A stretch of 64,000 nucleotides of DNA. Origin: Candidatus Doudnabacteria bacterium (GTDB taxonomy: Bacteria; Patescibacteriota; Doudnabacteria; UBA920). A program made the position numbers and the translations under genes. The stretch lies in contig CAVYGQ010000001.1 in the NCBI GenBank assembly GCA_963768175.1, positions 446,305 to 510,304 of the forward strand, read 5' to 3'. Positions 1-64,000 of this stretch are shown piece after piece. Numbering within the stretch: the first letter of the stretch is position 1; each line of letters starts with the position of its first letter. The notes beneath the pieces are model-generated. The model did no database searches. It was given only the letters and a program-made list of their open reading frames with translations, and was not told the DNA's origin.

Positions 1-1297
1 TTTGGGTTTGCGCCGCTCCCCCGCTTGCGGAAGCCTGGCCGGCCTGAACTTCTGTTTTTACTTCTGTTCTTGCTTCCAAATTTCCTTTTGCGGAGCCCTC
101 AACTTCAACAGCTCCTTTAACACCCGCCCCTTGGGTTCCGGTCGCGGACATTTGCTCCGTTACAACTCCCCCAACATTAGTCTGGCCTGATGAAATAATC
201 CTACCGCTAATACCAGCCGTTCCGGGACTACCTCCTCCAATAATGCCACCGCCCCCTTGAACGGTTGACGATAAGGACGATTGGCCTGAAATTGCCGTAG
301 AAACTCCAGTGGGTAGAGGTGTCCCCTCTGCAGCAGAGGGGACACCTCTACTGGACCCGCCAACAGATCCGGATATTTCAACGGTTCCGCCGGTACTAAT
401 TGTCCTGGTTGTTTCCGCAGTTCCCCTCTGCGACACCTCGGTTGTTGATTCAGCCGTTCCCGATTCCCTAATGGTTTGCCCGCCAGTGGAAATTTCGGAT
501 GTGGAAGTTGCCGCGCCGCCTCCCGTTTCCTCAACTTCCTGCTGGATTTCCTCACTATAACCTCCACCCTCATCAACTGTTCCTCCGGATGAAACTTCTT
601 TTATATTAGTTGTGCTAGCCGTACCCGACTGGCTTACGGTTTTAGCTCCCACCGAGGAAACGCCGGTTGTTGATTTAAGCGCTCCTAAAGCAGCCCCGGC
701 AATCCCGCCCAAAACATCCCCCATGGCCCCCAGCATCAACTCCGTCGGTCCTGGTGTTACCGCTTTACCCTCACTGCTTTGTCCCGATGCCTGTTCCGCC
801 GCCTTTCGCTTTTTGGCTTGTTCTTCGGTTTCCTTCCCAAAAACCAAATAATGGGAGATTGTGCCGGAAAATTGGGGTTGGCTTTTACTGATAAGCCTGA
901 CAAAAACTGCGTTATTGTCGCCAATTGCTCCGGCAAGATCTTGAGGAATTATAAAACTTAAATATCCGGATTTCCCCAACCCAACCGAATGAGGATAAAA
1001 ATGAAAAATTTTATTTTCATGGCCCGCCCACAGCAAAAAAATCTCCTTATAAAGTTCAAGATCGCTGACATCAACCAATATTTCCGATCCGGCGTAGCAT
1101 CTTGCTCCCTTTACGTTTTTTGGGCCACTACCTACGGCAATGCTTTTTATGGGAATGGTGCCGGAAATTTTGGTAACTCCCGGAATAATCGGCCGGTTGG
1201 GATTACCCGAAACGGCGGATCTTTTTGATTGCGATCCGTTGCCGACGCTTTTGCCATCCACTTCATTTGGGTTTTGTGTTGGCGTAGGGGTTGCCAT
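1..1297 (-). CDS. Partial Gly/Ser/Thr-rich low-complexity secreted or surface protein; N-terminal 432 codons in window, 3' end off-window
   Basis: Manual translation of the minus strand gives an ATG at 1297 and an uninterrupted frame to position 1 (MATPTPTQNPNEVDGKSV...GGGIIGGGSPGTAGISG...). It is absent from the ORF track because there is no in-window stop. It contains the in-frame palindrome at 314..350 (RGVPSAAEGTPLP). Confidence 0.5.
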   Translation of the reverse strand, partial: MATPTPTQNPNEVDGKSVGNGSQSKRSAVSGNPNRPIIPGVTKISGTIPIKSIAVGSGPKNVKGARCYAGSEILVDVSDLELYKEIFLLWAGHENKIFHFYPHSVGLGKSGYLSFIIPQDLAGAIGDNNAVFVRLISKSQPQFSGTISHYLVFGKETEEQAKKRKAAEQASGQSSEGKAVTPGPTELMLGAMGDVLGGIAGAALGALKSTTGVSSVGAKTVSQSGTASTTNIKEVSSGGTVDEGGGYSEEIQQEVEETGGGAATSTSEISTGGQTIRESGTAESTTEVSQRGTAETTRTISTGGTVEISGSVGGSSRGVPSAAEGTPLPTGVSTAISGQSSLSSTVQGGGGIIGGGSPGTAGISGRIISSGQTNVGGVVTEQMSATGTQGAGVKGAVEVEGSAKGNLEARTEVKTEVQAGQASASGGAAQTQ

Positions 1298-1320
1298 AAA
1301 AATTAAAAACTTAACATTAA

Positions 1321-1400
1321 GGCGTCATCCTGAGCGGAGCGAAAGATCTCAAACCTAAATAAGAGATTCCTCGTTCATGCTACTTCCTCGGAATGACGCC
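1321..1400. repeat. MITE-like palindromic element, family D (terminal inverted repeat GGCGTCATCCTGAG ... CTCGGAATGACGCC)
   Basis: The termini are inverted repeats. Homologous copies occur at 5221, 17026, 18032, 58907 and half copies at 4269 and 22351. Confidence 0.7.
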
Positions 1401-1501
1401 AGGGATTTTGTTATTTAAACGGTAAGCGAGGGCTGTCCTTTGCTTAGGCATTTCCAAGAAAAGGACAGCCCTCTTCCGCGCGATTATTGTTATAGGGATT
1501 G

Positions 1502-3355
1502 TTACTTGTTAGCCAAACTTTCCTGGCTCTCCTGGATTTCCAAAAGCTGCTTGGGGTCGGTGGTAATAATCTGGTCTTCCACGTAGGACGCGTAAATTTT
1601 AATGGCCGCGTGTTTTAACCCCGCGAAAAATATCCCCTCGCCAACTTCGCTTTCAAGTAGCAGATATTTTTCGCCTTCGGTTAAAAAGAAAGTCTCGGCA
1701 ACTACGTTTATGGCCGCCGGGCTCTGCTTAAGCAGCATCTGGATGGAAGAGTTGGTAACTATCGGTTTGCCGTAAGGACTGGCCAGAAAATCGGCCACGT
1801 CCTGCGTAATGGTGGTCAAACCAAGATAATATTTGCGGGCGCGCTTGGCAATGCCGAACAGGAACCTCGCGCTGTCTTCGTGCTGCATCAAAATCCAGGC
1901 TTCGTCCACCGCCAAGATGCGCTTTTTAAGCTCTGAGCGCACCATATTCCAAATATAATTTAAAATAATATACATAGCTATAGGCCTTAACTCCTCTTCC
2001 AAATCGCGAATACTAAACACCACCAGCTGGTTGTTCAACACTACATTAGTCTGCTGGTTTAAAAGCCCGCCAAAAGTGCCTTCGGTAAATTTTGTCAGGC
2101 GCTGGCCTAAACTTTCCGCTCCGACCATATTGTTTAAAATTTCCACCAAATCGTTCATAGTCGGATATTCCAGGCCGCGGAAATCCGCCAAATCCGGCGT
2201 GACATCTTTTTTGGCGTAAGTCTGCCAAATCGCCTTATCCATCAGCGCTTCTTCCGTGGGGTTTAGCTTGCCTATCATCAAACTAAACAACCCCAAAAGG
2301 TTAATAACCGCGGTGCGCAAAACGTCGGCGTTGCTTTCACCTTCAATAGCCACAGGGAGGTCAAACGGGTTTATCCGCGAAGCCGAATTCAGCGATACGC
2401 TTAAATAAGTACCACCCACGGCCGCAGCCAAGTGCTGGTATTCGTTTTCCGGATCGACGATAATGACTTCGGTGCCGATCATCAAGCTGCGCAGCACTTC
2501 CAATTTTACGGCATACGATTTTCCGGCACCGGATTTGGCAAACACCACGGAGTTGGCGTTTTCCATGGCAAAACGGTCAAACAAAATCAGGCTGTTGTTG
2601 TGGCGGTTAATGCCGTATAAAATGCCGTCGTTACTGGTTAAATCCGACGACACGAAAGGAAAACAAGAAGACAAGGGGCTGGTATTCATATTGTTGGCTA
2701 CATCCAGTTCGTCCAGCCCGAGTGGCAAAGTGGAATTCAGCCCGTTTTGGGTTTGCATCAACGCGCGCTTGGTCACGATCAATTTGGAACCGAGCGAGCT
2801 CTCCAGGGTGCTGGAAAATTTATCCAGCTCCTTTAAGTCAGTGGCATAAATTGTAAAATACAAAGCAAAACGAAAATACTTTTCGGTACCCTGCATCAGG
2901 TTGTCCCGCAAACCTTCCACGTCTTTGTAGGCGGTCTCCAGCATCGGATCGCGCACCATGCCTTTTTCCTGGTTAATGGCCATCTGGCTACCGAGCTCCC
3001 CGACCTTGCTTTTAAGTTTTTTTAAAATGTCCGCCGAATCTATAGGGTAAATAAACATGGACAAATCCAGCGCGCCTTCGGCCTGGATAATAAAAGACAG
3101 CCAGTTGCTGGAGAGGAACCTTGGATAAGCCAGCACAAAAAAACTCCTGCCGAATTTGCCGTTAAGCTCAAAATGGGAGCTGTCAAATTTCAACGAAGCT
3201 GGGGCTATTAAATCTTTTAGCGTAGTTAAACCTTCGCGGTAGGTTCTGTCCAAATCCCCAAGACTTGAGCTCAAACTACGTTCGGTTTCGGCTTCTTTCA
3301 GGCTTTGTTTTCTTGCTTCCAGCTCTTGGGGAGTGATTTTTGAAAAAATGCTCAT
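1502..3355 (-). CDS. virB4: VirB4/TraC/CagE-family type IV secretion ATPase
   Basis: 617 aa with Walker A FAKSGAGKS and Walker B ILAVDEAW. The N-terminal domain is typical of Gram-positive VirB4 homologues. Confidence 0.8.
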   Translation of the reverse strand: MSIFSKITPQELEARKQSLKEAETERSLSSSLGDLDRTYREGLTTLKDLIAPASLKFDSSHFELNGKFGRSFFVLAYPRFLSSNWLSFIIQAEGALDLSMFIYPIDSADILKKLKSKVGELGSQMAINQEKGMVRDPMLETAYKDVEGLRDNLMQGTEKYFRFALYFTIYATDLKELDKFSSTLESSLGSKLIVTKRALMQTQNGLNSTLPLGLDELDVANNMNTSPLSSCFPFVSSDLTSNDGILYGINRHNNSLILFDRFAMENANSVVFAKSGAGKSYAVKLEVLRSLMIGTEVIIVDPENEYQHLAAAVGGTYLSVSLNSASRINPFDLPVAIEGESNADVLRTAVINLLGLFSLMIGKLNPTEEALMDKAIWQTYAKKDVTPDLADFRGLEYPTMNDLVEILNNMVGAESLGQRLTKFTEGTFGGLLNQQTNVVLNNQLVVFSIRDLEEELRPIAMYIILNYIWNMVRSELKKRILAVDEAWILMQHEDSARFLFGIAKRARKYYLGLTTITQDVADFLASPYGKPIVTNSSIQMLLKQSPAAINVVAETFFLTEGEKYLLLESEVGEGIFFAGLKHAAIKIYASYVEDQIITTDPKQLLEIQESQESLANK

Positions 3356-3362
3356 AAGTTTT

Positions 3363-3565
3363 CCGATTCGGATTTACGGATTGTATCCGGATCAACGGAT
3401 ACCTGCGGATACTTTTTAGTAAGTTTTAAAATTATTTTTGGTTTAAATTATACCAGTTTCTTTTCATAAAACGACCTGCTTTTCTGCTTGCCTCTTATAT
3501 AAGTACCCGTGGTTATCTGTAAATCCGGATTGTCCCATCCGTATATCCGGATCGGGTTTATTCGG
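3363..3565. repeat. MITE-like element, family C (ATCCGGAT-containing arms at 3363..3412 and 3518..3565 are inverted copies of each other)
   Basis: Left arm is cggatttacggattgtatccggat. Right arm is its reverse complement, gtaaatccggattgtcccatccgtatatccggat. A related copy sits inside rsmA at 17587..17697. Confidence 0.55.
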
Positions 3566-4241
3566 AAATTTTAATGTCTTTCATCTGTGCCGGATCAATT
3601 AACGGGGCAGCGTCAAAATTATAGGAATTGTAATACAACTGGATAATCTCCTCGGTCTTTAGCCTGACACCCCTCACGCCAATGCCGGAAAGGTTAGAAA
3701 GTATCGCCATAACCCTTGTGTCCAATTTTTCTTTGGCTTTCTCAAAATTCTCTATTTTTTTGGCAATCTGTTTGGATTTTCCGCCGCCAAAAATGCGGGA
3801 AAAAAATCCTGCGGCGGGGGGAAAAATGCTCTCTCCCAAAGGAATTATGATATAAAAATTTTTATTCATAATGCTGGCGTTCTCAATAAGCCGGGCTATA
3901 AATTCCGTGTACTCAACGGTCTGAACCCTCAAAAGCTCGTTGGTTTGCTTTTCGGCCAATCCCTTGAGCTTTTCCAGGTAACCGCCAATTTCCATTTTGC
4001 GGCTTTGCATAAGAATTTGGACTGAGAAATCCAAGCTGTTTAAAAACCGCTGAAAATTAAAAATAATGGAATCCTGTTCGTCCTGGCTCTTTAAGTCAAA
4101 ATTGGTGCTGGACACGGACAAAATCGCCCTAAGTGTCCCGTCGTCCGCCACCACGGTGTCGTTTTTTATTTCACTAAGCCGTAAAAAACTTTGGGTGGTT
4201 TTTCCCAGCGGCTTTTTCTTGTTTTGCATTTCAAGCTTCAT
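3558..4241 (-). CDS. Hypothetical protein in the T4SS-like cluster
   Basis: The ORF track gives 3558..4298, but its first 19 codons (MAALGAQDDAT...) are the translation of a family-D repeat half copy. The start probably lies at the MKLEMQNKKK methionine. Confidence 0.5.
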   Translation of the reverse strand: MKLEMQNKKKPLGKTTQSFLRLSEIKNDTVVADDGTLRAILSVSSTNFDLKSQDEQDSIIFNFQRFLNSLDFSVQILMQSRKMEIGGYLEKLKGLAEKQTNELLRVQTVEYTEFIARLIENASIMNKNFYIIIPLGESIFPPAAGFFSRIFGGGKSKQIAKKIENFEKAKEKLDTRVMAILSNLSGIGVRGVRLKTEEIIQLYYNSYNFDAAPLIDPAQMKDIKISE

Positions 4242-4268
4242 AGTAATCGCAAATATACAAATAAGAGT

Positions 4269-4313
4269 GGCGTCATCCTGAGCCCCGAGTGCAGCCAAGG
4301 GGCGAAGGATCTC
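4269..4313. repeat. Family D repeat, half copy
   Basis: ggcgtcatcctgagccccgagtgcagccaaggggcgaaggatctc. Confidence 0.6.
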
Positions 4314-4596
4314 AAAATTCAGATGATAAGTCTTTCCATTCCGGGTTTATACTATTAATTAAGTTAATTTTCTTTTGCCTTGTCCAACCCTTTATTCTTT
4401 TCTCTTCCGCGATGGCTTCTAGTGCGGTTCCAAATTCTTTATAATAAACAAGTTTTGTTACATTATACTTTTTCGTAAAACCCTCTACTAACTTATTCTT
4501 ATGCTGATAATTCCTGTTTACGATACTATTGGTTATACCTGTATAAAGAACCGTATGAACTTTATTTGTCATTATGTAAACATAAAACGATTTCAT
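4312..4596 (-). CDS. Small GIY-YIG nuclease-family protein
   Basis: FYVYIMTN...LYTGIT...R...H motif pattern, 94 aa. Confidence 0.7.
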   Translation of the reverse strand: MKSFYVYIMTNKVHTVLYTGITNSIVNRNYQHKNKLVEGFTKKYNVTKLVYYKEFGTALEAIAEEKRIKGWTRQKKINLINSINPEWKDLSSEF

Positions 4597-4708
4597 AGTT
4601 TGAGATGCTTCACTTCGTTCAGCATGACGCCGTGAAATAGAATCACTTTACTCGATTTTTACTGTTATCCATTTTGTATTTTAATTTATTTTTGTATTTT
4701 CGCGATTA

Positions 4709-5155
4709 CTATCTCATTTTCCCCGCAATATCCTGTTCCTCCGAAACAGTTTTTCTTAACAACTCCTGGACTTCTTTTAGATGCGCCTGAGGGTCTTGGG
4801 GGACCGTAGCTTCAGCCTTAACGGGAGAAGAAAGCTGGGCGTCGGACATTTTACCGTTTGGCATCAGGGCGCGCGTTTCTTTATGGAAAATCAAAATCTT
4901 CGGGCTGGTAAAAAACTTTATAAAATTACCAATGCTGTTGTATACCGGCCGTCCGTTAATTTGGACAAAGGCCATGCCTAGAGCCGGCAAGCCAAAAAGC
5001 ACAAACAGGAAAACCGCGACTAAAATGCTCTTGGTGGCGGAAAAGCCCAAAAAAATAACAATGCCGGCGGCAAAAATTATGCCAAACTGTTTTATTGTCA
5101 AAGGCCCAATAATTTTATCTTCCACCTCGGTAAATTGTGGAACTGGAAATTGCAT
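4709..5155 (-). CDS. Small two-TM membrane protein, PrgI/VirB3-like T4SS component (tentative)
   Basis: VEDKIIGPLTIKQ motif followed by two hydrophobic helices. It lies beside virB4. Confidence 0.45.
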   Translation of the reverse strand: MQFPVPQFTEVEDKIIGPLTIKQFGIIFAAGIVIFLGFSATKSILVAVFLFVLFGLPALGMAFVQINGRPVYNSIGNFIKFFTSPKILIFHKETRALMPNGKMSDAQLSSPVKAEATVPQDPQAHLKEVQELLRKTVSEEQDIAGKMR

Positions 5156-5220
5156 AATCTCACTTTAATTATAACACAGACTATCCTTTATCTTTGATCA
5201 ATAAATCGCTCGCTGCACCC

Positions 5221-5364
5221 GGCGTCATTCTGAGGCCTGAATAAATCTGCCTTTCGACTTTGCTCAAGGCACCCTGAGCGAAGCCGAATGGGTGAAGGCC
5301 GAAGAATCTCTTTGCCCTAGATTTTTAGATCCTTCGGTCGGATGCACTCCCTCAGGATGACGCC
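5221..5364. repeat. Family D MITE-like element (long copy)
   Basis: ggcgtcattctgagg ... cctcaggatgacgcc termini. Confidence 0.7.
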
Positions 5365-5455
5365 AATAGAGAATGCTACGTTTAATAATACCCCATCACA
5401 ATCTCTAAATTTAAAGCCATACTTGTCTGCCATGGGTAAAAGATTAAGAATAAAA

Positions 5456-5495
5456 GATGAAGGATGAAGGATGAAGGATGAAGGATGAAGGATGA
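5456..5495. repeat. Heptanucleotide tandem repeat (gatgaag/gaaggat) x about 5.5
   Basis: Direct tandem repeats are visible immediately 3' of the 5498..6376 gene. Confidence 0.8.
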
Positions 5496-5497
5496 TA

Positions 5498-6376
5498 TCA
5501 ACTTGTCTGTATTTTCGCCAACAAATCAGTAAACTTCTCAAACTCCTCTTTGGTCAAATAATCCCCTGTACCCTCGACATCTAAACTTTCAAAGTCGGGT
5601 TGCCCCGAGAGTAATTTTAAACCCGTGTTAATATAATTTTTATAAGTCTGGCTTTTTTCCAAATTAAAAATTACTTCAAAATACCCGTACTTGGCGACTA
5701 ACGACTTAATCTTTTTTGCCAAGGCGTCCAAAGGCCAAGCCTGTAACATCCGGTTTTCAAACACAGCCAGATCCTGCAAGCCGTTTATTGCCTGTCCATT
5801 TGACGCAACCGGCTTTGAAACCGGCGGCTCGTAGGTAGGCTGTTTTTCCAGTGGAAAATCTTGTCCGGGCAATTTTGAAAGGGAACTTGCAAAACTGGGC
5901 TTTTGCTGAAATGTTGACGGCTTTGCGGCTAACGGGGCAAGCGGCACAGCGGATACGGAGGGAAAAACGGTTTTTGGCTTTGGCGACACCGCTGGCGGAA
6001 CTTTTAATACGGGAGAGGCGGGCTTAACGGTCTGGGGGCTGACAAACGGCTTTTCCCTGATTGGAAAAAAAGGTTTTAGAGCCGCAGCCTGCCCTTTTTG
6101 ATCTTGCCTGATAAATGGTTTTTGTTCTATGATCTGTGATTTGTGATCTATGTTCTGTAATTTATGCCCCTCCTCTAACTCTAACTCCGGATGCCCGGGA
6201 GGCAGCTCTTTTTCCTGAAAAATTGATTTTAAATTAGATGCAAAAATTGACGGCTTCTTTTGGGCAAGCGGCTGCTGGATCTGCGAAGTGGTCTTGGGAG
6301 CCTCATATTTTATAGCGGGAATTTGACCGAATTTCCCTAAGTCTGGCAAATTCATTATGTGGCTCAACTTCGGCAT
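5498..6376 (-). CDS. Hypothetical Pro-rich protein
   Basis: 292-aa ORF co-oriented in the cluster. Confidence 0.5.
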   Translation of the reverse strand: MPKLSHIMNLPDLGKFGQIPAIKYEAPKTTSQIQQPLAQKKPSIFASNLKSIFQEKELPPGHPELELEEGHKLQNIDHKSQIIEQKPFIRQDQKGQAAALKPFFPIREKPFVSPQTVKPASPVLKVPPAVSPKPKTVFPSVSAVPLAPLAAKPSTFQQKPSFASSLSKLPGQDFPLEKQPTYEPPVSKPVASNGQAINGLQDLAVFENRMLQAWPLDALAKKIKSLVAKYGYFEVIFNLEKSQTYKNYINTGLKLLSGQPDFESLDVEGTGDYLTKEEFEKFTDLLAKIQTS

Positions 6377-6619
6377 TTAAGTCTTCTGCTCCATTCCCCT
6401 CCTTTCTAAGGAGGGGCTAGGGGAGGTTATTGTCTTAATTGCTGATTGCTTATTACTTACTGCTGACTGCTGACTGCTTGCCAGTATCTTTTCCAGCTCT
6501 CCCAATTGTTTATCGCTCATTGAATCCAAAAGCGCCAGCCATTCCGTCCGCTCCGAGACCGACAAAATTGCCGAAGACCTAACCAACCCTTTAATTTTTT
6601 CTATTTCCGCGATATTCAT
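6377..6619 (-). CDS. Hypothetical small protein with an in-frame family-B repeat (..ITSPSPSLERRGM..)
   Basis: 80-aa ORF. A 42-nt repeat at 6391..6432 lies inside it. Confidence 0.4.
   Translation of the reverse strand: MNIAEIEKIKGLVRSSAILSVSERTEWLALLDSMSDKQLGELEKILASSQQSAVSNKQSAIKTITSPSPSLERRGMEQKT
6391..6432. repeat. Family B palindromic repeat (ccattcccctcctttctaaggaggggctaggggaggttattg)
   Basis: Identical 42-mer at 7231..7272 and a related compound copy at 33652..33728. Hairpin CCCTCCTT/AAGGAGGG. Confidence 0.75.
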
Positions 6620-6740
6620 CTTATATAAAAGCTAAATTCCTATTTGACAAAAATATTAATATAATATATTTAGTTTTACAGAACCACTCCCGCAAGAAGG
6701 CGGGTTTTTTTATCTGGATAGGCTTTTGCTTTAAGTTTCT

Positions 6741-6832
6741 CCATAATTCCTAACTCCTAACTCCTAACTCCTAACTCCTAACTCCTAACTCCTAACTCCT
6801 AACTCCTAACTCCTAACTCCTAACTCCTAACT
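6741..6832. repeat. Heptanucleotide microsatellite (ctaactc/taactcc) x 13
   Basis: Perfect tandem array overlapping the stop codon of the 6827..8185 gene. Confidence 0.9.
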
Positions 6833-8185
6833 TTTAATTCCGTCCTGCGTCTTCTTCCTAAGTTCCTCCAACTTCCGGTCAATTTCCTGCTGCTTAGATT
6901 GTATATTCTGCGGCGCCGGCTTTTTCTCAAGCAAAGGATTTAAAACAAAAGACGAAGGATTTTTACCCTCTACATTTTCATTTGAAATTGCCTGCCCGCC
7001 AACCGCTGGAGCCGAAGGCGACTGCGGGCGGGGAAATTTGTTATTTGGAATTTTCTCTACCCCCTCTCCCATCTTAAGCCCCGCTGTTGTTTCCTCACTC
7101 CGATCCCTGTTCTTCAAAATATTTTGGATGTTCACCCTGCTGGGCATCACGCCGATACCCGTCCTATCTGTCCAATCAGTCTTATCCATCCTATTTTCTT
7201 CAGCAAACACCGGCTTCTGCAACCCCGCACCCATTCCCCTCCTTTCTAAGGAGGGGCTAGGGGAGGTTATTGGGTTGTTGAAAATTCCTTCCGACCTTCC
7301 GATTTCCGATTTCCGACCTTCTGATATTCCGACATCCGACATTCCGACCTTCCGATTCTCCGATGCGTTCTTTGGCACCGGCACTGCGGGCGGCTGCTGA
7401 TTGGTGATAGGTCGTGGAAGCTCATTTGATGACAATTGAAATTTCTGGGATTGCATATAAGGCAAACCCCCCGTAGTTTTCGTCTGTTCGCCTGGCTCTT
7501 CTGGAATAACTGCGGGCCCCGGCGGCGGAAATAGCAGCCAATCGTAAATTTCCAAAATTTGTTTAAGCACTTCCTTGTCGGTGTTATTAAGTTGGCTAGC
7601 TTGCCTATTATTATTGAAAAAATTAATCTGGTTAAACTTGTCCCTATTTACGGTTAAAGGCTGATTTGTATTGTAACTTTTTAACCAATTTTGAATAGTT
7701 GGCTGAACTGCGCCGACATCTAAACTCAAAGGTTTGTCACCCAACTTTTCTTGATTATTTTCTAAAGAATAAATCCAGCCGCGGCGAGTTTCCTTGTCCG
7801 GTCCAACGCGAAATTCATATATCCCTAATATTTTCTTTAGGCATTCGGAAACATTTACGCCCAATTTTATGGAATCGACTAAATTCTCAGACAAAATATT
7901 TTTACTCTGTTTAAGGGACATGGCCGGCATGGCCTTCCAAGAAAGCACCCACAAAACCGCCATTAATTGGTTATAAATTATTGGGTTAGCTTCCACTTGC
8001 CCCTGATTATCCTTTACCAACTTGTCCAATTGATCATAAAATTCCATTGCGCGCCCAGGCTCCAAATCAAACTCCGCGTCTTGAGCTAACTCAGACAATT
8101 TATCTAAAACACGCTGGTCAGCCAAAGCTTCAGCGTCAAGCAAAAATAAATTTTTTATATTCAATATGTCGGCGATACTAGCCAT
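6827..8185 (-). CDS. Hypothetical protein carrying in-frame repeat insertions (family B and TTCCGA tandem repeats)
   Basis: 452-aa ORF. The IGRSEGI.. and PSPSLERRGM segments are encoded by repeats at 7288..7365 and 7231..7272. Confidence 0.5.
   Translation of the reverse strand: MASIADILNIKNLFLLDAEALADQRVLDKLSELAQDAEFDLEPGRAMEFYDQLDKLVKDNQGQVEANPIIYNQLMAVLWVLSWKAMPAMSLKQSKNILSENLVDSIKLGVNVSECLKKILGIYEFRVGPDKETRRGWIYSLENNQEKLGDKPLSLDVGAVQPTIQNWLKSYNTNQPLTVNRDKFNQINFFNNNRQASQLNNTDKEVLKQILEIYDWLLFPPPGPAVIPEEPGEQTKTTGGLPYMQSQKFQLSSNELPRPITNQQPPAVPVPKNASENRKVGMSDVGISEGRKSEIGRSEGIFNNPITSPSPSLERRGMGAGLQKPVFAEENRMDKTDWTDRTGIGVMPSRVNIQNILKNRDRSEETTAGLKMGEGVEKIPNNKFPRPQSPSAPAVGGQAISNENVEGKNPSSFVLNPLLEKKPAPQNIQSKQQEIDRKLEELRKKTQDGIKS
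7231..7272. repeat. Family B palindromic repeat, intragenic in-frame copy
   Basis: Identical to 6391..6432. Confidence 0.75.
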
Positions 8186-8199
8186 AGTTGTTTTTTAAT

Positions 8200-11100
8200 T
8201 TAAATTGGCATCATATGGTCAATAAACAATTTTTCAGCTGCTGCTCTTTGTACCGGGGTCAAAGTTGATAATTTATTACCAGTTGGCAGGCGACCTGCCA
8301 CCGCTGCTATCTTACCAGTTACCTGGGCGGCAAAATCTGCCCTAGTCACTGCACGGCCTGCGATTGTAGCCGCATCAAAGGCGTTGCCTGCCAACGGTTG
8401 TAATTCTTTTCTTAATTCGGATATTTCTACAGGCGTTAACTTATAATCTTCATCTAGTCTACTAATTACGGTCATGGGGTTATATTTTTCCGAGTATTCG
8501 TCCCTAACTTTTTTGTATATTTCGTCCTTGATTGCGGTAACGTGTGTTACTGGCGCACGGGCAGTTGTAAAAGCAGAACGTATGTTTGCTTCTATTGTTG
8601 CCGGAGAACTTGCCCCTCTATAAACAGCATCAATCGCATTATCTATAACCTTACCTCCTCTTAAAGCGTCAGTTTCTTCCTTCTTTAATCCCAAAGTTTT
8701 GCTATCAATCACTTCAGTTGATACGGTCTTAATGACCGGGGTTACTGTTACTGTAGAGTCACCCAAATGAGCAACGGGGGTTGTTTTGCCGGCGGCATCC
8801 AGCTTTACCACCCTAATTCCTTTCACCTCAATAGGTTGCATATTGGTTAACTGCGCATACATGCTACGTACCAAATCCGGATTTTCTTCATACAAACTCT
8901 GGATACGCTTAACGTCAAGATCGTCTTTGACAATAACCGCTCCAGTGTTTTTATCTATATCATCACTTAAAATCCACTCCTTAGTTCTTCCTTGTGAGAA
9001 ACTCGCCTGCTGCAAAGTAGCGCCGTCAAACATAGACAAAACACCCCGTTGATATTCATCAAGCTCCCCACTGGTTCTTCCATACATTTGATCCTTAATT
9101 TCATTTACAGCGTCAATATTTCCACCTGCGTCCAGTTTCGCGCGGAGAGTCACCATATTATGTGGGGCAATTTGCGAGCGGGCACGCCCGCTGACTTTTT
9201 TCAGCTCGCCCACCGCATAATTAGTTTGCCAAGTATTTTTTAGCTTACCTCCCTTAATAGTTCTGCCTCCTACTCCTTTGGCATCGCCAACCAACTCCAT
9301 CCCCCGCTTAAACCTTTTTGAATCATTGTCATAATACGCATGCCCCAGATACTCATAGTGCCCTGTGGACTTGCCAAGTTCTTCAAGATCTTCAGCCATC
9401 AAGCGCTGGGCTTGTTCATCGTCGCCCAAATAACCGTACAAAAACCGGTTTAAAACTTCTGCGCTATAAAAAGTGCCATCGTCATCAGCATACTGGTCTG
9501 CAAAATGCTTTTTCCTAAGTAGGTCGTCCATATATCCTTGTTTGGCAGCTGCCAAGACAATAGCGCGGCGCCTTCTCTTGCCTTCTTCTCCGCCTAACTT
9601 TTCGGCATCTGCGGCCGCATCCATTAAACTTTCTTTACGCATGGTAGAATAGTCCTGAACCAAAGCATTTTCGTCTTTTCTTTCCGCAAATTGCCTATAA
9701 GGAATTTTTAACTTGCCCCTGGTTAAAAACCGTTCTGACATTTCACGCCCGCCTGCCGTAGCCGTGCCTTCTGCTTGATGCTTTAATTCCTCTGCGCGCT
9801 GTTGCCAGCCCTTAAAAAAAGCATCTGGGTTAGAAAGCAAAAATCCGGTTTTTTTCAAAAAGCCCGGTTTATGCTCGCCTTCCTGCTCTAAAAGCGAAGA
9901 ACCAATTTCCTGTCTCTTTCTGTTTACCCAGCCAACTCCTCTTCCAGCCAAAAACGCTGCACCCTGAAACGGAGCAAAGATTCCCTTTCTGGCTATGTCG
10001 GTTATCCCTTGGGCACCGTAGACGCCGGCCAAGGTGGCTACTTTTAAGGAGGCGATTAAAAAAACCAACAATAAAATATTACTTCCCAAGGTCACAATCA
10101 GGCTGGACAAACCGTTTTGTCCATTAAAAATGCTGGCGTTATTGGCCGCAATCTGCAATTGAGAATTGACAGTTGCATTGGTTGCCATTAAAGCTGCCAT
10201 GTTCAGGAAAAAGGCCATTATTGGTGTAAAAAAGGCGTATTTTAAAAACTCCTTCCACCATTTCTCCCTATACTGGGCCGTACTGGGCAAAACCCCAACG
10301 GCATAAGCCACGGGAGAAATCATTAGCAAAAGCCATAACATTACAATCCGGATTACCAAAAACGCCGCAATAGCGCCAAACACGGCAAGCGAGCCCAAGC
10401 TCATAGCCACCCAAAATACAGACGCAACTAATCCTCCAATACTACTATTTACCGCCGATGCGTTAGCGTTCTGCTGCCCTTGGAGGTAGTTCATTAATGT
10501 ACTATTATTTGTAGTCATTAATTTATAAGCCAACCCGTTTACTGACGCAGCGTCGGCAGGCAAAAACTGCGCCTGCACGGTGTCCGCCACGGCTAAAATA
10601 GACTGGCCAATGACCAAACTAAAGTTAATCAGCAAAGCCGCGATAATTAGTTGCACCAATAAATGCCGCGCTTTATAACTTTCCACGCGGAACAACGTGG
10701 CCATGGCAATAATAATCAATGCCACTATAAAAAATATATCGCACAGATTCCGAATGGTTTCCCAACCCGAATAAATAACCGCGACAAAAGTATCCTGATA
10801 AGCGTGAATACCAAGCACAGCAACAATCACTGGTGAAACAAGCAGGAAAAAAATTCCGTAAATAAGCTGCTGAATTGAAGCTAAGACAAAAGCGACTATC
10901 TCGTTTAATAATTGCATCAGCTTGTCGGTTACCCCCGGACCTGCATTGAGATTGTTTCCGGAACCTACGGCGCTGCCATATCCGGGAACGCATCCAGAAG
11001 GTATATTGGCTCCGGTGGTCGGATCGGTACCGGTGCAAGCAAGAGGCGGGCCTGTAACTTTATTGGCGTTTGCCTGGGTGTCATAAAGCTGGACATAAAA

Positions 11101-11850
11101 ACTATTACCACCTTTGAAATAAGTATTATAGGCGTGCGCGCCGGTAAGGGAATTGAAGTCTGTTGATAAATTTTGAAAATCAATTTCGGGGTAAGCATAA
11201 GCCTGGTTCGTTCCGCTATTTGGATCGGTCCCGTTATTAAGTTGGGTTATGCCTAAATCGGTAAAATTGGTCTTATCAATAGTAAATGTGTAATCAAAAA
11301 CAGGCTGCCCGGCTTGAAAGGTTGGGCCGCTAATTTTATTATTACTCTGAGTCGCATCAAAGTAGTTGTTTGGGTTACTGCACACATTGGAAATTAAACC
11401 AGTGCCTATGGGCCCCAATGACTGATTTCCACAAATTTGGGAAGTATTACTAGGCGTTAACACTGCTCCAAAACCTAACAGCTTTCCTGTATCCGGTGTT
11501 CCGCCTGGAGGTGTTGTGGTGCCGATATTAGTACTGTTAAAAGTCAGTGTCGGGGGACTTACAAGGGTAACTATAACCTCTATCGTAGAACTTCCATCCT
11601 GTTGGCCAAGACGAACGAAATTTGTAGTCTGGCCATTAATCTTTATGTCTGTTTTTAAAACTATGTCATTAAAATTACAAGTTTGTGCATTACCTTGGCT
11701 GGTGCCGCAGGTGCTATCAGCGGAAACGGTTATGGGAGTAAGTATCAACAAAACAAAAACCGCTAAAATAAAAGAAAACCACGGCCAGAGGCATTTGGCG
11801 GCAGTTTTGGTTGGGTTGGATTTATTTAAAACTTTTGGTTTCAAATGCAA
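8200..11850 (-). CDS. Giant polytopic membrane protein, VirB6/TrbL-like T4SS channel candidate
   Basis: 1216 aa. N-terminal signal/TM, then about 270 aa Thr/Gly/Asn-rich ectodomain, then about 8 TM helices (residues about 320-640), then about 560 aa charged cytoplasmic tail. Confidence 0.4.
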   Translation of the reverse strand: MHLKPKVLNKSNPTKTAAKCLWPWFSFILAVFVLLILTPITVSADSTCGTSQGNAQTCNFNDIVLKTDIKINGQTTNFVRLGQQDGSSTIEVIVTLVSPPTLTFNSTNIGTTTPPGGTPDTGKLLGFGAVLTPSNTSQICGNQSLGPIGTGLISNVCSNPNNYFDATQSNNKISGPTFQAGQPVFDYTFTIDKTNFTDLGITQLNNGTDPNSGTNQAYAYPEIDFQNLSTDFNSLTGAHAYNTYFKGGNSFYVQLYDTQANANKVTGPPLACTGTDPTTGANIPSGCVPGYGSAVGSGNNLNAGPGVTDKLMQLLNEIVAFVLASIQQLIYGIFFLLVSPVIVAVLGIHAYQDTFVAVIYSGWETIRNLCDIFFIVALIIIAMATLFRVESYKARHLLVQLIIAALLINFSLVIGQSILAVADTVQAQFLPADAASVNGLAYKLMTTNNSTLMNYLQGQQNANASAVNSSIGGLVASVFWVAMSLGSLAVFGAIAAFLVIRIVMLWLLLMISPVAYAVGVLPSTAQYREKWWKEFLKYAFFTPIMAFFLNMAALMATNATVNSQLQIAANNASIFNGQNGLSSLIVTLGSNILLLVFLIASLKVATLAGVYGAQGITDIARKGIFAPFQGAAFLAGRGVGWVNRKRQEIGSSLLEQEGEHKPGFLKKTGFLLSNPDAFFKGWQQRAEELKHQAEGTATAGGREMSERFLTRGKLKIPYRQFAERKDENALVQDYSTMRKESLMDAAADAEKLGGEEGKRRRRAIVLAAAKQGYMDDLLRKKHFADQYADDDGTFYSAEVLNRFLYGYLGDDEQAQRLMAEDLEELGKSTGHYEYLGHAYYDNDSKRFKRGMELVGDAKGVGGRTIKGGKLKNTWQTNYAVGELKKVSGRARSQIAPHNMVTLRAKLDAGGNIDAVNEIKDQMYGRTSGELDEYQRGVLSMFDGATLQQASFSQGRTKEWILSDDIDKNTGAVIVKDDLDVKRIQSLYEENPDLVRSMYAQLTNMQPIEVKGIRVVKLDAAGKTTPVAHLGDSTVTVTPVIKTVSTEVIDSKTLGLKKEETDALRGGKVIDNAIDAVYRGASSPATIEANIRSAFTTARAPVTHVTAIKDEIYKKVRDEYSEKYNPMTVISRLDEDYKLTPVEISELRKELQPLAGNAFDAATIAGRAVTRADFAAQVTGKIAAVAGRLPTGNKLSTLTPVQRAAAEKLFIDHMMPI

Positions 11851-12177
11851 GGGTTTAAAAGTTTACCCCGTTGCATTTTCCTTTCATCAAAATGTCCCTA
11901 ATTTAACAATAACTGGATATATTAAAGGAAAATCTTGATTATTATTGAGACTAAATGCTACCGGGGCTTAATAAACTGGGCTTTTATATTGCGTATTTTC
12001 ACTAAAATTATACCACAAACCCCTAAAACCGCAAAATTTTTGGCTTTGTGGATATTTCCCGGATTTCCGGCTGATTTGATTGCAAAATTCTGTCCGCTTT
12101 CGCCGGAACACCAATTTGGTTCTGCCGGAACAATCAATCTAAAACCCGTCAATCAAATTATGCTGACATAAAAACCC

Positions 12178-12213
12178 CATGTTAGCATAAAATGCGGCCG
12201 CATTTTTTACTAA
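12178..12213. repeat. Family E palindrome (TTAGCATAAAATGCGGCCGCATTTT..), NotI-core hairpin
   Basis: Related copies at 12777..12816 and 47180..47213 flank gene ends. Confidence 0.7.
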
Positions 12214-12224
12214 CAAATTATCAA

Positions 12225-12749
12225 CTAAGACAACCCAAATTTCTTTTTTAAGTCCTTGTCGTTATCCATCTCTTCTACTTTTATTATCCTTATATAGCCG
12301 TCCAGTCCCGTTTCCAATAAATATTTTAAGGCTTCCCGATTTAAAGGATAAGGGTTAATATACACGCTGGCCTGTAATTTGCGGAAGTTGTTCCTTTTAA
12401 GCAAATCTCTTAGCTGATTTCTTTGCTGCTTGGCAGATTCCGGAATGTCAAATACCACCATTCTCCATTTACCGTCCCATTTACCGGCAACGGGCATTTT
12501 GGCTTTCGCCAATAAAATTTCCAGCTCTCCTTTTTTTGTGAGTTGTAAAAATCTCTTGCCATTCTTGCTTACAAATTTTATGGAACCGCGCTTTTTTAAG
12601 TTATAAGCAGCGCTCCTGTAAGAGTTATAACTTCTCCCGAATAAAAATTTACTTCTCAGAGCGTAAGGCGAGAACGCCATCATGGTTCCAACCGTAGCGT
12701 CAAGGGCGAACAAAATAGCATTGATGATTGTCGATTCCTTTTTTGGCAT
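12225..12749 (-). CDS. PaaX-family-like transcriptional regulator (wHTH plus WDGKW..FDIPE..LR..L...F..LQ.SVY core)
   Basis: 174 aa. The motif pattern W.G.W..V.FD.PE..R..R..LR..L...GF..L..SV resembles the PaaX family. Confidence 0.45.
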   Translation of the reverse strand: MPKKESTIINAILFALDATVGTMMAFSPYALRSKFLFGRSYNSYRSAAYNLKKRGSIKFVSKNGKRFLQLTKKGELEILLAKAKMPVAGKWDGKWRMVVFDIPESAKQQRNQLRDLLKRNNFRKLQASVYINPYPLNREALKYLLETGLDGYIRIIKVEEMDNDKDLKKKFGLS

Positions 12750-12776
12750 TTTTATTTCTTACTTGTTAATTGATCT

Positions 12777-12816
12777 AATGTTAGTATAAACTGCGGCCGC
12801 ATTTTATGTCAACACC
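12777..12816. repeat. Family E palindrome
   Basis: atgttagtataaactgcggccgcattttatgtcaac. Confidence 0.65.
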
Positions 12817-12903
12817 CACTTTTTACTTCTGTTTTGGCCCGATAACAAAACCGCCATATTTTTTAGGCGGCTTTGTTAGACTTTTATTTTAATTATTTTA
12901 TTA

Positions 12904-14850
12904 TCAGCGAAGATTAAGTTGGGTTGCGGGACCGCGGGTTTGGATAACGGGCTTAGCGGTAAACACCCCGGCCACGGCCGGAGCTACAGAAGGCGAATTA
13001 AATCCCATCGTGCCTTCAATAACGTTTACTGTTCCTAAAACAACTGTGGAAACTAGATTTTCATTAGAGTCGTATATTTGGGCAGCTAAAGTATTAGACC
13101 CGACGGTAAAATTACTATCTATGGTGATAGTGTAGCCGCTCATCTGGTCGGCGGCTACGTCCTGGTAATTTTGCCCATTAACGACAAACGTTACGGTTCC
13201 GTCCGTAGGAAGGTTGGATGACGAAATGGGAATCTGGTCTCCCATACTATACTGGCTCTTTAGGCCTCCACTAACTGATATTTGGGGCGTAAGGGTGCTT
13301 GTGGCAATGTTATTACCGGAACCCTGCGCGATAAAACCAACCGTGGCATTAACGGCTTTATTTTCATTAATCAATGCGGTTTTGGCTCCGGCGCTGGCGC
13401 CGCCCAAAACCATACTCGTGCCGATTTGGGAAACTATGCCGGAAATGATATTCACAAAAGCCGGCAGGTTGCTACTATTGTATTGGGTTAAATCGCCCCC
13501 AACGGCTTTAAACATTGCGTCAATGCCCTGATTAACCAAAACCGCAGGTGAAGATATTGCTTCACACAAAACTATTGCCGGGTTGGTGTCTGTGCTGCCG
13601 GAGCTAGAGGTTAAAGCTTGCGGGGCATTGGTCCACGCCAGTGTAGCCGCATCTACGTCAGCTTGGGCCTTAGCGAGATCGGCAGCCGGGACATTCTTCC
13701 CTGCTTGCACGGCAGCCGTAAGGTTGTCCAGTACATTTTGGCGGTCCAGCATTTTGGCTTCCAAAGCTTGCGCTTGGGCGTCAATTTGTTTTTGCTGGGT
13801 CAAGGCCCCGGCGCAATTTACCGGCGCCTTATAACCGCTGCCCTGGCTAATCTGCTGTTGGGTAGTGGCCAAAGAAGCGGCGCGCGACTGGTTCACGCCG
13901 CCAACATAAGCTGTTTGCAAATAATACGGGTTGGCGCTGGGACTACCCATGGCCGCCATCTGTCCGTAAAAATTCGGGCTGGCCGGATTAATGGCCGACG
14001 GGTTAAAGCCCAAAGCCGCATTGGCGGCCACAAATATTCCGGGCTGGATTTGCGTGCGGAATAAAGGATTGCTTAAAATCGCGCGCGCCATTAGCTGGTC
14101 CTGCGCGTTAGGAAAATTCTCGCGGATAAACTGGTTATCATACATCAAGGTGGCCGCGGAATCTATATACTGCTTTAAGTTGGTAATTTTATAGTTTTGG
14201 ACCAAATGAGTAACCAAAGCATCGGCAATGGCTTTACTGGTTTGCAGCAAAATGCTAATCAGTAAAGTTTTCCAAAATCCTTGGTTGGCGTTATCTATCT
14301 GGGCCACCAAGTCGCCCTGCTTTTTTGTGTAAGTCGCGATGCTAGATTTAATCTGGGCTTCGTCTTGCTCCTTCATATTGCTGACATAAAGGCTGGTTGC
14401 CGCGAGTTTGGCAGCGGCAAGAGTTGTTAATTGCAAGTTGGCACAAATCAAAAAAATGCTATAAGCATCATTCAAAACTTCCATAGCTGCCAACCCCGTA
14501 CTATTCCCCGTTGGGCTTAAGACAGCTAAAGTAGAGTTTGCAACATTAGTTTGTACAAAAATCTGCTCTGCCACTTGCACTTTTGTGAGGCAAGCTTTAT
14601 AAGCTATAAATGGCGCGGACAATCCCGCTATTTCCGAGATATTTAGCGCCATACCAGCCAATCCTCCGGGATTATTACCGGCATTGGCATCGGCACTCGG
14701 TACTGCTTGCGCTAAAACAATCCCCGGCCAAAAGGCAAGCTGGCTGAAAATTAAAAAACCGGCAATGATTTTTTTTATTTTACCCCGCACCACTTTTTGA
14801 TGGTTATTAGGATTACTCAATTTTAAAATTTGTTCAGAATATTTTGCCAT
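12904..14850 (-). CDS. Hypothetical secreted protein with signal/TM anchor and Ala/Gln-rich coiled-coil segment
   Basis: 648-aa ORF with a hydrophobic N-terminus. Confidence 0.5.
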   Translation of the reverse strand: MAKYSEQILKLSNPNNHQKVVRGKIKKIIAGFLIFSQLAFWPGIVLAQAVPSADANAGNNPGGLAGMALNISEIAGLSAPFIAYKACLTKVQVAEQIFVQTNVANSTLAVLSPTGNSTGLAAMEVLNDAYSIFLICANLQLTTLAAAKLAATSLYVSNMKEQDEAQIKSSIATYTKKQGDLVAQIDNANQGFWKTLLISILLQTSKAIADALVTHLVQNYKITNLKQYIDSAATLMYDNQFIRENFPNAQDQLMARAILSNPLFRTQIQPGIFVAANAALGFNPSAINPASPNFYGQMAAMGSPSANPYYLQTAYVGGVNQSRAASLATTQQQISQGSGYKAPVNCAGALTQQKQIDAQAQALEAKMLDRQNVLDNLTAAVQAGKNVPAADLAKAQADVDAATLAWTNAPQALTSSSGSTDTNPAIVLCEAISSPAVLVNQGIDAMFKAVGGDLTQYNSSNLPAFVNIISGIVSQIGTSMVLGGASAGAKTALINENKAVNATVGFIAQGSGNNIATSTLTPQISVSGGLKSQYSMGDQIPISSSNLPTDGTVTFVVNGQNYQDVAADQMSGYTITIDSNFTVGSNTLAAQIYDSNENLVSTVVLGTVNVIEGTMGFNSPSVAPAVAGVFTAKPVIQTRGPATQLNLR

Positions 14851-14881
14851 ATAGGATAAAAACTAAAAAGTGGTGTGGGGT

Positions 14882-15739
14882 TTATTGGGAAACATCGCCA
14901 TTGTTAAAAGTATTTAAAAGATTTTGAGAATTGTCGGCGCTTGCGGAATTGCCCGAAGCAGCCGACTGCTGGATAGGCTGGCCGTTTGAGTCAACATACA
15001 AAGAAGAGCTCGGGTCCAAAGATCCAAACTTTTGCGCAATGGAAACATTCTCGGTATTTAAGTCCTGCTGGCTTTTTATAAACTGCATCAAATTTTGGCT
15101 AACCAAAGTCGGGTTGCTGTCGGCCTGCGAAAAATTTTGCAACAGGTTAATTGCGGAAGTGTACTGGATGATTTTTAACTTTTGCAGTTTAACCAAACTC
15201 TGCGGCACGCTAAGCTTTTGCAACGCGTCGCGGACGCCAATTAATTTTTGTGCCTGCTGGTCAATTTGGCTTTGGTCGTCGGAAGTCAAAGCTGTTTGAA
15301 AGGCGGCGTTATCTACGGGATTGAGTTCTATTTTCTGCGCCTGAGAAAAATATTTTGTAATCGCGTCGCCCGAGTCTGGCACCTGGCTGACCTGGACGCT
15401 GTCTAAAGACAGCTGCACGTCTTGCGTGCTTGCCGCCAAAACCGATCCGGCGTCCACCGGAGAAACCGTGCCGTCGTCGTTAATGATGCTCGGACCTTGG
15501 TCGGTGCTGGCGCCTAAAACTTGTGGCTGTTGGTCGCTAATCGGAGGAACGTATGCATAATAGTGCGGCACATTCTGGTCGCCTTGTGCCGCATTCTTTT
15601 TAAAACTAAAAAGATCCGGCTTTTCCATCCACGACATTCCCAAGACCAAAACCATGGTCATCATTACGGCGCCAAAATGCCCCCAATGAATTGGCGACTC
15701 AATTTGAGGTGGTTGGGTTTCGAAATTTAAATCACTCAT
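14882..15739 (-). CDS. Hypothetical single-pass membrane protein, Gln/Ser-rich
   Basis: 285-aa ORF with an N-terminal TM. Confidence 0.5.
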   Translation of the reverse strand: MSDLNFETQPPQIESPIHWGHFGAVMMTMVLVLGMSWMEKPDLFSFKKNAAQGDQNVPHYYAYVPPISDQQPQVLGASTDQGPSIINDDGTVSPVDAGSVLAASTQDVQLSLDSVQVSQVPDSGDAITKYFSQAQKIELNPVDNAAFQTALTSDDQSQIDQQAQKLIGVRDALQKLSVPQSLVKLQKLKIIQYTSAINLLQNFSQADSNPTLVSQNLMQFIKSQQDLNTENVSIAQKFGSLDPSSSLYVDSNGQPIQQSAASGNSASADNSQNLLNTFNNGDVSQ

Positions 15740-15767
15740 ATTTTTACAAAAATAATGTTAAATAATT

Positions 15768-16286
15768 TTAAAAAACACAAGGAAGGGCGCTGGTGCCGAT
15801 TCCATACAGACCATATGGCGCATAAAAAAATCCAGGGAAAACCGGGTATGGCAAATTACAACTGGCAAAAGGCACCGGCAAATATTCTCCCATAACGCAA
15901 ACCCCCGGCGTAACTAAATTTTCATAAAGAAAAATAAGCGAATAAGGAGGCATGGTGTAAATACCAATAAGAGGAGGGAGTAAGATTCCTTGGGCTGCAT
16001 TATAAATACTGGTAACGCTATTATCAATAATCGTATGCGCGGGACACACAGCCGGAGCGGGAGGAACAATAGGCGGCACGACTGAAATAATTCTTCCCCC
16101 AAACGGTATGGCGCCGGGCGTGGCAAAAGCTTGCGGAGCGCTCATGAAAATGCTAAAAAGCAAACCGCCGGTTATTAAAAACCCAACCATCATCACCAAC
16201 AAAATTCTGCTAGTTTGATTTTGCCTCATAAATTTTATTTTTTGTTTGGGTATTTTTTGTTTGGGTAAACAAAGACGGCTTAACAA
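15768..16286 (-). CDS. Hypothetical Pro-rich membrane protein. The start may be the internal MRQNQ methionine
   Basis: 172-aa ORF with a TM helix. Confidence 0.4.
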   Translation of the reverse strand: MLSRLCLPKQKIPKQKIKFMRQNQTSRILLVMMVGFLITGGLLFSIFMSAPQAFATPGAIPFGGRIISVVPPIVPPAPAVCPAHTIIDNSVTSIYNAAQGILLPPLIGIYTMPPYSLIFLYENLVTPGVCVMGEYLPVPFASCNLPYPVFPGFFYAPYGLYGIGTSALPCVF

Positions 16287-16478
16287 AATAAGCCAAAATA
16301 AAAGAGAATTTGCCTGTAATTATTTTTTTCCCTGTTAAATGCGGCTTTTTGCTGCCCCGCTTCGCGGGATTTAACAGGGTGAATTTTTGTTTCGAAGATC
16401 TTTTCTTAACTTTCTATATATATTATAGCACATCTGGAAAAATTTTGCAAGAGATGGTACAATTTTGAAGTAAACGGG

Positions 16479-16521
16479 TTTGAGGACAGTCCTCTAACTC
16501 GCGAAAGATGACTGTCCTCAA
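16479..16521 (+). promoter_or_regulatory. 5' UTR hairpin (12-bp stem TTGAGGACAGTC / GACTGTCCTCAA) immediately upstream of the SD and start of the DUF192 gene
   Basis: Perfect inverted repeat. AAGGA Shine-Dalgarno 7 nt before the ATG at 16532. Confidence 0.4.
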
Positions 16522-16531
16522 GGAACGACTT

Positions 16532-17014
16532 ATGAAAAATATTTTAATAGCGATTGCTGTACTAACAATAATTTCCGCAGGCTGCTCAAAACAAAATATA
16601 CCTACTGGAAACACTCTTCCCTCCTCCGCGCCGCAATATAATTATACCCACCAATTAAAAATCGACGGGCAAACTTTGATGGTGGAAGTTGCGACAACTC
16701 CCGCACAAAGGCAACAAGGACTTTCGGACAGAAGCGAAATGGCGGACAACCAAGGAATGCTTTTTGATTTTGGATCCAATCCCAGTTCAACCCCCTTTTG
16801 GATGAAAGATATGAAATTTGATCTGGATTTTATTTGGATTACTGACGGAAAAGTTGTTGGCATCACCGCCAACGCTTTCGCGTCTCAATTACCTGATAAT
16901 AATCTTCCGTTATATTATCCGCCCGAACCGATAAACCAAATTTTAGAAGTCAACGCCGGCTGGGCGAAAAAAAATAACATCGCGGTGGGAGACGATGCTC
17001 AATTAATAAAATAA
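16532..17014 (+). CDS. DUF192-family lipoprotein
   Basis: Lipoprotein signal MKNILIAIAVLTIISAGC and the DUF192 pattern ..GLSDR..M..GMLFDF......FWMKDM...LD.IWI. The ORF track start at 16508 lies inside the UTR hairpin. Confidence 0.75.
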   Translation: MKNILIAIAVLTIISAGCSKQNIPTGNTLPSSAPQYNYTHQLKIDGQTLMVEVATTPAQRQQGLSDRSEMADNQGMLFDFGSNPSSTPFWMKDMKFDLDFIWITDGKVVGITANAFASQLPDNNLPLYYPPEPINQILEVNAGWAKKNNIAVGDDAQLIK

Positions 17015-17025
17015 TATATCGTAAC

Positions 17026-17099
17026 GGCGTCATTCTTAGGGAGTGCGGCCGACCGAAGAATCTAATGATGAGATTCTTCACTGCGTTCAGGATGACGCC
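17026..17099. repeat. Family D MITE-like element
   Basis: ggcgtcattcttagg...ttcaggatgacgcc. It overlaps the last codons of rsmA. Confidence 0.7.
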
Positions 17100-18013
17100 A
17101 TAATGGTATCGACTAACTCAATCCATTCTTCAATTGAAAGTTCCTGCGGTCTAGCCGCGGGATTTATTTTAAGCTGCGATAAAATTCCAGCGACCGAATT
17201 TTTATCCAGGGCCAAATTATTTACCAGCGTATTGTGGATTTGTTTGCGCTTGCCGGCAAAACAGGCTTTGACAATTTTAAAAAATCTTTTTTCATCCGAC
17301 AAAATGTATTTGGGTTCTTTGAATAAATCTATTTTTACAATCGCGCTGTCCACTTTTGGCGCGGGATAAAAACTTTTAGCTAGAACAGTTTGGACAATTT
17401 CAGGCTGGCCAAACAGCTGTATCGAAATTGCCAAAATGGACAAGTCCCCCGCTTTGGCGCAAATGTTCCTGGCAACTTCTTTTTGGGTAAGTATGGTTAT
17501 ACCGGAAGGTTTTGCTTTTGTGGCCATTAACATTTGCAGAATTTTCCCGGTAATGTAATACGGGATGTTGGCAACAACTTTATAATCCGATCCGGATTTA
17601 CGGATTCTATCCGGATGATCCGGGTAACTACGGATGGCGCGATCTGTAGATATCCGCAGATCCGGATTCTCATCCGCAGATCGGGATCGGAATGCCGCCT
17701 GAAAATCAAACTCCAAAGCATCGGCGATTTCAAAACGGAAATTTTCAGGATAATCTTTTTTTATTGATTTGAGGATCGGGAAAAACTTCGGGTCTTTTTC
17801 CACGCTCAACACAAAGCCGGCTCTCTGGCAGAGCAAACGGGTTAGGTTGCCGATGCCCGGACCAATTTCCAAAACCGCATCATTAGGCGAAACCTCCGCG
17901 GCATCCACAATGTCCTGTAAAACCAAATCGTCAATTAAAAAATTCTGCCCGTAGGTGAAGTTGGATTTGAGGTTATAAGAGCGCAAAAATTTTTTTAATT
18001 GATCGGTATCCAT
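17087..18013 (-). CDS. rsmA: 16S rRNA (adenine1518/1519-N6)-dimethyltransferase RsmA/KsgA with an in-frame repeat-derived insertion of about 25 aa
   Basis: YGQNFL..EIGPGIGNLT..VEKD..NIPY motifs. The extra segment RSRSADENPDLRISTDRAIRSYPDHPDRIRK is encoded by the family C repeat at 17587..17697. Confidence 0.85.
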   Translation of the reverse strand: MDTDQLKKFLRSYNLKSNFTYGQNFLIDDLVLQDIVDAAEVSPNDAVLEIGPGIGNLTRLLCQRAGFVLSVEKDPKFFPILKSIKKDYPENFRFEIADALEFDFQAAFRSRSADENPDLRISTDRAIRSYPDHPDRIRKSGSDYKVVANIPYYITGKILQMLMATKAKPSGITILTQKEVARNICAKAGDLSILAISIQLFGQPEIVQTVLAKSFYPAPKVDSAIVKIDLFKEPKYILSDEKRFFKIVKACFAGKRKQIHNTLVNNLALDKNSVAGILSQLKINPAARPQELSIEEWIELVDTIMASS

Positions 18014-18031
18014 AGAAGTTTCTGTTTTTCC

Positions 18032-18124
18032 GGCGTCATCCTGAGTCCGAATGCATCTGAGGACGAAGGATCTCTATCCAAGAATGAGATCCTTCGGTCG
18101 GATGCACTCCCTCAGGATGACGCC
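18032..18124. repeat. Family D MITE-like element
   Basis: ggcgtcatcctgag...cctcaggatgacgcc. Confidence 0.75.
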
Positions 18125-18131
18125 GGCTCAC

Positions 18132-20441
18132 TTAAGTTAATTCATACTCCAATTCTTCCCCGTCATCGCGAAAATGCTCCTTGGCCATTCCCTTTAAAGC
18201 TACCTTATCGCGCGGCAAGACTTTTAAAATCCGCGAGGGCTGGCTAATTTGCACGTTGCCAAAAACGCGGCGGTTATGCGTATAGACCAAAAACAGGCGC
18301 TTGCGCGCGCGCGTCAGACCAACGTAAGCCAGGCGGATTTCTTCACTAAGCTCGCTTGGGTCTATCAGGCTGCGGCTGTGCGGCAATATCCCCTCTTCCA
18401 AGCCGACAAAAAACACGTTATCAAATTCCAAACCTTTGGCGGAATGAAGCGTCATTAACGTTACTGCGTCTTTGCTTTCGTCTTTTTGGTCAATTTCCGA
18501 AATGAGCGCGACTTCTTCCAAAAACTCCCGCAACGCTTCCCGCCAAGGTGTATTGCCGAACTTGTGGGCGACATTAACCAACTCTTCAACGTTTTCCCAG
18601 CGCGTTTCCCCTTTTTCGCTGCCGTCGCGCAAATATTTTCCATAACCGGTCTTTTTTAAAATGAGCTTCATCAGCTCCGGCAAAGTGAACTTCCCGTCAA
18701 ATTCGGAAAATCCCTCAATTAGCCCAAAAAACTCCTGTGCCGCCTGCCAGGCTTTAGGCTGGATTTTAACCCCCACACCAAATTTATTTTTAGATACAGT
18801 TAAGGCCAATTCAGATAAATTCTGATCTTTAAAATCGTCTGATTGATTAAAAGATTTGGTGTGGGGGTGAATATCGGCAAAGGCAATTCGGAAGTCGGAA
18901 GTCGGAGAATCCGCTTTTCCGATTTTCCGATTTTCCGATGACGCAATATTGGAATTATACTGATTAAAGTTTAAAATAAAATCCCTAATTACCGCATACG
19001 ATTTATCCCCAATCCCACGCGGCGGCTCGTTAATTACCCGCCTAAGCGAAACCAAGTCGCGGAAATTCAAAGTCAGGCGCAAATACCCCAGCAGGTCTTT
19101 TATTTCCTTGCGTTCGTAAAATTTTAACCCGCCGACAATTTGGTAAGGGATGGAAGCTTCTATCATAACCTCTTCCAAAGCGCGCGACTGCGCGTGGGTC
19201 CGGTATAAAACGCAAAACTCTTTTAAGCTTTCGTGCTTTTTGGATAGTTGCGGGATAAACCCCCGGCCGAATGAAGATGGGTATTTGGCCTGCAATTTTT
19301 TTGCTTTGATAAATCTATCAAGAATGGAAAAAGGCTTGGGTTCGGCCTGATCAAAATCCGCCTCATACGTTGAATCCCCGCTTCCGCGTCCGTCCGCGTT
19401 AAATTCCGCGTCCGTCCGCGTGGATAATTTGATTATCCACCGCGCCACAAATTCGGCCTCGGCGCGCTCGTCTTCCTCGCAGGTTAAAATGATTTTTTCT
19501 CCCTGGACGTTTTCGGTCCACAAAGTTTTGGGTTTTTGCTCCGGGTTCATTTCAATAACTTTTTGCGCGGCATTCAAAATATTTTTGGTACTGCGATAAT
19601 TCTGCTCCAGCTTAATTAACAAACCTTCGGGATAGTCTTTTTCAAAATTTAAAATATTGGTAATGTCGCTACCGCGGAATTTATAAATGCTTTGGGCGTC
19701 GTCCCCCACCACAAAGATATTGTGATGGATTGCCAGCAAAGACAGCAACCGATACTGCACCGGATTTGTGTCCTGATATTCGTCCACCAGCACATAGCTG
19801 AACTTTTTTTGGTATTTTGCCAGAACTTTAGAGAAATTCTCAAAAATTTTTACCATAAGCAAGAGCAGATCGTCAAAGTCCAAAGCGTTTTGTTTGTACA
19901 ACGCGTCCTGATAACGCGCGTAAACCTCGGCCAGTTTTTCGCGCATCGGCGATTCTAATCCTAAATTTAAATCTGCCGGAAGCTGCAATAAATTTTTGGC
20001 GCGCGAAATCAGGGCGCCAAACAAAGACGGCGGCATTTTTTTGCTGTCTATCCTTAAATCCTCCAAAATTTCCCGCAAAACTTTTTGCTGGTCGTCGGTG
20101 TCAAAAATTACAAAGTCGGAAGCGTAGCCCAAGACCGCAATCTCACGGCGCAAGATTCTGGCGCAAACCGAATGGAACGTGCCCATGGTCAGGCTTTCGG
20201 CTGCACCTTTATAGCGGGCCAAAAGTTTTGCCACCCTGCTCCTCATTTCCTTGGCCGCCTTGTTGGTAAAAGTCAGGGCTAAAATGTGCTCGGGTTTCAC
20301 TATGCGCTTATCTATAATATAAGCAATGCGGTACGTCAAAGTTTTGGTCTTCCCGCTGCCCGGCCCGGCCAACACCAAAACCGGCCCCAAGGGAGCTTCT
20401 ACGGCCTGTCGTTGTTTGTCGTTTAGAGAAGATAGATCCAT
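18132..20441 (-). CDS. uvrD: UvrD/PcrA-family ATP-dependent DNA helicase
   Basis: 769 aa. GPGSGKT Walker A and the usual UvrD motifs. It contains small in-frame tandem repeats at 18886..18940 and 19382..19421. Confidence 0.85.
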   Translation of the reverse strand: MDLSSLNDKQRQAVEAPLGPVLVLAGPGSGKTKTLTYRIAYIIDKRIVKPEHILALTFTNKAAKEMRSRVAKLLARYKGAAESLTMGTFHSVCARILRREIAVLGYASDFVIFDTDDQQKVLREILEDLRIDSKKMPPSLFGALISRAKNLLQLPADLNLGLESPMREKLAEVYARYQDALYKQNALDFDDLLLLMVKIFENFSKVLAKYQKKFSYVLVDEYQDTNPVQYRLLSLLAIHHNIFVVGDDAQSIYKFRGSDITNILNFEKDYPEGLLIKLEQNYRSTKNILNAAQKVIEMNPEQKPKTLWTENVQGEKIILTCEEDERAEAEFVARWIIKLSTRTDAEFNADGRGSGDSTYEADFDQAEPKPFSILDRFIKAKKLQAKYPSSFGRGFIPQLSKKHESLKEFCVLYRTHAQSRALEEVMIEASIPYQIVGGLKFYERKEIKDLLGYLRLTLNFRDLVSLRRVINEPPRGIGDKSYAVIRDFILNFNQYNSNIASSENRKIGKADSPTSDFRIAFADIHPHTKSFNQSDDFKDQNLSELALTVSKNKFGVGVKIQPKAWQAAQEFFGLIEGFSEFDGKFTLPELMKLILKKTGYGKYLRDGSEKGETRWENVEELVNVAHKFGNTPWREALREFLEEVALISEIDQKDESKDAVTLMTLHSAKGLEFDNVFFVGLEEGILPHSRSLIDPSELSEEIRLAYVGLTRARKRLFLVYTHNRRVFGNVQISQPSRILKVLPRDKVALKGMAKEHFRDDGEELEYELT

Positions 20442-21003
20442 TGCATCATTTTAACATACTATCATCTTAACATTACCGCCAAACCTCCGTGATGATAAAA
20501 TGTTAATATGTCAGAATGTTAAAATGATAATGTTTCCCCCTTGTTTAAAACCCTTTAGCCAAAATCCCCTTTAAATTCAACAAAAAGCGGATAACTTGTG
20601 GATTAAAACCTTGCCCGAAGCTTAAGGTCTTGCTAAACTTAATTTTAGATATAAAAAATATTAAGAATATTTAAGCAAATTTTTGCTAATATTGGCAAGG
20701 CGCAAAAAACAGGCCAAAATTAGCCTACCGATCTTCTTTGAAGGACAACTAGCTTAAATATTCGTTATCTTTTTAGGGCACTTTAGCAATATCCGACAAA
20801 ATTCCAACCCTCACCCTAACAAGATAAAAGGGAAAACAATACCCGAGTTAAAATCTTGGCTGTCTCAATTAAAAAGGACATTTGCAAAGACAGCTTTTTT
20901 CTTACAATACTATAGTAAAAAACTCTTTTCCCAAATCAAAAAAAGAGCGCCCTCTCTCAAAAAGCTTCATTTTGAGAGTTTTCCTGCTATCCACATAAAA
21001 CGC
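20442..21003. promoter_or_regulatory. AT-rich divergent intergenic region with palindromes and a few DnaA-box-like 9-mers (cTATCCACA at 20981, TGTGGATtA at 20593)
   Basis: 8/9 matches to TTATCCACA. Hairpin plus T-runs at 20859..20900. Confidence 0.25.
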
Positions 21004-22173
21004 ATGGACTGGCTGGATTTTTTGTTTAAATTTTCCAGCGAACTTTTGGTGGTAATTTTAAGCTTGATGGTGGGCGGCTTAAATTTATTTTACTTCCACA
21101 TGGCTGTTTTCCGGGACCAAAGCTTAGCCAGCGTTTTTATTAACCACCACCAAAACGCTAATCCCCTTCTCTACGCCAAGAACAACAGCATTGTAACCAT
21201 AGTCTCCTCTCAAGGCGGCATTATCCCCCAGGCACAAGCCGACGATTTTACCGGCTTAGGCAGCCAAACCGCCGCCGATAATACAGGCGACACCGCCTTA
21301 GGCAGCAGCAACATCGTGCTCAGCGACGACAACAGTATTCTGGCGCCAAACCCCGATACCATTCAGGGCCTGATGGACCAAGCCGTCAAAAAGGTCTATA
21401 CCACCCAAGCAGGCGACACCCTGCAGTCAATTGCCGCCGCCTACGGCGTTTCACCCGACAGCATCCGCTGGAGCAACCCGTCCCTGACTTCAGATAGCAT
21501 AAAACCCGGATGGGATTTGGTTATTCCCCCCATAGACGGCGTGGCCGTGACCGCCGGCAACAACGACACCCTGCCGGATTTGGCGGCCAGGTACAATCCT
21601 TTAAGGTACAATTCCGATAAAACTGCCCGCGACAACAGCGCCGCCCAACTGCTGGACTCAATTATTTCCTATAACGGCTTAGACAGCGCCGAAGACATTA
21701 ATCCCGGCGACTTTTTAATTATCCCCGGCGGAGTAGTGGCCGTGCCTCCCGTGGCGCCCAAACCTCCTAAAACCAAATCCACCAAACCTACCGCGCCGGA
21801 CAACAGCATTAACGACGTTACCAGCGTAAGTTCCGGCTACGATGACATCAACCATCTGTTCCCCAGAGGCTACTGCACCTATTATGTGGCCACCCAAATG
21901 AAAATAACCTTTGGCGGCAACGCCAAAAACTGGCTGGCCAACGCTAAGGCTTCCGGCTATGTAACCGGCAACGAGCCGGCGCCCCGTTCGGCCGTGGTAA
22001 TGACCGGCCCCAAAGGCGCCCTGCGCCGCTACGGCCATGTGGCTTACGTAAATTCCGTCAATGGTGACGATACTATAACTATTTCCGAAATGAACTATGA
22101 CCACTTTAACCGCGTTGATACCCGCACCCTTTCCGCCACCGACCCCAACATCCGCGGATATATTTATCCTTAG
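21004..22173 (+). CDS. Secreted peptidoglycan hydrolase with two LysM domains and a C-terminal CHAP domain, a candidate T4SS cell-wall hydrolase
   Basis: LysM pattern YTTQAGDTLQSIAAAYGV...IKPGWDLVIP. CHAP catalytic Cys (GYCTYYVA) and His (GHVAYV). Confidence 0.75.
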   Translation: MDWLDFLFKFSSELLVVILSLMVGGLNLFYFHMAVFRDQSLASVFINHHQNANPLLYAKNNSIVTIVSSQGGIIPQAQADDFTGLGSQTAADNTGDTALGSSNIVLSDDNSILAPNPDTIQGLMDQAVKKVYTTQAGDTLQSIAAAYGVSPDSIRWSNPSLTSDSIKPGWDLVIPPIDGVAVTAGNNDTLPDLAARYNPLRYNSDKTARDNSAAQLLDSIISYNGLDSAEDINPGDFLIIPGGVVAVPPVAPKPPKTKSTKPTAPDNSINDVTSVSSGYDDINHLFPRGYCTYYVATQMKITFGGNAKNWLANAKASGYVTGNEPAPRSAVVMTGPKGALRRYGHVAYVNSVNGDDTITISEMNYDHFNRVDTRTLSATDPNIRGYIYP

Positions 22174-22350
22174 CAGGACTTACGCACCGCCGCTTTTTGG
22201 GCTGGCGGAGCCAGACCCTCAAAGCGGCTTTGGCCAATTTCTTCGTTATTTTGCTGCGGTTTTATTCGCCGTACCTAAAGTACGCCTCATAAAATCCTCA
22301 CAAAATGCCTCGAAATTGGCTCAATGCGGAAGTCCTGCAAAATTCCCCCC

Positions 22351-22388
22351 GGCGTCATCCTGAGCGAGCGGAGCGAGTGAAGGATCTC
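22351..22388. repeat. Family D repeat, half copy
   Basis: ggcgtcatcctgagcgagcggagcgagtgaaggatctc. Confidence 0.6.
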
Positions 22389-22467
22389 TTAATAAAATAA
22401 AACCCCGGATTTACCCGAGGTTTTTTTGATCCCTAATTCCTAATTTTTGCTTCCTAATTCCAGCCTC

Positions 22468-24309
22468 CTACGGAATTACCTGCCCGTTGCCAAAACCATT
22501 GGTACCGGCCACGTCGGAGGTGGTGATATCGTCGGCGGAAATATTTACGGCCTGGGAGGTAAATAAATCGTTGGCCGTAAAGTTTATGGTATTGACTAAA
22601 GTCGGCGACTGGTTAACCTGCGAAGACGAAGGGCTTAAAGTTATCTGGAACTCCAAAACCCTGGGCTGGCTAAAACGCCCCGTGTTAGCGGGCAGGCTGC
22701 CTACGTTCCAGGTTAACTTGTTTGTAGAAGGGTCAAACTGGGCATTGGCCAACTCGGCCCCAGTTACGCTGCCGGCAATAAACCCCGACGGGATAAACGC
22801 CGTGAGTACGCCGTTTGAAAAATCATTGCTGGAATTACTCAGCGCAAAATGGACTTTATAAACGGTAGTTTTCCCGACCTCCGGAGGCAACTGGCCGGAA
22901 ACAAAACTCAATACAGTACTGATTTTAGAAGGGCTGGAAATTTTTAAGTTCAGCTGGCCGCCAGGAAAAGCGGAAGAGTATTCATTGGACTGGATTTGGA
23001 TGCTGGAAACCAAAGTCAAATTTTTGGAAGAATCTTTGACGGCCGGATTATTTATTTTTACGCTGAACGATAAATCCCCGGACTGGCTGGGCGAAAGGCT
23101 CTGGAGCTGTGGCACGCCGGAGGCGTTCCACAAAATAGTGTTGTTATTAACCTGTCCGCCCTGGGTGCGGATGGAGCTTAAATCCACGGCTTTGGAATTT
23201 AGAGTCACCTGGACATTTACGCCCGTGGCCACGGTGCTGGCGTTATTTTGGTAATGCACGGTGAAATTCAGGGTGTCACCGGGATTAATTACATTGTTGG
23301 AATTGGCCTGCTCAAGGCTTTGGGTCACGAGCAGCGGCAGACTGGAAATGGCGGTAACAAAGGAAGATGTATTTTGAACGGAATACTGTCCGTCGGACCC
23401 TAGGACCAAAAATTCGGCCTGGGCAGTTTTACTTTCCCCGGGATTTGAGGAGTTAAACGTGCCCTGAATTTGGATATTCCCCTGCCCGCTATTGGCAAGC
23501 GTACCGATGTCCCAGGTGTCGGTGCCTGAATCCGGCGGCGGCGTTGCTGAAGCAAAACTAAAGCCGTCGGGATAAACCATTTTTATCCGGGTATTTTGCA
23601 TATCAGCCCCGGAATTATTCTGATATTTTATCGTATAAAGCACCAACTGGGCATTGTTGGTGGTCGCCGGACCGTCCAGCTCAATCATTACGTTTGAAGC
23701 CAAAAGCGTAATTGTGGAAGTCTGGTCCTTAACAAATTGCAAGCTGAAATTGGGGTATTGGTAATGCAACTTGATATCTAAAGTTTTTTGGTCATTGACG
23801 TTTCCCGTGACTTTGGTTTTAACAATCACCACGGCATTTTGGCCGGAGATTAAATCGGGAACGGTAAACATGCTGCCGGATATATTTTGCGCCTGCGGAC
23901 TGCTATTTTCATAAGTTTCACCGTCGGGATAAGTCAGCTCCAAAGTCATGTTTGTTAATTTTTGGCTATCATTATTTTGCACTGTAATTGTATAAACCGC
24001 TTCGCCGCCGCTGGCTACCGTTTGGGGAACATCTACCGAAATATTGACATTGGCTTCCTTCGGCGCCACGGCCGGAGATTTTCTAAAGGCAAAATAAGCC
24101 AGTACGCCTATAATGACTACGCCGACTAATATGGCAAAAAAATACCATTTATTGGCCCGGTAAAAAGCCTTAAACCCTCCGCCTTCGCTGCTTTCACCGT
24201 CAGAAACCATAATTTGCCCTCTGACGTCGGAATCTAAAATCGGCGTTTCCACGGTCTTTTTTATGAATTGCGGATTTTGGGAGGGATCGGCAGGTTTTGT
24301 TTCGTCCAT
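22468..24309 (-). CDS. Hypothetical TM-anchored surface protein with repeated beta-rich domains
   Basis: 613-aa ORF. TM at about residue 55-77, then Thr/Ser/Asn-rich repeats. Confidence 0.5.
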   Translation of the reverse strand: MDETKPADPSQNPQFIKKTVETPILDSDVRGQIMVSDGESSEGGGFKAFYRANKWYFFAILVGVVIIGVLAYFAFRKSPAVAPKEANVNISVDVPQTVASGGEAVYTITVQNNDSQKLTNMTLELTYPDGETYENSSPQAQNISGSMFTVPDLISGQNAVVIVKTKVTGNVNDQKTLDIKLHYQYPNFSLQFVKDQTSTITLLASNVMIELDGPATTNNAQLVLYTIKYQNNSGADMQNTRIKMVYPDGFSFASATPPPDSGTDTWDIGTLANSGQGNIQIQGTFNSSNPGESKTAQAEFLVLGSDGQYSVQNTSSFVTAISSLPLLVTQSLEQANSNNVINPGDTLNFTVHYQNNASTVATGVNVQVTLNSKAVDLSSIRTQGGQVNNNTILWNASGVPQLQSLSPSQSGDLSFSVKINNPAVKDSSKNLTLVSSIQIQSNEYSSAFPGGQLNLKISSPSKISTVLSFVSGQLPPEVGKTTVYKVHFALSNSSNDFSNGVLTAFIPSGFIAGSVTGAELANAQFDPSTNKLTWNVGSLPANTGRFSQPRVLEFQITLSPSSSQVNQSPTLVNTINFTANDLFTSQAVNISADDITTSDVAGTNGFGNGQVIP

Positions 24310-24398
24310 AAAGTATATAATTAATTACTTATATTATACCACAAAGACTGGCCTGTTAGGATCACACGCCAACAATGGGCGTCATTGTTTCCGGAACA

Positions 24399-25115
24399 TT
24401 ATTGTTTTAAATATTTTTCCGACTTAACTTTTCTTTCCAGCTGGTATTCTATAAACTCTGATAACAGATTTTGCAGGTCTTTTTCCCCCGCTGTGTTTTT
24501 GGCTTTCCGCAAATTTTCAAATCCAACAGCCTGCAGCTCCAAAAATAATCGGTAAACTACCTGGCTGACTTTTAATGCATCGGCCGAGGCTCGCCGGCTA
24601 AAGCCGCCCCTTAAAGCGCTAAAAAAAATCCGGCCGCCCTCCCCCGCCCCGGCGCTGCCCTTTACGCCCAAACCCAGAGCCCGCAAAATTTCCAGTTTAA
24701 ATTTTGCCAGGGCCAAATCCAAAACCGGTTCGGGATTTTTAGAATTCAAAAATTCCAAAAAATTTTCCAGCAATACAAACAACGGTTGATTTTTTTGCTC
24801 ATCGGGAGTAAATTTCAACACCAGTTCCTGCGCGTAAAAAGCCCGCTTTAAACTTTCCAGATTTTCCCGCAACCGCTGAAAAACTTTTACGGGCTCAACC
24901 GAAATAATTTTGGGCAGCCGGCCGTGAGAAAAACTTAAATTTACCAAAAATAAAGCCTGCAGTTTTTGCTGCAGCTTGGACTTGGACAACTTAACCGACT
25001 TGGCCAAGCAGCGGATTTTCCCCAGCTCTAAGGTATAAAAGGTAATAATCTCATCACCCTCGTTAAAAGGCTGTTTTTTTAAAATTACTGCCAGGCAGTT
25101 GGTTTCTCTGGACAT
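24399..25115 (-). CDS. recO: DNA repair protein RecO (tentative)
   Basis: 238 aa. N-terminal OB-fold-like ..AVILKK..NEGDEIITFYT...GK... pattern. Confidence 0.5.
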   Translation of the reverse strand: MSRETNCLAVILKKQPFNEGDEIITFYTLELGKIRCLAKSVKLSKSKLQQKLQALFLVNLSFSHGRLPKIISVEPVKVFQRLRENLESLKRAFYAQELVLKFTPDEQKNQPLFVLLENFLEFLNSKNPEPVLDLALAKFKLEILRALGLGVKGSAGAGEGGRIFFSALRGGFSRRASADALKVSQVVYRLFLELQAVGFENLRKAKNTAGEKDLQNLLSEFIEYQLERKVKSEKYLKQ

Positions 25116-25244
25116 TGGAAAGTTATTTAGATTTACTTAAGTATAGCAAAATCGGAACAAAAACCATAAATAATTTTTTGTCTATACGGTTTGTTTGTGA
25201 TAAAATTAGCAAAGGGAACTTAATACATAATTTAAAATAACTTT

Positions 25245-26282
25245 ATGAAAGCTGCTATTTTTTACGGCCCGCGCGACATTCGAGTGGAGGAAGTTCCGGA
25301 TCCAAAAATCCAAAACCCCGATGAAGCGGTTGTTAGAGTCACATACAGCTGCATTTGCGGCTCGGATTTATGGCCGTACCGTGGGTTGGTGCCAAGGCAG
25401 GCGCCCAGCCGCATTGGGCACGAATTTATGGGGGTGGTGGAAGAGATCGGGCCGGCGGTCAAAAACGTCCGTGTTGGGGATTTGGTTGTGGCGCCGTTCA
25501 TTCCCGTGGACGGAACCTGCCCGGAATGTTTGGCCGGCATGTCCAGCGCCTGTAGAAGCCGCAAAAGCTGGGGCGTAAACGGCTATGACGGCTGCCAGGG
25601 CGAAAAAATCCGCGTGCCTTTGGCGGACGGGACTTTGTTTAAAATTCCAAAAGAAAAAGCTCCGGAATCGCTGATGCCTGCTTTGCTGCCTTTATCGGAT
25701 GTCTTATGCACCGGCCATCACGCCGCGGTTTCCGCGGGTGTCGGTCCGGGGAAAACCGTTACCGTAGTCGGCGACGGCGCGGTTGGTTTGTGCGCCGTGG
25801 CCGCCAGTAAACGCCTTGGCGCCAAACAAATTATTTTAATCAGCACCCATGAAGACCGCGCAAAAATCGGCAGACAGTTCGGGGCGACCGACATTGTTGA
25901 AAAGCGCGAGGAAGAAGCTGTGGCGGTTATCAAAAATATGACCGATAATCTAGGAGTGGATTGCGCTTTGGAATGTGTGGGCCTGCCCGCCTCCTGGAAA
26001 ACCGTGTTTGGCGTAGTCAGGCCCGGCGGCAATATCGGCTTTGTGGGCGTGCCCGTGGGCGTCCCAGACATAATAGTTAGGGATTTATTGAACAGCAACG
26101 TCGGCGTCAAGGGCGGCATAGCGCCGGCTGCCACTTATATTCCCCAGCTGATGCCGGATGTGCTTTCGGGCAAACTTGACGTCTCCGCCGTCTTTACCAG
26201 AACCATGGCCTTAAAAGATATTGCCGAAGGCTACCGCGCCATGGACGAACGCAAAGATATAAAAGTTCTGGTTAAACCATAA
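25245..26282 (+). CDS. Zn-dependent alcohol dehydrogenase-family oxidoreductase
   Basis: CGSDLW, GHEFMGVV and GDGAVGL motifs. Confidence 0.85.
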   Translation: MKAAIFYGPRDIRVEEVPDPKIQNPDEAVVRVTYSCICGSDLWPYRGLVPRQAPSRIGHEFMGVVEEIGPAVKNVRVGDLVVAPFIPVDGTCPECLAGMSSACRSRKSWGVNGYDGCQGEKIRVPLADGTLFKIPKEKAPESLMPALLPLSDVLCTGHHAAVSAGVGPGKTVTVVGDGAVGLCAVAASKRLGAKQIILISTHEDRAKIGRQFGATDIVEKREEEAVAVIKNMTDNLGVDCALECVGLPASWKTVFGVVRPGGNIGFVGVPVGVPDIIVRDLLNSNVGVKGGIAPAATYIPQLMPDVLSGKLDVSAVFTRTMALKDIAEGYRAMDERKDIKVLVKP

Positions 26283-26350
26283 AATAATCTTCGAATTAAA
26301 AAATCACCCTGCCACTACGAAAGGCAAGGTGATTTTAATTATCCATTAGT

Positions 26351-27418
26351 TTAGAATCCAAACATGCGCTTAAAGAAATTGCCGAAACCGCCAAACATAT
26401 GGCTTATGCCGCTTGTTATGCCGCCAATAATGCCGTGCTGATGCTGCTGATTACTGCCCGGATTGTTTGTATTGGGATTTACGGTTGCTTTTTGATCAAT
26501 CACTGACGAAGCGGTTACGCTTGTGCCGTTAACTGTTCCTTGGACCACCAAATTATCCCCGACTGCGACATTTGAAATTGTCGGGCTTGCCACTCCCGCT
26601 ACAACAAATTTGGCATTAGTGGCATCAATAGTGTATGTGACATTGCTTTTGTTTGTAATCGTAATGCTGTTTCCGCTTATTGCGGTCACGCTCCCCGCCA
26701 CCACCGGCTCGCCGTTGCCTTGGATCGCCTGCTGGGCTACCCCGTCTTTTATGGTTGTGGCGGTTACACTAGCACCGCTCACTGTTCCTTGAATCATTAC
26801 CGTATCACCGACAGCTATGGCGGATACGGAAGAGGCCTGTCCGCTCTTGGTTACCGTTGCGTTTGAAGCGTCAACCGTATAGGTTGTGGTTGCGGTCGTG
26901 CTGCTAAAACCCTGGCTGCTTGTAACGGTCAGCGTGGTTCCGCTTATTGATGCGACGGTGCCTCTGATTCCCATTCCGCCCGGCCTAATGGCCGGATTTG
27001 CGGTTCCTGGGTTACCTCGCCTTGAGCCTCTTCCCGCCATAATTCCATCCCGTATGGTTGTGGCGGTTACGGTGGCGCCGCTTACTGTTCCCTGTATCAA
27101 GACTGTATCGCCCACGGCGATACTTGAAACCGTGCTTGCCGCGTTATTCTTTGTTACGGTAGCGTTAGTGGCGTCTACCGTATAGGTTGTGGTTGCGGTC
27201 GTGCTGCTAAAACCTTGCCTACCGGTGACCGTTAAGATATCGCCGCTTATCGCGGAAACCGTGCCAATAACAGCCGGCGGCTGGCCGCCGTTCACCCTTC
27301 CACCAAAACCGCCCGGCCCTCCTCCTTGCCCTTGCCACTGCTGGGCAAAAACCGGCGTTGCTAAAGCTAAGCTACCCAAAGTTGCCAACACTATGATTAA
27401 CGAAATATATTTTCTCAT
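26351..27418 (-). CDS. Secreted protein with three tandem ~95-aa repeats
   Basis: Signal peptide. Repeated units TVTG.QGFSSTTATTTYTVDA.NATVTK....S.IAVGDTV.IQGTVSGA.VTATTI. Confidence 0.55.
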   Translation of the reverse strand: MRKYISLIIVLATLGSLALATPVFAQQWQGQGGGPGGFGGRVNGGQPPAVIGTVSAISGDILTVTGRQGFSSTTATTTYTVDATNATVTKNNAASTVSSIAVGDTVLIQGTVSGATVTATTIRDGIMAGRGSRRGNPGTANPAIRPGGMGIRGTVASISGTTLTVTSSQGFSSTTATTTYTVDASNATVTKSGQASSVSAIAVGDTVMIQGTVSGASVTATTIKDGVAQQAIQGNGEPVVAGSVTAISGNSITITNKSNVTYTIDATNAKFVVAGVASPTISNVAVGDNLVVQGTVNGTSVTASSVIDQKATVNPNTNNPGSNQQHQHGIIGGITSGISHMFGGFGNFFKRMFGF

Positions 27419-27752
27419 ATTTGTCGCGTTTCTTTCTTTCTATAACGAAAGTTAATTTTTTTATAACGGCCTTTATGCAACAATAATACGAACGCCGGAT
27501 GCAAAAAGGTTCATTAAAAAAATTGCATTGACAAGCGATAATTATTAATTAGGTAAAACTTAAAGCTCTCGTTTACAAAAAAACTGCGGATGTTTAGTCC
27601 GCAATTTTTGGTTTAAATTCTAGTTGGCTGGCCACGTCGCTCGCGAGCGATGTGGCTGTGGGGATCAGTTACCCACCTACCAGATAGCAACATTATAAGG
27701 GCTTTTGGAAGATCTTGTCAGCGGCCTGTTGACGCTCCTCGGTCGTGCATAT

Positions 27753-28481
27753 TTAGTAAATTTTTCGCCAGCGTTTAAAAGCTTTAACATCCGAAGAATT
27801 CAAATTAAACCATTCACCCCTCTTCCGTTTAGATGTAAATCTAGTATGCCAGTATTTCTCAATACCATCCATATCGTCTGTTTCTATCTCATGAATCAAT
27901 TTAAACGGTTCCGACCCTAGTAATGTAATGTCTTCTCGACGACGGTTTGCGTCCTTTGCTTTACCAATTTTATAATCTCCATGTTGCTTGCCTAAATAAA
28001 CAAAACCTTTAGATACTAATGGATCCTCAGAGGTCCTGTCTAGATTTTCAAATCCCTCAAAAACTAAATTACATATTTCTACAATGTCCTTATATTTTTT
28101 TTTGTTTTCAACGAATTCAAGAATAGTTTTTGCCAGATTTCTTGTTAAACCAAGTTTTTTATAAAATGTTGCTGAGTTGGGAAAGCTCAAATCATTGTGA
28201 TGTTTAACATCTAAATCACCTCTCGTTGGCCATTTACGCTTTTCACGAATAACAGTTATAAAAATTTCACATAATTGATCATGACTATATTTAGTTTTAT
28301 CAAACTTATTAGGAGTTAATCCTGCTTCACGAACGAGTTCGCCGTAATTAGACCAGTGTTTCATTCGTTCATATCTATTGACATCAGTGTTTTCGTAAAA
28401 GCTTGACTCGCTTGGTGTCTTGCCGTCATTCAACTGAGTATACTTTTGGATTTCCTTTATTATCTCATCTTTTGTAAACAT
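27753..28481 (-). CDS. T5orf172/GIY-YIG-like (DUF4357-type) domain protein
   Basis: C-terminal YKIGKAKD..RR...L.....EPFKLIHEIETDD...IEKYWHTRF...R.RGEWF pattern. Confidence 0.55.
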   Translation of the reverse strand: MFTKDEIIKEIQKYTQLNDGKTPSESSFYENTDVNRYERMKHWSNYGELVREAGLTPNKFDKTKYSHDQLCEIFITVIREKRKWPTRGDLDVKHHNDLSFPNSATFYKKLGLTRNLAKTILEFVENKKKYKDIVEICNLVFEGFENLDRTSEDPLVSKGFVYLGKQHGDYKIGKAKDANRRREDITLLGSEPFKLIHEIETDDMDGIEKYWHTRFTSKRKRGEWFNLNSSDVKAFKRWRKIY

Positions 28482-28531
28482 AAATTATTGAAATTAATTA
28501 CGCACCTCGGTTACTTACTAAAAAAAGTTGA

Positions 28532-28605
28532 TGGCTGGGGTGCCAGGATTCGGACCTGGGATCAGCGGTTCAGAGCCGCTTGCCTTACCGCTTGGCTACA
28601 CCCCA
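28532..28605 (-). tRNA. tRNA-Gln (anticodon CTG), CCA encoded
   Basis: Manual fold. Acceptor TGGGGTG/CACCCCA, D arm GCC-AAGCGGTAA-GGC, anticodon stem AGCGG/CCGCT with loop CTCTGAA, T arm CCAGG-TCCGAAT-CCTGG. 74 nt. Confidence 0.8.
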
Positions 28606-29043
28606 ACGATATCAAAATCTAAAAACTAAACCCTAAATACTAAACTTTAGACAACTGATATATTATAAAATAAATCAGAAAAAAAGAAAAGGGCTCGCTT
28701 TTGCCTGTATTCCTAAATAGTGATAAAATAAGATTAGGTTTTAAAGGCGTTCCGAAATCAAAATGTTCAAAATCCTAAAAATCGTGTTTTATATTGTCAT
28801 TGTTATAGTTGTTGTGTTTTTATATTGGTTTTTGCCCAAGTATTCCTATGTCAGCAAAAACCCAGGATATTGCACCCAATTAACCAGCCATCTGTACTAC
28901 TGCGGAAACATAGGTAGCATGGACAAGCTTATGGGTGGCGGCAAATAATTGACACGGGTTTTTTGGGATTGTATAATAAAATTGCCCTTAAACCCAAGCG
29001 AAACAAAATTTACCCTGTTAAATAATTTTAAATTTTTTCTCCA

Positions 29044-29316
29044 ATGCAATATGTCTATATTTTGCAGTCAGAAAAGGACAAAAAATTTTATACAGGGTAT
29101 ACAAAAAATTTAAAATTAAGATTTGAGCAACATAAGAAGGGCCAAGTTAAATCAACTAACGATCGCAGGCCGCTTAAACTAATTTACCATGAAGCGTGCT
29201 TAAACCAGCAAGATGCTACCCATCGCGAAAAGTACCTAAAAACCTACCTTGGAAAAATGTTTATTAAAAAACGGCTCAAATCTTATTTCAACCTGTTAAA
29301 TAGTTTCACTTTGTGA
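29044..29316 (+). CDS. Small GIY-YIG nuclease-family protein (second paralogue)
   Basis: YVYILQS...KFYTGYTKNLKLRFEQHKKG. Confidence 0.65.
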   Translation: MQYVYILQSEKDKKFYTGYTKNLKLRFEQHKKGQVKSTNDRRPLKLIYHEACLNQQDATHREKYLKTYLGKMFIKKRLKSYFNLLNSFTL

Positions 29317-29343
29317 AAATTTAACAGGTTTAACAGGGTAAAA

Positions 29344-29889
29344 ATGTCAAAACTCTCTCCACAAACAAAAACTTTCATCGCCCTTTTTTGTTTTGCCGTT
29401 TTTGGAACGTATGTGTGTATAATTCTTTGGTCCAATTTGGCCGGATCTGTTCCCAACACGTCCTACAACACAAACACCCTGACAAAAAAAGTCTCGGCCC
29501 AAACTTTACCCGCTTTGGTTCCAGTCCCCGCAGTGGACACGACCGGATGGAATACATACAACAATGAACAATACCAATTAAGTTTTTTATATAAACCAGG
29601 CTGGAAAGTTTTACCGGCTATAAATAAAAATGGCTTTACGGTTTTGCAGGTAGACCCGGGACCAAAATTTTACAATATTAAAATTTACATCAACCCCAAA
29701 GAATTTTACATTATGGATGGCCTGCCCACCAAGACCGAAACCATTGGCGGCCAAACGGCTCTAAATGCCAACAACTCGCTGTATGGGATTGTGGCGAACA
29801 ATTTGCACTATACTTTTGACGTAGGCCTGTCCATGAGCCTGGTGCCGGATTTTAACGCTTTGGTGCATTCGGTAAAATTTGGGAATTAG
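29344..29889 (+). CDS. Hypothetical membrane-anchored protein
   Basis: 181-aa ORF with an N-terminal TM. Confidence 0.5.
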   Translation: MSKLSPQTKTFIALFCFAVFGTYVCIILWSNLAGSVPNTSYNTNTLTKKVSAQTLPALVPVPAVDTTGWNTYNNEQYQLSFLYKPGWKVLPAINKNGFTVLQVDPGPKFYNIKIYINPKEFYIMDGLPTKTETIGGQTALNANNSLYGIVANNLHYTFDVGLSMSLVPDFNALVHSVKFGN

Positions 29890-29897
29890 TGGAAAAA

Positions 29898-29928
29898 CAG
29901 GGGACACCTCTGGAAGAGGTGTCCCCTG
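29898..29928. terminator. Family A palindrome (CAGGGGACACCTCT ggaag AGGTGTCCCCTG) acting as a hairpin after the gene end, followed by TTTTC
   Basis: Perfect 14-bp inverted repeat directly after the stop at 29889. Confidence 0.55.
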
Positions 29929-29938
29929 TTTTCATTGA

Positions 29939-30115
29939 TTACTGTTTTTTATTTATACCAACGACTATCCCCCAAAAACCAAAAACCAGGCTGGCAAACA
30001 AATAACCTCCTGGCAGACTGACGATATTGGGGAAAGCAAAACCGCAAAATCCCACAAGAAATAAAATTACTCCGGTTACTAAACTGTATGAACGGGGGTT
30101 GTTAAGTTTAATCAT
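29939..30115 (-). CDS. Possible 58-aa two-TM small membrane protein (below the ORF-track size cutoff)
   Basis: Manual translation gives MIKLNNPRSYSLVTGVILFLVGFCGFAFPNIVSLPGGYLFASLVFGFWGIVVGINKKQ. Confidence 0.3.
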   Translation of the reverse strand: MIKLNNPRSYSLVTGVILFLVGFCGFAFPNIVSLPGGYLFASLVFGFWGIVVGINKKQ

Positions 30116-30266
30116 AGATTAATTGACATGATTTAAAGGATTTAAATGATTGACATAATTTTCTTTTCTGCAATTTTGTCAATCTTGATCAATCTTTTAA
30201 ATCTTGCCCAATCCTTAATTTTGCCTTATAATTATACAAGATATTATTAACTTTGACTACCCCCAT

Positions 30267-32336
30267 ATGATAGAGAATACGTATTTGTATTACGCCTTGG
30301 GAGCGGCAATTTTAGCCCTTCTGTATGGCGTGTTTTTAATTTTTAAGATCCTCAAACAGCCGCAGGGCCAGGGGAAAATGCTGGAAATAGCCAAAGCCAT
30401 CCAAGACGGCGCCAAGGCCTATTTGTCCAGACAATATAAAACCGTCGGCTTAGTCGCCGTGGTTATTTTAGTTTTGATGTACCTGGCGCATTTTTCCGCG
30501 CATACTATGGAAGGCTTTATCCTAGGCGCCATACTTTCCGCCACAGCCGGTTTTGTGGGAATGAACGTTTCGGTCAGGGCTAACGTGCGCACGGCCGAAG
30601 CCGCAAAAAAAGGGCTGTCTTCCGCTTTATCTTTAGCTTTTGAAGGCGGCAGTGTAACCGGACTATTTGTGGTCGGGCTTGGCCTTTTGGCGGTTACCGG
30701 CTTTTTGCTGGCCACCAAAACCGCCGGCGGCCCCTGCATAAATCTTGGCGACGCCAACCAATGCGTGGGCGGAGGCAGCTTTGACCTTTCGGCGTTGGCC
30801 GGCTTGGCTTTTGGCGCCAGCTTGATTTCCATTTTTGCCCGTTTGGGCGGCGGCATTTTTACCAAAGGCGCGGACGTAGGCACCGATATGGTCGGCAAAA
30901 TTGAAGCCGGCATTCCGGAAGACGACCCCCGCAACCCGGGCGTAATAGCCGACAACGTCGGCGACAACGTCGGCGACTGCGCCGGCATGGCCGCAGACTT
31001 GTTTGAAACCTACGTGGTTTCTGCCGTCGCGGTTATATTACTCGGCTCGGCGCTTTTCCCCGGCTACATCAACGCCGTAATTTATCCACTAATGATTGGC
31101 GCCGTTTCCATTATTACCACAATCATCGGCACCTGGTTTGTCCGCTTAGGCAAAAGTAAAAATATTATGGGCGCCATGTACAAAGGTTTTGCCGTAACCG
31201 GGATATTGAGCGCCGTAGCTTTTTGGCCGATTACCCAAAAAATTATGGGTGACAACAGCCTGTATTCCGTCAGCAACCTTTTTTACTGCGCGCTTATCGG
31301 TTTAGTAGTTACCGGACTCATTACCATGATTACCGAATATTACACTTCCAAATCTTTTTCGCCGGTTAAAAATATTGCCGAGGCTTCCACCACCGGACAC
31401 GGGACTAATATTATAAAAGGCATTGCCGTAGGTATGCAGTCCACCGCCGCCCCGGTATTTGTGATAGTCTGCGCGATTTTATTTTCATATCATTTAGCCG
31501 GACTTTACGGGATTGCGTTGGCTGTTATGTCGATGCTATCCTTGACCGGAATTGTAGTTGCCATAGATGCCTTTGGGCCCATTACCGATAACGCCGGCGG
31601 CATTGCCGAAATGGCCGGACTGGACCAGTCTGTCCGTGATGTGACCGACCCGCTGGATGCCGTTGGCAACACCACCAAAGCCGTAACCAAAGGTTATGCC
31701 ATAACCAGCGCGGGACTGGCCGCCATGGTCTTGTTTGCCGCTTACACCCAACAGCTTTCCGCAAACGGCATTTCCACTGTGTTTGATTTAGGAAACAGCC
31801 GGGTATTGGTCGGCTTGCTAATTGGCGGACTGCTCCCCTATTTGTTTGCTTCAATCGCGATGTCTGCCGTGGGGAATGCGGCTAAAGCCGTAGTGGAAGA
31901 AGTGCGCCGCCAGTTCCGCGAAATAAAAGGCATTATGACCGGGCAGGCCAAGCCGGATTATTCCCGCGCCGTGGATATTGTCACCAAGGCCGCCATTAAA
32001 GAAATGATTATTCCCGCGCTAATTCCGGTTGTAATGCCGATTTTAGTGGGGCTGATTTTAGGCGCCAGGGCTTTGGGCGGGATGCTTGTCGGCACAATTA
32101 TTACCGGCATTTTTGTCGGCATTTCCATGACCACTGGCGGCGCGGCCTGGGACAACGCCAAAAAGTATATTGAAGAAGGCCACTTTGGCGGCAAAGGAAG
32201 CGATGCCCACAAAGCGGCCGTTACCGGCGACACCGTCGGCGACCCTTACAAAGACACCGCGGGTCCGGCCATAAACCCGATGATAAAGATTATAAACATT
32301 GTGGCGCTATTGCTGGTAAAATTCCTGAAACCGTAA
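30267..32336 (+). CDS. hppA: Membrane-bound proton-translocating pyrophosphatase (H+-PPase)
   Basis: [49 protein letters not shown] signature. 689 aa, polytopic. Confidence 0.95.
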
Positions 32337-32343
32337 AATACAA

Positions 32344-32380
32344 CAAAGAGACTCTTTGCGCGACGCAAAGAGTCTCTTTG
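32344..32380. terminator. Family F hairpin (CAAAGAGACTCTTTGCGC / GCGCAAAGAGTCTCTTTG)
   Basis: Inverted repeat after the hppA stop. A second copy after glnII at 49206..49242. Confidence 0.6.
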
Positions 32381-32467
32381 TATAACTATTTTATATAAAT
32401 AAAAAACGAGCGGCTACAGTGACGCAGTCGCCCGGGGTGGCCAGCCCCATAAGTAATAGCCAATGCT

Positions 32468-33028
32468 TCAGCGCCGCCGGTAAGGCCGCCGCGTCCCGTA
32501 AAGGTGAGGCTTGTCCAGCGGAGGCTTGACGCCGTGCGCGCGTTGCCCTGCCATGCCCTCTTCGATCTTGTTGAGATTGACGATGATCGCGAGCTTTTGT
32601 TCCATGGCAGGAGAAACATCTTTGCCGGCTTTGGAGATGTACTCGCGGTATTTGTCAGCCAGATCTTGAGCGACGCGAATCTTTCCGTGAGTGAGCTTGA
32701 GTCGCTTGTATGCAGCGGCGGCGTCCTGAACGTACAATTTCTGAACCTGCTGCGTGACGAATCCGGGAGCAACCCCGATCGCGTCCAGGTCGAGACCAAC
32801 GGTTCCGAGCTGCTTCTCCATCTCCTTCGCGAAACGCGTCGCGGTGTCGCCGTTCTGGGCGAGCATGAAGTCCTGGAAGGACCGAAACGCTTCCGTCTTG
32901 ACTTCGTCGACCTTCTTCAGCCTAGCCACTTCGCGTTGAGCCAGATCAGCTTTGGACGGACCGCACCCGATGAGTGCGGCCAAAATCGCCACCGCAATGA
33001 TGGCGAGCACTACGCGCATGTTGCGCAT
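32468..33028 (-). CDS. Lipoprotein of unknown function in a GC-rich (about 60-65%) islet
   Basis: Lipobox MRNMRVVLAIIAVAILAALIGCG preceded by AAGGGGGA RBS. The ORF-track start at 33118 is probably too far upstream. The overlapping plus ORF 32504..33190 is rejected. Confidence 0.5.
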   Translation of the reverse strand: MRNMRVVLAIIAVAILAALIGCGPSKADLAQREVARLKKVDEVKTEAFRSFQDFMLAQNGDTATRFAKEMEKQLGTVGLDLDAIGVAPGFVTQQVQKLYVQDAAAAYKRLKLTHGKIRVAQDLADKYREYISKAGKDVSPAMEQKLAIIVNLNKIEEGMAGQRAHGVKPPLDKPHLYGTRRPYRRR

Positions 33029-33145
33029 GGTGTTTCCCCCTTTGAAACAAAAGTCCGCCAGATTCAGCAAAACAACCGCCACCCATACTGGCATAGGGTT
33101 AGCATTAAAAAATATCAAAAAAAGACCTTTATGTCAAGGGCTCAA

Positions 33146-33208
33146 AGCTGGAAGAAGTGTCCCCTCTTCCAGTTTAATTTTATGGTATAATAAACAATTT
33201 TTACACAA
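33146..33208. repeat. Family A element, extended 63-nt form (hairpin CTGGAAGAaGTGTCCCCTCTTCCAG plus tttaattttatggtataataaa)
   Basis: Near-identical 63-mer at 41120..41182. Both lie immediately 3' of minus-strand genes and contain TGnTATAAT-like boxes. Confidence 0.65.
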
Positions 33209-34427
33209 TTACCCCGCCGCCCACGCATTCCTTGCCTTTGTATAATACCAAACTTTGCCCCGAGGCGACGGCTTTTTGGGGTTTGTTGAATATAACGCGA
33301 TAATGGTTCTTGCCGATTAGTCTTATTGTTAATGGCACCAGTTCTCCTTGGTGGCGGAAACGCCCAAGTAAAGAAATTTTGATCCCTGAGCCAGTCGAAC
33401 GGGTCAAAATTTCTTTTGGGGAACTTTGCCCTTCCACAAGGTCAGGGGCAAATTTCCCACTGATCCAATTCACGCTATGAATCTGTACTTCTTTTGTCAA
33501 CAAATTTTTGTCGTCCACATTATTCGTAACATACAGAGTGTTTATCTTTAAATCCTTTTTTACCACATAATATGGGCCGGTGCCACCAACTTTAATCCCC
33601 TGCCGCTGGCCGATGGTGTAATTAAAAAGACCATTATGTTCACCAATAACCCCACCTAGCCTCCCCTTTGCAAGGGGAGGGATTACTGCAGATTCCCCTC
33701 CTTGCAGAGGAGGGGTTAGGGGAGGTAATAAAACTATCGGCCCCGGCTTTGCCTTCAGTTTCTGCTCCAAAAAATCTTTTAGCCTAATTTTGCCCACAAA
33801 GCACAGCCCCATGCTTTCTTTCTTCTCGGCGTTCGGCAAACCGATTTTCCGCGCAAGCGCACGGACGGCGGGCTTTTTCATGGCGCCAATCGGAAAAAGT
33901 AAATGCGGCAATTGCTCCGATTTGATGTTATAAATAAAATAAGTTTGGTCTTTGAATTCATCCGCGCTCCTCATCAGCCTAAACTCGCTAAAACCGCGGC
34001 CGCGGTTTAAAGAAGTATTTTTTTCTACCTGCGCGTAATGTCCGGTTGCCAAATAATCAAACCCGTTTTTCATCGCCCAGTTATAAAGCAGCTTAAATTT
34101 AATTTCCTTATTGCACATGACGTCCGGGTTCGGCGTACGGCCTTTTTTATATTCGTCAAAAAAATAACGCATTACGGTTTTCTGGTACTGCTTTTCAAAA
34201 TCCAAAGTGTGCAAGGGGGTGCGCAAAAACGCGGCCACGCGCAAGGCGTCTTGGCGATCCACAAGCCATGGGCATTCGTTCTTAATCAAACCGGCGGTGG
34301 AAGACCAGTTCTTCATAAACGCGGCTTCAACTTCGTAGCCCTGTTTTAACAAAAGATATACCGAAACCGCACTGTCAATGCCGCCGCTTAGAGCGATTAG
34401 CACCTTCTTTTTTCGAATTTTCTTCAT
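33201..34427 (-). CDS. mnmA: tRNA-specific 2-thiouridylase MnmA with an in-frame family-B repeat insertion
   Basis: LSGGIDSAVS PP-loop and a conserved C-terminal domain. The extra LLPPLTPPLQGGESAVIPPLAKGRLGG segment is encoded by the repeat at 33652..33728. Confidence 0.9.
   Translation of the reverse strand: MKKIRKKKVLIALSGGIDSAVSVYLLLKQGYEVEAAFMKNWSSTAGLIKNECPWLVDRQDALRVAAFLRTPLHTLDFEKQYQKTVMRYFFDEYKKGRTPNPDVMCNKEIKFKLLYNWAMKNGFDYLATGHYAQVEKNTSLNRGRGFSEFRLMRSADEFKDQTYFIYNIKSEQLPHLLFPIGAMKKPAVRALARKIGLPNAEKKESMGLCFVGKIRLKDFLEQKLKAKPGPIVLLPPLTPPLQGGESAVIPPLAKGRLGGVIGEHNGLFNYTIGQRQGIKVGGTGPYYVVKKDLKINTLYVTNNVDDKNLLTKEVQIHSVNWISGKFAPDLVEGQSSPKEILTRSTGSGIKISLLGRFRHQGELVPLTIRLIGKNHYRVIFNKPQKAVASGQSLVLYKGKECVGGGVIV
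33652..33728. repeat. Family B compound palindromic repeat inside the mnmA CDS
   Basis: cctagcctcccctttgcaaggggaggg ... gattcccctccttgcagaggaggggttaggggagg. Confidence 0.7.
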
Positions 34428-34543
34428 GGCTACAATTATACTTTAAAGCGTTAAAAAAATCCATCGGCTTCTCAAAGAAAGTTAGATCGGCACCTTCTCG
34501 CAGCGAGAAGGTGCCCATCTATTCAGATAAAATCAATTAAATT

Positions 34544-35296
34544 TTAACTTTTATGATACTTTTTTATCATTTTTAACAAATCCTTATGCACCGCGCCGTT
34601 GCTGATTAGCGCGCCGTTTATTTTCCCGTCATAACGCTGCTCTTTGCCGAATTTGTCGGTTACTTTTCCGCCGGCCTCTTCCACAATAACCTTTATCGCC
34701 GCAATATCATGAGCAAAACTATAATCATAATAAGCCGCGACTGTATGGCCGGCGGCTACTGTAATCGCCTCATAACAAATTGAGTAAAGGTTCAGCCAAA
34801 AAACTTCCGGATATTTTAAAGCTGCATGGCTTGCCGTCTTATGGTCCCAAAATGCCACAGAGTTTTTTAAACCCGATTTATTTACCTTAATTTTTCGCCC
34901 GTTCATAAAAGCGCCTTTGCCGACTTCGGCAAAATACAAATGGTCCAACACGGCATCGTAAATTACGCCCAATAACGGCTTGCCGTTTTTCACCAGCGCC
35001 AGAGAAAAAACAAAAGTCGGGATGCCGTGGGAAAACGGCACCGTGCCGTCCACCGGATCGCACACCCATAAATATTCCCTACCGCCGCTGTGATAGCTTT
35101 CTTCCTCGCCCAAAACCCCGTGGCCGGGAAAATTCTTTTTCACCTGCGCAATAACCAACTTGTTAATTTTCAAATCCGTTTCGGTAACCGGTGAGCCGTC
35201 TTTTTTCCATTTTCTCTCCATTGCCAAACTAAAATCCGTCCGCATTATTTTTCCGGCTTTTTTGGCAAGGTTTATGGCAAAATTTTTATAGGTCAT
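34544..35296 (-). CDS. Inositol monophosphatase-family protein (SuhB-like)
   Basis: WVCDPVDGT..F..G.P motifs. Confidence 0.8.
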   Translation of the reverse strand: MTYKNFAINLAKKAGKIMRTDFSLAMERKWKKDGSPVTETDLKINKLVIAQVKKNFPGHGVLGEEESYHSGGREYLWVCDPVDGTVPFSHGIPTFVFSLALVKNGKPLLGVIYDAVLDHLYFAEVGKGAFMNGRKIKVNKSGLKNSVAFWDHKTASHAALKYPEVFWLNLYSICYEAITVAAGHTVAAYYDYSFAHDIAAIKVIVEEAGGKVTDKFGKEQRYDGKINGALISNGAVHKDLLKMIKKYHKS

Positions 35297-35307
35297 ACCT
35301 TAACCCC

Positions 35308-35730
35308 CTATCTTACAAACACCGTTACCAAAACTCCGGCTACCACCAGCGTACCGCCGATGATGTTGCCGTAAGTCGGGCGCTCGCCCAAAAATATCAG
35401 CGCCAAAATAATGGTTAAGGCTACGGACAGCTTGTCAATCGGTGCCACTTTGCTCGCCTCGCCTAGCTGTAAAGCTTTGTAATAAAACAGCCAGGAAAGC
35501 CCGGTAGCGATGGCCGACAGGACGATGAAAATCCAAGTATGCCGCGACCAGTCTTTTATCTGGCCGCTTGAGCCTTCTATAAACACAATCCCCCAGGCAA
35601 AAAATAAGATAACCGCGGTGCGCACCGCCACCGCCAAATTACTGCTTATCCCCTTAATGCCGATTTTGCCGAAAATCGCCACCAACGAGGCAAAGAACGC
35701 ACTTAAAACCGCATAAATAGCCCAAGACAT
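35308..35730 (-). CDS. EamA/DMT-family small transporter (4 TM)
   Basis: 140 aa, four hydrophobic helices, EamA-like. Confidence 0.65.
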   Translation of the reverse strand: MSWAIYAVLSAFFASLVAIFGKIGIKGISSNLAVAVRTAVILFFAWGIVFIEGSSGQIKDWSRHTWIFIVLSAIATGLSWLFYYKALQLGEASKVAPIDKLSVALTIILALIFLGERPTYGNIIGGTLVVAGVLVTVFVR

Positions 35731-35818
35731 AGTAGTTAATTAACAAAAACGGCAGAAATGACAAAAATGAACTGCAGTCCAATTTTTGTCAATTTTGTCA
35801 TTTATTTAATTTTTGTCA

Positions 35819-36499
35819 TTACTTATAATACTGCTCCGCCTGCTTTTCCATACCGGCTATGTCCGTGCTCTGCAAAATATGACCGTTAAAAAAGAAGCTT
35901 GGCGTGCCGGGCAAATTCAAACCCAAAGCCTGGTTGCTATCGTCTTGGATAACCGATAAATATTTTTTGCTTGTTATGTCGCCCTTAAATTGGTCAATGT
36001 TGGCAACGCCAATGCTTTGCGCGTACCCGGCAAAAGTATCCAACGGGTCCGACAGCCCTTCCCAATCGGCCTGGTTTTTAAACAAAATGTCGTGCATTTC
36101 CCAATACTTGCCCTGCGCCCCGGCGGCCTCCGCGGCCAAACAGGCTTCCACGGTATTCGGATGGATTTGGGCTAAAGGAAAATAGCGGAATACAAATACC
36201 GTGTCCTTAAACACCGTCGGCACCTGCTTGAGCATATCGCTGTAATCGGCGCAGGCCGGACATTCAAAGTCCGCGTATTCAATAAACTCGTTCTTGGCTG
36301 AGGCTGAGCCCTGGTAGTGATCTACGCTTGGATTAAACGCCGGAGGCGTGGAAATGGCTCTGACAGCCGAAGTGTTCAGCGCGGCGTTGTAAGAGGTAGA
36401 AGCAGATTGCTGGGTTTGTTGGGGAGAAATTTTAAACAAAAAATAGCCAAAGCCCAAAACAATTAAAACTATAATAACAATTGTGATAATCTTTTTCAT
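35819..36499 (-). CDS. DsbA/BdbD-like thiol-disulfide oxidoreductase
   Basis: N-terminal TM anchor. CPAC active-site motif in a thioredoxin fold. Confidence 0.75.
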   Translation of the reverse strand: MKKIITIVIIVLIVLGFGYFLFKISPQQTQQSASTSYNAALNTSAVRAISTPPAFNPSVDHYQGSASAKNEFIEYADFECPACADYSDMLKQVPTVFKDTVFVFRYFPLAQIHPNTVEACLAAEAAGAQGKYWEMHDILFKNQADWEGLSDPLDTFAGYAQSIGVANIDQFKGDITSKKYLSVIQDDSNQALGLNLPGTPSFFFNGHILQSTDIAGMEKQAEQYYK

Positions 36500-36526
36500 A
36501 ACGCCTTCCGTTGATTAATTATATAT

Positions 36527-37456
36527 TTAATTTGAGCTTGCCGCAGTGCTTGTGCCCAGCACCATCTCCGCAGAATTAATTAAAGCCAAGATTTGGGCTT
36601 CTGCGGCTAAATCCGCCAAAAGCTTGGTTTCGTCAAAAGCCGTGTATAAGTGGTCTTCGCCCAAAACCACCACCGCCAGTTCTTGCCCGTTGTATTTTAC
36701 CAGGGACGCGAAATTATATTTGGCTTCATCCAAGTACCCTGTTTTAGCGCCTAAAATTTGAATATCCGAATCCGTTAACAGCTTATCGGTATTTTTTATA
36801 GTCTGATTATACCTAAAATTGTTGGCTGAGCGCAACACATAACTGTTTAAGCCGGTAATTTTCCGTAAATAGGGGTTGGAAAAGGCCGCGGTGATAATTT
36901 TCGCGTAATCAGCCGCGGTAATTTGGTTTTGGGGATCCATGCCTGTAGGTTCGTAAAAATGGCTGCCTGTGGCGCCTAAACTGGCGGCCTTTTGGTTCAT
37001 AAGCTCCGCGAATTGGTCCATGGAAAGTCCGGTGCTCCTGGAAAGGGCGCTGGCCGCGTTATTGGCCGAAGGAATCAGTGCGGCGTGAAAAAGCCCGTCT
37101 ACCGTAAATTTTACGCCTGGCTTGGCCTTAATGCAGGCGCCCCCGGAAGTACAGCCACCCAAAGTTTGGTCTTGGGCGGTTATGGCAATCATTTTTGTCA
37201 ATTTGACTTTTGCATCCAAAACCACCAGGGCAGTAACCAGTTTTGTTAACGATGCCGGCGTCCAAGGCATATCGGCATTCTTATTGATAAGCACTTGTCC
37301 GGTCTTTACGTCCTGCACTATATAAGCCTGGGCATTGATGCCTTCCATATTTGCCAAGTCATTACCGCTTTTTGGCATAGATAAAGCGAAGGCGGAAACC
37401 GGCGCCATTAACATACTGCTAATTAAAACTGTGCTTAGATATTTTTTTGACATCAA
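36527..37456 (-). CDS. dacA: D-alanyl-D-alanine carboxypeptidase (S11, PBP5/6-like)
   Basis: SLTK (SxxK), SANN (SxN) and KTGY (KTG) motifs. Signal peptide. Confidence 0.85.
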   Translation of the reverse strand: MMSKKYLSTVLISSMLMAPVSAFALSMPKSGNDLANMEGINAQAYIVQDVKTGQVLINKNADMPWTPASLTKLVTALVVLDAKVKLTKMIAITAQDQTLGGCTSGGACIKAKPGVKFTVDGLFHAALIPSANNAASALSRSTGLSMDQFAELMNQKAASLGATGSHFYEPTGMDPQNQITAADYAKIITAAFSNPYLRKITGLNSYVLRSANNFRYNQTIKNTDKLLTDSDIQILGAKTGYLDEAKYNFASLVKYNGQELAVVVLGEDHLYTAFDETKLLADLAAEAQILALINSAEMVLGTSTAASSN

Positions 37457-37466
37457 TTCTAAATTT

Positions 37467-37748
37467 TTATTCCCTCATCATGTGGCCGAATTTGGATTGC
37501 AGCATTTTCTTGTGCTGCTTAAACAAATCTTCCAAAGCACTGCGGATATGCCTCCCGATTTCGCTTTTATCGCCGACAATCTCCTGGGAAACTTCCACGC
37601 TTTTTACATTTTGGTTGCCGTCTATGATTAAAACAATTTTTCCGCCTGAAGATTTACCGCTGACGGTTTCCGTAGCCAACAGGCTCTCCATATGCTTGGC
37701 CTGCTTGCGCATCTCGTTCATATCTTTTAATTTATCCATTAATCCCAT
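37467..37748 (-). CDS. YbaB/EbfC-family nucleoid-associated protein
   Basis: 93 aa with the family pattern ..SGGGKIVLIIDGNQNVKSVEV.. Confidence 0.65.
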   Translation of the reverse strand: MGLMDKLKDMNEMRKQAKHMESLLATETVSGKSSGGKIVLIIDGNQNVKSVEVSQEIVGDKSEIGRHIRSALEDLFKQHKKMLQSKFGHMMRE

Positions 37749-37980
37749 ATAAATATTTTGTTTAATTTTAAATTAGGCTAATTAATTATAGCTTAAATAT
37801 GATAAAACTTCTAGCCGAGATTGTGTCATCCCGTAATTTTTCACGTCATTGATTATCATAAGTCGTGAAAAATATACGGGATCCAGAACCAAGGAATTAC
37901 CCAGTCCTAGATTCCGGATATTTTTGGCTGCTGATAATTTGCCTGTTTCAGCCAAAAATTCCGGAATGGAGCAAGGGGCG

Positions 37981-38835
37981 CTAACCACCCAAACAAGCAT
38001 TATAAGCTTTAACTTCGGCGTTATATTGGCTTGTAACCAATTTTAAAGTATCAACTTTATTATTGTAAATTCCCACCATACTGTTAAAGCTCGCCACGGT
38101 TTGGTTGTAAGCGTTAAAATCGCTCTGGGTTTGGGGATTTGCGGAATCTAATTGGCTTTTAAGCAGCGAAAGTTGCGGGTTAAGCTGATTAATGTCCGCC
38201 TGCAGGCTGTCTATCTGCGATTTTAAATTTAAATCAACGCTCGGACAACTGCTGGCCGGCTTGCCGAATTCCTGCACCGCCAGCCACGTTTGGTGACCTT
38301 GATATGTTCCCTGGCCCACGGCCACGCCGATTTCCTGGAATTTTACGTTCAAAATGTTGGCCCGATGGCCGGGGCTTTGCATCCAAGCGGTCAAAAGATC
38401 CCGGTCGTCGGTAAAGTTGCCCAGCGCCAAATTTTCTCCTTCGGAAATAAAATTATATCCGGCCTGTTTGGCTAAATCGCCGGGACCGACCCCTTGCGGA
38501 TTTATGTGCTCAAAATACTGCTGCTTAAACATATCCTGAAGCTTAGTTTGCGCCGCCTTGTCCAGCTGCTGATTTTCCGTTAACGCAGGCAGGTTACCGT
38601 TTTGTTGGCGGTCGGTATTTGTCCAAAGAATTACGCCGGCGCGGGTTAAATAGGAATTTGGGTTATCCTGTTGGCCTATAAGCGGCGGCGGGGTTAAAAT
38701 TTCCTGGGTAATTTGGCTGACTTCGGGGGTCTTGGATATTTCCGGCAGTTTTAAAAAAAATTTTTGCGCGGCAAAGCGGTAATACCAAACAGCGGCGGCA
38801 AAAATTAAAACGACGACGATAAAAAACTTTTTCAT
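37981..38835 (-). CDS. CAP (SCP/PR-1)-domain secreted protein with a C-terminal coiled coil
   Basis: N-terminal TM. WMQSPGHRANIL.. HEIG CAP motifs. Confidence 0.7.
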   Translation of the reverse strand: MKKFFIVVVLIFAAAVWYYRFAAQKFFLKLPEISKTPEVSQITQEILTPPPLIGQQDNPNSYLTRAGVILWTNTDRQQNGNLPALTENQQLDKAAQTKLQDMFKQQYFEHINPQGVGPGDLAKQAGYNFISEGENLALGNFTDDRDLLTAWMQSPGHRANILNVKFQEIGVAVGQGTYQGHQTWLAVQEFGKPASSCPSVDLNLKSQIDSLQADINQLNPQLSLLKSQLDSANPQTQSDFNAYNQTVASFNSMVGIYNNKVDTLKLVTSQYNAEVKAYNACLGG

Positions 38836-38861
38836 AATTACGCCGTTATTTAATATTATCT

Positions 38862-39080
38862 TTACTTAACAACCTGCTGGACAAAAAATTTTCCGTTGGG
38901 CAGAGTACACTCGGGCGGATAGCTTTGCATTACTGGATAGCCCGCCGCGGCGCATTGCTCAAAATTGCTTATTGGCTTGGAGTGTTTATTTTTTGCAAGA
39001 AAAAAAATAATCACGCCTAAAGCGGCCAAAATTACGAGAAAAATCCCAGTATAAACCCTGACATCACTGCGCATTTCCAT
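38862..39080 (-). CDS. Small membrane protein, hypothetical
   Basis: 72 aa, one TM. Confidence 0.35.
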   Translation of the reverse strand: MEMRSDVRVYTGIFLVILAALGVIIFFLAKNKHSKPISNFEQCAAAGYPVMQSYPPECTLPNGKFFVQQVVK

Positions 39081-39127
39081 AAAATGCTATAACTTAATAA
39101 TTTTGCTGTTGCTAACTAATGGCTTTA

Positions 39128-39796
39128 TTAATAAGTCAATTTAACATAAAAAGTGAGAAATGTATCCTGTTGATTTTTATCTTTTGGTGGGCGCTTGGAC
39201 ATTTCCAAAATTTTAAAACCGGCACCCCTTAAAATTTCCGCAAATTCGTCCTGCAAATAATAAACAAAATGCCTTTTCTGCCCGCTCTGCTGCCATTCAA
39301 CCATTTTTTCACCAACCCCTGCCTTAATAGCAATAAACCCCACTCCTCCGGGTTTTAATAAAGCTTTAATCTTTTGCAAGATTAGCTTAATTTTTGTTTT
39401 TGGAATATGCAAAAGGGAACAAGCCGACCAAAAGCCGTCAAAACTTTGCGGGGGAAAGTTTAAGTCGTAAAAACTCTGATTTAAGAATAAAGCCTTAGGG
39501 TTTTTGGCGGAGGCTAATTTTATCATCGCTTTTGAAATATCAACTCCCACGTAATAGTATCCATTACCCAAAAACCACAGGCTGTCCCGCCCGCTACCGC
39601 ATCCCAAGTCTATAATTTTACCGCTGGGCAAATATTTTTGGAATTTTCCATACTGATCTTGCCAAAAATCATCACGCCGAGTGAAACTCCAGGCGCTTGC
39701 AATTTTATTGTAAGTATTGAGAGTAACCTGCTCTTCGGCCGAAAGCATAAAATATTTTAGTTCTACAATTGCCGCTTTACTTAAGTATGGCGGCAA
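39128..39796 (-). CDS. Class I SAM-dependent methyltransferase
   Basis: IIDLGCGSGRDS motif I and LKPGGV post-I motif. Confidence 0.8.
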   Translation of the reverse strand: MPPYLSKAAIVELKYFMLSAEEQVTLNTYNKIASAWSFTRRDDFWQDQYGKFQKYLPSGKIIDLGCGSGRDSLWFLGNGYYYVGVDISKAMIKLASAKNPKALFLNQSFYDLNFPPQSFDGFWSACSLLHIPKTKIKLILQKIKALLKPGGVGFIAIKAGVGEKMVEWQQSGQKRHFVYYLQDEFAEILRGAGFKILEMSKRPPKDKNQQDTFLTFYVKLTY

Positions 39797-41066
39797 TCCC
39801 CTCTCGCGATGCTTCTGTTTCTGTAGATTTTGCCAAATTTTTTACTTTGTACTTGCCACTTTTTACTTCCTCCTCCCCCACCACCAGCACGAACGGGATT
39901 TTTTCCTTGTCCGCGGTTTTTACCTGGGCGGAAACTTTGCGGTCGGTTAAATCGACAGCGACATTCACGCCTTGCTTGCGGAGATCGGCGGCTAACTGAT
40001 TTGCGGCTTCCAGATAATTTTCAAGGTGGCAGACGTACAACTTTACCAGCGGATGATATTCCGGCAACAAACCGTGAGTCTCCAAAAAATCGCGGGTGGT
40101 TACGTCTCCCCAGCCAAACCCTACTCCCGGCACTTTTTCCACGCCGAAAATCCCTACCAAATCATCGTACCTCCCGCCGCCGAACAGCGCGCGGTTGTTG
40201 ACAGGGCTGGTATCGTAAAGTTCAAACACGATGCCGGTATAATAATCAAAACCGCGGACCAAAGTCGGATCGTAAACCACGTTCCTAACCCCCGAGGATT
40301 CCAGTTCCCTTAATAAATTATCCAGCTCTTTTGCCCCCTCGCTGTGCGGAATCTTTTCCCCTAGTTCGTCTAAACTTTTCACATACAGCACTTCCATCAG
40401 CATTTTGGTTTTATCGCCCAAGATTTCTTCCGCCCGCTTTAAAAATTCTTCTTTCTTCATTTTACCCATTCGGTCAATCAATTTAGAAGCCTTGTGGGCC
40501 TGCCCGGAATTCAATTTCAGATACTCATCCAACAAATGATTAAGCAACTTGCGGCTGTTTATCCTAATTTCAAAACTTTCATCGCTGGCGCCAAAAGCCT
40601 TCATTATGCCGTAAGCCAAGCTGATAATTTCCACATCGGCGTCAACGGATTCCACGCCAAAAATATCGCAATTAAGCTGCCAATGCTCGCGCAAGCGGCC
40701 ACGCTGGGGACGTTCGTAGCGGAACAAATTGGGGATGGAATACCAGCGTAAAGGAAAAGTCAGCTCTTTGCGCTTTTGGGCAACCATGCGGGCAACTGTG
40801 GGCGTCATTTCCGGACGGATGGTCACGTCGCGCCCGCCGCGGTCAATAAAAGAATAAGTTTGCTCGTTGACAATTTCCTCGCCGGTTTTTGCCCGGTAAA
40901 GTTCGGTCTCTTCTAAAATAGAAGCGCCATACTCCAAATACCCGTAGCTTTCGGCCACTTTGCGCCAAATACTAAAAATATAATTCTGCACAAATTGGTC
41001 TTGGGGATAAAAATCCCGCGTGCCTTTATAAGGCTCCAGTGAGAGTTTTTTTGCTTTTGTTTCCAT
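39777..41066 (-). CDS. hisS: Histidine--tRNA ligase
   Basis: Class II aaRS motifs, YKGTRDFYP N-terminus, C-terminal anticodon-binding domain. The 3' end overlaps the downstream methyltransferase by 20 nt. Confidence 0.9.
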   Translation of the reverse strand: METKAKKLSLEPYKGTRDFYPQDQFVQNYIFSIWRKVAESYGYLEYGASILEETELYRAKTGEEIVNEQTYSFIDRGGRDVTIRPEMTPTVARMVAQKRKELTFPLRWYSIPNLFRYERPQRGRLREHWQLNCDIFGVESVDADVEIISLAYGIMKAFGASDESFEIRINSRKLLNHLLDEYLKLNSGQAHKASKLIDRMGKMKKEEFLKRAEEILGDKTKMLMEVLYVKSLDELGEKIPHSEGAKELDNLLRELESSGVRNVVYDPTLVRGFDYYTGIVFELYDTSPVNNRALFGGGRYDDLVGIFGVEKVPGVGFGWGDVTTRDFLETHGLLPEYHPLVKLYVCHLENYLEAANQLAADLRKQGVNVAVDLTDRKVSAQVKTADKEKIPFVLVVGEEEVKSGKYKVKNLAKSTETEASREGIAAILK

Positions 41067-41119
41067 AAAAAAATACCTTTGACACTATAAGTATATCCAA
41101 GAATGGGCTTTTTTACAAA

Positions 41120-41182
41120 CTGGAAGAGGTGTCCCCTCTTCCAGTTTAATTTTATGATATAATAAATAATTTTTACGCCAAC
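41120..41182. repeat. Family A element, extended form (second copy)
   Basis: ctggaagaggtgtcccctcttccagtttaattttatgatataataaataatttttacgcc. Confidence 0.65.
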
Positions 41183-41616
41183 AAATTCAAATCCCCGTTT
41201 AAAACCACTGGCTGCATTCCTAAAACCTCTTCTTTCCAGGCTGTTTCGGGAATCGGATTTAACAGATAAATTTTTTTGCCGAGATGAAAGGCCAAACCCA
41301 TTTCCATTAAAGTATTGGGGCCAATATAATTGGTAATGCCATTTTTGTCAAAATTCGCGACCAGTATGGCCTCCGACCATTCCACTTTGTTAAAATGGGC
41401 ATGAATCCTCAAGGAATGATTTTTTAAAAATGCCGGGTCGCTAAACGGCTGGGTTTTTTTAAACTTATGGTAATCCGCGGTTTGCCAGAGTTTCCCGTCG
41501 CCATCCGTAAATTTTGTCGGCAACGATTTGGCTTCATGCCCCAATTTGTTTAATTGTTCGGCCACGGCTTCCATCTCCTTAACAAAAGCCGCACTGCCAC
41601 AAATGGTGATTTTCAT
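41173..41616 (-). CDS. Nucleoside 2-deoxyribosyltransferase-like Rossmann protein
   Basis: MKITICGS...EAILVANFDKNG....EMGLAFHLGKKIYLL pattern. Confidence 0.4.
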   Translation of the reverse strand: MKITICGSAAFVKEMEAVAEQLNKLGHEAKSLPTKFTDGDGKLWQTADYHKFKKTQPFSDPAFLKNHSLRIHAHFNKVEWSEAILVANFDKNGITNYIGPNTLMEMGLAFHLGKKIYLLNPIPETAWKEEVLGMQPVVLNGDLNLLA

Positions 41617-42160
41617 AAAAATAATTTTCTGTCATCGGATGGGTTTTTATATTCCCCCGATTTGCTTTCGCGGTGGCTAATAGCTTTATCAATAATGGAA
41701 ATGTCTTTAACAGGGCTTGTAAAAATTTTGTCCTTGATAGTTTTAATATCTTCTACTTGCTCGACAATAAAATCGGAAAAAGTGTGCAAAAACGGATGCA
41801 TCCAGTCTTTTACTTTATACTTATTTTGGAACATCACATTCGACCGGCGATGATAGGAATTTTTAGGCAAAACTGTAATTACCGGTTTGTGAAAATATTT
41901 GGCAATAATAATTTCGTGTGCCGTACCAACGCCCAACCGTTCTTCCGCGTTTACGATAACCAAATCGGAATACTTGATGCTCCGGCTGTCTTTGCCCACA
42001 ATCAACAAAAAATCACTTTCGTCCATATCCCCGGCTCCGGAAGCACAAATTCGGCGTCCAGAAATTTTTCCAAAGCAGCTTTATACCTCAAACGCCAATT
42101 CACAAAAGTTTTTTCTTCTTCCGCGCCCTTTGGCACACTGCCGGCTAAATAAATTTTCAT
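41613..42160 (-). pseudogene. Second nucleoside 2-deoxyribosyltransferase-like gene, interrupted by a 1-nt frameshift at a G4 run (coding strand) near 42027
   Basis: N-terminal 54 codons MKIYLAGSVPKGAEEEKTFVNWRLRYKAALEKFLDAEFVLPEPG in one frame (42160..41996). They continue in the -1 frame as DMDESDFLLIVG...GVGTAHEIIIAKYFHKPVITV (ORF-track 41613..42026). Confidence 0.5.
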
Positions 42161-42401
42161 ATTGAGATATTTGGAACAGGTTATGGAATGATGTTCGGAC
42201 GGAAATAACTAAAATAATTAGCTTTTATGGCCAGCCTTATAAAACTAACTAATTTTTCTTTATTGGATCCGTAATAGGATTATTTATATTTATTCTGGCC
42301 GGTTTGATACCAAAATAGGATAGTTAATGACCTTAGAACCCATCTTGCGGCTGCCACTGAAAGGTTTTATATGCCTAATCTAAAGCCATCAGCTAATAGT
42401 A

Positions 42402-42677
42402 TTAATTTTTAAATTCAAAACTATCAATTACTTGTTTCCAAAATTCATTTTCGGAAAAATTATCTTTTTTTGTCATTCCCGTAACTATTATTCTGACCGC
42501 ATAATTTTCACCGTAAAATTGATAACCAGAATACGGAGCTAATGCCACGGTGGTTGGTAAAATTGTGATGCTGTAAGGGATATTGTTAGAGTTCTTTTTG
42601 AATTCTGGCCCCGACAAATTTGGAATTTTGTCATAGTAAAATATCTCGACTTCCATTCTTGGCGTATCGCCAGGCAA
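42402..42677 (-). CDS. Hypothetical small protein. It may be the downstream part of one secreted protein together with 42745..42987
   Basis: 91-aa ORF. Confidence 0.3.
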   Translation of the reverse strand: MPGDTPRMEVEIFYYDKIPNLSGPEFKKNSNNIPYSITILPTTVALAPYSGYQFYGENYAVRIIVTGMTKKDNFSENEFWKQVIDSFEFKN

Positions 42678-42744
42678 GTCCCCTTTCGGGATGCTATTAA
42701 AGAGAACTATGCATTTTTGTTTACTTGTCGCAACCGGAAAAGGC

Positions 42745-42987
42745 CTATTGAGTTCCTGAAAATAACGGATACTGAAAAATAAAACCGTGCTCTTTCAAAT
42801 AAGGGCAAGAAAAAGTTTGAATAGATAGCGCCTTATTAGATGGATTAGCATTTTCAGAGATGTGTTCATCAAGATCGTGATTTTGAATGCTTTTGCCGGC
42901 GTTCCAAGCAACAAACCATGCCACCCCTATGATTATTATCAAAATAATTAAGACAATATAAATATACATTTTTGTCATTTGTTTCAA
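42745..42987 (-). CDS. Hypothetical small protein with an N-terminal TM or signal
   Basis: 80-aa ORF. Confidence 0.3.
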   Translation of the reverse strand: MKQMTKMYIYIVLIILIIIIGVAWFVAWNAGKSIQNHDLDEHISENANPSNKALSIQTFSCPYLKEHGFIFQYPLFSGTQ

Positions 42988-43053
42988 CTTTTAAATAAGT
43001 TCAATCCCCCTGTCAGTATAACAAAAATACCGCTAATTAATAAATGTTCCCTG

Positions 43054-43246
43054 TGGAGCGGAATACCAGAATCGAACTGGCGCCCTTAGCTGCCCCGTCA
43101 CAAATAGATAGTTCGTGGAGCGAGTGAGCAGAATCGAACTGCCGTCTTCAGCTTGGGAAGCTGACATACTACCACTGTACTACACTCGCATCAACATTTG
43201 TGACGGGGCTTGGGAAGCTAATGTACTGCCACTATACTAATTCCGC
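43054..43246 (-). tRNA. tRNA-Gly(CCC)-like gene interrupted in the anticodon loop by a 119-nt insert (intron-like) that contains another tRNA
   Basis: Exons fold perfectly. Acceptor GCGGAAT/ATTCCGC, D arm GTAT-AGTGGCA-GTAC, anticodon stem TTAGC/GCTAA with loop TTCCCAA, T arm GCCAG-TTCGATT-CTGGT, CCA encoded. The insert is bounded by a 14-bp inverted repeat GCCCCGTCACAAAT / ATTTGTGACGGGGC. Confidence 0.6.
43116..43189 (-). tRNA. tRNA-Gly (anticodon CCC), complete, nested inside the insert of the outer tRNA-Gly-like gene
   Basis: Manual fold. Acceptor GCGAGTG/CACTCGC, D arm GTAC-AGTGGTA-GTAT, anticodon stem TCAGC/GCTGA with loop TTCCCAA, T arm GGCAG-TTCGATT-CTGCT, CCA encoded. 74 nt. Confidence 0.8.
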
Positions 43247-43255
43247 AAAAATTGG

Positions 43256-43295
43256 CTTGTTGACTTTTTGCGCGGCCGCGCAAAAAGTCAACAAG
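43256..43295. promoter_or_regulatory. Perfect 40-nt palindrome CTTGTTGACTTTTTGCGCGGCCGCGCAAAAAGTCAACAAG immediately 5' of the tRNA-Gly locus
   Basis: Exact reverse-complement symmetry. Contains TTGACT -35-like hexamers on both strands. Confidence 0.4.
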
Positions 43296-43365
43296 ATATT
43301 TAAAAAATATTTAACAAATTGCCCCACAGCAAGCTACAAGGAAATCTTCTTCATTATAGCAAATT

Positions 43366-43983
43366 TTACTTTGGTTTAATAAGCGGCACAAATACGAATC
43401 CCCAATGATCTTTGGATTTAAAATTGTCCTCGCCAATTTTATCCAGCACCGTAATTTTATCTGTTAAAGGCATCACCAGCCTGCCGCCAACTTTGAGCTG
43501 GGTTTTTAGCGCCTGGGGGATTTCGCCAGCCGAAGCCGATACCAATATGCGGTCATATTGTGCATAGTCTGGCAGGCCGTCCCAGCCCGAACCGATAAAT
43601 AATTTAATATTTTTCGGTTTATACTTTTCCAAATTTTTCCGCCCGAAATCGTAAATTTCCGGAAAAAGCTCCAACCCGAAAATTTTGCCTTTGCTCCCCA
43701 CGATTTTGGAAAGCATGGCCGTAGTCCAGCCGCTGCCAAAGCCGACATCCAAAACTTTTTGTCCGGGCTTGGCTTCCAGTAAATCCAGCATAAACGCCAC
43801 GGTATAAGGCTGAGAAATTGTCTGGCCAAATTCCAGCGTCAAGGGGTGGTTTTCGTAAGCCATACTTTTTAAATCGGCCGGCACAAAATCCTTGCGGTCA
43901 ATTTCTTTGAACGCGCGCAAAACCCGCGGGTTCTGCAAAACCCTTTCGTTTAATAGGTCTTTGATTAGTTCCAGCCTCTCCAT
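43366..43983 (-). CDS. pcm: Protein-L-isoaspartate O-methyltransferase
   Basis: ISQPYTVAFMLDLL...VLDVGFGSGW motifs. Confidence 0.85.
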   Translation of the reverse strand: MERLELIKDLLNERVLQNPRVLRAFKEIDRKDFVPADLKSMAYENHPLTLEFGQTISQPYTVAFMLDLLEAKPGQKVLDVGFGSGWTTAMLSKIVGSKGKIFGLELFPEIYDFGRKNLEKYKPKNIKLFIGSGWDGLPDYAQYDRILVSASAGEIPQALKTQLKVGGRLVMPLTDKITVLDKIGEDNFKSKDHWGFVFVPLIKPK

Positions 43984-44085
43984 ACTGTTATTTTAGAATA
44001 ACTGTGGATTTTGACAACCTCTAACATTCGTGTAGAATTTAAAAGGATTGTGATTAAGCCCGATTGATATCAAAATTACCCATAA

Positions 44086-45603
44086 ATGTCTAAAGTCCAA
44101 CGCAAAATCCCGGCCACCATGGCCACCCAGCACCCCGACCACGCGGCTCGGCCATTTTGGCACAAAGAAAGCTTTATCCCTGCCATGGAAGAGGCCAGGG
44201 AATTATTTTTGTCTTTTGCCGATTTGGGCATTTCCGAATACATGTGGGATTGGGAAGGCAAGCTGGTTGACGAATCTATTCTGGAACGGCTGTACGGAGA
44301 AAAATATAACTTTTTCAAAAAGCTCCCTCTGGGGAAAGAAAAATTTTTAACTTTCCGACTGCCAAATTCCAAAGTGGAAAATGAGTTCCGGCTGGGGCGC
44401 GCGCTTATAGGCATGCTGTCCAGCGCAAGCATGGCCAAAAAAGTCGGCATGCACTCTCCCCCGCTGTTTGAGGTAATATTGCCTATGACCGAATCAGCCT
44501 CGGAAATGATAAGCGTCCAGGAAGCATTTGCCGAAATCGCCAACTTAAAACATCCGCTGAACAAATTCCAAAAAAATCTGCTTTCCCATATTTTGCTTAT
44601 CCCGCTGTTTGAACAGGTCCATACAATCATCAACTCCGACAGGATTTTGGAACGCTATCTAGTTTTGCATAAAAAGATTTTTGGCTCCAAACCAGAATAT
44701 ATGCGCCCTTTTGTGGCGCGCTCCGATCCGGCGTTAAACTCCGGGCTGGTGCCTACTGTTTTGGCCATTAAAATCGCCCTTGCCCGGTACAAAAAATTTG
44801 CCAAAAAACATAACATTGCCCTTTATCCGGTCATTGGCTGCGGGGCTTTGCCGTTCCGCGGCGGGCTGTACCCTTTAAGGCCGGAAAGGTTTCTGCATGA
44901 ATACAAAGGCATCAGGACCGTTACCATCCAAAGCGCTTTTAGATATGACTATCCCAAACCTACGGTTATAAAAGCAATTAAAGTTTTAGAGAAAGGGCTG
45001 CCTAAAGGGCAGGCGGCGGACATAACGCCGGCGGAAGAGGTTAGGCTGATAAAATCGATTAAAACTTTTGAATCCGCTTATCGGCAAAGCGTGGAAAAAA
45101 TCGCGCCGCTGATTAACGATTTAGCCAAACATTTGCCCAAAAGGCGCGAGCGCGTCCAGCATATTGGATTGTTTGGCTACAGCCGCGGCTTGGGCAAAGT
45201 CAGCCTGCCACGAGCTATTAGTTTTACCGCAGTGCTGTATTCTTTGGGCGTGCCGCCGGAATTAATCGGCACCGGCCGCGGCCTGGCCGCCGCGCGCAAA
45301 GCCGGCACGCTTCCTTTGGTGGAAAAATACTATATTAATTTAAAACATGATTTATACTTTGCCGGAAAATTCCTGTACAAACCGGGTCTTATAAATTTGG
45401 CCAAAAAATTTCCCGCCTGGAAAGGTATTTTAAAAGATGTGGAGGAAATAGAAAAATATTCGGGCAAACCGCTCGCGCCCAAATATTTGAACGAACAGGA
45501 GCACCAGCTGATTTCCGCGCGCGTCCATCAAAACTTTAAAAACGGCAAAAATCTGACCCGCTTAATTGAACAAAGTGCGATTCTGCGGCATAGCATGGGG
45601 TAG
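44086..45603 (+). CDS. ppcA: Phosphoenolpyruvate carboxylase, archaeal type (PepcA family)
   Basis: MATQHPD N-terminus, HIGLFGYSR and LPRAISFT motifs, about 505 aa. Confidence 0.8.
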   Translation: MSKVQRKIPATMATQHPDHAARPFWHKESFIPAMEEARELFLSFADLGISEYMWDWEGKLVDESILERLYGEKYNFFKKLPLGKEKFLTFRLPNSKVENEFRLGRALIGMLSSASMAKKVGMHSPPLFEVILPMTESASEMISVQEAFAEIANLKHPLNKFQKNLLSHILLIPLFEQVHTIINSDRILERYLVLHKKIFGSKPEYMRPFVARSDPALNSGLVPTVLAIKIALARYKKFAKKHNIALYPVIGCGALPFRGGLYPLRPERFLHEYKGIRTVTIQSAFRYDYPKPTVIKAIKVLEKGLPKGQAADITPAEEVRLIKSIKTFESAYRQSVEKIAPLINDLAKHLPKRRERVQHIGLFGYSRGLGKVSLPRAISFTAVLYSLGVPPELIGTGRGLAAARKAGTLPLVEKYYINLKHDLYFAGKFLYKPGLINLAKKFPAWKGILKDVEEIEKYSGKPLAPKYLNEQEHQLISARVHQNFKNGKNLTRLIEQSAILRHSMG

Positions 45604-45698
45604 AGTTAACTAATAACCAATAATTTATAACAATAACTGGACATCCTATATTTTGAGGGATATCGGGGAGCGTGCTTGCGCGCTCCCCGACTAGCCGA

Positions 45699-45920
45699 CT
45701 ACGCCGCCACTGCCCAAGACACAAACTGGACTGGGTTCTCCGCGAGGTACTTTCCTTTCGAAACAACGCTACCAGACGGCAGCTCTACCGTTTGGTGGCC
45801 GCAATTCGGGCATACCAACCCTATGGGACCACCCACACAGCTGTTCTCGTGCACCAAGTGGTGCGAACTTCCACCACATTTCGTGCACTTACGTGCTCTG
45901 AATTCTTGTGCGACGATCAA
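45699..45920 (-). CDS. Possible small zinc-ribbon protein (C-x2-C ... C-x2-C)
   Basis: 73 aa with CTKCGG....CPNCGH. It lies in a GC-rich noncoding-looking stretch, so this is uncertain. Confidence 0.25.
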   Translation of the reverse strand: MIVAQEFRARKCTKCGGSSHHLVHENSCVGGPIGLVCPNCGHQTVELPSGSVVSKGKYLAENPVQFVSWAVAA

Positions 45921-46161
45921 GGTTCCTCCTTGGACACTATGATAAATTTACGAAGATACCCGCAACCGCTTAATCGCCTAATCCGCCGCGCGGCAGAAAA
46001 GTTACGGACACCAGCCGAAAACCTACCCACTAAAAAAGAGCCCTTTTGCAAGGGCTCTTTGGAAAAATTCCAAATTTAATCAGCCCTTGCTTAGCAAAGG
46101 CATCAACATTCCGCTAAATTGGGCTATTCTGTAATTCATAAGCTTATGTTAATATTAACTT

Positions 46162-47163
46162 ATGATAAAAAAACCGTCAAGTTTATATCACCCCCTAACC
46201 CCCTCTTACATTAAGAGGGGGAAACTCTTGGTTGTCGGCAGCGTGGCGTTTGACAATATACAAACGCCGTTTGGGAAAATAAGCAAAACTTTGGGCGGCA
46301 GCGCCAGCTATTTTTCTTTGGCCGCGAGTTTTTTTACCAAGCCTTACGTGGTGGCCGTGGTGGGGAATGATTTTACCTATAAATACAAGGAAATTTTAAA
46401 AAAGAAAAAAATTGACTTATCGGGATTAGAAACAACCAAAGGCCAAAGCTTTCACTGGGGCGGCAAGTATAGCTTTGATTTAAACAACCGCGATACCCTG
46501 TTTACGCATTTAAACGTCTTTGAACATTTTAAACCCAAACTTTTAGAACACCATAAAACCGCCTCTTATGTGTTTTTAGGTAACATCCACCCAGAACTTC
46601 AGCTTGACGTTTTGAGCCAAATAAAAAAACCAAAACTGGTGGGGCTGGATACCATGAATTTTTGGATAGAAAAAGCGCCACAGGAGCTGGCTAAAGTGTT
46701 AAAGCTGACGGATATTTTTGTGATAAACGATTCCGAAGCGCGGGAACTTTCCGGAGAACATAACTTGATGAAGGCCGCCAGAAAAATAATCAAAATGATG
46801 CCCAAAGGCAGAGGTGTCCCCTCTGCAACAGAGGGGACACCTCTGCCACCCGTGCTAATTATCAAGCGCGGGGAATATGGACTGCTGATGTTCGGCAAAA
46901 ACCAGATTTTCCACTTGCCCGGCTTCCCGCTTGAAGACGTTATAGATCCCACCGGCGCGGGCGACAGCTTTGCCGGCGGACTTTTTGGCTACCTAAGCAA
47001 AACCGAAGACAGCTCCTGGGAAAACCTAAAACGAGCATGTGTAGCCGGTTCGGTATTAGCCAGTTTTGGCGTGGAAAAGCTCGGCACCCAAAGGTTACAA
47101 GAAATAACCCAAAACGACATTAACGAGCGTTTTGGGGAATTTAAAAAATTGACAGATTTTTAA
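46162..47163 (+). CDS. PfkB-family carbohydrate kinase (ribokinase-like) carrying an in-frame 41-nt family-A palindrome (KGRGVPSATEGTPLP)
   Basis: DPTGAGDSFAGG signature near the C-terminus. The perfect palindrome GGCAGAGGTGTCCCCTCTGCAACAGAGGGGACACCTCTGCC at 46807..46847 stays in frame. Confidence 0.8.
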   Translation: MIKKPSSLYHPLTPSYIKRGKLLVVGSVAFDNIQTPFGKISKTLGGSASYFSLAASFFTKPYVVAVVGNDFTYKYKEILKKKKIDLSGLETTKGQSFHWGGKYSFDLNNRDTLFTHLNVFEHFKPKLLEHHKTASYVFLGNIHPELQLDVLSQIKKPKLVGLDTMNFWIEKAPQELAKVLKLTDIFVINDSEARELSGEHNLMKAARKIIKMMPKGRGVPSATEGTPLPPVLIIKRGEYGLLMFGKNQIFHLPGFPLEDVIDPTGAGDSFAGGLFGYLSKTEDSSWENLKRACVAGSVLASFGVEKLGTQRLQEITQNDINERFGEFKKLTDF

Positions 47164-47179
47164 GCTTACTAAAAAATTT

Positions 47180-47213
47180 GTTAGCATAAAATGCGGCCGC
47201 ATTTTATGCTAAC
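47180..47213. terminator. Family E perfect palindrome GTTAGCATAAAATGCGGCCGCATTTTATGCTAAC after the kinase gene
   Basis: 34-nt perfect inverted repeat, 17 nt after the stop. Confidence 0.5.
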
Positions 47214-47339
47214 AGTCCTGTTTAACAAATATTATAAACGCCGTGGCAGGTGTTTTTTTGTTTTGACCAAAACTATTATCAAGAATACAATAAACGTATG
47301 TTGGCCTTCTGGCCAGCAATACATCGCTAGCTGATGCTA

Positions 47340-47700
47340 GCTTTCAGGAGGAACCGAAGTGCCATTTCAGGACTTTCCGCCGCTGTCAGGGCCGCCATCA
47401 GGTGAGGCCTTGGCTGCCAAACCCTGGAGGCCCGGCGATACCGTCGGGCGACAACCAGTCATCGATACCGACCATCCCGCTATCGTTCCTGCTGGCACCG
47501 CCAGCCCGAACGTCGGGAAGTGCCGGCCTACCGGCACCGCTACGGGATCGGGGGTTGACCCGCTTCTGATCGGATAACCCGGCCCCGATGCGCCCCCGCC
47601 AAAGTCCGGCCAAAAGCGCGGAACTAGCTAGTCGCACTTAAAGCCAAAACGCAACCTGCGGCGGGAAGTTCACACCTTGAACTTCCCGCCGCCTCACCTC
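47340..47700. other. GC-rich (about 65%) noncoding-looking block upstream of glnII. Contains an AGGAGG-N7-GTG small ORF (47359..47577) and a 14-bp-stem hairpin at 47658..47692
   Basis: Compositional contrast with the flanking AT-rich DNA. Candidate promoter TTGACA-N18-TATAAT at about 47752..47790 downstream of it. Confidence 0.35.
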
Positions 47701-48071
47701 TTGTGGAAAACACAGATAATCCAACAAAATCAGGCTAAATTTGCTTATTTGACAAAAAAAAATAATCTGCTAATATAATAAAGTAAAACTAAATACTAGA
47801 GTTAAAAAAAACACCCTATCTAATTTCCGGAGTATTCCGCCAAAAAGGTGTTTATTTTAATTTATTAATAAATTTTCTACGAAATACCTGCCCGCCAAAG
47901 TTAATTTACTATAGTCGCTTTAGATGTCAATTGACCGCCTGACGCTACTATAAAAATTTTCATTGGCAGGCGTGCGAAAATAACGAAATACTAAATCTGG
48001 AATTTTAGATTTCGTATTTAGCCCCTTTCGTATTTGGTAGATGAACAAAGCGGGGGGAGAAAGAAAAGTAT

Positions 48072-49193
48072 ATGACAAACGGCAAAATAATGGCCGAATA
48101 CATTTGGCTGGACGGCCGAAAGCCCACGGCTAAACTGAGATCTAAAACTAAAGTCATTGACGGGCCGGTAAGAAAGCTGGAGGACGTCCCCGCTTGGGCA
48201 TTTGACGGCTCCTCCACCGAACAATCCGAAGGCCACTTTTCGGATTGCCTGCTCAAGCCGGTTTACTATGTTCCCGACCCGATAAACTTGGGCGACAATA
48301 TTTTGGTAATGTGCGAAGTCTTAAATCCCGACGGCAGACCGCATCCCAGCAACACCCGCCGCGTTTTAGCGAATGTGGCGGAAAAATATAAAGATATGGA
48401 GCCATGGTTTGGCATTGAGCAGGAATATACGCTTTACCGCAAGGAATGGCCCTTAGGCTGGCCCAAAGACGGCTTTCCGCATCCGCAGGGACGCTACTAT
48501 TGCGGCGTAGGCTACGACGAAGTCCACGGCCGGCCGCTAATCCAAGCGCATCTAAAAGCCTGCATTTATTCCGGCCTGTCCATTTACGGCATTAACGCCG
48601 AAGTGATGCCGGCGCAATGGGAATTCCAAATCGGCGCCCTGCCACCTTTGGAAGTCGGCGACCAGCTCTGGTTGGCGCGCTGGCTGCTTTACCGCCTGGG
48701 CGAACAGGAAGAGCACCAGGTTTACGCCAAGCTGGACCCCAAACCCATGCCCGGGGATTGGAACGGCGCCGGCGGCCATACCAACTTTTCCACCCGCTTG
48801 ATGCGTGAAACCGGCGGCCTGGAAGTAATTAAGCAGGCCTGCGAAAAACTCGGCAAATTCCACCGCCAGCACATCCGCGTTTACGGCGCCGATAATGATA
48901 AAAGGCTGACCGGCAAACACGAGACCTGCAGCATTTATGAATTCCGCTACGGTGTGGCGGACCGCGGCGCTTCGGTACGCATCCCTATCAGCACGGCCAA
49001 TGCCGGCCGCGGCTTTTTGGAAGACCGCCGCCCAGCCGCCAATTTAGATCCTTACCAAATTTGCACCGCGTTAATAGAAACCACCTGCGGCGATGGCTTT
49101 GATCCGGACAAATACGGCTGGGAAAATTTTAAATTCCCGGAAGAAAAACAGACGCAAAGGACGCTCCCCGTTGTTCCTTCTCCCATGAAATAA
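48072..49193 (+). CDS. glnII: Glutamine synthetase type II (eukaryote-like GSII)
   Basis: 373 aa, KPMPGDWNGAGGHTNFST signature, GSII length. Confidence 0.85.
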   Translation: MTNGKIMAEYIWLDGRKPTAKLRSKTKVIDGPVRKLEDVPAWAFDGSSTEQSEGHFSDCLLKPVYYVPDPINLGDNILVMCEVLNPDGRPHPSNTRRVLANVAEKYKDMEPWFGIEQEYTLYRKEWPLGWPKDGFPHPQGRYYCGVGYDEVHGRPLIQAHLKACIYSGLSIYGINAEVMPAQWEFQIGALPPLEVGDQLWLARWLLYRLGEQEEHQVYAKLDPKPMPGDWNGAGGHTNFSTRLMRETGGLEVIKQACEKLGKFHRQHIRVYGADNDKRLTGKHETCSIYEFRYGVADRGASVRIPISTANAGRGFLEDRRPAANLDPYQICTALIETTCGDGFDPDKYGWENFKFPEEKQTQRTLPVVPSPMK

Positions 49194-49205
49194 AATAACC
49201 AATTA

Positions 49206-49242
49206 ACAAAGAGACTCTTTGCACTGCGCAAAGAGTCTCTTT
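49206..49242. terminator. Family F hairpin CAAAGAGACTCTTTGCACTGCGCAAAGAGTCTCTTTG followed by TTTTTTT. Bidirectional between glnII and proA
   Basis: Inverted repeat plus U-tract. Confidence 0.75.
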
Positions 49243-49253
49243 GTTTTTTTAAT

Positions 49254-50504
49254 CTAAATCCTTATCTGCCCACTGCCCTCCACCATCCATTTATAAGAAG
49301 TTAAGGCTCCCAAACCCATCGGGCCGCGGGCGTGGAGTTTTTGGGTGGAAATGCCGACTTCCGCGCCCATGCCAAACTGTCCGCCGTCGGTAAAATAAGT
49401 TGAGGCATTATGATAGACGGCGGCCGCATCAATTTCTTTCAGGAAAATTGACGCGTGATGTTTATTATTCGTCAAAATAGCTTCCGAATGCCCGGAAGTA
49501 TGCTTTTTTATAAATTTCAGCCCTTCGGTAAAACTGTTGACGGTTTTTACGGACATTTTTAGCGATAAGAACTCCACGCCAAAATGTTCCGGCCCGGCCT
49601 TCTGCAAAAGCTCGGCGGGATAAATATTTTTTAAAATTCGACGGGAAGGCGCGTCGGCAAAAATTTTCACGCGATATTCGGCCAAAGGCGCGGCCAAAGC
49701 CTGCAATAATTCTTTGACCATCGGTTTATTTACCACAAGAGTATCTAAGGCATTACATACACTCGGCCGCCTGGTTTTGGCGTTGACGATTATGGCTACG
49801 GACTTTTTAATATTGTAATCATCCGCAAAAGTATGGCAGACGCCGGCACCGGTTTCTATAACGGGCAAGCGGGAGTTTTCCCGTACCCAATTGATTAAAT
49901 TGTTGCTGCCGCGGGGAATTAGCACGTCAACCAGTCCGTGCGCGCTAAGCAAATCTTTTTTCCATTCCGATTTTGGATCAATCAGCAACACCGCTTCTCT
50001 CGGCAACCCGTGTTTTTTTAACACTTGGCGGAATAACGAAACTAAAATTTTATTGGACTTAAAAGCTTCCTTGCCGCCTTTAAGCACCACGGCATTGCCG
50101 GTTTTTAAGGCCAAAACTGCCAAATCCACGGTCACGTTGGGACGGGATTCGTAAATAACGCCGACAACTCCCAGCGGCACGGAAACCTTGCTTATTTTTA
50201 AGCCGTTGGGGCGGCTGCTAAAATCTAAAACCCGGTTTAAAGGATCGGGCAACGCGGCAACATCAACAACAGATTTTATAATCCCCTTGATTTTTTTGGG
50301 ATTTAATTCCAGCCGCTCCCTAACCGATTCGTCACCGCCGAATGCTTTAAGGTCTTTTTGGTTGGCCGCTAAGATTTTTTTTGCATTTTTTAAAATGGCT
50401 TTGGCGCCATCGCGCAATAACCGGCTGCGATCGCCGGACGGCAAACCCGCCAGTTTGACGCTGGCTCGTTTGGTTTTTTTCAGTTTTACGGTTAAATCAC
50501 CCAT
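49254..50504 (-). CDS. proA: Gamma-glutamyl phosphate reductase
   Basis: Aldehyde dehydrogenase-fold ProA motifs (..GNAVVLKGGKEA..). Confidence 0.9.
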   Translation of the reverse strand: MGDLTVKLKKTKRASVKLAGLPSGDRSRLLRDGAKAILKNAKKILAANQKDLKAFGGDESVRERLELNPKKIKGIIKSVVDVAALPDPLNRVLDFSSRPNGLKISKVSVPLGVVGVIYESRPNVTVDLAVLALKTGNAVVLKGGKEAFKSNKILVSLFRQVLKKHGLPREAVLLIDPKSEWKKDLLSAHGLVDVLIPRGSNNLINWVRENSRLPVIETGAGVCHTFADDYNIKKSVAIIVNAKTRRPSVCNALDTLVVNKPMVKELLQALAAPLAEYRVKIFADAPSRRILKNIYPAELLQKAGPEHFGVEFLSLKMSVKTVNSFTEGLKFIKKHTSGHSEAILTNNKHHASIFLKEIDAAAVYHNASTYFTDGGQFGMGAEVGISTQKLHARGPMGLGALTSYKWMVEGSGQIRI

Positions 50505-51270
50505 TGCTTAACTCCTTCGCCCTTAAAAAAGCGGCTTTCACGGCTTGCGCGATTATTTTATCAACAGATCGTTTTTGGAAAACTTTTAACGCCGCGTCGG
50601 TTGTTCCTTTTTTTGACCGCACCTTCTTAATCAATTCCTGGTAATCCGCGCCTTTCTGCAATTCGGCCGCTGCGGACAAAGTTTTTTCCACGAGCGTCCG
50701 GCTTTGGGCAGAAGTTAATCCCAACGCCCGCGCCGATAGAACCAAAGCATTCGCCAAATAAAAAAAGTAAGCCGGGCCGCTGCCAGAGATAGCGGTAACG
50801 GCGTCAATCAAACCTTCGTCTTTGACTTCAAAATTCTCCGTAATGCCGTCCAAAACACGCCTGACGGCCTTTTTGTCGAACAATAAAAGTCCCGCGGACT
50901 TCCAAGCCGCAATCCCCTGCCCTACGGCCAAGCCCAAATTAGGCATCATCCTGACAATTTTTTTATGGCTAAACAAACCAGCCAGTTTTTTTATGGGCAA
51001 ACCGGCGGCAATGGAAATAATAATAATTTTCGGATCAACCAGTTGGCGAACCTGCCCGGCCAGCGACGGCACGTCCTGTGGCTTGACAGCAATAATAATA
51101 AAATCAGACTTTTTTAAATTAGCCAATTCCGCATAGCCGACCCCGGCCACGGCTTTAACTTTATCCCGATTCCTATCATAAACAGAAACCTTAAAACCCT
51201 TAGCTTTAACCAAAGCTTTGCCTATAGCCTGCCCCATATTCCCAAATCCAATAATAAATACTTTTTTCAT
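50497..51270 (-). CDS. proC: Pyrroline-5-carboxylate reductase
   Basis: MKKVFIIGFGNMGQAI Rossmann N-terminus, P5CR C-terminal domain. Confidence 0.85.
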   Translation of the reverse strand: MKKVFIIGFGNMGQAIGKALVKAKGFKVSVYDRNRDKVKAVAGVGYAELANLKKSDFIIIAVKPQDVPSLAGQVRQLVDPKIIIISIAAGLPIKKLAGLFSHKKIVRMMPNLGLAVGQGIAAWKSAGLLLFDKKAVRRVLDGITENFEVKDEGLIDAVTAISGSGPAYFFYLANALVLSARALGLTSAQSRTLVEKTLSAAAELQKGADYQELIKKVRSKKGTTDAALKVFQKRSVDKIIAQAVKAAFLRAKELSNG

Positions 51271-51292
51271 AAATATCCTTCCGCAAAAGGTT

Positions 51293-52378
51293 TTAAGCCG
51301 GAATTTTAATTACCGCCATGTGGTCGGAATGGATGACTTCCTTTTCCAAATTCCAGCTGTGACCCAAATTTTTGCGCAAAGCCAAGGCATTTTGGATTTC
51401 CTTTAGACTATAGTTAACTTTACCGTAAGCCACGGCCAAGCCGGTTTTATCTATAACCTCCACTATCTCTCCTTTGTCAAACATGCCGCGGCAGGAAACA
51501 ATTCCGGGCAAAAGCAAACTTTTGGATTTACCCAGGGCGGCGGCAGCGCCGGCATCAACAACGAGCTGCCCAAACCCCTTGGCCGCAAGCAGCCAGCGCT
51601 TTTGCTCATTAATGCCTTTGACTTCCAGCGGTAAAAACTTTGTGCCAATGTGCGGCGAGCCAAGAGCCTTGGCCAAGACCCCCGCGGTGCGGCCGTCGGC
51701 AATAATGGTTTCCACGCCAGCGTTGGTGGCCTGCTTGGCCGCGCGAATCTTGCTGAGCATGCCGCCGCGGCCGCCGGTAGATTTTCCTATGCTGCACAAG
51801 TGTTCCAGTTCAAAACCCACATTCTTGACTTCCTTGACAAGCTCGGCTTTCTTGTCCCAATTGGGATCGGCGGTAAAAAAACCCTGTTGGTTGGTTAAAA
51901 TTATCAGCTTGTCGGCGGCAATTGCCGCCGCCACCATGCCGGCAAGCACATCGTTGTCGCCGGTAACCAAATCGGCCTTGGAAATTACGTCATTGCCGTT
52001 AATTATGGGTAAAACGCCCGCCTTAAGCATGCCGTTTATAACTTCAACCAAATTAACGTAGCGCTCTTTATCGGTAAGCTCACTGCGCAAAATCAGCAAC
52101 TGTCCGACTTCAGCGTTATGCTCTGCCGCGTATTTCCCGTAAAGCTGCATCATATACGGTTGGCCAATGGCCGCCCAAATTTGTTTATTCTCCTCGCTTT
52201 TCAGCACGGGCAGGCGCGCCCGCCCCGAGCCCACCGCGCCGCTGCTGACCAAAACCACTTCGTGTCCTTCTTGGCGGAGCTCAAAAACTTCCGCGGTCAG
52301 CCTTTTAACCACGGAAGTTTGGATAACATCGGAGTTATCCGTTAAAACGTTTGTCCCAACTTTTACGACTATGCGCAT
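51293..52378 (-). CDS. proB: Glutamate 5-kinase with PUA domain
   Basis: MRIVVKVGTNVLT amino-acid kinase N-terminus and a C-terminal PUA-like segment. Confidence 0.9.
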   Translation of the reverse strand: MRIVVKVGTNVLTDNSDVIQTSVVKRLTAEVFELRQEGHEVVLVSSGAVGSGRARLPVLKSEENKQIWAAIGQPYMMQLYGKYAAEHNAEVGQLLILRSELTDKERYVNLVEVINGMLKAGVLPIINGNDVISKADLVTGDNDVLAGMVAAAIAADKLIILTNQQGFFTADPNWDKKAELVKEVKNVGFELEHLCSIGKSTGGRGGMLSKIRAAKQATNAGVETIIADGRTAGVLAKALGSPHIGTKFLPLEVKGINEQKRWLLAAKGFGQLVVDAGAAAALGKSKSLLLPGIVSCRGMFDKGEIVEVIDKTGLAVAYGKVNYSLKEIQNALALRKNLGHSWNLEKEVIHSDHMAVIKIPA

Positions 52379-52481
52379 TGGAAAAATTTAAAATTCAAAA
52401 ATCAAAATTAAAAATGTAGGCGTTTTGCCTGAAGGCAAAAATTCAATTATTTTGAACTTTGATTTTTACATTTTGCATTAT

Positions 52482-52853
52482 TTACACCCTGCCGTAATCG
52501 TCCTCAAACCTCTCAATATCGCTTTCATCATAATGACCGGTTTGGGATTCAATAAAAATTAAATCCTGGCTCTTAGAAGTATTTATTACTCTGTGCTTAT
52601 CGCCTGCTTTAATATCAACAAAACTTCCCACTTTGACTGGCAGTTCGTTACCGTTTAGAATTACCCTGCCTTGACCCTGGACAAAAAACCAATGTTCGTT
52701 GCGTTGTTTGTGGAACTGGTAGGAAACTCTTTGTCCGGGCTTGATTGTCATCTTTTTTACGCAAACATCAAAAAACCCGGGTTCATTTACCAAAAATTCA
52801 GTTAATATTTCATAACTGCCCCAGGGGCGGTTTTCCGTATAATGTCCAGCCAT
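52482..52853 (-). CDS. Cupin-domain protein, mannose-6-phosphate isomerase type II C-terminal-domain-like
   Basis: RPWGSYEIL...IKPGQRVSYQFHKQRNEHW..V.G......IESQTG.Y..E.DIERFEDDYGR. The start is probably the MAGHY methionine rather than the track's 52928. Confidence 0.8.
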   Translation of the reverse strand: MAGHYTENRPWGSYEILTEFLVNEPGFFDVCVKKMTIKPGQRVSYQFHKQRNEHWFFVQGQGRVILNGNELPVKVGSFVDIKAGDKHRVINTSKSQDLIFIESQTGHYDESDIERFEDDYGRV

Positions 52854-52963
52854 ATATAGATTATAACAAATAAACGGGTGGTTAAAAAGGGGTCTGTTGC
52901 CGCAATCGCCAAAAGGACCTCTTGGCAATTTTGGGCAAAAAAACGATTTGTTAACCAGCCAAG

Positions 52964-53629
52964 ATGGATTATAATTACTTCATGAAGCAAATATTATTTA
53001 CATTTTTAATTTTAGGCTTTATTTCCGCCGGCTGCGGAGTTACCGGTCAGAGCCAAACACAATCGCCGCCGCCGACTGCAAACGCGCCTGCGGCAACATC
53101 GTCAATCGTTTCTAAGCCAAATAAAGCGCCAGAGCTTCATGAACCGATTAGTGGCGGGCTTTCCAGAGTAACAAAAAAACCTTTTGGTCTTTACGTTTCG
53201 CCCGGCCACTCACCTGTTTCCCCGGAAAGATTCACCGGCTACCACACGGGCATTGATTTTGAAACCACGCCCCAGGAGCAGAATACGGACGTAGGCGTAT
53301 ACGCGGCCTGCAGCGGCAAACTTTTGCTTAAAAAATACGCTTCCGGTTACGGTGGCGTTGCCGTGCAGGCTTGCAAACTGGACGGCCAGGATGTGACAAT
53401 TATTTACGGCCACCTAAGGCTTTCCAGCATCGCTCCCAACGTTGGCGACGTTCTTTCGCCCGGGCAACAAATTGCGGTTTTAGGCACGGGATACTCCAGC
53501 GAAACCGACGGCGAAAGAAAACATCTGCACTTTGGCGTCCATAAAACAGCGGCGATAAACATTTTGGGTTACGTACAAAAACAATCCGAACTAAGCGGCT
53601 GGCTGGACCCGGCACAATATTTAAAATGA
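52964..53629 (+). CDS. M23-family peptidase lipoprotein
   Basis: Lipobox ISAGC. HTGIDF...YGG...HLHFGVH motifs. Confidence 0.8.
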   Translation: MDYNYFMKQILFTFLILGFISAGCGVTGQSQTQSPPPTANAPAATSSIVSKPNKAPELHEPISGGLSRVTKKPFGLYVSPGHSPVSPERFTGYHTGIDFETTPQEQNTDVGVYAACSGKLLLKKYASGYGGVAVQACKLDGQDVTIIYGHLRLSSIAPNVGDVLSPGQQIAVLGTGYSSETDGERKHLHFGVHKTAAINILGYVQKQSELSGWLDPAQYLK

Positions 53630-53813
53630 TTATTTATCATGGCCCGGCCAAAGAGCGCCTTTGATATCCTTCGCACCAAAATTAAAACTTTATACGTAAA
53701 TCTATTACAAGGCCGCGGCTCACCCCCTGGCCTTTTCCATAAGAATAAAATCAGGAGCGCTTTTGTTAAAACGCTCTTAAACCGTAACAAAATTTATCTT
53801 AACTGTAATATTA

Positions 53814-54620
53814 TCAAGCAAGTGAAACGAGTTTTTCAAAGACTATTTTTGCATAGTCAAACCTTTTGTAAATCTTCCGCCCTATCGACTTGATGCTTGT
53901 GACAAAATCAACTGTTCCGGTAAGGAAAACCTCGTCTGCAATCAATAAATCTCGCAGGGCTAATTCCTTTTCCGTAACTTTAAAATGTTTTAATATCAAT
54001 TTTCTGGTAACACCCGGCAGCGGCCCCGATTTAAGGGACGGCGTGAACAGCTTATTGTTTTTAACTAAAAATATATTCGCGGTGGCGGCCTCGATTATTT
54101 TGTCATTTTCATTTAAAAAGATCACTTCTTTTATTTTGGTATCTCTGGTCTTTGATAAAACTTCTGCGGCTAGCCCATAATTTAGGCCTTTTATTGAACG
54201 GCCGGAGCTGTCTTGGCTAAACTTTTTTATCGGCGAAATTATGGCACTAATTTTTCCCAGGGGGTTAAAATCCCTTTTGGAGAAAATTATTATTAAAGTT
54301 GGCACGGTCTGCGACGATAAACCCTGGCTTCCCTTACCCTTGGTAACTATCAGGCGGACAAAGGCGTCTTTCTGCTTAAACTTTTTGTAATAATGGCTTA
54401 ACAGTTTGGCCAACTCCTGTCTTGAGACGGGAATCTTTATGTTTGCACCGTTGGCGGACTTATATAAACGTTCCAAGTGTTCCCTAATAAAAAACGGCTT
54501 ACCGCTAAATACCCTATAAGTATCAAAGACACCGTCTCCATAAAGAAAACCATGGTCAAACACACTGATTTTATCAGTTATTTTACCATTTATAATCACT
54601 AATGGTCGTGGAGTAGGCAC
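53814..54620 (-). CDS. Class IV aminotransferase-fold protein (aminodeoxychorismate lyase / D-amino-acid or branched-chain aminotransferase family)
   Basis: DHGFLYGDGVFDT..REHL.RL and ..GVTR.. patterns. Confidence 0.75.
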   Translation of the reverse strand: MPTPRPLVIINGKITDKISVFDHGFLYGDGVFDTYRVFSGKPFFIREHLERLYKSANGANIKIPVSRQELAKLLSHYYKKFKQKDAFVRLIVTKGKGSQGLSSQTVPTLIIIFSKRDFNPLGKISAIISPIKKFSQDSSGRSIKGLNYGLAAEVLSKTRDTKIKEVIFLNENDKIIEAATANIFLVKNNKLFTPSLKSGPLPGVTRKLILKHFKVTEKELALRDLLIADEVFLTGTVDFVTSIKSIGRKIYKRFDYAKIVFEKLVSLA

Positions 54621-54673
54621 TTAAATCAGCTTGGCGATAAGATCACGTAGCTGGAGAGTTCAATTAAAATTAT

Positions 54674-55267
54674 TTATTGTTTTGTCACATACTGTCCGCT
54701 AACCCAGCCCTGTTCAAAGCCGCTGTAAGTTATTTGGTACCAATTATTCTGTACCTTGGTATAAGTGTAAATTTCTCCGGGGTGCACCTGGGTGAGCACT
54801 TTGCCGGAAATGGACGGCGCGTTTCTGACATTTAAAAATCCGGTGGGCGTGGAGTTAATTTTAACCTGTAAAATTGCCACGGGGGTAGTTGTGGCAGCTG
54901 CGGGGGGAGTTGTAGTGGACGCAACCGGCGGCGTCCCTCCAGCCAAAGGAAAGGGTTGTGAGGCATTATTTGTAGCCGCAGGAGCCGGATGATAATGCCC
55001 TATAACCGGCGCCTGACCCCTGCCTAATTCCCAAACATAAAGTTCATAACCTCCGGCCACTAAAATAAGTAAAACTATAAAAATAAGCAGCCATCTCCCA
55101 ATATGGTGGTTTTTTTTGTTTACCGAAGCAAAAACCGAAGCCGGCATTAGCTTGGGCTCGGGTACCAACTCAGGTTTGCTTAAAACGGGGGTTATTACGG
55201 GCGGCTCCGACGGCCCGGACGGCTCGGAAATCAGTTCTTTTTCCTTTTGGCTCAAATTGGTCTTCAC
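54674..55267 (-). CDS. Membrane-anchored protein with a C-terminal bacterial SH3 (SH3b) domain
   Basis: TM helix and a C-terminal ..GFLNVRNAPSISGKVLTQVHPGEIYTYT..NNWYQI.. SH3_3 pattern. Confidence 0.55.
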   Translation of the reverse strand: MKTNLSQKEKELISEPSGPSEPPVITPVLSKPELVPEPKLMPASVFASVNKKNHHIGRWLLIFIVLLILVAGGYELYVWELGRGQAPVIGHYHPAPAATNNASQPFPLAGGTPPVASTTTPPAAATTTPVAILQVKINSTPTGFLNVRNAPSISGKVLTQVHPGEIYTYTKVQNNWYQITYSGFEQGWVSGQYVTKQ

Positions 55268-55539
55268 TAAAACTACGTCTTGGGTGTTTTTTGGCGAATT
55301 TATGCCTTCTACAAGCGGTTTTACGGGCTTGATAGGCTTATCGGGAACAGCTTTCTTAGGCTTAACCGGCTGGGTTTTGGGCTGGCTTGGCGCGCCGTCC
55401 TCGGGGATTATAGAGTTCTATTTCGTTGTCCATTTTTTTAAGCGGATAATTTTTAACGTTTACCCCGTAAACTTGTTGTCCAGGGTTATCAAGTTTATTA
55501 TACCACTTTTTCAAACAAACTAAAAATGTACGAGAACTT

Positions 55540-57267
55540 TTATTTTGTTCCCACGAGATTTATGTTTTTTAGGGAAAAATTCATGTCAACTCCGCGTAAT
55601 GAAGAATAGACATCATAGCCTCCGACCACTGCGTCATCTGCGGTAAAGCCGGACGGCGGGGTAACATATTTTTCGTATAAGCCTTTGAAATCAATACTGA
55701 ACGTATGGTATCCACTACCGGGAGAAATTGCCGAAAAACTAATACCCGCGGCCGAAGGGTTAATCATCACAGTACAGCCATATTGGTTATTGGCCGGGTT
55801 AACGACGCAGCTTGAGCCCTGCCAAAATATATCTTTATTTGCCACCGGCTGGGCATTGTAAACGTGTACGCTAAAAATATCCCCTCTAACCCAGGTTCCG
55901 TCAGGCTTAAAGTAATTTACCCTAAAATCACCGGACACATAACCCCAAGGGTCGGTGACGTTTTGAAATGGCGCCTCGTAACCGCTTGGGCAACTCAAAG
56001 CGGGATTGATATTCTGGGCTGAAATATTTAAATCAAACGATCCAGTTATGTCCTTAAATTGTCCGAGGCTCGTATTTGGGCGTATTGAGGAGCTGCCGTC
56101 AAAAGAAACGCCGACCTCGCGGACTTGGCTTGTGCATTGGGAAAGAGGATAAGCGTGGTTTGCATAGGATAATTCCAGCGGAGTGCCGTTTCCGGCGCCG
56201 CTTACGCTTACGTCCCAGCCCGGCCACTTTTGCCAATCGGTGGACTTCCACCAAAAACGCGTATCATTATAATAAGATTCGCACGCGCCGTTGGAAGCCG
56301 GCATATTAGTAACATTATCTACGTTTGTTCCCTGCAAACCTTGCGGACATAATCCAGGCGGATTTCCAACCAAAGACGCCTGCGCTAAAGATGTCCCCGC
56401 CGAAACCCACGGGGCGGTGACAGCGGTCTTGCTTACGTCGTCTACAATTGTTTTTCCCGAAATATAGTCTGGTCCGGGATTATATAAAAGGCTAACGGAA
56501 GTGGTAGTAGCCGGGGTTGAAGTGGGAATCGGAGTAGGGTTGGGGGGAGGTAAAATAATTATTGGTGTTGGCGAGGAAGTGGGGGGAGAAGTTAAAACGT
56601 ATCCCTGGTTAAGATTGGATCCCGGAGGCGGTGTTGTGTTTGAAGAAGAAGTTGTAGTGGTTGCCGGCAGTAATCCGCCGGGGGCTTGTTTGCAACATGG
56701 CACTACGACAGCTTGGCCTGTGACACGCGGATCATTGGCAACCAGTGGCGGTAAATTGGGATTGCCTTTAAGCACAGCCAAATCATACTTATTTGCTTTA
56801 ACAATAAATTTGCTTTGCCCGCCGTTGTTTAAAAATACTGCCCAGGAAGGCACCGGAATTAAACCCTGTTGAGCGGAATAATAAACCGTACCGTTATATA
56901 AAAGCCAGCTGCCCCAAGGGTGCACCATATTAATATTGCTTAATATATAAATCTGGGGAAGGCTGTAATTGCTCAGGTCACCGTTAACCACATTGTGCAA
57001 AGAATAGCCCAAACCGACAAAAGCTTTCCAACTCGTAAACGGAATTTTGGTTGTGCCGCTGATAAAATAGATGGTGGCATTGTCATTTACTAATGAACCG
57101 GTAGGGTAAACCATGACAGAAGACAATGCACCCACGTCTGTGCCTGCCGCGTTATTAAGTCCCTGTGAAATATCTCCCATAGTTAGAGCTGTTGATTTTT
57201 GGTTAGCAAAAAAACCGATGGACAGGATTATTAATGCTGCTGTTGTTATTGCCAATTTTTTACTCAT
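55540..57267 (-). CDS. Hypothetical secreted protein
   Basis: 575-aa ORF with signal peptide MSKKLAITTAALIILSIGFFA. Confidence 0.55.
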   Translation of the reverse strand: MSKKLAITTAALIILSIGFFANQKSTALTMGDISQGLNNAAGTDVGALSSVMVYPTGSLVNDNATIYFISGTTKIPFTSWKAFVGLGYSLHNVVNGDLSNYSLPQIYILSNINMVHPWGSWLLYNGTVYYSAQQGLIPVPSWAVFLNNGGQSKFIVKANKYDLAVLKGNPNLPPLVANDPRVTGQAVVVPCCKQAPGGLLPATTTTSSSNTTPPPGSNLNQGYVLTSPPTSSPTPIIILPPPNPTPIPTSTPATTTSVSLLYNPGPDYISGKTIVDDVSKTAVTAPWVSAGTSLAQASLVGNPPGLCPQGLQGTNVDNVTNMPASNGACESYYNDTRFWWKSTDWQKWPGWDVSVSGAGNGTPLELSYANHAYPLSQCTSQVREVGVSFDGSSSIRPNTSLGQFKDITGSFDLNISAQNINPALSCPSGYEAPFQNVTDPWGYVSGDFRVNYFKPDGTWVRGDIFSVHVYNAQPVANKDIFWQGSSCVVNPANNQYGCTVMINPSAAGISFSAISPGSGYHTFSIDFKGLYEKYVTPPSGFTADDAVVGGYDVYSSLRGVDMNFSLKNINLVGTK

Positions 57268-57360
57268 AAATATATTTTTTTATATTATTCTCCCTGTATT
57301 ATAGCAAATAATGCGAATAAACGCCCAAACAGGGGCAAAACAAGCCTAATGTGTTAAAAT

Positions 57361-58173
57361 ATGGTTATGGATATGAACTCCCCTATCATTTGTTTCGGCC
57401 AGCAACCATGCGGGTTTTTCCCCAAACGATTTTTGGCCGCTAAAATCAATACTGCCCGCGGCTTGCAAAAAGAGCTTGGCGGCAAGATTGTCTTTTTTTA
57501 CCATGACAGCGATGCGGACTACCGGGAAACTATTACTATAATGATTGACAAAGCCAAAACCGCCGACTTGTCCGCCGAAGCTTTAGCGAAGGCGGAGGTC
57601 CGCTTAAATTTTACCCAGGAAAACAAGCTGCAAAAAAAATTCTCCCCTCTTTACTTAAAACGGATTCCGACCGGCTGGAAAGAGGAAGTTTTAAAACAGC
57701 TGCCTCGGTTTGTTGATAAAAGTTTAATCGATATTTTTAAATCGACTAATAGAAAATTTGTCGCGGACTTTTGCCTGGAAATGTACCGCAAAATGGGGCT
57801 GCTGGAAGGAATCCAAATTTTAAGGTCGTCCGATAAAAGCTTTAGGGAGCAGGCGCCGGAGCTTGCGGGAGAGTTCTTTGCTGATGTAGAATATCAAGGC
57901 GAGACTGTCCGGGCGCAAATGCTGGACGGCCGTTTACGACTGCACGAAGGCGGCGGAAAATACACCCAAATCCCCATGCCGGTCAAAATAGAAAAATGGC
58001 AAAAATCGGCGAGCCGCGACCAGCGCTTTGCCTGGATGCAGTCGGTTATTAACTGTACCCACTATATATACGGCGAAGGCGAGAAAGAATATTTGGATAC
58101 CAAGCCGTTTCCCGAAATTAATTTTATTGACCGCGAAAAAATTGACCAGGCCGGTTATGCCTGGCTTGGCTGA
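57361..58173 (+). CDS. Hypothetical protein immediately upstream of bshB-bshA
   Basis: 270-aa ORF, co-oriented and tightly spaced with the bsh genes. Confidence 0.5.
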   Translation: MVMDMNSPIICFGQQPCGFFPKRFLAAKINTARGLQKELGGKIVFFYHDSDADYRETITIMIDKAKTADLSAEALAKAEVRLNFTQENKLQKKFSPLYLKRIPTGWKEEVLKQLPRFVDKSLIDIFKSTNRKFVADFCLEMYRKMGLLEGIQILRSSDKSFREQAPELAGEFFADVEYQGETVRAQMLDGRLRLHEGGGKYTQIPMPVKIEKWQKSASRDQRFAWMQSVINCTHYIYGEGEKEYLDTKPFPEINFIDREKIDQAGYAWLG

Positions 58174-58208
58174 CTAACCACTAAGCACTAACAACTAACC
58201 ACTATCTT

Positions 58209-58901
58209 ATGAAAATCCTCGCAATTGGCGCGCATCCCGACGACGTGGAGTTCGGCGCCGCTCCCCTTTTAATCAAAGAAGTCAAAAAAGGCAACCTGGC
58301 CAAAATTGTGGTCTGCTCTTTAGGCGAGGCCGGCACCAGCGGCACGCCGCAAAGCCGCAAGAAGGAAGCATCCAGCGCGGCTAAGGTAATCGGCGCGGGA
58401 ATTGAGTTCCTCAATTTGGGCGGCGACTGCCACATAGAGTATAACCCGCAAAACGGATTTAAGATTGCCGCCATCTTGAGAAAATACAAGCCAAATATTG
58501 TGCTCGCACCCTCGCTCCTAGAAAACCAGCATCCCGACCATCTAAACATTGCCAGGCTCACTCGCGACGCCTGCAGGTTCGCGCGCTACGGCGGATTAAA
58601 AGAACTTAAAAGTCTGCCAGTGCATAAGGTAAGCATGCTTTATTATTACGGTTCCAGCGCTGAATGGGACAAAAAACCGGATATTTTAGTGGACGTAACA
58701 GATGTGGAAAAACAATGGCAAAAGGCTATGGCTTGCCACAAGAGCCAAATGCAAACCAAACAGTATATAAATTTAGTCTTCAGCAAATCACGGGCACTGG
58801 GCGCTTCCTGCGGCGTCAAATACGCGGTCGGGCTTTACTCCAACGATCCTATAAGATCGGATGGAATATCGGATATAACTTTGTCGTCCAGAAATTATTA
58901 A
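58209..58901 (+). CDS. bshB: PIG-L/LmbE-family N-acetylglucosaminyl deacetylase, BshB-like
   Basis: AHPDDVEFG zinc-binding motif. 230 aa. Adjacent to bshA. Confidence 0.75.
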   Translation: MKILAIGAHPDDVEFGAAPLLIKEVKKGNLAKIVVCSLGEAGTSGTPQSRKKEASSAAKVIGAGIEFLNLGGDCHIEYNPQNGFKIAAILRKYKPNIVLAPSLLENQHPDHLNIARLTRDACRFARYGGLKELKSLPVHKVSMLYYYGSSAEWDKKPDILVDVTDVEKQWQKAMACHKSQMQTKQYINLVFSKSRALGASCGVKYAVGLYSNDPIRSDGISDITLSSRNY

Positions 58902-58906
58902 CTCAG

Positions 58907-58998
58907 GGCGTCATCCTGAGGAGTGCAGCCGACGAAGGATCTCGTCTGAGGTTAATAGATTCTTCGCCCTCAGATGCATTCGGGCTCAGAATGACGCC
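58907..58998. repeat. Family D MITE-like element in the bshB-bshA intergenic spacer
   Basis: gggcgtcatcctgag...ctcagaatgacgcc. Confidence 0.75.
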
Positions 58999-59011
58999 AA
59001 GGGTACGACTA

Positions 59012-60145
59012 ATGAAAAATCTCAAGATTGGCATAGTCTGCTACCCGTCCATAGGCGGCAGCGGTATTGTAGCCACAAGTTTGGGAAAAGCTTTGGCGGA
59101 ACTCGGGCACGAGGTCCATTTTATTTCTTACGAGCAGCCTTTCCAACTGGATTTGAACAAGCCAAACCTCCAATTCCACAAAGTTAATATTAACGAATAC
59201 ACGCTGTTCAAATATCCCGATTACACCCTGCCTTTGGCTGAAACAATTGTAATGGTACACGCACGCTATAAATTGGACGCGCTCCACGTGCACTACGCGG
59301 TGCCCCACGCCACGGCAGCGCTTTTGGCCAAACGCATCATGCTTGCAAACCGCCAGGAGCCGCCCAAAGTTATAACCACCCTGCACGGCACGGACGTTAC
59401 CCTTTTGGCGCGCGACCCAAATTTGTTTTCCGTCATAAAATATTCCATTGAACGTTCCGACTGTGTCACGGCGGTATCTGAAAATCTCAAAAAAGAAACC
59501 GTCAAAACTTTGGAAACCAAAAAAGGAATTGAAGTAATTTACAATTTTTATACCCCCCTGCCTCCCACGATTCCCCGCGAAAAAGTACGTCAAAGATTAA
59601 ATATTAAAGACCACGATTCCCTTGCCATCCATCTTTCCAACCTTCGCCCTGTCAAGCGCATTCCCGATTTGCTAAAAATTGCAGCTCTGTTAAAAAACCG
59701 TCATAATTTTAAATTACTCATATTGGCCGGGGGGTCATTTGCCAAATACCAGCCACTGATAAAAAAACTTAAGCTTAAAAATATTATAGTTAAAAAAAAT
59801 ATTAAAGACGTAGAAAATTATTTAAACGCCGCCGACCTTGGCATATATACTTCCGAAGAAGAAAGTTTTGGCATGGGCATATTGGAAACCATGAGCTACG
59901 GCAAGCCGGTTTTGGCCACAAATGCGGGGGGCGTGCCGGAAGTCATGCAAAGCGGAAAAGAAGGTTTCTTGCTCAAAGTCGGCGATGTTAAAGGCTTTGC
60001 CGATAAAATAAAACTGCTGATGAACGAACCCAAACTTGCAAATAAACTCGGCCAAAATGCCGCCAGACGAGCTAAAGAAAAATTCTCGGCTGGGGTTATT
60101 GTAAAACAATACCTAAAACTTTACCGCCACGCCTGCGGGCAATAA
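59012..60145 (+). CDS. bshA: N-acetyl-alpha-D-glucosaminyl L-malate synthase (GT4 glycosyltransferase BshA)
   Basis: 377 aa. The N-terminus MKNLKIGIVCYPSIGGSGIVATSLGKALAELGHEVHFI...HVHYAVPHA matches the BshA hallmark. The ORF-track start at 58664 is upstream read-through across the repeat. Confidence 0.8.
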   Translation: MKNLKIGIVCYPSIGGSGIVATSLGKALAELGHEVHFISYEQPFQLDLNKPNLQFHKVNINEYTLFKYPDYTLPLAETIVMVHARYKLDALHVHYAVPHATAALLAKRIMLANRQEPPKVITTLHGTDVTLLARDPNLFSVIKYSIERSDCVTAVSENLKKETVKTLETKKGIEVIYNFYTPLPPTIPREKVRQRLNIKDHDSLAIHLSNLRPVKRIPDLLKIAALLKNRHNFKLLILAGGSFAKYQPLIKKLKLKNIIVKKNIKDVENYLNAADLGIYTSEEESFGMGILETMSYGKPVLATNAGGVPEVMQSGKEGFLLKVGDVKGFADKIKLLMNEPKLANKLGQNAARRAKEKFSAGVIVKQYLKLYRHACGQ

Positions 60146-60222
60146 ATTATATAACAAAGCAAGACGGCCTTTTGGTTAAACCAAAAGGCCGTCTTTTATC
60201 AATTAACAATAATACATTCTGC

Positions 60223-60840
60223 TTATTTCTTTTTCCATTCAAGCAATTTCCCCGCTTCAATTTCAATCTTGTCGGCTTCTCGTAAATTCCTGATTTGCGT
60301 GGGCGTCAATATTTTATAATGCCTAGCCTTGTCCAAATATTGCGGCAATTCCGTCAAATCTTTTTTCGTAGTCCGCCAGTTTAAATAATTAATCCGGTTA
60401 ACATTAAACGGCACCGAATACTCCAACAAGGTCTTTTTGCCGTTGTCCAAAAAATATTCGTGGAAATAAGAAAGCGCCAATTCACGCAAGGTTTTGTATA
60501 TGGGTTCCCGATACCGCAAAACCGCATGATTGGTTTTACTTATAGCGCCCCAGCAGCCCAATTTTTTAAATAAAGCCACTACGTGATCTAAATCGCTAGA
60601 TGCCGATCGCAAATCCATAAGCAGCGGCTTCTGGCCGTGAAATTCCAAAATCGCGGCGGCAAGCAACGCGCCTTCCATACAGTGGGCTTTGCCGAGCCGC
60701 AAAACCATCCGCGGGCTGCGGCATTCCACGCCGTCTTTGGCCGGATTGTGCCTGATTTTAAACGCCAAAAAATCCTGAATTTTTTGTGGGGTATTGAGCT
60801 TCTTAAAAATTTTTATTTCTTCCTGCCCATATCTTTCCAT
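60223..60840 (-). CDS. Hypothetical protein with conserved Cys/His (GKAHCMEGA ... LDHVVALF), possible papain-like fold
   Basis: 205-aa ORF. Confidence 0.45.
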   Translation of the reverse strand: MERYGQEEIKIFKKLNTPQKIQDFLAFKIRHNPAKDGVECRSPRMVLRLGKAHCMEGALLAAAILEFHGQKPLLMDLRSASSDLDHVVALFKKLGCWGAISKTNHAVLRYREPIYKTLRELALSYFHEYFLDNGKKTLLEYSVPFNVNRINYLNWRTTKKDLTELPQYLDKARHYKILTPTQIRNLREADKIEIEAGKLLEWKKK

Positions 60841-60878
60841 ACGGTAATTTTAGCACATCCCAAAGGCCCCAAACCACC

Positions 60879-61589
60879 CTACTGCATAACCCGCAGGGCG
60901 ACTAAGCTGCCAACCGGCAAAGCCCGGTCCGCGGCATTGGCCTTAACCACGTTGGAGAAATCATTATCGCGGTGCCAGCTGTTGTAGACCGGCAAGGAAG
61001 GATAGCCGTGCTTTTGGCTATCGACGCCAAGCCAATAAATCGTGCCGTTGTCGTTAATATTCACGCCAGACAGGTGGGCGGCCGTGGGGTTGCCCAAATT
61101 GGCCGCTTTGGGCAAACTTTGCAGTTCGGGGTCGGTAACAATTAAGACATTGGCAAAACTAAAGCCCAGGGCCTTAAAGACATTTTCGGAGATAAAGGCA
61201 TACCTTTGGCTGTTGGAAATCAGGTAAACGGTCTTGTCCTGGCTGGATTTAACCAAATAACCGTCGCCGGGCAAAAGCAGGGAGCCGGGGGCAATGGCGA
61301 GGTCTGAGGCTTGGGCGGCTTTGGCATCAGAAAAGTCAAAGCCATAGCTATAGAGGATACCGGGAGAGGTTATGCCGAATCTCTGGCCTTGTTTGATGAG
61401 ATAGAAGGTGCCGTTGCTGTTGATTAACCTTAAGCCTGGCAAGGAAGCCTGCCCGCCGGTATTGCCGGATGAAGTTGCGGCGGGGATATAGACAGTCACA
61501 GGGGATGAGCCGCCACCGGATGAGCTTCCTCCCCCACCACCACCGCCTCCACCGCCACCACCACCGGAAGAAGGAGGGGCGGCCGTCAC
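60879..61589 (-). CDS. C-terminal portion (Gly-rich linker plus 200-aa domain) of the large surface protein, separated from 61682..63982 by a 1-nt frameshift
   Basis: The in-frame upstream translation of this ORF continues the third Ig-like repeat (..GATIAIDNNIGDVSSLSSKSISPASTVTYTLTATNSAGTATAQVTISVTAAPPSSGGGG..). Confidence 0.5.
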   Translation of the reverse strand: MTAAPPSSGGGGGGGGGGGGGSSSGGGSSPVTVYIPAATSSGNTGGQASLPGLRLINSNGTFYLIKQGQRFGITSPGILYSYGFDFSDAKAAQASDLAIAPGSLLLPGDGYLVKSSQDKTVYLISNSQRYAFISENVFKALGFSFANVLIVTDPELQSLPKAANLGNPTAAHLSGVNINDNGTIYWLGVDSQKHGYPSLPVYNSWHRDNDFSNVVKANAADRALPVGSLVALRVMQ

Positions 61590-61681
61590 GCTAATTGTGA
61601 CTTGAGCCGTGGCTGTGCCCGCGCTGTTGGTAGCCGTTAGCGTGTAAGTTACGGTGGAAGCCGGGGAAATAGATTTTGAGC

Positions 61682-63982
61682 TTAAGGAAGAAACGTCGCC
61701 GATATTATTATCAATGGCAATGGTAGCGCCGGGGTGCCGGAAACACTCCAGGACAAAGATGCTGCCGCTCCGGCCGTAATAGAGGAAGGCGAGGCGGTAA
61801 AGGAAGCAATGGACGGCGGGGTGGAAGTGGGCAAAACTACGGTATTGTTGACTGTAACCGTGGTTTGGGCCGTAGCTGTCCCGCCGGAGCCGGTGGCCGT
61901 TAGGGTGTAGGTGGTGGTTACGGTTGGGCTGACGGATTTGGAATTTCCGGTTACTGTGCCAATGCTGTTATCTATGGATAAAGAAGTTGCGTTGGTTGTG
62001 CTCCATGACAAAGTTGAGGATTGCCCGGAAGTAATGCCGGAGGGGGAAGCGGTAAAGGAACTAATAACCGGGGCCGGGGGTGGGGGCAAACTTAAAGTTG
62101 TAAAAGTAAAGTCGGGGGAAGAAGTACTGTTGCTACTGCCGTCAATGGATGTAACTTTAAAATGATAGGTGGTGGCAGCGGACAAACCAGTCAAGATAGT
62201 GCTGTGGGAGATGGTTAAGGGGCTGTTATCCAGCAGGGCTGAAGAAGAACCATAACTGGCGGTTGTGCCATAGAAAACCTGCCCATTGGTAACCACATTG
62301 GTCTGCCAGGAGATTTGGGTGGTGGTGGCGGTAGTATTGGAGCCAAGTAGGTTAGAGATGGTTGGAAGCAACGGGTTTACTGTAACTGTGGTTTGGGCGG
62401 TCACGGAGCCGGAACTATTTGTGGCAGTCAGCGTATAAGTTGTTGTTTGGGTAGGCGAAACGGATTTGGTAGACAGTGAGGTCACGTCCCCTACCGAATT
62501 ATTTATGGACACCAAAGTTGCTCCGGAAACCGACCACGACAAAGTGGCCGACGAGCCGGAGGTTATGGACGAAGGCGAAACGGAAAAAGAAGAAATGACC
62601 GGCGGGTTGGAAACCGGCGGCGTATAGCTCGACAGGTATTCGTAAGCGCCGATATCTAAACCGGAACCTTGGGGTCGGAGTGTGCCGGAAACATCCATGG
62701 CCAATCCGGAAATGGCCGTACCGGCGTCTATGGCCGGGCTGCCAGCCAGCAAATGTGCATCGCCTCCAGCGGTGCTCGTTAATTTCGGGTCCTGGTTAAC
62801 GGAGCCGGTAACCAAATTCGTAAATGTCGGGGCTCCGGCGCCGTAAACCAAATTGTTTGAGCCGGTGAGGTTCGGGCAAACCGAAGCGGAATCTCCGCTT
62901 GTGCAGGAATGATAACTGGTTTGGCTGCTTTCCTCGTAAAAATAAGGGCTGCCAGAGCTTAAAATAATATTGTTGCGCAACCGGTCAATCAAGGCCTGTC
63001 CCTGATGAACCTCAAAGCTGCCGCCAAAACCCGGACCGCCGCTGTAATTAAATACGGTATTATTATAAAAATCAACGTAGCCGGACCCTACGCCGTGCGA
63101 CTGGTCATAATCCGAACTGTCCGCGCGGTAAATCGCGCCGTCCATCCCCTTGCCGTCCATTCCGGTGTTATAAACCACATTATTGTAAACGCTGACCGGC
63201 CCTTGAGACGGGTCTACCGTATCTATAATTATTCCTTCTTCCGCTATGTTATGCACTACGTTATCGTGGATACTGATGTCATACATTACATAGCCGTTGC
63301 CGGAAGAAAGCGGCGAAGAATGAATTTGGATGCCGGATCTGCCTTTAGCGTTATTGACCATATTCCAACCGACTTCCAAATGGTTGCTGTCCGTGCCGGG
63401 ATACAGCCCCTGCTGGAGACGGTCGGTGCTGGCCAAAGCCAGGTCGTGGCAATTATTACCCAGAACTTTTGTATAAGTGGACATTTCCACCCCAAGAGCC
63501 GAGCCCCCGCCGCTGCCCCCGCCGGCCTGCGGATTGGACACGTCGTTGCCGATAATCCGCCAATAACTGCTGGGACCATTGGTTTGTAACGGCTGCGGGC
63601 CCCGTAAATTTAATTCCGCTATCACCCAATTGCCTCCGCAAGCTCCGCTGCCGGCGGTAAAATCCGTGCCTTCTATACCGTAGCCGGGGGAATTACCGGA
63701 CGACCCCACCGTAACCGTGGCTCCGGGATATGCGATTAGGGCTTTTTGATTTGTAGCCGTGCCCTGGCACCATTCACCGCGCAACAAAACAGCCGCGCCC
63801 CAGCCCTGCCCGTCGTCAACCGTGGCGCTCACGCCGTTTTCGGCGTATATGGTTGCGCCGGCTCCCGCGGTCTGTACGGCGTGCGGCAAAGTTTTCCATG
63901 GCGCGGCAAAACTGCCGGCATTGGAATCACTACCGCCGGTAGACACAAAATAAATGTTGCCCGACCGGACCGCAAACGGCAA
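61682..63982 (-). CDS. Large secreted protein with a right-handed beta-helix (pectate-lyase-like) N-terminal region and three Ig-like ~95-aa repeats. Prematurely terminated by a frameshift near 61735
   Basis: Parallel beta-helix repeat signatures (NNVVYNTG.., NNIILSSG..). Repeats PPVISSF.ASPS.ITSG.S.TLSWS..ATS.SI.N.IG.V......VSPT.TTTYTLTAT. Confidence 0.6.
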   Translation of the reverse strand: MPFAVRSGNIYFVSTGGSDSNAGSFAAPWKTLPHAVQTAGAGATIYAENGVSATVDDGQGWGAAVLLRGEWCQGTATNQKALIAYPGATVTVGSSGNSPGYGIEGTDFTAGSGACGGNWVIAELNLRGPQPLQTNGPSSYWRIIGNDVSNPQAGGGSGGGSALGVEMSTYTKVLGNNCHDLALASTDRLQQGLYPGTDSNHLEVGWNMVNNAKGRSGIQIHSSPLSSGNGYVMYDISIHDNVVHNIAEEGIIIDTVDPSQGPVSVYNNVVYNTGMDGKGMDGAIYRADSSDYDQSHGVGSGYVDFYNNTVFNYSGGPGFGGSFEVHQGQALIDRLRNNIILSSGSPYFYEESSQTSYHSCTSGDSASVCPNLTGSNNLVYGAGAPTFTNLVTGSVNQDPKLTSTAGGDAHLLAGSPAIDAGTAISGLAMDVSGTLRPQGSGLDIGAYEYLSSYTPPVSNPPVISSFSVSPSSITSGSSATLSWSVSGATLVSINNSVGDVTSLSTKSVSPTQTTTYTLTATNSSGSVTAQTTVTVNPLLPTISNLLGSNTTATTTQISWQTNVVTNGQVFYGTTASYGSSSALLDNSPLTISHSTILTGLSAATTYHFKVTSIDGSSNSTSSPDFTFTTLSLPPPPAPVISSFTASPSGITSGQSSTLSWSTTNATSLSIDNSIGTVTGNSKSVSPTVTTTYTLTATGSGGTATAQTTVTVNNTVVLPTSTPPSIASFTASPSSITAGAAASLSWSVSGTPALPLPLIIISATFLP

Positions 63983-64000
63983 GCCGTTGGAAGTCCCGTT

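What the first reader, a model, noticed from the sequence alone, without database searches (positions are those of the whole stretch)
1..16300. Gram-positive-type T4SS-like locus without a relaxase or coupling protein in view
A VirB4 ATPase (1502..3355), a PrgI/VirB3-like two-TM protein (4709..5155) and a 1216-aa polytopic VirB6-like protein with large ecto- and cytoplasmic domains (8200..11850) are co-oriented on the minus strand. So are several Pro/Gln-rich secreted or membrane proteins and an off-window Gly-rich surface protein, and a LysM-CHAP hydrolase (21004..22173) lies nearby. No VirD4-like coupling protein, relaxase or integrase is recognisable in the window. This is the pattern reported for the non-conjugative T4SS-like machines of CPR/Saccharibacteria-type episymbionts, which are thought to handle DNA uptake or host interaction. 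Almost every protein in the locus carries repeat insertions, so it is evolving quickly.
Basis: inference. Interest (0 to 1): 0.6.

Follow-up and report, generated by a model that had tools for sequence, protein, structure and literature searches.

The report
Patescibacterial type IV secretion gene cluster

Summary
On the minus strand of 1..16300 lie an intact VirB4 ATPase, a TrsD-like protein (the 246-aa ORF; probably 227 aa from the ATG at 4241), a PrgI/VirB3 protein and a 1216-aa 'extended' VirB6. Poorly conserved secreted, membrane or low-complexity proteins accompany them. I found no coupling protein, relaxase or integrase in the 64-kb window. None lies within 10 kb downstream of virB4 in the two closest relatives either.

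The organism is Candidatus Doudnabacteria. Gene order is conserved in 80 related genomes, next to housekeeping genes (ksgA, uvrD, recG, radA). VirB4 is 60-96% identical across them, and the accessory proteins only 25-45%.

This matches the Patescibacteria-clade T4SS described in 2023-2025: derived from monoderm conjugation systems, TrsD next to VirB4, no relaxase, essential for epibiotic growth in a cultured Saccharibacterium. Its substrate is still unknown.

Local details:
- PrgI, TrsD and VirB4 are colinear with a single VirB3-VirB4 fusion protein.
- No VirB2-like pilin gene is in view.
- One accessory gene is split by an in-frame stop beside a palindromic insert.
- A GIY-YIG gene nested in a palindromic element sits between prgI and trsD.

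'Repeat insertions in almost every protein' is only partly true.

The parts
2..1297 (-). N-terminal 432 aa of a Gly/Ser/Thr-rich protein immediately downstream of virB4. It runs off the left edge of the window.
   Evidence: The ORF was read and has no Pfam family. Relatives carry weakly similar proteins of 881 aa (L029) and 1071 aa (L001) in the same position (23-37% identity). It contains an in-frame 38-nt palindrome at 312-349.
1502..3355 (-). VirB4-family ATPase, 617 aa, of the monoderm (MPF_FATA / CD1110) type
   Evidence: Family and structure matches are. Walker A and B motifs are intact and are conserved in 74-75 of 75 full-length relatives. The protein is 60-96% identical in 80 Patescibacteria loci.
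3558..4241 (-). TrsD-like protein, a homologue of the VirB4 N-terminal domain. It is 227 aa from the ATG; the ORF extends to a TTG at 4298.
   Evidence: It matches NCBIfam VirB4_plasma positions 95-233 (1.7e-8), TrsD (1.6e-5) and CD1110 positions 20-136. Of 24 homologues, 24 hit VirB4_plasma, 23 hit TrsD and 22 hit CD1110. A Pontibacillus counterpart matches at 1.5e-27.
4269..4631 (.). Palindromic element with GGCGTCATCCTGAG...GAAGGATCTC arms, carrying a 94-aa GIY-YIG gene (4312..4596, -), inserted between prgI and trsD
   Evidence: Pfam GIY-YIG scores 5.8e-16. The arms were found. The element is absent from this position in L029 and L001, and the GIY-YIG gene is found in only 1 of 80 loci.
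4709..5155 (-). PrgI / VirB3-like small membrane protein, 148 aa
   Evidence: Pfam PF12666 scores 45.7 bits against a cutoff of 27. It aligns to VirB4_plasma positions 30-117 and is present in 71 of 80 loci.
5498..6619 (-). One conserved accessory gene split into two ORFs, 6377..6619 (80 aa) and 5498..6376 (292 aa), by a single in-frame TAA at 6377-6379 next to a 42-nt palindromic insert
   Evidence: Both ORFs are in the same frame. The homologue is a single 394-aa ORF in L001 (6962..8146). The insert at 6391-6432 is identical to 7231-7272 in p452. There is no Pfam family and no TM segment.
6827..8185 (-). 452-aa accessory protein with a conserved N-terminal part and a low-complexity C-terminal part containing octamer repeats and a palindrome
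   Evidence: It has no Pfam or NCBIfam family. Weak homologues lie in the same position in 33 of 80 loci. The repeats are at 7287-7364 and 7231-7272.
8200..11850 (-). Extended VirB6/TrbL-like polytopic membrane protein, 1216 aa. From N to C it has an N-terminal TM, a beta-rich ectodomain (about residues 60-265), a helical membrane bundle (about 307-655) and a hydrophilic C-terminal region of about 570 aa.
   Evidence: The membrane bundle is the conserved part, with invariant W363, R501, P513 and W531.
12225..12749 (-). PaaX_M / Cas2-like wHTH protein, a probable regulator and an optional insert, flanked by 36-nt palindromes at 12180-12215 and 12779-12814
   Evidence: Pfam PaaX_M scores 4.6e-22. 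It is present in only 3 of 80 loci, in the same position in L013. The palindromes were found and are not present in relatives.
12904..14850 (-). 648-aa protein with an N-terminal signal/anchor, long helices and a C-terminal Ig/FN3-like domain
   Evidence: 46 homologues were found, none with a Pfam domain. The AlphaFold model has mean pLDDT 65, and only the C-terminal beta-sandwich finds PDB matches. It lies upstream of virB6 in 24 of 80 loci.
14882..16286 (-). Two co-oriented, tightly spaced ORFs: a 285-aa Gln-rich protein (14882..15739) with a modestly hydrophobic N-terminal stretch that may be a membrane anchor, and a 172-aa Pro-rich protein with a signal peptide (15768..16286)
   Evidence: The gaps to the next gene are 28 and 31 bp. 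Neither has a significant family match. The 172-aa protein has a predicted hydrophobic segment at residues 25-51. The 285-aa protein has none at the threshold used, and its anchor is read from the sequence only. Conservation could not be judged, because the related loci end before this position.
21004..22173 (+). LysM-CHAP peptidoglycan hydrolase, a candidate VirB1 analogue whose link to the locus is not established
   Evidence: Pfam CHAP scores 1.3e-16 and LysM 8.5e-16. It is on the opposite strand and separated from the locus by DUF192, ksgA and uvrD.

Best explanation
This is the chromosomal type IV secretion system of a Candidatus Doudnabacteria (Patescibacteria/CPR) cell. It is a monoderm-type (MPF_FATA-derived) machine that is not part of a conjugative element.

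**Shown here**
- Three consecutive genes (prgI, trsD, virB4) together reproduce, in order, the VirB3 part, the N-terminal part and the ATPase part of a single VirB3-VirB4 fusion protein.
- The ATPase has intact Walker motifs and is strongly conserved.
- An extended VirB6 supplies the polytopic membrane component.

**Inferred mechanism**
- PrgI anchors TrsD and the VirB4 hexamer at the membrane.
- VirB4 powers assembly and substrate passage through a VirB6-based channel.
- The VirB6 ectodomain, the 648-aa helical/Ig-like protein, the small secreted proteins and the variable Gly-rich protein downstream of virB4 form the fast-evolving, cell-wall-spanning and host-contacting part.
- The roughly 570-aa hydrophilic tail of VirB6 is a candidate cytoplasmic docking site.

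**By analogy with the cultured Saccharibacterium Southlakia epibionticum**
There the homologous cluster is essential for growth on the host. By that analogy, the machine most likely serves host interaction by moving protein or other macromolecules across the cell envelope, rather than plasmid or ICE conjugation. The substrate and the direction of transport are not known.

The confidence of 0.55 is for this functional reading. That the locus is a T4SS core of the Patescibacteria type is about 0.9.
For: - **Core components:** VirB4; PrgI; TrsD; VirB6.
- **Colinearity with one fusion protein:** on the Mbov_0397-type VirB4 model, PrgI covers positions 30-117, TrsD 95-233 and VirB4 292-893.
- **Taxon and synteny:** 80 loci from Doudnabacteria and other Patescibacteria share the order p648 / VirB6 / p452 / p80-p292 / PrgI / TrsD / VirB4 / variable protein. 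ksgA and uvrD lie upstream in some loci; RadA and RecG lie downstream.
- **No conjugation genes:** none in the window and none downstream in relatives.
- **No sign of a mobile island:** no tRNA borders the locus. GC content is 0.444 in the locus and 0.460 in the rest of the window.
- **Contrast with a real conjugative module:** in an Embleya plasmid the T4CP and a relaxase-type gene follow virB4 directly.
- **Literature:** PMC12102498 (a Patescibacteria VirB4 clade inside MPF_FATA; TrsD, PrgI and VirB6 near virB4; relaxase absent; ksgA and dnaA nearby), PMC10633639 (T4SS genes essential in Tn-seq; no recognisable coupling protein or relaxase) and PMC12857230 (review; extended VirB6 proteins).
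Against: - No substrate, effector or pilin was identified. No VirB2-like two-TM ORF is in the window, although such pilins are frequent in other classes.
- No VirB8-like component was recognised.
- The query VirB6 is below Pfam's own threshold, and the structural match is moderate (E 7e-3).
- Functional inference rests on one cultured Saccharibacterium from a different class.
- A coupling protein may exist elsewhere in the genome, which I could not see.
- One accessory gene is split by a stop codon, and selfish elements have entered the operon, so full functionality in this strain is not proven.
Confidence: 0.55

Rival explanations
1. It is a DNA (or RNA) uptake machine. On this reading it is a T4SS used in the import direction, like Helicobacter ComB or the archaeal Ced system, feeding incoming nucleic acid to recombination proteins encoded nearby.
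For: - Like ComB, it lacks both relaxase and coupling protein.
- Recombination and repair genes surround the cluster: uvrD and recO in the window, radA and recG downstream in relatives.
- PMC12102498 notes comF, recG and radA next to the T4SS in class ABY1.
- A 2026 preprint (10.64898/2026.06.21.733656) reports host RNA acquisition and possible T4SS pili in a cultivated member of the phylum.
Against: - The CedB match is far below threshold (41 bits against a cutoff of 700).
- No ComB-type or Ced-type partners were seen.
- In S. epibionticum, competence depends on ComEC and type IV pili, whereas the T4SS is essential independently of ComEC (PMC12857230, summarising PMC10633639).
- ksgA, uvrD and recG are ordinary housekeeping neighbours.
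Confidence: 0.15
2. It is an adhesion or pilus-assembly apparatus only. On this reading the machine builds or displays a surface structure for host attachment and translocates nothing into the host.
For: - Several extracellular or surface-type proteins are encoded with it: the VirB6 ectodomain, p648 with an Ig-like domain, and the Gly-rich protein.
- These are the fastest-evolving parts.
- VirB2-like pilin arrays are common in other Patescibacteria (PMC12102498).
Against: No pilin-like gene is in the 64-kb window. No adhesin domain was recognised beyond generic Ig/FN3-like folds.
Confidence: 0.15
3. It is an ordinary conjugative ICE or plasmid module whose relaxase and coupling protein lie just outside the window.
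For: The closest non-CPR VirB4 proteins are in plasmids of Bacillota and Actinomycetota (29-37% identity). The left edge of the window cuts the cluster.
Against: - In the two nearest relatives, the 10 kb beyond virB4 encodes a surface protein, a PD40-like protein, RadA, a DksA-like protein and RecG. There is no relaxase or T4CP, and the same holds across the family.
- Synteny with housekeeping genes is conserved in 80 genomes.
- There is no integrase, flanking tRNA or GC shift.
Confidence: 0.04
4. It is a decaying relic. On this reading the cluster is being eroded by repeats and selfish genes and no longer functions in this strain.
For: - An in-frame stop splits the p80/p292 gene.
- A GIY-YIG element and palindromic elements lie between the operon genes.
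- Low-complexity inserts occur in p452.
Against: - All core ORFs are intact, and the VirB4 catalytic motifs are present.
- VirB4 is 85-96% identical to close relatives.
- The stop is followed at once by an ATG (TAAATG), which is compatible with two coupled ORFs.
Confidence: 0.06

Closest known systems
Patescibacteria-clade T4SS (e.g. Southlakia epibionticum SEML1_0006-0019; survey in PMC12102498)
   Same: - The host phylum is the same and the cluster is chromosomal.
- It has a monoderm-type VirB4 with an adjacent TrsD homologue, a PrgI/VirB3 and a VirB6.
- There is no nearby relaxase or coupling protein.
- ksgA is nearby.
- The accessory proteins diverge quickly.
   Different: - The class is different (Doudnabacteria).
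- No VirB2-like pilin array and no hydrolase directly downstream of virB4 are in view.
- It has lineage-specific partners: p648, p452, p80-p292 and a 1216-aa extended VirB6.
- Selfish elements have been inserted in the operon.
Gram-positive conjugative T4SS of the pGO1/pSK41 (Trs), pIP501 (Tra) and CD1110 types (MPF_FATA)
   Same: - It shares the VirB3-like / TrsD / VirB4 triad in the same order.
- VirB4 passes the NCBIfam CD1110 cutoff.
- A Pontibacillus megaplasmid cluster has the same PrgI-TrsD-VirB4 order, with a large protein downstream.
   Different: Those systems have a T4CP, a relaxase and oriT and transfer DNA. In an Embleya plasmid, for example, the T4CP and a replication-relaxation protein follow virB4 directly. 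Here that position holds a variable Gly-rich protein.
Extended VirB6 proteins (as reviewed in PMC12857230)
   Same: It has five or more membrane helices plus a large hydrophilic C-terminal domain. The membrane bundle resembles R388 TrwI/VirB6.
   Different: It adds a beta-rich N-terminal ectodomain of about 250 aa. The C-terminal region has no recognisable family.
Relaxase-less, T4CP-less T4SSs that import DNA (Helicobacter ComB; archaeal Ced)
   Same: A VirB4-family ATPase works without relaxase or coupling protein. Recombination genes are nearby in relatives.
   Different: None of the ComB outer-membrane parts or Ced partners were found. The CedB model match is far below its cutoff. Competence in cultured Patescibacteria uses ComEC and type IV pili (PMC12857230).

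Membership tests
Type IV secretion system (VirB4-based) | VirB4-family ATPase with intact nucleotide-binding motifs | tested here: met
   NCBIfam CD1110 scores 356.9 bits against a cutoff of 325. PDB 4ag5 matches at E 6.6e-45. Walker A and B motifs are present.
Type IV secretion system (VirB4-based) | VirB3-like small membrane partner | tested here: met
   Pfam PrgI scores 45.7 bits against a cutoff of 27.
Type IV secretion system (VirB4-based) | VirB6/TrbL-like polytopic membrane protein | tested here: met
   The query alone is sub-threshold (19.8 vs 25.9 bits). However, 27 of 36 homologues hit TrbL (best 1.5e-8), and the five best PDB fold matches are TrwI/VirB6.
Type IV secretion system (VirB4-based) | VirB8-like bitopic component | tested here: inconclusive
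   No HMM hit was found in any locus protein. The 285-aa protein has only a weakly hydrophobic N-terminal stretch and was not modelled. PMC12102498 also finds VirB8 rarely in this phylum.
Type IV secretion system (VirB4-based) | Dedicated cell-wall hydrolase (VirB1 analogue) in the cluster | tested here: inconclusive
   A LysM-CHAP gene is present but lies about 4.7 kb away on the other strand, behind ksgA and uvrD. Whether this linkage is conserved could not be assessed.
Conjugative element (ICE or plasmid MPF module) | Relaxase (MOB family) linked to the T4SS | tested here: not met
   None was found among the window ORFs or downstream of virB4 in relatives.
Conjugative element (ICE or plasmid MPF module) | VirD4/TcpA-type coupling protein | tested here: not met
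   None is in the window or in the relatives' flanks (same calls). The rest of the genome is not testable here, and PMC12102498 reports distant VirD4-like genes in most Patescibacteria.
Conjugative element (ICE or plasmid MPF module) | Integrase, attachment site or tRNA boundary, or a compositional island | tested here: not met
   The only tRNAs are at 28.5 and 43.1 kb. GC is 0.444 in the locus and 0.460 elsewhere. Chromosomal synteny is conserved.
Patescibacteria-clade T4SS (PMC12102498) | Encoded in a Patescibacteria chromosome | tested here: met
   80 related loci were found, from Candidatus Doudnabacteria and 'Patescibacteria group' MAGs. The neighbours are housekeeping genes.
Patescibacteria-clade T4SS (PMC12102498) | VirB4 falls in the monophyletic Patescibacteria clade nested in MPF_FATA | tested here: inconclusive
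   The result is consistent with this. The best curated model is the Firmicutes CD1110 family, and the nearest plasmid VirB4s come from Bacillota and Actinomycetota at 29-37% identity. No phylogeny with the published reference set was built.
Patescibacteria-clade T4SS (PMC12102498) | TrsD homologue adjacent to virB4 | tested here: met
   It is present in 77 of 80 loci directly upstream of virB4.
Patescibacteria-clade T4SS (PMC12102498) | VirB2-like pilin gene or array near virB4 (frequent, not universal) | tested here: not met
   No small signal-peptide-plus-two-TM ORF was found in the 64-kb window. None of the locus proteins scanned hit a pilin-type family.
DNA-import T4SS (Ced / ComB) | CedB-type ATPase or ComB partners | tested here: not met
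   The CedB model scores 41.4 bits against a cutoff of 700. No other Ced or ComB family hit was found.

The most novel reading that the evidence does not exclude
In Doudnabacteria this machine is a pilin-less, coupling-protein-independent variant. On this reading the ~570-aa cytoplasmic tail of the extended VirB6 takes over substrate docking, and the system works in the import direction. It would bring host nucleic acids into the cell for the RadA, RecG, RecO and UvrD proteins encoded around it. Its host-facing parts would be diversified by in-frame palindromic insertions.
Probability: 0.08. Interest if true: 0.8.

Novelty: new member of a known kind. Interest (0 to 1): 0.3.

Why it matters
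The Patescibacteria T4SS is one of the few machines shown to be essential for the epibiotic lifestyle of these ultra-small bacteria, and its substrate is still unknown. This locus does not change that picture.

It does give a clean Doudnabacteria example with several useful features:
- The VirB3, TrsD and VirB4 genes map in order onto a single fusion protein.
- The VirB6 is very large.
- No pilin gene is nearby.
- There is a set of conserved but unannotated partners (p648, p452, p80-p292).

These are concrete targets for anyone trying to find what the machine moves. The conservation gradient, from VirB4 at 76% to the accessory proteins at 25-45%, points to which parts probably face the host.

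Tried and rejected
- **Source contig.** Exact-sequence look-ups for VirB4, TrsD and the VirB6-like protein found nothing. PrgI returned only a 1.2-kb contig. I could not read past the left edge, so I used the two closest relatives instead (L001, L029).
- **Profile searches against PDB sequences.** TrsD, p648 and the VirB6 family gave nothing significant.
- **Fold search with the p648 model.** Only the C-terminal Ig/FN3-like domain matched. The helical part had no match and low confidence.
- **Promoter and terminator scans.** Counts were no higher than in shuffled sequence, so I did not define transcription units from them.
- **The 36-nt palindrome flanking the PaaX-like gene.** I considered it as an operator shared with relatives, but it is absent from all 80 loci.
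- **Heptamer repeats in p80 as a phase switch.** I considered whether they could fuse p80 to p292. I rejected this because the two ORFs are already in the same frame and are separated by a stop codon, not a frameshift.
- **Empty-site comparison for the GIY-YIG element against L029.** This failed because the spacers are too diverged.
- **ICE hypothesis.** Rejected on the evidence listed under the rival explanations.

Full report
**1. What is in the sequence**

Positions 1..16300 carry a run of co-oriented minus-strand ORFs.

- **VirB4 (1502..3355).** This is a secure call.
  - It scores 356.9 bits on NCBIfam conju_CD1110, above the curated cutoff of 325.
  - It hits Pfam P-loop_TraG at 7e-27.
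  - It matches the solved VirB4 ATPase domain 4ag5 at E 6.6e-45, and R388 TrwK more weakly.
  - Walker A (AKSGAGKS, 273-280) and Walker B (ILAVDE, 480-485) are intact. They are conserved in 74-75 of 75 full-length relatives.
- **PrgI (4709..5155).** It passes Pfam's PrgI threshold (45.7 vs 27 bits).
- **TrsD-like protein (3558..4298).**
  - It matches the N-terminal part of VirB4 models: VirB4_plasma positions 95-233 (1.7e-8) and CD1110 positions 20-136. It also matches the TrsD/TraD family at 1.6e-5.
  - All 24 relatives tested hit VirB4_plasma, 23 hit TrsD and 22 hit CD1110.
  - Relatives start at the equivalent of the ATG at 4241, so the protein is probably 227 aa.
- **Colinearity.** On the Mbov_0397-type VirB3-VirB4 fusion model, PrgI covers positions 30-117, TrsD 95-233 and VirB4 292-893. 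The three consecutive genes therefore reproduce one fusion protein in order.

**2. The VirB6 assignment**

- The 1216-aa protein alone is below Pfam's TrbL cutoff (19.8 vs 25.9 bits, E 7.5e-4).
- It has 93 homologues, many with precomputed TrbL-type domains, and one source names one of them 'type IV secretion system protein'.
- 27 of 36 aligned homologues hit TrbL at E <= 0.01 (best 1.5e-8).
- The conserved part is the membrane bundle. The ectodomain and the C-terminal region vary.
- An AlphaFold model of residues 1-700 (mean pLDDT 76, and above 85 over most of the bundle) shows three parts: an N-terminal helix, a beta-rich domain at about 60-265, and long helices from 307 to 655.
- The five best Foldseek matches in the PDB are TrwI/VirB6 chains of the R388 T4SS (E 7e-3 to 0.17, prob 0.98-1.00, about 280-310 aligned columns, TM 0.39-0.49 on the target).
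- I accept it as an 'extended VirB6' in the sense of the review PMC12857230.
- The hydrophilic C-terminal region of about 570 aa is Lys/Arg/Asp/Glu-rich and follows a Lys/Arg-rich stretch, so it is probably cytoplasmic. That is inference. It has no family match.

**3. The other locus proteins**

None of the following has a significant family match.

- **p648** has a signal/anchor sequence. Its model is of modest confidence (pLDDT 65) and shows long helices plus a C-terminal Ig/FN3-like sandwich. Only the sandwich finds PDB matches.
- **p172** has an N-terminal hydrophobic segment.
- **p285** has only a modestly hydrophobic N-terminal stretch, below the threshold I used.
- **p292, p452 and p80** have no hydrophobic segment.
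- **ORFs 6377..6619 and 5498..6376** are in the same frame, separated by a single TAA. In the relative L001 the two parts form one 394-aa ORF.
- **The PaaX_M/Cas2-like gene** (Pfam 4.6e-22) is present in only 3 of 80 related loci.
- **The LysM-CHAP hydrolase** is real. It sits on the other strand beyond ksgA and uvrD, so its connection to the machine is open.

**4. No conjugation genes**

- Every sizeable ORF in the remaining 48 kb is housekeeping or of unknown function. Examples are KsgA, UvrD, RecO, H+-PPase, MnmA, HisRS, PEP carboxylase, glutamine synthetase and ProABC.
- There is no T4CP, relaxase or integrase.
- The only tRNAs are at 28.5 and 43.1 kb.
- GC content does not differ between the locus and the rest of the window (0.444 vs 0.460).
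- I could not fetch the source contig.
- In the two closest relatives (VirB4 95-96% identical), the 10 kb beyond virB4 encode an 881-1071-aa variable protein, a PD40-like protein, RadA, a DksA-like protein and RecG.
- Clustering all ORFs from the 80 loci gives the same picture.
- By contrast, an Embleya plasmid with a 37%-identical VirB4 has a T4CP and a replication-relaxation protein directly after it.

**5. Taxon and conservation**

- VirB4 relatives (60-96% identity) come from Candidatus Doudnabacteria and other Patescibacteria MAGs.
- Gene order is conserved: p648 / (PaaX) / VirB6 / p452 / p80-p292 / PrgI / TrsD / VirB4 / variable protein. ksgA and uvrD lie upstream in several loci.
- Median identity to the window proteins falls in this order: VirB4 76%, TrsD 57%, PrgI 45%, VirB6 37%, p292 33%, p648 27% and p452 26% (best segments).
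- The engine is therefore conserved, and the extracellular and accessory parts evolve fast.

**6. Comparison with what is known**

- PMC12102498 surveyed 3,035 Patescibacteria genomes and reports the following.
  - VirB4 is present in 2,417 of them, mostly in one clade nested in the monoderm MPF_FATA class.
  - TrsD is the commonest partner, and PrgI and VirB6 lie nearby.
  - Relaxases are almost absent, and T4CP-like genes are usually far from virB4.
  - The cluster tends to lie close to dnaA and ksgA.
  - VirB2-like pilin arrays occur in many classes.
- PMC10633639 showed by Tn-seq that the cluster is essential for epibiotic growth of Southlakia epibionticum. It noted the lack of a recognisable coupling protein and relaxase.
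- PMC12857230 reviews these systems.
- The present locus fits this description.
- The nearest non-CPR VirB4s are in Bacillota and Actinomycetota replicons at 29-37% identity.
- A Pontibacillus megaplasmid carries a matching cluster: a pilin-like protein, a 779-aa membrane protein, then PrgI (1.2e-8), TrsD (1.5e-27) and VirB4 (8.4e-119), followed by a large hydrolase. No relaxase is annotated within 14 kb.

**7. Mechanism**

- Shown: the components and their homologies.
- Inferred:
  - PrgI anchors TrsD and VirB4 at the membrane.
  - VirB4 energises assembly and transport through a VirB6 platform.
  - The VirB6 ectodomain and the variable secreted proteins reach through the wall to the host.
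- The substrate is unknown.
- Protein or other macromolecule transfer in host interaction is the best-supported reading (about 0.55).
- Nucleic-acid import and adhesion-only roles remain possible.
- A conjugative element and a dead relic are both unlikely.

**8. The 'repeat insertion' remark**

This is partly true, and the repeats form distinct classes.

- **(a) Palindromic MITE-like elements.**
  - Their structure is GGCGTCATCCTGAG...GAAGGATCTC / GAGATCCTTC...CTCAGGATGACGCC.
  - There are 14 matches to the terminal motif in the window against 0.12 expected, mostly as inverted pairs between genes.
  - One pair encloses the GIY-YIG gene between prgI and trsD.
  - Among the 80 loci, only the closest relative, L029, has the motif.
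- **(b) A 42-nt palindrome.** The copies in p80 and p452 are identical, and a related copy lies in MnmA.
- **(c) A 38-nt palindrome.** It is in frame in the surface protein and in PfkB, and hairpin relatives lie between genes.
- **(d) TCCGGAT/TCGGAA-type octamer arrays.**
  - They occur in p452 and UvrD, and similar TCCGGAT-type runs lie in the trsD-virB4 spacer.
  - One also forms a roughly 30-aa KsgA insertion that is absent from five orthologues.
- **(e) Heptamer tandem arrays.** They start at or just after stop codons and are the dominant tandem-repeat class in the related loci.

I found no such inserts in VirB4, TrsD, PrgI, p648 or p285.

**9. Verdict**

This is a new member of a known kind, of moderate to low interest in itself. 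It offers several concrete leads: the split VirB3-TrsD-VirB4 module, the extended VirB6 tail, the unannotated conserved partners, and the repeat families.

Noticed in passing
window 4269-4631. Further copies at 1321-1400, 5221-5364, 17026-17099, 18032-18124 and 58907-58998, with a single arm at 22351.: This is a family of 80-140-bp palindromic elements with GGCGTCATCCTGAG termini and an inner GAAGGATCTC inverted repeat. The window has 14 matches to the terminal motif against 0.12 expected. One full-length copy carries a 94-aa GIY-YIG gene in its loop. This suggests an autonomous element with MITE-like derivatives. Among the 80 related loci, only the closest relative (L029) has the motif. A literature search found no description of such a bacterial element.
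   Followed up: partly
window 312-349 (surface protein), 46810-46847 (PfkB), 6391-6432 (p80), 7231-7272 (p452), 33690-33731 (MnmA), 17579-17692 (KsgA), 18750-18956 and 19323-19424 (UvrD): Short palindromes and octamer arrays sit in frame inside protein-coding genes, including housekeeping enzymes. This is reminiscent of the Rickettsia palindromic elements. The KsgA insert of about 30 aa is absent from five orthologues. The p80 and p452 copies are identical over 42 nt.
   Followed up: partly
window 6739-6832 and 5456-5495; also L001 11901, L004 11847, L005 2533, L009 10271, L020 6373: Heptanucleotide tandem repeats of 5-13 copies begin at or within a few bases of stop codons. In the window they are (GGAGTTA)x13 at the p452 stop and (TTCATCC)x6 after the p292 stop. 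Period-7 arrays account for 58 of about 99 tandem arrays in the 80 related loci, and many sit directly after the virB4 stop. Their function is unknown.
   Followed up: partly
window 12180-12215, 12779-12814, 47179-47214: A 36-nt near-perfect palindrome, TGTTAGCATAAAATGCGGCCGCATTTTATGCTAACA, flanks the PaaX/Cas2-like gene on both sides and recurs after the PfkB gene. The upstream copy contains a TTGACA-18-TATACT promoter-like match. It is not found in the relatives.
   Followed up: partly
window 27753-29342: This is a low-GC stretch (0.365 over 28-30 kb). It holds a T5orf172/MUG113-domain gene (27753..28481), tRNA-Gln (28532-28605) and a second small GIY-YIG gene (29044..29316). The GIY-YIG gene is bracketed by its own 27-nt inverted repeats at 29009-29035 and 29316-29342.
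   Followed up: no
window 57361-60145: A PIG-L deacetylase and a GT4 glycosyltransferase overlap next to an unannotated 270-aa ORF. From memory the layout resembles bacillithiol or mycothiol-type thiol biosynthesis genes, which would be unexpected in a CPR genome. Only Pfam domains were checked.
   Followed up: no
L082 (Pontibacillus sp. ALD_SL1 megaplasmid NZ_CP062975.1, 351801-361354): A Bacillota replicon typed as non-mobilizable carries this gene order: a pilin-like (Mbov_0395 family) gene, a 779-aa membrane protein, PrgI, TrsD, VirB4 and a 1050-aa M23 hydrolase. No relaxase or T4CP is annotated within 14 kb, and the cluster lies next to flagellar genes. It may be a non-CPR counterpart of the relaxase-less arrangement.
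   Followed up: partly

Follow-up and report, generated by a model that had tools for sequence, protein, structure and literature searches.

Dispersed hairpin repeats and a probable Ssn-family nuclease gene in a Doudnabacteria genome

Hairpin repeats dispersed around a GIY-YIG nuclease gene

The window, i.e. the whole 64-kb stretch of Candidatus Doudnabacteria DNA that was analysed, belongs to a candidate-phyla-radiation genome of roughly 0.95 Mb and contains a type IV secretion-like gene cluster, within which a gene for a 94-aa GIY-YIG protein (here ssn) lies between two hairpin repeats. Gene and repeats together form a 363-bp cassette (4269..4631). A nuclease gene this small is easily overlooked in annotation.

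Searching the 64-kb window for GGCGTCATCCTGAG with up to two mismatches yielded 14 matches compared to 0.12 expected, a number reached by none of 100 shuffles. A covariance model of the repeat, R1, which was run with filters off and a cutoff of E ≤ about 0.005, recovered 13 units, referred to as arms, that make up six inverted pairs and one singlet (Table 1); R1 was built partly from window arms and the scores of those arms are therefore partly given by construction. The match at 50942 (2 mismatches) was not recovered by R1 and is thus regarded as a chance hit.

As a family, the arms are imperfect hairpins scattered over intergenic spacers. All seven places at which the original prediction had reported copies contain them, and the five short pairs indeed fold as the imperfect long hairpins that it described, with z values from -2.2 to -8.3 and 0-7 of 200 shuffles folding as well (DNA folding). 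As predicted, pairs occupy short spacers, among them those between the RsmA and UvrD genes and between the PIG-L (BshB-like) and GT4 (BshA-like) genes, and the anticipated overlap with gene termini is seen at rsmA (17087..18013, minus strand), whose last 3 codons and stop come from the arm 17070..17099. The spurious ORFs attributed to the repeats, e.g. 1140..1358 and 17043..17369, are present as well. Regarding the two copies described as halves, only 22351..22388 is a lone arm (plus strand), whereas 4269..4313 has its partner on the minus strand at 4602..4631, on the far side of ssn. A genome scan located an identical arm (22 specified bases) in other genomes, in at least 120 stretches that cover more than ten phyla among the matches listed; the family is hence not restricted to the window and is no local duplication.

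Table 1 Repeat arms and the enclosed nuclease gene in the window. Scores refer to covariance model R1 unless indicated otherwise; z values describe the folding of the whole pair.
Feature	Position	Strand	Score	Remarks
SRM-like arm, left half of pair 1321-1400	1321..1350	+	30.2 bits, E 1.8e-5	Minimal form: GGCGTC-ATCCT-GA-GC-GGA-GC-GA-AAGAT-CTC; pair z -2.2
SRM-like arm, right half of pair 1321-1400	1363..1400	-	35.3 bits, E 9.1e-7	Stem ATTCC/GGAAT
SRM-like arm 3' of ssn, antisense to the gene	4269..4313	+	38 bits, E 1.9e-7	Final 2 nt overlap the ssn stop codon; junction (..TGAGAT..) found again in homolog loci
Putative ssn homolog, 94-aa single-domain GIY-YIG nuclease	4312..4596	-	PF01541, E 5.8e-16	
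SRM-like arm 5' of ssn, sense	4602..4631	-	37.5 bits, E 2.5e-7	Stem ATGCT/AGCAT; ends 5 nt ahead of the ssn ATG
SRM-like arm, left half of pair 5221-5364	5221..5310	+	20.4 bits, E 0.0053 (for 5224-5310)	Top holds a long nested insert with further arm-like units
SRM-like arm, right half of pair 5221-5364	5326..5364	-	36.8 bits, E 3.7e-7	
SRM-like arm, left half of pair 17026-17099	17026..17064	+	28.7 bits, E 4.1e-5	Pair z -5.3
SRM-like arm, right half of pair 17026-17099	17070..17099	-	30.7 bits, E 1.3e-5	
SRM-like arm, left half of pair 18032-18124	18032..18074	+	36.3 bits, E 5.2e-7	rsmA-uvrD spacer; pair z -8.3
SRM-like arm, right half of pair 18032-18124	18086..18124	-	39.7 bits, E 7.2e-8	
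Single SRM-like arm without partner	22351..22388	+	41 bits, E 3.3e-8	Between convergent genes; a terminator-like hairpin comes next
SRM-like arm, left half of pair 58907-58998	58907..58943	+	35.9 bits, E 6.3e-7	PIG-L/GT4 spacer; pair z -3.3
SRM-like arm, right half of pair 58907-58998	58956..58998	-	37 bits, E 3.3e-7	

Arm architecture and association with ssn

The original prediction treated the repeats as terminal inverted repeats of a longer element, but the basic unit is an arm of 30-87 nt, each a hairpin in itself. An arm consists of a (G/Y)GTC tag, a 5-bp stem starting A-T, T-A, a tandem G.A/A.G, a variable apical stem-loop and a C right after the stem. The top measures 3 to about 60 nt and is sometimes nested. 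Some arms stand alone, others form inverted pairs with outward-pointing tags, and one such pair encloses ssn; tags-outward pairs outnumber tags-inward pairs by 33 to 2 (120 genome loci, among the matches listed), and the spacer of empty pairs has a median of 30 nt, likewise among the matches listed.

The hairpin is supported by covariation between the outer and inner 5-mers of the stem: ATCCT was joined to AGGAT in 134 of 138 cases, ATGCT to AGCAT in 6/6, ATCCC to GGGAT in 6/12, ATTCT to AGAAT in 5/8 and ATTCC to GGAAT in 2/2, and variant outer 5-mers never occurred with the canonical inner 5-mer. A second helix, examined without pre-selection, was 85% paired and included G-C to A-U changes. 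Single arms are weakly stable (-1.6 to -7.9 kcal/mol with DNA energy parameters, z not significant), and it is covariation rather than energy that supports the arm hairpin. The arms are invariant at the TC of the tag, at the GA and at the C that follows the stem; in alignment A2 these positions include T5, C6 and C28, and G4 is at least 90% conserved. The invariant positions match those important for cleavage and binding in the Ssn/SRM system, in which a site-specific ssDNA nuclease recognises and binds hairpin repeats, cleaving the DNA immediately upstream (Chenal et al. 2025, Nat Commun 16:2388, PMC11893778). As in the definition of SRM/NTS, the arms are oriented hairpins of 20-50 nt with an upstream GTC and a C directly after the stem, and they flank ssn on both sides. 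Nested inserts extend some arms beyond 50 nt.

Ssn proteins are defined as homologs of N. meningitidis SsnA at E < 1e-10 (PMC11893778). With the gonococcal ortholog as reference in place of meningococcal SsnA, the window protein lies within this limit, showing 45% identity over 85 aa (BLASTP, E 2e-26). It consists of a single GIY-YIG domain (PF01541, residues 4-78) with the catalytic Tyr, Tyr and Glu: Y7, Y18 and E65 align to Y6, Y17 and E64 of SsnA, the three residues that were mutated in that enzyme (PMC11893778). A tblastn search with the protein gave E 1e-16 (7.3 Gb searched), and neither NCBIfam nor PADLOC holds a model specific to it. The other small GIY-YIG protein of the window shows 30% identity over 66 aa and lacks arms.

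We then considered 80 metagenome loci picked on protein similarity alone. An arm was present within 150 nt of 60 of 67 homologs, with upstream-sense arms in 47/75 and downstream-antisense arms in 41/71 cases; compared to a background of 0.02 arms per 150 nt, arms near the nuclease gene are 30-fold enriched. Arm type follows protein clade (0 of 2000 permutations), a correlation that could reflect shared descent and not recognition, and gene-arm junctions are conserved between clades with different arm types. Arms also flank homologs in Neisseria, Azospirillum, Sinorhizobium, Planktothrix and Spirosoma; arrays of 10-18 arms adjoin ssn, and insertions of arms within operons occur, e.g. between sufB and sufC.

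We consider it probable, at roughly 80%, that the repeats are Ssn-related motifs (SRM) and that the ORF 4312..4596 on the minus strand encodes their cognate Ssn nuclease. The prediction that the repeats are non-autonomous, with no mobilising enzyme in the window, overlooked this ORF between two arms. The published SRM pattern, HGTCWYN(0-2)YYVSBRHN(0-5)WNVSBRGN(0-2)RNCYNB, gives 0 matches in the window and 0 among 85 arms, whereas it matches 9 times at the Neisseria locus and 4 times at that of Azospirillum. Because this pattern was derived from 29 genomes as an operational tool (PMC11893778), the window arms would represent a divergent SRM class outside the operational definition of that study, rather than being excluded from the family. 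Repeats were reported near 71% of ssn homologs (PMC11893778); since the pattern misses a large arm class with tandem G.A and variable top, this figure is probably an underestimate.

Alternative explanations and comparison with relatives

The strongest competing explanation, which we nevertheless regard as improbable, is that the hairpins act in transcripts as terminators, attenuators or mRNA stabilisers, roles that have been proposed for REP sequences, and that the nuclease gene is incidental. Most copies do lie directly downstream of genes or in operon spacers, and the pairs form strong hairpins. However, direct reading revealed no clear T-run after any pair, and the arms are tied to the nuclease gene far above background. 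At the gathering threshold, Rfam reported only two tRNAs over the whole window, and a permissive search of 16900-18300 (E ≤ 1) found no match on the arms. We also discarded a hammerhead-like reading of CUGAG..CGAAG, its core being incomplete and an Rfam match lacking. In addition, SsnA binds ssDNA and not RNA (PMC11893778). Side effects of the arms on transcripts may occur.

Many GIY-YIG enzymes are homing endonucleases, and the nuclease gene might thus be a selfish homing gene that targets the spacer of arm pairs, the arms themselves being independent host repeats of the CGTC-type REP kind. The gene sits exactly within the spacer of an inverted pair, and empty pairs with short spacers exist. 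We nonetheless think this quite unlikely: characterised family members leave dsDNA uncut (PMC11893778), gene-arm junctions persist over clades of differing arm type, and in the relative L207 ssn is 92% identical to the window copy, compared to 85-88% for the flanking genes. The divergence of ssn from its L207 counterpart thus resembles that of its neighbours, which gives no indication of a recent invasion; a recent horizontal arrival of ssn is likewise unsupported by these values.

Orthologous spacers of close relatives differ in the presence of pairs, i.e. pairs were gained or lost at two sites: pair 5221-5364 is absent from L207 and pair 17026-17099 is absent in L209-L211; pair 18032-18124 is conserved in L209. 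Clean empty sites that would define a target were not obtained, as the spacers of the relatives contain other palindromes or another gene. A 23S_rRNA_IVP gene was considered as cargo of arm pairs and dismissed, as it is not flanked by arms in L207.

The least credible explanation, and the one originally favoured, is a classical MITE, an IS deletion derivative that relies for its movement on a DDE-type transposase supplied in trans from another part of the genome; it accords with short, dispersed, intergenic copies with inverted ends whose presence varies among relatives, but the flanks of all six pairs in the window lack direct repeats that could be target-site duplications, the supposed ends fold by themselves with internal covariation and can stand alone (22351), the one copy that contains a gene codes for a GIY-YIG nuclease, the putative partner being a hydrolytic ssDNA nuclease and not a transposase, and the gene-arm architecture recurs across phyla. 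Our literature searches found nothing relevant to the DNA string of the repeat and no report joining GIY-YIG proteins to MITEs or REPINs.

Putative function and relation to known repeat systems

Modelled on the characterised enzymes of Neisseria, N. elongata, N. wadsworthii and Wolbachia, the Ssn/SRM reading predicts that the system would act whenever DNA becomes single-stranded, i.e. in incoming transforming or conjugative DNA, during replication or in repair. The 94-aa protein would bind the hairpin only on the strand that carries the tag and cut a few nucleotides upstream of the tag, sparing dsDNA and RNA, so that incoming ssDNA carrying arms would be restricted or shortened.

More speculatively, and in our view rather doubtful, the Ssn-arm pair might be an active mobile element that works by a new kind of mechanism. 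In that case the nuclease would cut ssDNA at the outer arm boundary, roughly where the repeat unit ends, and arms or pairs would be copied to new places, often gene ends, operon spacers and the tops of existing arms. Hints in this direction are the gain or loss of pairs between close relatives, nested arms and the arrays next to ssn, operon insertions as in sufB-sufC, and the identical 22-base cores in more than ten phyla among the matches listed. We know of no strand-transfer chemistry for Ssn GIY-YIG nucleases. A resemblance to insertion sequences has been raised before, without a test (PMC11893778).

As in the published Ssn/SRM system (PMC11893778), the window encodes an SsnA homolog of 94 aa with a single GIY-YIG domain, its hairpins are oriented, carry the GTC tag upstream and have a C following the stem, repeats stand on either side of the gene, and tens of further copies are intergenic. 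It differs in its host, Doudnabacteria being a candidate-phyla-radiation group not mentioned in the main text of that paper, in the tandem G.A and the variable, sometimes nested top of its arms, in the failure of these arms to fit the published degenerate pattern, and in being known from sequence alone.

The window arms also resemble the CGTC-tagged REP superfamily, which includes dRS3 of Neisseria and RPE-4/-6 of Rickettsia and for which no dedicated enzyme was reported (Di Nocera et al. 2013, PMC3733652). In both, the CGTC/TGTC tag is unpaired, the tail is short, most copies form inverted pairs and the stem has 8-9 positions starting A-T, T-A, two of these positions being G.A in the window arms. 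In contrast to these REPs, the tail reads CTC and not CCA, and most tops exceed loops of 4-5 nt, only minimal arms such as that at 1321 having 3-5 nt. CGTC-tagged REPs flank Ssn homologs in Azospirillum, Sinorhizobium and Neisseria.

With REPIN/RAYT and IS200/IS605 systems the window shares short hairpins recognised as ssDNA, singles and inverted doublets, and repeats that flank the gene of their recogniser; however, the enzyme here is a hydrolytic GIY-YIG nuclease and not a HuH Y1 transposase, and the tag is CGTC where that of REPIN/RAYT is GTAG, which places the arms outside that group. Bacterial MITEs such as Correia elements are likewise small, intergenic, without transposase, with inverted ends and able to alter gene ends, but the pairs show no target duplication, no parent IS was seen in the window, and each half is an autonomous hairpin unit.

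For annotation, the arms matter in that they produce false ORFs and false gene starts and have rewritten one real gene end, that of rsmA. The basic picture published in 2025 (PMC11893778) is unchanged by the window case, which would add a candidate-phyla-radiation genome to those with an Ssn/SRM pair and locate the pair within a type IV secretion-like cluster, i.e. an ssDNA-handling machine. Ssn nucleases appear to supply the enzyme that was missing from the 2013 survey of CGTC-tagged REPs.

Dispersed arms and a GIY-YIG gene in the window

The dispersed hairpin repeats of the original prediction are real: a motif scan of the whole window with the 14-mer GGCGTCATCCTGAG gave 14 matches at up to two mismatches versus 0.12 expected, a number attained by no shuffled sequence, and the seven reported sites share one layout, in which an outer GGCGTCATCCTGAG and an inner CGAAGGATCTC enclose a variable middle and, after a short spacer, these parts recur as reverse complement. 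A second motif scan and the arm covariance model R1 revealed 13 self-folding arms, arranged as six inverted pairs plus one singlet. Upon folding, the five short pairs form long DNA hairpins (z-scores −2.2 to −8.3). One pair is located between the RsmA and UvrD genes and another between the PIG-L deacetylase and GT4 glycosyltransferase genes, in agreement at the family level with the flanking genes named previously. The interpretation in the prediction was right in part: the unit is the arm and not the pair, and the supposed half copy at 4269-4313 has a partner arm at 4602-4631 and belongs to a cassette encoding a predicted GIY-YIG nuclease. The corresponding gene, ssn, lies between these arms, and its product of 94 amino acids is a GIY-YIG domain protein (Pfam E 5.8e-16). 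Upstream of the gene, the arm has sense orientation and stops 5 nt short of the ATG; on the downstream side, the arm runs antisense and shares bases with the stop codon.

Features of the window and their counterparts in loci of its relatives (L207 to L211)
Feature	Position	Strand	Remarks
Type IV secretion-like cluster around the ssn cassette	1502..11850	−	synteny unchanged in L207 and L208
TraG/VirB4-like ATPase	1502..3355	−	
ssn cassette, between PrgI and the next gene	4269..4631		also at this site in L207 and L208 (97% identity to the window's ssn protein); arm tops differ in relatives, with a further pair upstream and, inside the 3' arm, a nested mini-arm of 24 nt
ssn	4312..4596	−	
PrgI	4709..5155	−	
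Arm pair	5221-5364		missing from L207
23S_rRNA_IVP (PF05635) gene remnant	5394..5434	−	first ~38 nt
Perfect heptamer array, GATGAAG x 5.7	5456..5495		a single heptamer at this site in L207
Weakly TrbL-like 1216-aa protein	8200..11850	−	
Arm pair rewriting the rsmA end	17026-17099		missing from three relatives
Arm pair	18032-18124		kept in L209, T-A to C-G double change in apical stem
Single arm	22351-22388		
Terminator-like hairpin and T run	22399..22427	+	immediately follows the single arm in a spacer of convergent genes
Short direct repeat cctaattcc	~22431-22460		beyond the terminator-like hairpin
Second small GIY-YIG gene	29044..29316	+	90 aa

Covariation within the arm

Within an arm, the five bases 3' of the GTC tag and the five preceding CTC are reverse complements, a pattern not peculiar to one sequence; inward of this stem follow a tandem G.A/A.G and next a variable stem-loop. 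For the covariation set, outer halves were gathered by GGCGTC-N5-GA alone, in loci fetched for the canonical arm. The complementary inner half was found in 134 of 138 arms for ATCCT (AGGAT), 6/6 for ATGCT (AGCAT), 6/12 for ATCCC (GGGAT), 5/8 for ATTCT (AGAAT) and 2/2 for ATTCC (GGAAT), which means that each variant outer 5-mer pairs with its own complement, and the canonical inner half with none of them. The helix directly above the G.A pairs, which played no part in arm selection, is 85% paired in an alignment of 85 arms and shows G-C to A-U double changes. Since single arms are only marginally stable according to nearest-neighbour DNA energies, the case for the arm hairpin rests on covariation. 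The two arms of one pair may differ in stem type, e.g. at 1321-1400 and in the ssn cassette, which argues for folding within the arm rather than between arms.

Gain or loss of pairs among relatives

The best named relatives of RsmA belong to Candidatus Doudnabacteria, and the source contig comprises 949,077 bp. L207 carries a full 23S_rRNA_IVP gene (8882..9283 of that locus) at the place of pair 5221-5364, which in the window occupies the part of this gene's place not covered by the remnant. Conservation of ssn is not markedly above that of neighbour genes, so no recent invasion is seen. Other, unrelated palindromic repeats occur in relatives, namely AT-rich TTCGAAAT..-type hairpins in the uvrD-rsmA and rsmA-DUF192 spacers of L210 and L211 and a CCCCGGAATTTTCAG-type repeat in the rsmA-DUF192 spacer of L209. 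In this lineage, intergenic spacers apparently serve as general landing sites for hairpin repeats. The RsmA homologs P0122-P0241 range from 270 to 345 aa with a core of about 277 aa, and since the extension of the window's RsmA comes from an arm, other extensions in the lineage may be repeat-derived as well.

Association of ssn with arms and relation to the Ssn/SRM system

A chance origin of the gene-arm link was tested with 80 metagenome loci fetched by protein similarity only. An arm was located at most 150 nt away in 60 of the 67 homologs with both flanks present; an upstream sense arm was found in 47/75 and a downstream antisense arm, mostly starting 1-5 nt past the stop, in 41/71, compared to a background of 0.02 arms in 150 nt for each orientation. 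Arm stem types vary by lineage and follow protein clades, an association matched in none of 2000 permutations; one cluster of 28 proteins has ATTGC/GTTGC arms only. Conversely, among the matches listed for at least 120 genome stretches fetched by arm alone, only five contained an ssn gene, at most 100 bp from the arm in four of these, from which we conclude that most arms are dispersed and a few are gene-linked. Four loci (L186, L190, L188, L201) carry arrays of about 10-18 arms beside ssn, reminiscent of Neisseria NIME clusters.

In annotated replicons, tblastn identified homologs in Neisseria, Sinorhizobium, Rhizobium, Sphingobium, Azospirillum, Planktothrix and Spirosoma, and arms flank the homolog in all five replicon loci read. 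These are dRS3-type repeats in Neisseria and classic CGTC-tagged REP pairs in Azospirillum; in Azospirillum lipoferum (AZO_p3 254012-257278), ssn with one such pair on each side is placed between sufB and sufC of the Fe-S assembly operon. CGTC-tagged REPs were described as lacking a dedicated transposase (Di Nocera et al. 2013, PMC3733652), and their partner was supplied by Chenal et al. 2025 (PMC11893778) with SsnA of N. meningitidis, a 94-aa single-domain GIY-YIG protein. SsnA binds to the NTS hairpin repeat only when this is single-stranded DNA, and cleavage takes place a few nucleotides upstream; the three bases preceding the palindrome matter for cutting and the C following it for binding. 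Related motifs (SRMs) occur in 71% of homolog loci, and loss of ssnA increases transformation with NTS-bearing DNA five-fold (PMC11893778).

Over 85 aa, the window's ssn protein and the gonococcal SsnA ortholog share 45% identity (E 2e-26), and the residues mutated by Chenal et al. (PMC11893778) are aligned between the two, which is evidence at the sequence level for membership in the Ssn family. The second small GIY-YIG protein of the window shows only 30% identity to SsnA across 66 aa, has no GFTxxYN motif and represents a different subfamily; no arms were found around its gene, and a short inverted repeat comes after it. The published degenerate SRM pattern, which does match the Neisseria and Azospirillum loci, has no match in the window and none in the 85 arms. 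The arms nevertheless flank ssn as SRMs do and retain the SRM tag, orientation, hairpin and C after the stem, and the same columns are invariant in the 85-arm alignment. We read them as a putative divergent SRM class of the same system, with tandem G.A and a variable, sometimes nested top.

By analogy with the characterised homologs, the arms are most likely bound as ssDNA hairpins by the window's own Ssn protein, which would cut beside the arm and thereby affect incoming or exposed single-stranded DNA. SsnA is inactive on dsDNA, RNA and the reverse strand (PMC11893778); a dsDNA homing model and an RNA-only role of the hairpins are less well supported, as is a classical MITE. An IS-like or RAYT-like origin of the arms is a hypothesis that was also raised by Chenal et al. 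2025 (PMC11893778).

The exact arm core (22 specified bases) is most frequent in Acidobacteriota among the matches listed (L002-L121), which also include Clostridia, Eggerthellaceae, Saccharibacteria, Doudnabacteria, Chloroflexota, Omnitrophica, Fibrobacter, Verrucomicrobiota and several Proteobacteria, some genomes recurring three or four times. This distribution suggests either horizontal spread or very strong constraint. The Ssn/SRM system itself is already described; new here is a further member with a variant repeat class.

Follow-up and report, generated by a model that had tools for sequence, protein, structure and literature searches.

We propose that repeat family B, found in the 64,000-nt stretch of Candidatus Doudnabacteria DNA analyzed here (the window), is probably a structure-defined DNA repeat, namely a class II purine-motif intrastrand triplex motif of the BoxC/PIT/TMECO type that spreads as DNA, with genic survivors that are in frame and a peptide that is tolerated. 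The initial annotation had described the element as a palindrome that colonizes coding DNA while keeping the reading frame. A hairpin is indeed present, but the unit is more than a palindrome: the third arm that follows the hairpin mirrors the purine arm, which places the unit with BoxC/PIT/TMECO among the intrastrand triplex motifs. The colonization of coding DNA stands in part, in that copies lie in frame in real genes, the frame is always kept, and both MnmA and the 452-aa protein have orthologues with and without the insert, but genic copies are a minority of the family.

Architecture and window copies of the repeat

Read on the G-rich strand, each unit consists of a 5' pyrimidine (C-rich) arm, a loop of 3-5 nt, the complementary purine arm, the triplet YTA, and a mirror purine arm at the 3' end. 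This is the segment order of a class II purine-motif intrastrand triplex, and all five window copies (Table 1) as well as more than 120 genome matches conform to it. The third arm is antiparallel to the purine arm and forms a mirror repeat that is perfect over 8-9 positions in 5/5 window copies, where its pairing obeys G·G-C plus A·A-T or T·A-T. The second loop is CTA, CTA, TTA, CTA and TTA in the window copies, and TTA, TTG, CTG or CCG in further motifs of the fetched loci. Unit size ranges from 31 to 42 nt, and the inverted pair in mnmA spans 79 nt. The 33-mer of the element reads CCCCTCCTTTCTAAGGAGGGGCTAGGGGAGGTT. Shuffled sequence rarely yields such motifs (five in the window vs 0-1 in each of 30 shuffles), and the 31-nt core has two exact window matches vs 0 expected from 100 shuffles. 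When copy 1 was folded as DNA, it formed a 9-bp hairpin and left the third arm unpaired. Going by the sequence rules of such motifs, family B is predicted to fold as a triplex: as single-stranded DNA, the hairpin could take the last arm into its major groove via G·G-C, A·A-T and T·A-T triples.

Table 1. Copies of the repeat in the window and the genes that host them
Feature	Position	Strand	Description
Triplex motif, copy 1 (33 nt)	6396..6428	+	Y arm CCCCTCCTT 6396-6404, loop TCT, R arm AAGGAGGGG 6408-6416, linker CTA, third arm GGGGAGGTT 6420-6428; inside identical 42-mer 6391-6432
Triplex motif, copy 2	7236..7268	+	same sequence as copy 1; inside identical 42-mer 7231-7272
Triplex motif, copy 3	33695..33726	+	CCCCTCCT tgcag AGGAGGGG tta GGGGAGGT; upstream half of mnmA insert; minus-strand peptide PPLTPPLQGGE
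Triplex motif, copy 4	33648..33680	-	CCTCCCCTT gca AAGGGGAGG cta GGTGGGGTT; downstream half of mnmA insert; encodes IPPLAKGRLGGV
Triplex motif, copy 5	46187..46221	-	CCCCCTCTTA atg TAAGAGGGGG tta GGGGGTGAT; newly found in the follow-up
Split gene	5498..6619	-	host of copy 1; 80-aa ORF 6377-6619 and 292-aa ORF 5498-6376, same frame
Conserved hypothetical protein, 452 aa	6827..8185	-	host of copy 2
mnmA (tRNA 2-thiouridylase)	33201..34427	-	host of the inverted pair

All five window copies fall inside ORFs. Direct comparison bore out the reported identity of the two plus-strand 42-mers that contain copies 1 and 2, and both do lie in minus-strand ORFs (80 and 452 aa), each being read as ITSPSPSLERRGM. 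Of the two host genes thus claimed, the 452-aa ORF is a real gene, whereas the 80-aa ORF represents just the N-terminal part of an interrupted gene: the halves are divided by an in-frame TAA at 6377-6379 with an ATG directly after it, and the relative L240 has one 445-aa gene in place of the split pair. On the minus strand, copy 1 is read as TSPSPSLERRG close to the end of the 80-aa ORF. A metagenome search returned only 3 matches to the exact 33-nt core, all in other contexts and with other flanks, and so the extra 9 nt common to the two window copies are private to them. One of these 42-mers, which are 840 bp apart, may therefore have been copied recently and locally from the other.

The 452-aa protein has 12 homologues, with a conserved N-terminal domain and a C-terminal IDxKLEELKKK; copy 2 sits in its variable Pro-rich linker, and among the 12 homologues a similar peptide is present in P0130 only. 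Copy 5 lies within the first 21 codons of the PfkB-kinase ORF 46162-47163, where it encodes HPLTPSYIKRG (residues 10-20) and precedes the Pfam PfkB match. Should translation in fact begin at the in-frame TTG at 46228, copy 5 would belong to the 5'-UTR.

The mnmA insert and other genic copies

The compound copy that had been noted in mnmA is real and consists of two inverted units (copies 3 and 4), which jointly encode LLPPLTPPLQGGESAVIPPLAKGRLGG. As the initial annotation had also claimed, the MnmA segment is extra between conserved blocks: it is absent from solved structures and from 69/120 closest homologues, while 51/120 carry some insert at this loop. The PRC-barrel domain of MnmA carries the insert in its first beta-hairpin, at residues ~233-259, and residues 234-257 stand opposite only 2 residues of E. 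coli 2der in the solved-structure alignment. It replaces the ancestral 5-residue turn DQxGK. The peptide stretch of the insert is PPLTPPLQGGESAVIPPLAKGR. In the AlphaFold model the insert is a low-confidence coil between two strands, and since its mean pLDDT is only 63, the model supports no more than such a coil. Five MnmA orthologues have the family B insert in common, and different repeats occupy this loop in further homologues. The MnmA matches are Doudnabacteria-like, and the host genome is placed among Patescibacteria. Since four other independent assemblies also contain the mnmA insert, an assembly duplication was ruled out. Orthologue comparison, in which the flanks are just 70-80% conserved, revealed neither a definable target-site duplication nor a clean empty site at mnmA.

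We compared synonymous variation across the five mnmA orthologues (76-86% pairwise identity) by counting codon columns in which the amino acid is invariant. Synonymous changes were found in 1/14 columns of the arms vs 177/239 columns outside the insert (p=6.6e-7), and a restriction to Pro and Gly codons gave 1/10 variable in the arms vs 28/31 outside (p=5.7e-6). The sole arm change among the five orthologues, a third-arm T replaced by A, is triplex-neutral; in copy 4 the third-arm T faces an A-T pair, and orthologue P0003 has an A there. These counts are direct evidence that the DNA sequence of the mnmA arms is itself constrained, through the fold or through homogenization among copies. The conservation of the arms could stem from gene conversion among genomic copies and not from selection on the fold.

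Outside this lineage, in-frame copies were found in further phyla in RarA (two phyla, same spot), Lgt, SecA and a ThiL-like AIRS protein, as well as in MnmA at another site of the protein. These copies sit within or between the Pfam domains of their hosts. The same DNA is read in several frames and orientations, giving TSPSPSL.RRG, PPLTPP..GGE, PLLSKEGLGEV and SPPLQGGARGG. Conservation of the frame suggests that the inserts are translated.

Distribution, covariation and competing explanations

Across genomes, the family is mostly intergenic and a coding location is the minority: 35/128 genome matches lie in long ORFs, vs 418/600 random positions. The matches come from many phyla, and intergenic copies are also present in phage contigs. 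About 125 genome matches were used to score covariation at the eighth stem position, which the search did not constrain. A C-G pair at this position is accompanied by a third-arm G in all cases (76/76 to 79/79), and a T-A pair by a third-arm T in 42/43 to 43/45 (Fisher 1.6e-31 for 76/76 and 42/43). The covariation is present within each GC-content bin and missing at other flank positions, a control that excludes base composition as its cause. We also ran two viral-contig scans with the third arm unconstrained. Of 47 matches to CCTCCCC..GGGGAGG-NTA, 13 continued with a mirror-perfect GG[T/A]GGGG and 2 with a direct repeat; of 72 matches to CCCCTCC..GGAGGGG-NTA, 21 continued with a mirror-perfect GGGG[A/T]GG and 0 with a direct repeat. 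The position-8 and viral-scan tests were used in place of the direct-repeat control of a general motif finder (77 mirror vs 37 direct matches), which was not clean and is uninformative because G-runs tolerate register shifts.

These patterns bear on whether the element could be an ordinary hairpin repeat, that is, a REP/MITE-like palindrome that works in RNA as an mRNA stabilizer or terminator and has an incidental G-rich third arm, which we consider unlikely. The 9-10 bp hairpins of the window copies are stable, with z-scores of -2.3 to -4 in ViennaRNA folds that model the hairpin only; the phage copies stand directly 3' of genes for terminase and major head protein, a place at which one would expect a terminator; and the majority of genome copies are intergenic. 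However, a hairpin repeat does not predict a mirror third arm that covaries position by position, and the T-run that would follow a terminator hairpin is absent. The GTAG/CGTC tags of the REP superfamily were not seen beside the hairpins when the flanks of the five window copies were read by eye (CCATT and ATTG around the two 42-mers, AGATT and AATAA around the plus-strand mnmA unit, GTTT and AT around 46187-46221). Rfam at gathering thresholds returned two tRNAs in the whole window and no family for the element. Moreover, papers citing the work on E. coli PIT elements describe these as having neither terminator nor promoter activity.

It is improbable that the functional fold is instead a G-quadruplex (G4), or an equilibrium of triplex and G4, built from the G-runs of one unit or of the inverted pair. 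Each unit does contain GG/GGGG/GGGG/GG tracts, and related archaeal repeats switch between antiparallel triplex and G4 in vitro depending on K+ (PMC8044849). However, the complementary C-rich arm would be superfluous for a G4, the T or A in the third arm that faces a T-A stem pair would be unexplained, and one run of at least 4 G per segment allows a two-tetrad G4 at best. Still less probable is an active C-rich strand, forming a pyrimidine-motif triplex (C+·G-C, T/U·A-T), possibly in mRNA, given that the sense strand of 4/5 window copies (1, 2, 3 and 5) is the C-rich one. A G/C-rich class II motif always implies a class III/IV motif on the opposite strand, and RNA can form pyrimidine-type triplexes. 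Against this, T predominates on the G strand as the third base facing A-T (42/43 at position 8 and ~half of cases at the core A), and it corresponds to an A on the C strand that the pyrimidine motif disallows; cytosine protonation would be required; and the Pfam-checked genic copies, at ~11 antisense vs 6 sense in a hand tally, have no significant orientation bias. Finally, selection on the peptide (a PPLxxGG / SPSPSLxRRG module, with the likeness in DNA secondary) would account for the recurrence of ITSPSPSLERRGM in two proteins and of the MnmA insert peptide in five orthologues, but it is most improbable given that the arms hardly vary at synonymous sites whereas the remainder of mnmA does, that identical DNA is read in differing frames and orientations, that most copies are intergenic, and that the motif is common to unrelated phyla and phages.

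Proposed spread and comparison with known repeats

Under the intrastrand-triplex reading, the element would spread or be copied as DNA, most likely via a single-stranded DNA route that recognizes the fold. In this gene-dense genome, the surviving copies would be those with one of four stop-free frames, a length that is a multiple of 3, and a position in surface loops or disordered linkers. The Pro/Gly-rich peptides (PPLxxGG, SPSPSLxRRG) translated from such genic survivors would be a by-product that is tolerated. Among the 43 window ORFs scanned, which come from 64 kb of a ~949-kb contig, we found no transposase and no Y1_Tnp/RAYT or HUH domain. More broadly, and as a tentative suggestion only, triplex motifs may be a fold-coded dispersed family across bacteria that is carried by phages, copied by a single-strand-DNA mechanism recognizing the fold and, in gene-dense genomes, routinely writing Pro/Gly-rich loops into essential proteins, where they are kept as DNA structures under selection. 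If so, these stretches would be dual-coding, specifying a DNA fold as well as a peptide, and the question of what BoxC is for would become addressable by comparative genomics. Here the genetic code serves as an internal yardstick for genic copies, with synonymous sites of the arms conserved amid a drifting gene. Given a motif class present across phyla and phages, and inserts at one MnmA loop in 51/120 homologues, repeats of this small, structured type may be a sizeable contributor to differences in protein length within Patescibacteria that has been overlooked. In annotation, such repeats may also give rise to spurious 'low-complexity' regions.

BoxC/PIT elements were recognized decades ago, reportedly through work by Bachellier in the 1990s and by Hoyne and Maher in 2000 and 2002. 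They have been described as strictly intergenic, and what would be new here is the same fold-defined element inside essential genes. An exact-string literature search with the core sequence on both strands returned no paper, and the literature searched for palindromic, MITE-like or in-frame elements in CPR/Patescibacteria held nothing relevant. In E. coli, BoxC/PIT/TMECO elements are class II intrastrand triplex motifs (Holder 2015, PMC4666352), which are 'always intergenic' and 'not found in phages', and BoxC also occurs there as inverted pairs, with no linked transposase found (Holder et al., PMC4666352). When single-stranded, the E. coli BoxC/TMECO oligonucleotide adopts a triplex in vitro, but DMS footprinting in vivo did not reveal one. 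Family B resembles these elements in arm order, strand order, the 3-nt second loop and the reverse-Hoogsteen third arm of class II, and in the triple code, including T or A facing A-T. It also shares a TTA-type second loop (TMECO type A; CCG is type B) and the occurrence as single units and inverted pairs of highly identical copies without a linked transposase. It differs in its arms, which are CCCCTCC(TT), CCTCCCC(TT) or CCCCCTC and 7-10 nt long, vs the E. coli 9-mer CCCTCNCCC. Accordingly, the window arms CCCCTCCTT, CCTCCCCTT, CCCCTCCT and CCCCCTCTTA do not match the E. coli consensus CCCTCNCCC N3-6 GGGNGAGGG N3 GGGNGAGGG. BoxC-like arms are approached only by the copy in MnmA orthologue P0012, which carries CCTCTCCTT/AAGGAGAGG/GGTGAGGTT, near the E. 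coli arms CCCTCTCCC/GGGAGAGGG/GGGTGAGGG. Whereas BoxC/PIT/TMECO belong to E. coli and other Proteobacteria, the hosts of family B are Patescibacteria and many non-proteobacterial phyla, and copies of family B are located in frame within genes and in phage structural modules.

The in-frame presence in unrelated genes that characterizes Rickettsia palindromic elements (RPE), which were reportedly described by Ogata et al. in 2000, was also found for family B (MnmA, the 452-aa protein, RarA, Lgt, SecA and the ThiL-like protein). RPE are in-frame palindromic repeats in unrelated housekeeping genes (reviewed in PMC10969869). Both look like selfish repeats, inserted in frame in unrelated genes, where the added peptide fits the fold of the protein. 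However, RPE are plain long hairpins of ~100-150 bp in Rickettsia only, whereas family B has 31-42 bp per unit and a mirror third arm, extends across phyla, and outside gene-dense genomes lies mostly between genes. A further relative in form is the G-rich/C-rich repeat of Methanomicrobiaceae, a GC hairpin plus a third strand rich in G that forms an antiparallel triplex in vitro (PMC8044849). It is likewise dispersed, but its third strand is at the 5' end (class I-like), and the repeats are archaeal, all intergenic and in equilibrium with a G-quadruplex. REP/REPIN sequences, in turn, are mobilized by RAYT (Y1 HUH) transposases, with handling of single-stranded DNA presumed (PMC3733652, PMC3116915). 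Unlike family B, REPs lack a third arm, and their definition restricts them to extragenic DNA. They share with it a short (20-40 bp) GC-rich hairpin, often in inverted pairs, and their presumed handling as single-stranded DNA makes them a plausible model of spreading for a repeat defined by its fold.

Architecture of the repeat unit

The initial annotation had described a repeat (family B) as two identical 42-mers that lie within minus-strand ORFs and encode the same peptide, together with a related double copy within mnmA. Both parts of this description were confirmed: the 42-mers are identical and both read ITSPSPSLERRGM, and mnmA contains two related units that are inverted relative to each other. 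The 31-nt core of the annotation has 2 exact matches in the window (chance expectation none), and a structure-aware scan for the triplex motif counted five in the window vs 0-1 in each shuffled window. The two identical copies have the G-rich-strand sequence CCCCTCCTT-TCT-AAGGAGGGG-CTA-GGGGAGGTT, which corresponds to a 9-bp hairpin and then a third arm mirroring the purine arm, with a T opposite an A-T pair of the stem. The other window copies read CCTCCCCTT-gca-AAGGGGAGG-cta-GGTGGGGTT, CCCCTCCT-tgcag-AGGAGGGG-tta-GGGGAGGT, and CCCCCTCTTA-atg-TAAGAGGGGG-tta-GGGGGTGAT. Watson-Crick folding paired the hairpin alone and left the third arm unpaired. A hairpin with a mirror purine arm on its 3' side has the layout of a class II purine-motif intrastrand triplex, which is built from G*G-C, A*A-T, and T*A-T triples and whose third strand is antiparallel to the purine strand. 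The element had been called palindromic, which is correct for the hairpin and incomplete for the whole, as the mirror third arm makes it of the intrastrand-triplex kind.

Coordinates of the repeat copies and associated features (window positions unless a locus is named)
Feature	Position	Strand	Remark
42-mer	6391-6432	plus	
42-mer	7231-7272	plus	
mnmA	33201-34427	minus	
mnmA unit	33648-33680	minus	structure-aware scan
mnmA unit	33695-33726	plus	structure-aware scan
Fifth unit	46187-46221	minus	structure-aware scan; first codons of PfkB-kinase ORF
80-aa ORF	6377-6619	minus	
292-aa ORF	5498-6376	minus	
445-aa gene of relative	L240:4554-5891		
TraG P-loop ATPase	1502-3355		type IV secretion-like cluster
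1216-aa TrbL/VirB6-like membrane protein	8200-11850		type IV secretion-like cluster
TAACTCC tandem repeat	6744-6834		
Short tandem repeats	5434-5489, 6436-6484, 7290-7365		
TGTTAGCATAAAATGCGGCCGCATTTTATGCTAACA inverted repeats	12169-12228 / 12766-12825		
174-aa ORF	12225-12749		
Third TGTTAGCATAAAATGCGGCCGCATTTTATGCTAACA copy	47179-47214		region 47165-47214
GGCGTCATCCTGAG...GAAGGATCT family	1312-1351, 5325-5364, 17025-17108, 18032-18125, 58957-58998		
GC-rich gene-end palindromes	312-349, 29910-29930, 33145-33204, 41117-41176, 46805-46847; also 32337-32396, 49205-49259		
T5orf172/MUG113-domain ORF	27753-28605		
Lowest-GC region	28000-30000		
Phage-contig motifs	L145 3636-3666, 7000-7030		IMG/VR
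Phage-contig motifs	L196 2926-2966, 8287-8327		IMG/VR
RarA/MgsA insert	L009 2453-2483		Patescibacteria genome
RarA/MgsA insert	L010 2409-2439		Planctomycetota genome

We scanned viral contigs with patterns that fixed only the hairpin and NTA and left the third arm free. CCTCCCC-N7-GGGGAGG-NTA was followed by GG[T/A]GGGG (mirror-perfect in 13 of 47, direct repeat in 2), and CCCCTCC-N7-GGAGGGG-NTA by GGGG[A/T]GG (mirror-perfect in 21 of 72, direct repeat in 0). A genome scan with the full triplex pattern, using one genome per species, returned at least 120 stretches; the eighth stem position lies outside this pattern and could hence be used to count covariation. Among the genome matches listed, the third-arm base is G in 76/76 cases with a C-G pair at this position and T in 42/43 with a T-A pair (Fisher 1.6e-31). 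This covariation is not explained by base composition, because the association persists in each GC class of loci (low, mid, and high) and is missing at other flanking positions. At stem position 9, the T-A pair is faced by T or A among the matches listed, which the purine-motif code also allows. The complementary reading would place a pyrimidine-motif triplex in RNA or on the C-rich strand; it is disfavoured because the third-arm T of the G strand turns into A on the C strand.

The MnmA insert and other hosts in the window

The suggestion that the repeat adds an extra peptide to MnmA holds: residues 234-257, which fall where the PRC-barrel domain has its first hairpin, are absent from solved MnmA structures, and 8 of 25 close orthologues lack the insert. 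Five (proteins P0001-P0005) have the same insert, and other close orthologues carry different repeats in this loop, where P0031 has a single C7TT-type triplex unit and P0012 a triple unit. At the loop (~233-259; window 33650-33730), >8 extra residues are present in 51 of the 120 closest homologues, at least 11 of them of the triplex-motif type. Many of the loop inserts are of a different repeat type, with peptides like SLRGAP..RRGN..ALAMT, and look like another palindromic family. Beyond this loop, MnmA is variable at three sites, some of which bear PSPxGGG-type peptides. In the AlphaFold model, which is weak (mean pLDDT 63), the insert is a low-confidence coil with one strand on either side.

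When the five orthologues having the mnmA insert were aligned by codon and only amino-acid-invariant columns were counted, synonymous variation was found in 177/239 columns outside the insert vs 1/14 in the arms (p=6.6e-7), and for Pro and Gly codons only in 28/31 vs 1/10 (p=5.7e-6). The sole arm change is GGT to GGA, a T to A change in the third arm facing an A-T pair; outside the arms, the insert varies among orthologues in its loops and linkers. Since the arms are near-invariant at synonymous sites while the rest varies, they are constrained beyond the protein code, through either selection on the fold or homogenisation among copies.

The 452-aa ORF, with 12 homologues, is a real protein; the element falls within its variable linker, which is Pro-rich, and a similar peptide occurs in only one homologue, a distant one. 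The 80-aa and 292-aa ORFs share a frame and match a single gene of a relative (locus L240); a TAA (6377-6379) lies between them with an ATG immediately after, and the element of the 80-aa ORF sits within a shortened linker just upstream of this stop. Compared at the amino-acid level, the relative has WQ-M at the T-stop-M of the window, which would fit a CAA to TAA change. The interrupted gene may have become a pseudogene, may be expressed as a split gene with coupled restart, or may reflect an error. The fifth copy either extends the PfkB kinase at its N terminus or, should translation begin at the in-frame TTG at 46228, belongs to the 5'-UTR. Both 42-mers lie within a type IV secretion-like cluster (1502-11850), and TraC-like and TraG genes of the relative are arranged in the same order. 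Short tandem repeats of the GGATGAA, CTGACTG, and TCCGAYNT types occur near the two 42-mers, the last type encoding SDVGISEGRKSEIGRSEG. A TAACTCC heptanucleotide repeat (~13 copies) begins just beyond the stop of the 452-aa ORF and extends a few bases into its 3' end.

Other repeats also populate the window. Inverted repeats of 60 nt built on the palindrome TGTTAGCATAAAATGCGGCCGCATTTTATGCTAACA bracket the 174-aa ORF, which has a PaaX/Cas2-like domain, and together look like a small cassette. Another dispersed palindromic family, GGCGTCATCCTGAG...GAAGGATCT, has at least 7 copies and is probably 'family A' of the initial annotation. Gene ends repeatedly carry GC-rich palindromes (AGAGGTGTCCCCTCT..., AACAAAGAGACTCTTTGCG...), which are likely terminator or promoter modules; two of these have 60 nt in common, downstream AT-rich stretch included. 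The T5orf172/MUG113-domain ORF adjoins a tRNA gene in the region of lowest GC (0.365), which may be a small mobile island.

Spread across genomes and phages

The genome-scan matches listed come from Planctomycetota, Nitrospirota, Omnitrophota, Poribacteria, Chloroflexota, Chlamydiae, Spirochaetes, Desulfobacterota, Proteobacteria, and several Patescibacteria lineages. With genic defined as spanned by an ORF that extends 50 or more codons to either side of the motif, 35/128 genome matches listed were genic vs 418/600 random positions; the family is therefore mainly intergenic, and a genic location is the exception. Some of the genic matches are clear in-frame inserts in conserved proteins, with hosts confirmed by Pfam: RarA/MgsA in two genomes, Lgt, SecA, a ThiL-like AIRS protein, MnmA at a site other than that of the window, a GT4 glycosyltransferase, YfhO, and a TPR/macroglobulin protein. 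Both RarA/MgsA inserts sit at the identical spot, within AAA_assoc_2 just ahead of MgsA_C, in opposite reading orientations. A single motif sequence has readings in several frames and both orientations; two of the three frames per strand are open, and the remaining one meets TAG or TAA in the linker. In-frame colonisation of coding DNA, as initially proposed, is borne out in MnmA, the 452-aa protein, and these hosts elsewhere.

The exact 33-nt core is found elsewhere with different flanks, and therefore the 9 extra nucleotides common to the window 42-mers would indicate that one was copied from the other. A domain scan of 43 window ORFs found neither a transposase nor an HUH domain. Triplex motifs are also present in genuine phage modules of IMG/VR contigs, amid terminase, portal, and major head genes; some of these motifs are four-armed, with a third arm on either strand. 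Phages are a possible vehicle between lineages, and our preferred guess is that copying would follow a single-strand-DNA route that reads the fold.

Relation to BoxC/PIT/TMECO

E. coli BoxC was rediscovered by Hoyne and Maher as the PIT element and later renamed TMECO (Holder et al. 2015, PMC4666352). Its pattern, CCCTCNCCC-N3-6-GGGNGAGGG-N3-GGGNGAGGG, is a class II purine-motif intrastrand triplex, with TTA as the second loop in type A and inverted pairs at 5/18 MG1655 loci (PMC4666352). A TMECO oligonucleotide formed a triplex in vitro, and in vivo DMS footprinting detected none; the element lacked promoter and terminator activity as well as linked mobility genes, and was associated with local genome instability (PMC4666352). 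Carriers of G/C-rich triplex motifs were reported to include cyanobacteria, Thermus, Neisseria, and others (PMC4666352), and a related archaeal repeat (Methanomicrobiaceae) is likewise intergenic (PMC8044849). Judged by its sequence, the window element is a member of this known intrastrand-triplex (BoxC/PIT) kind and, because its arms differ, falls outside the E. coli consensus family; the unit of the MnmA orthologue P0012 (CCTCTCCTT/AAGGAGAGG/GGTGAGGTT) comes near the BoxC arms. TMECO was reported as 'always located intergenically' and 'not associated with transposons, phages or plasmids' (PMC4666352), whereas the element described here has in-frame genic copies and its motifs are present in phage modules. 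Within the searchable literature, four features are new for elements of this kind: genic copies in frame, constraint at synonymous sites, the range of phyla, and presence in phage contigs.
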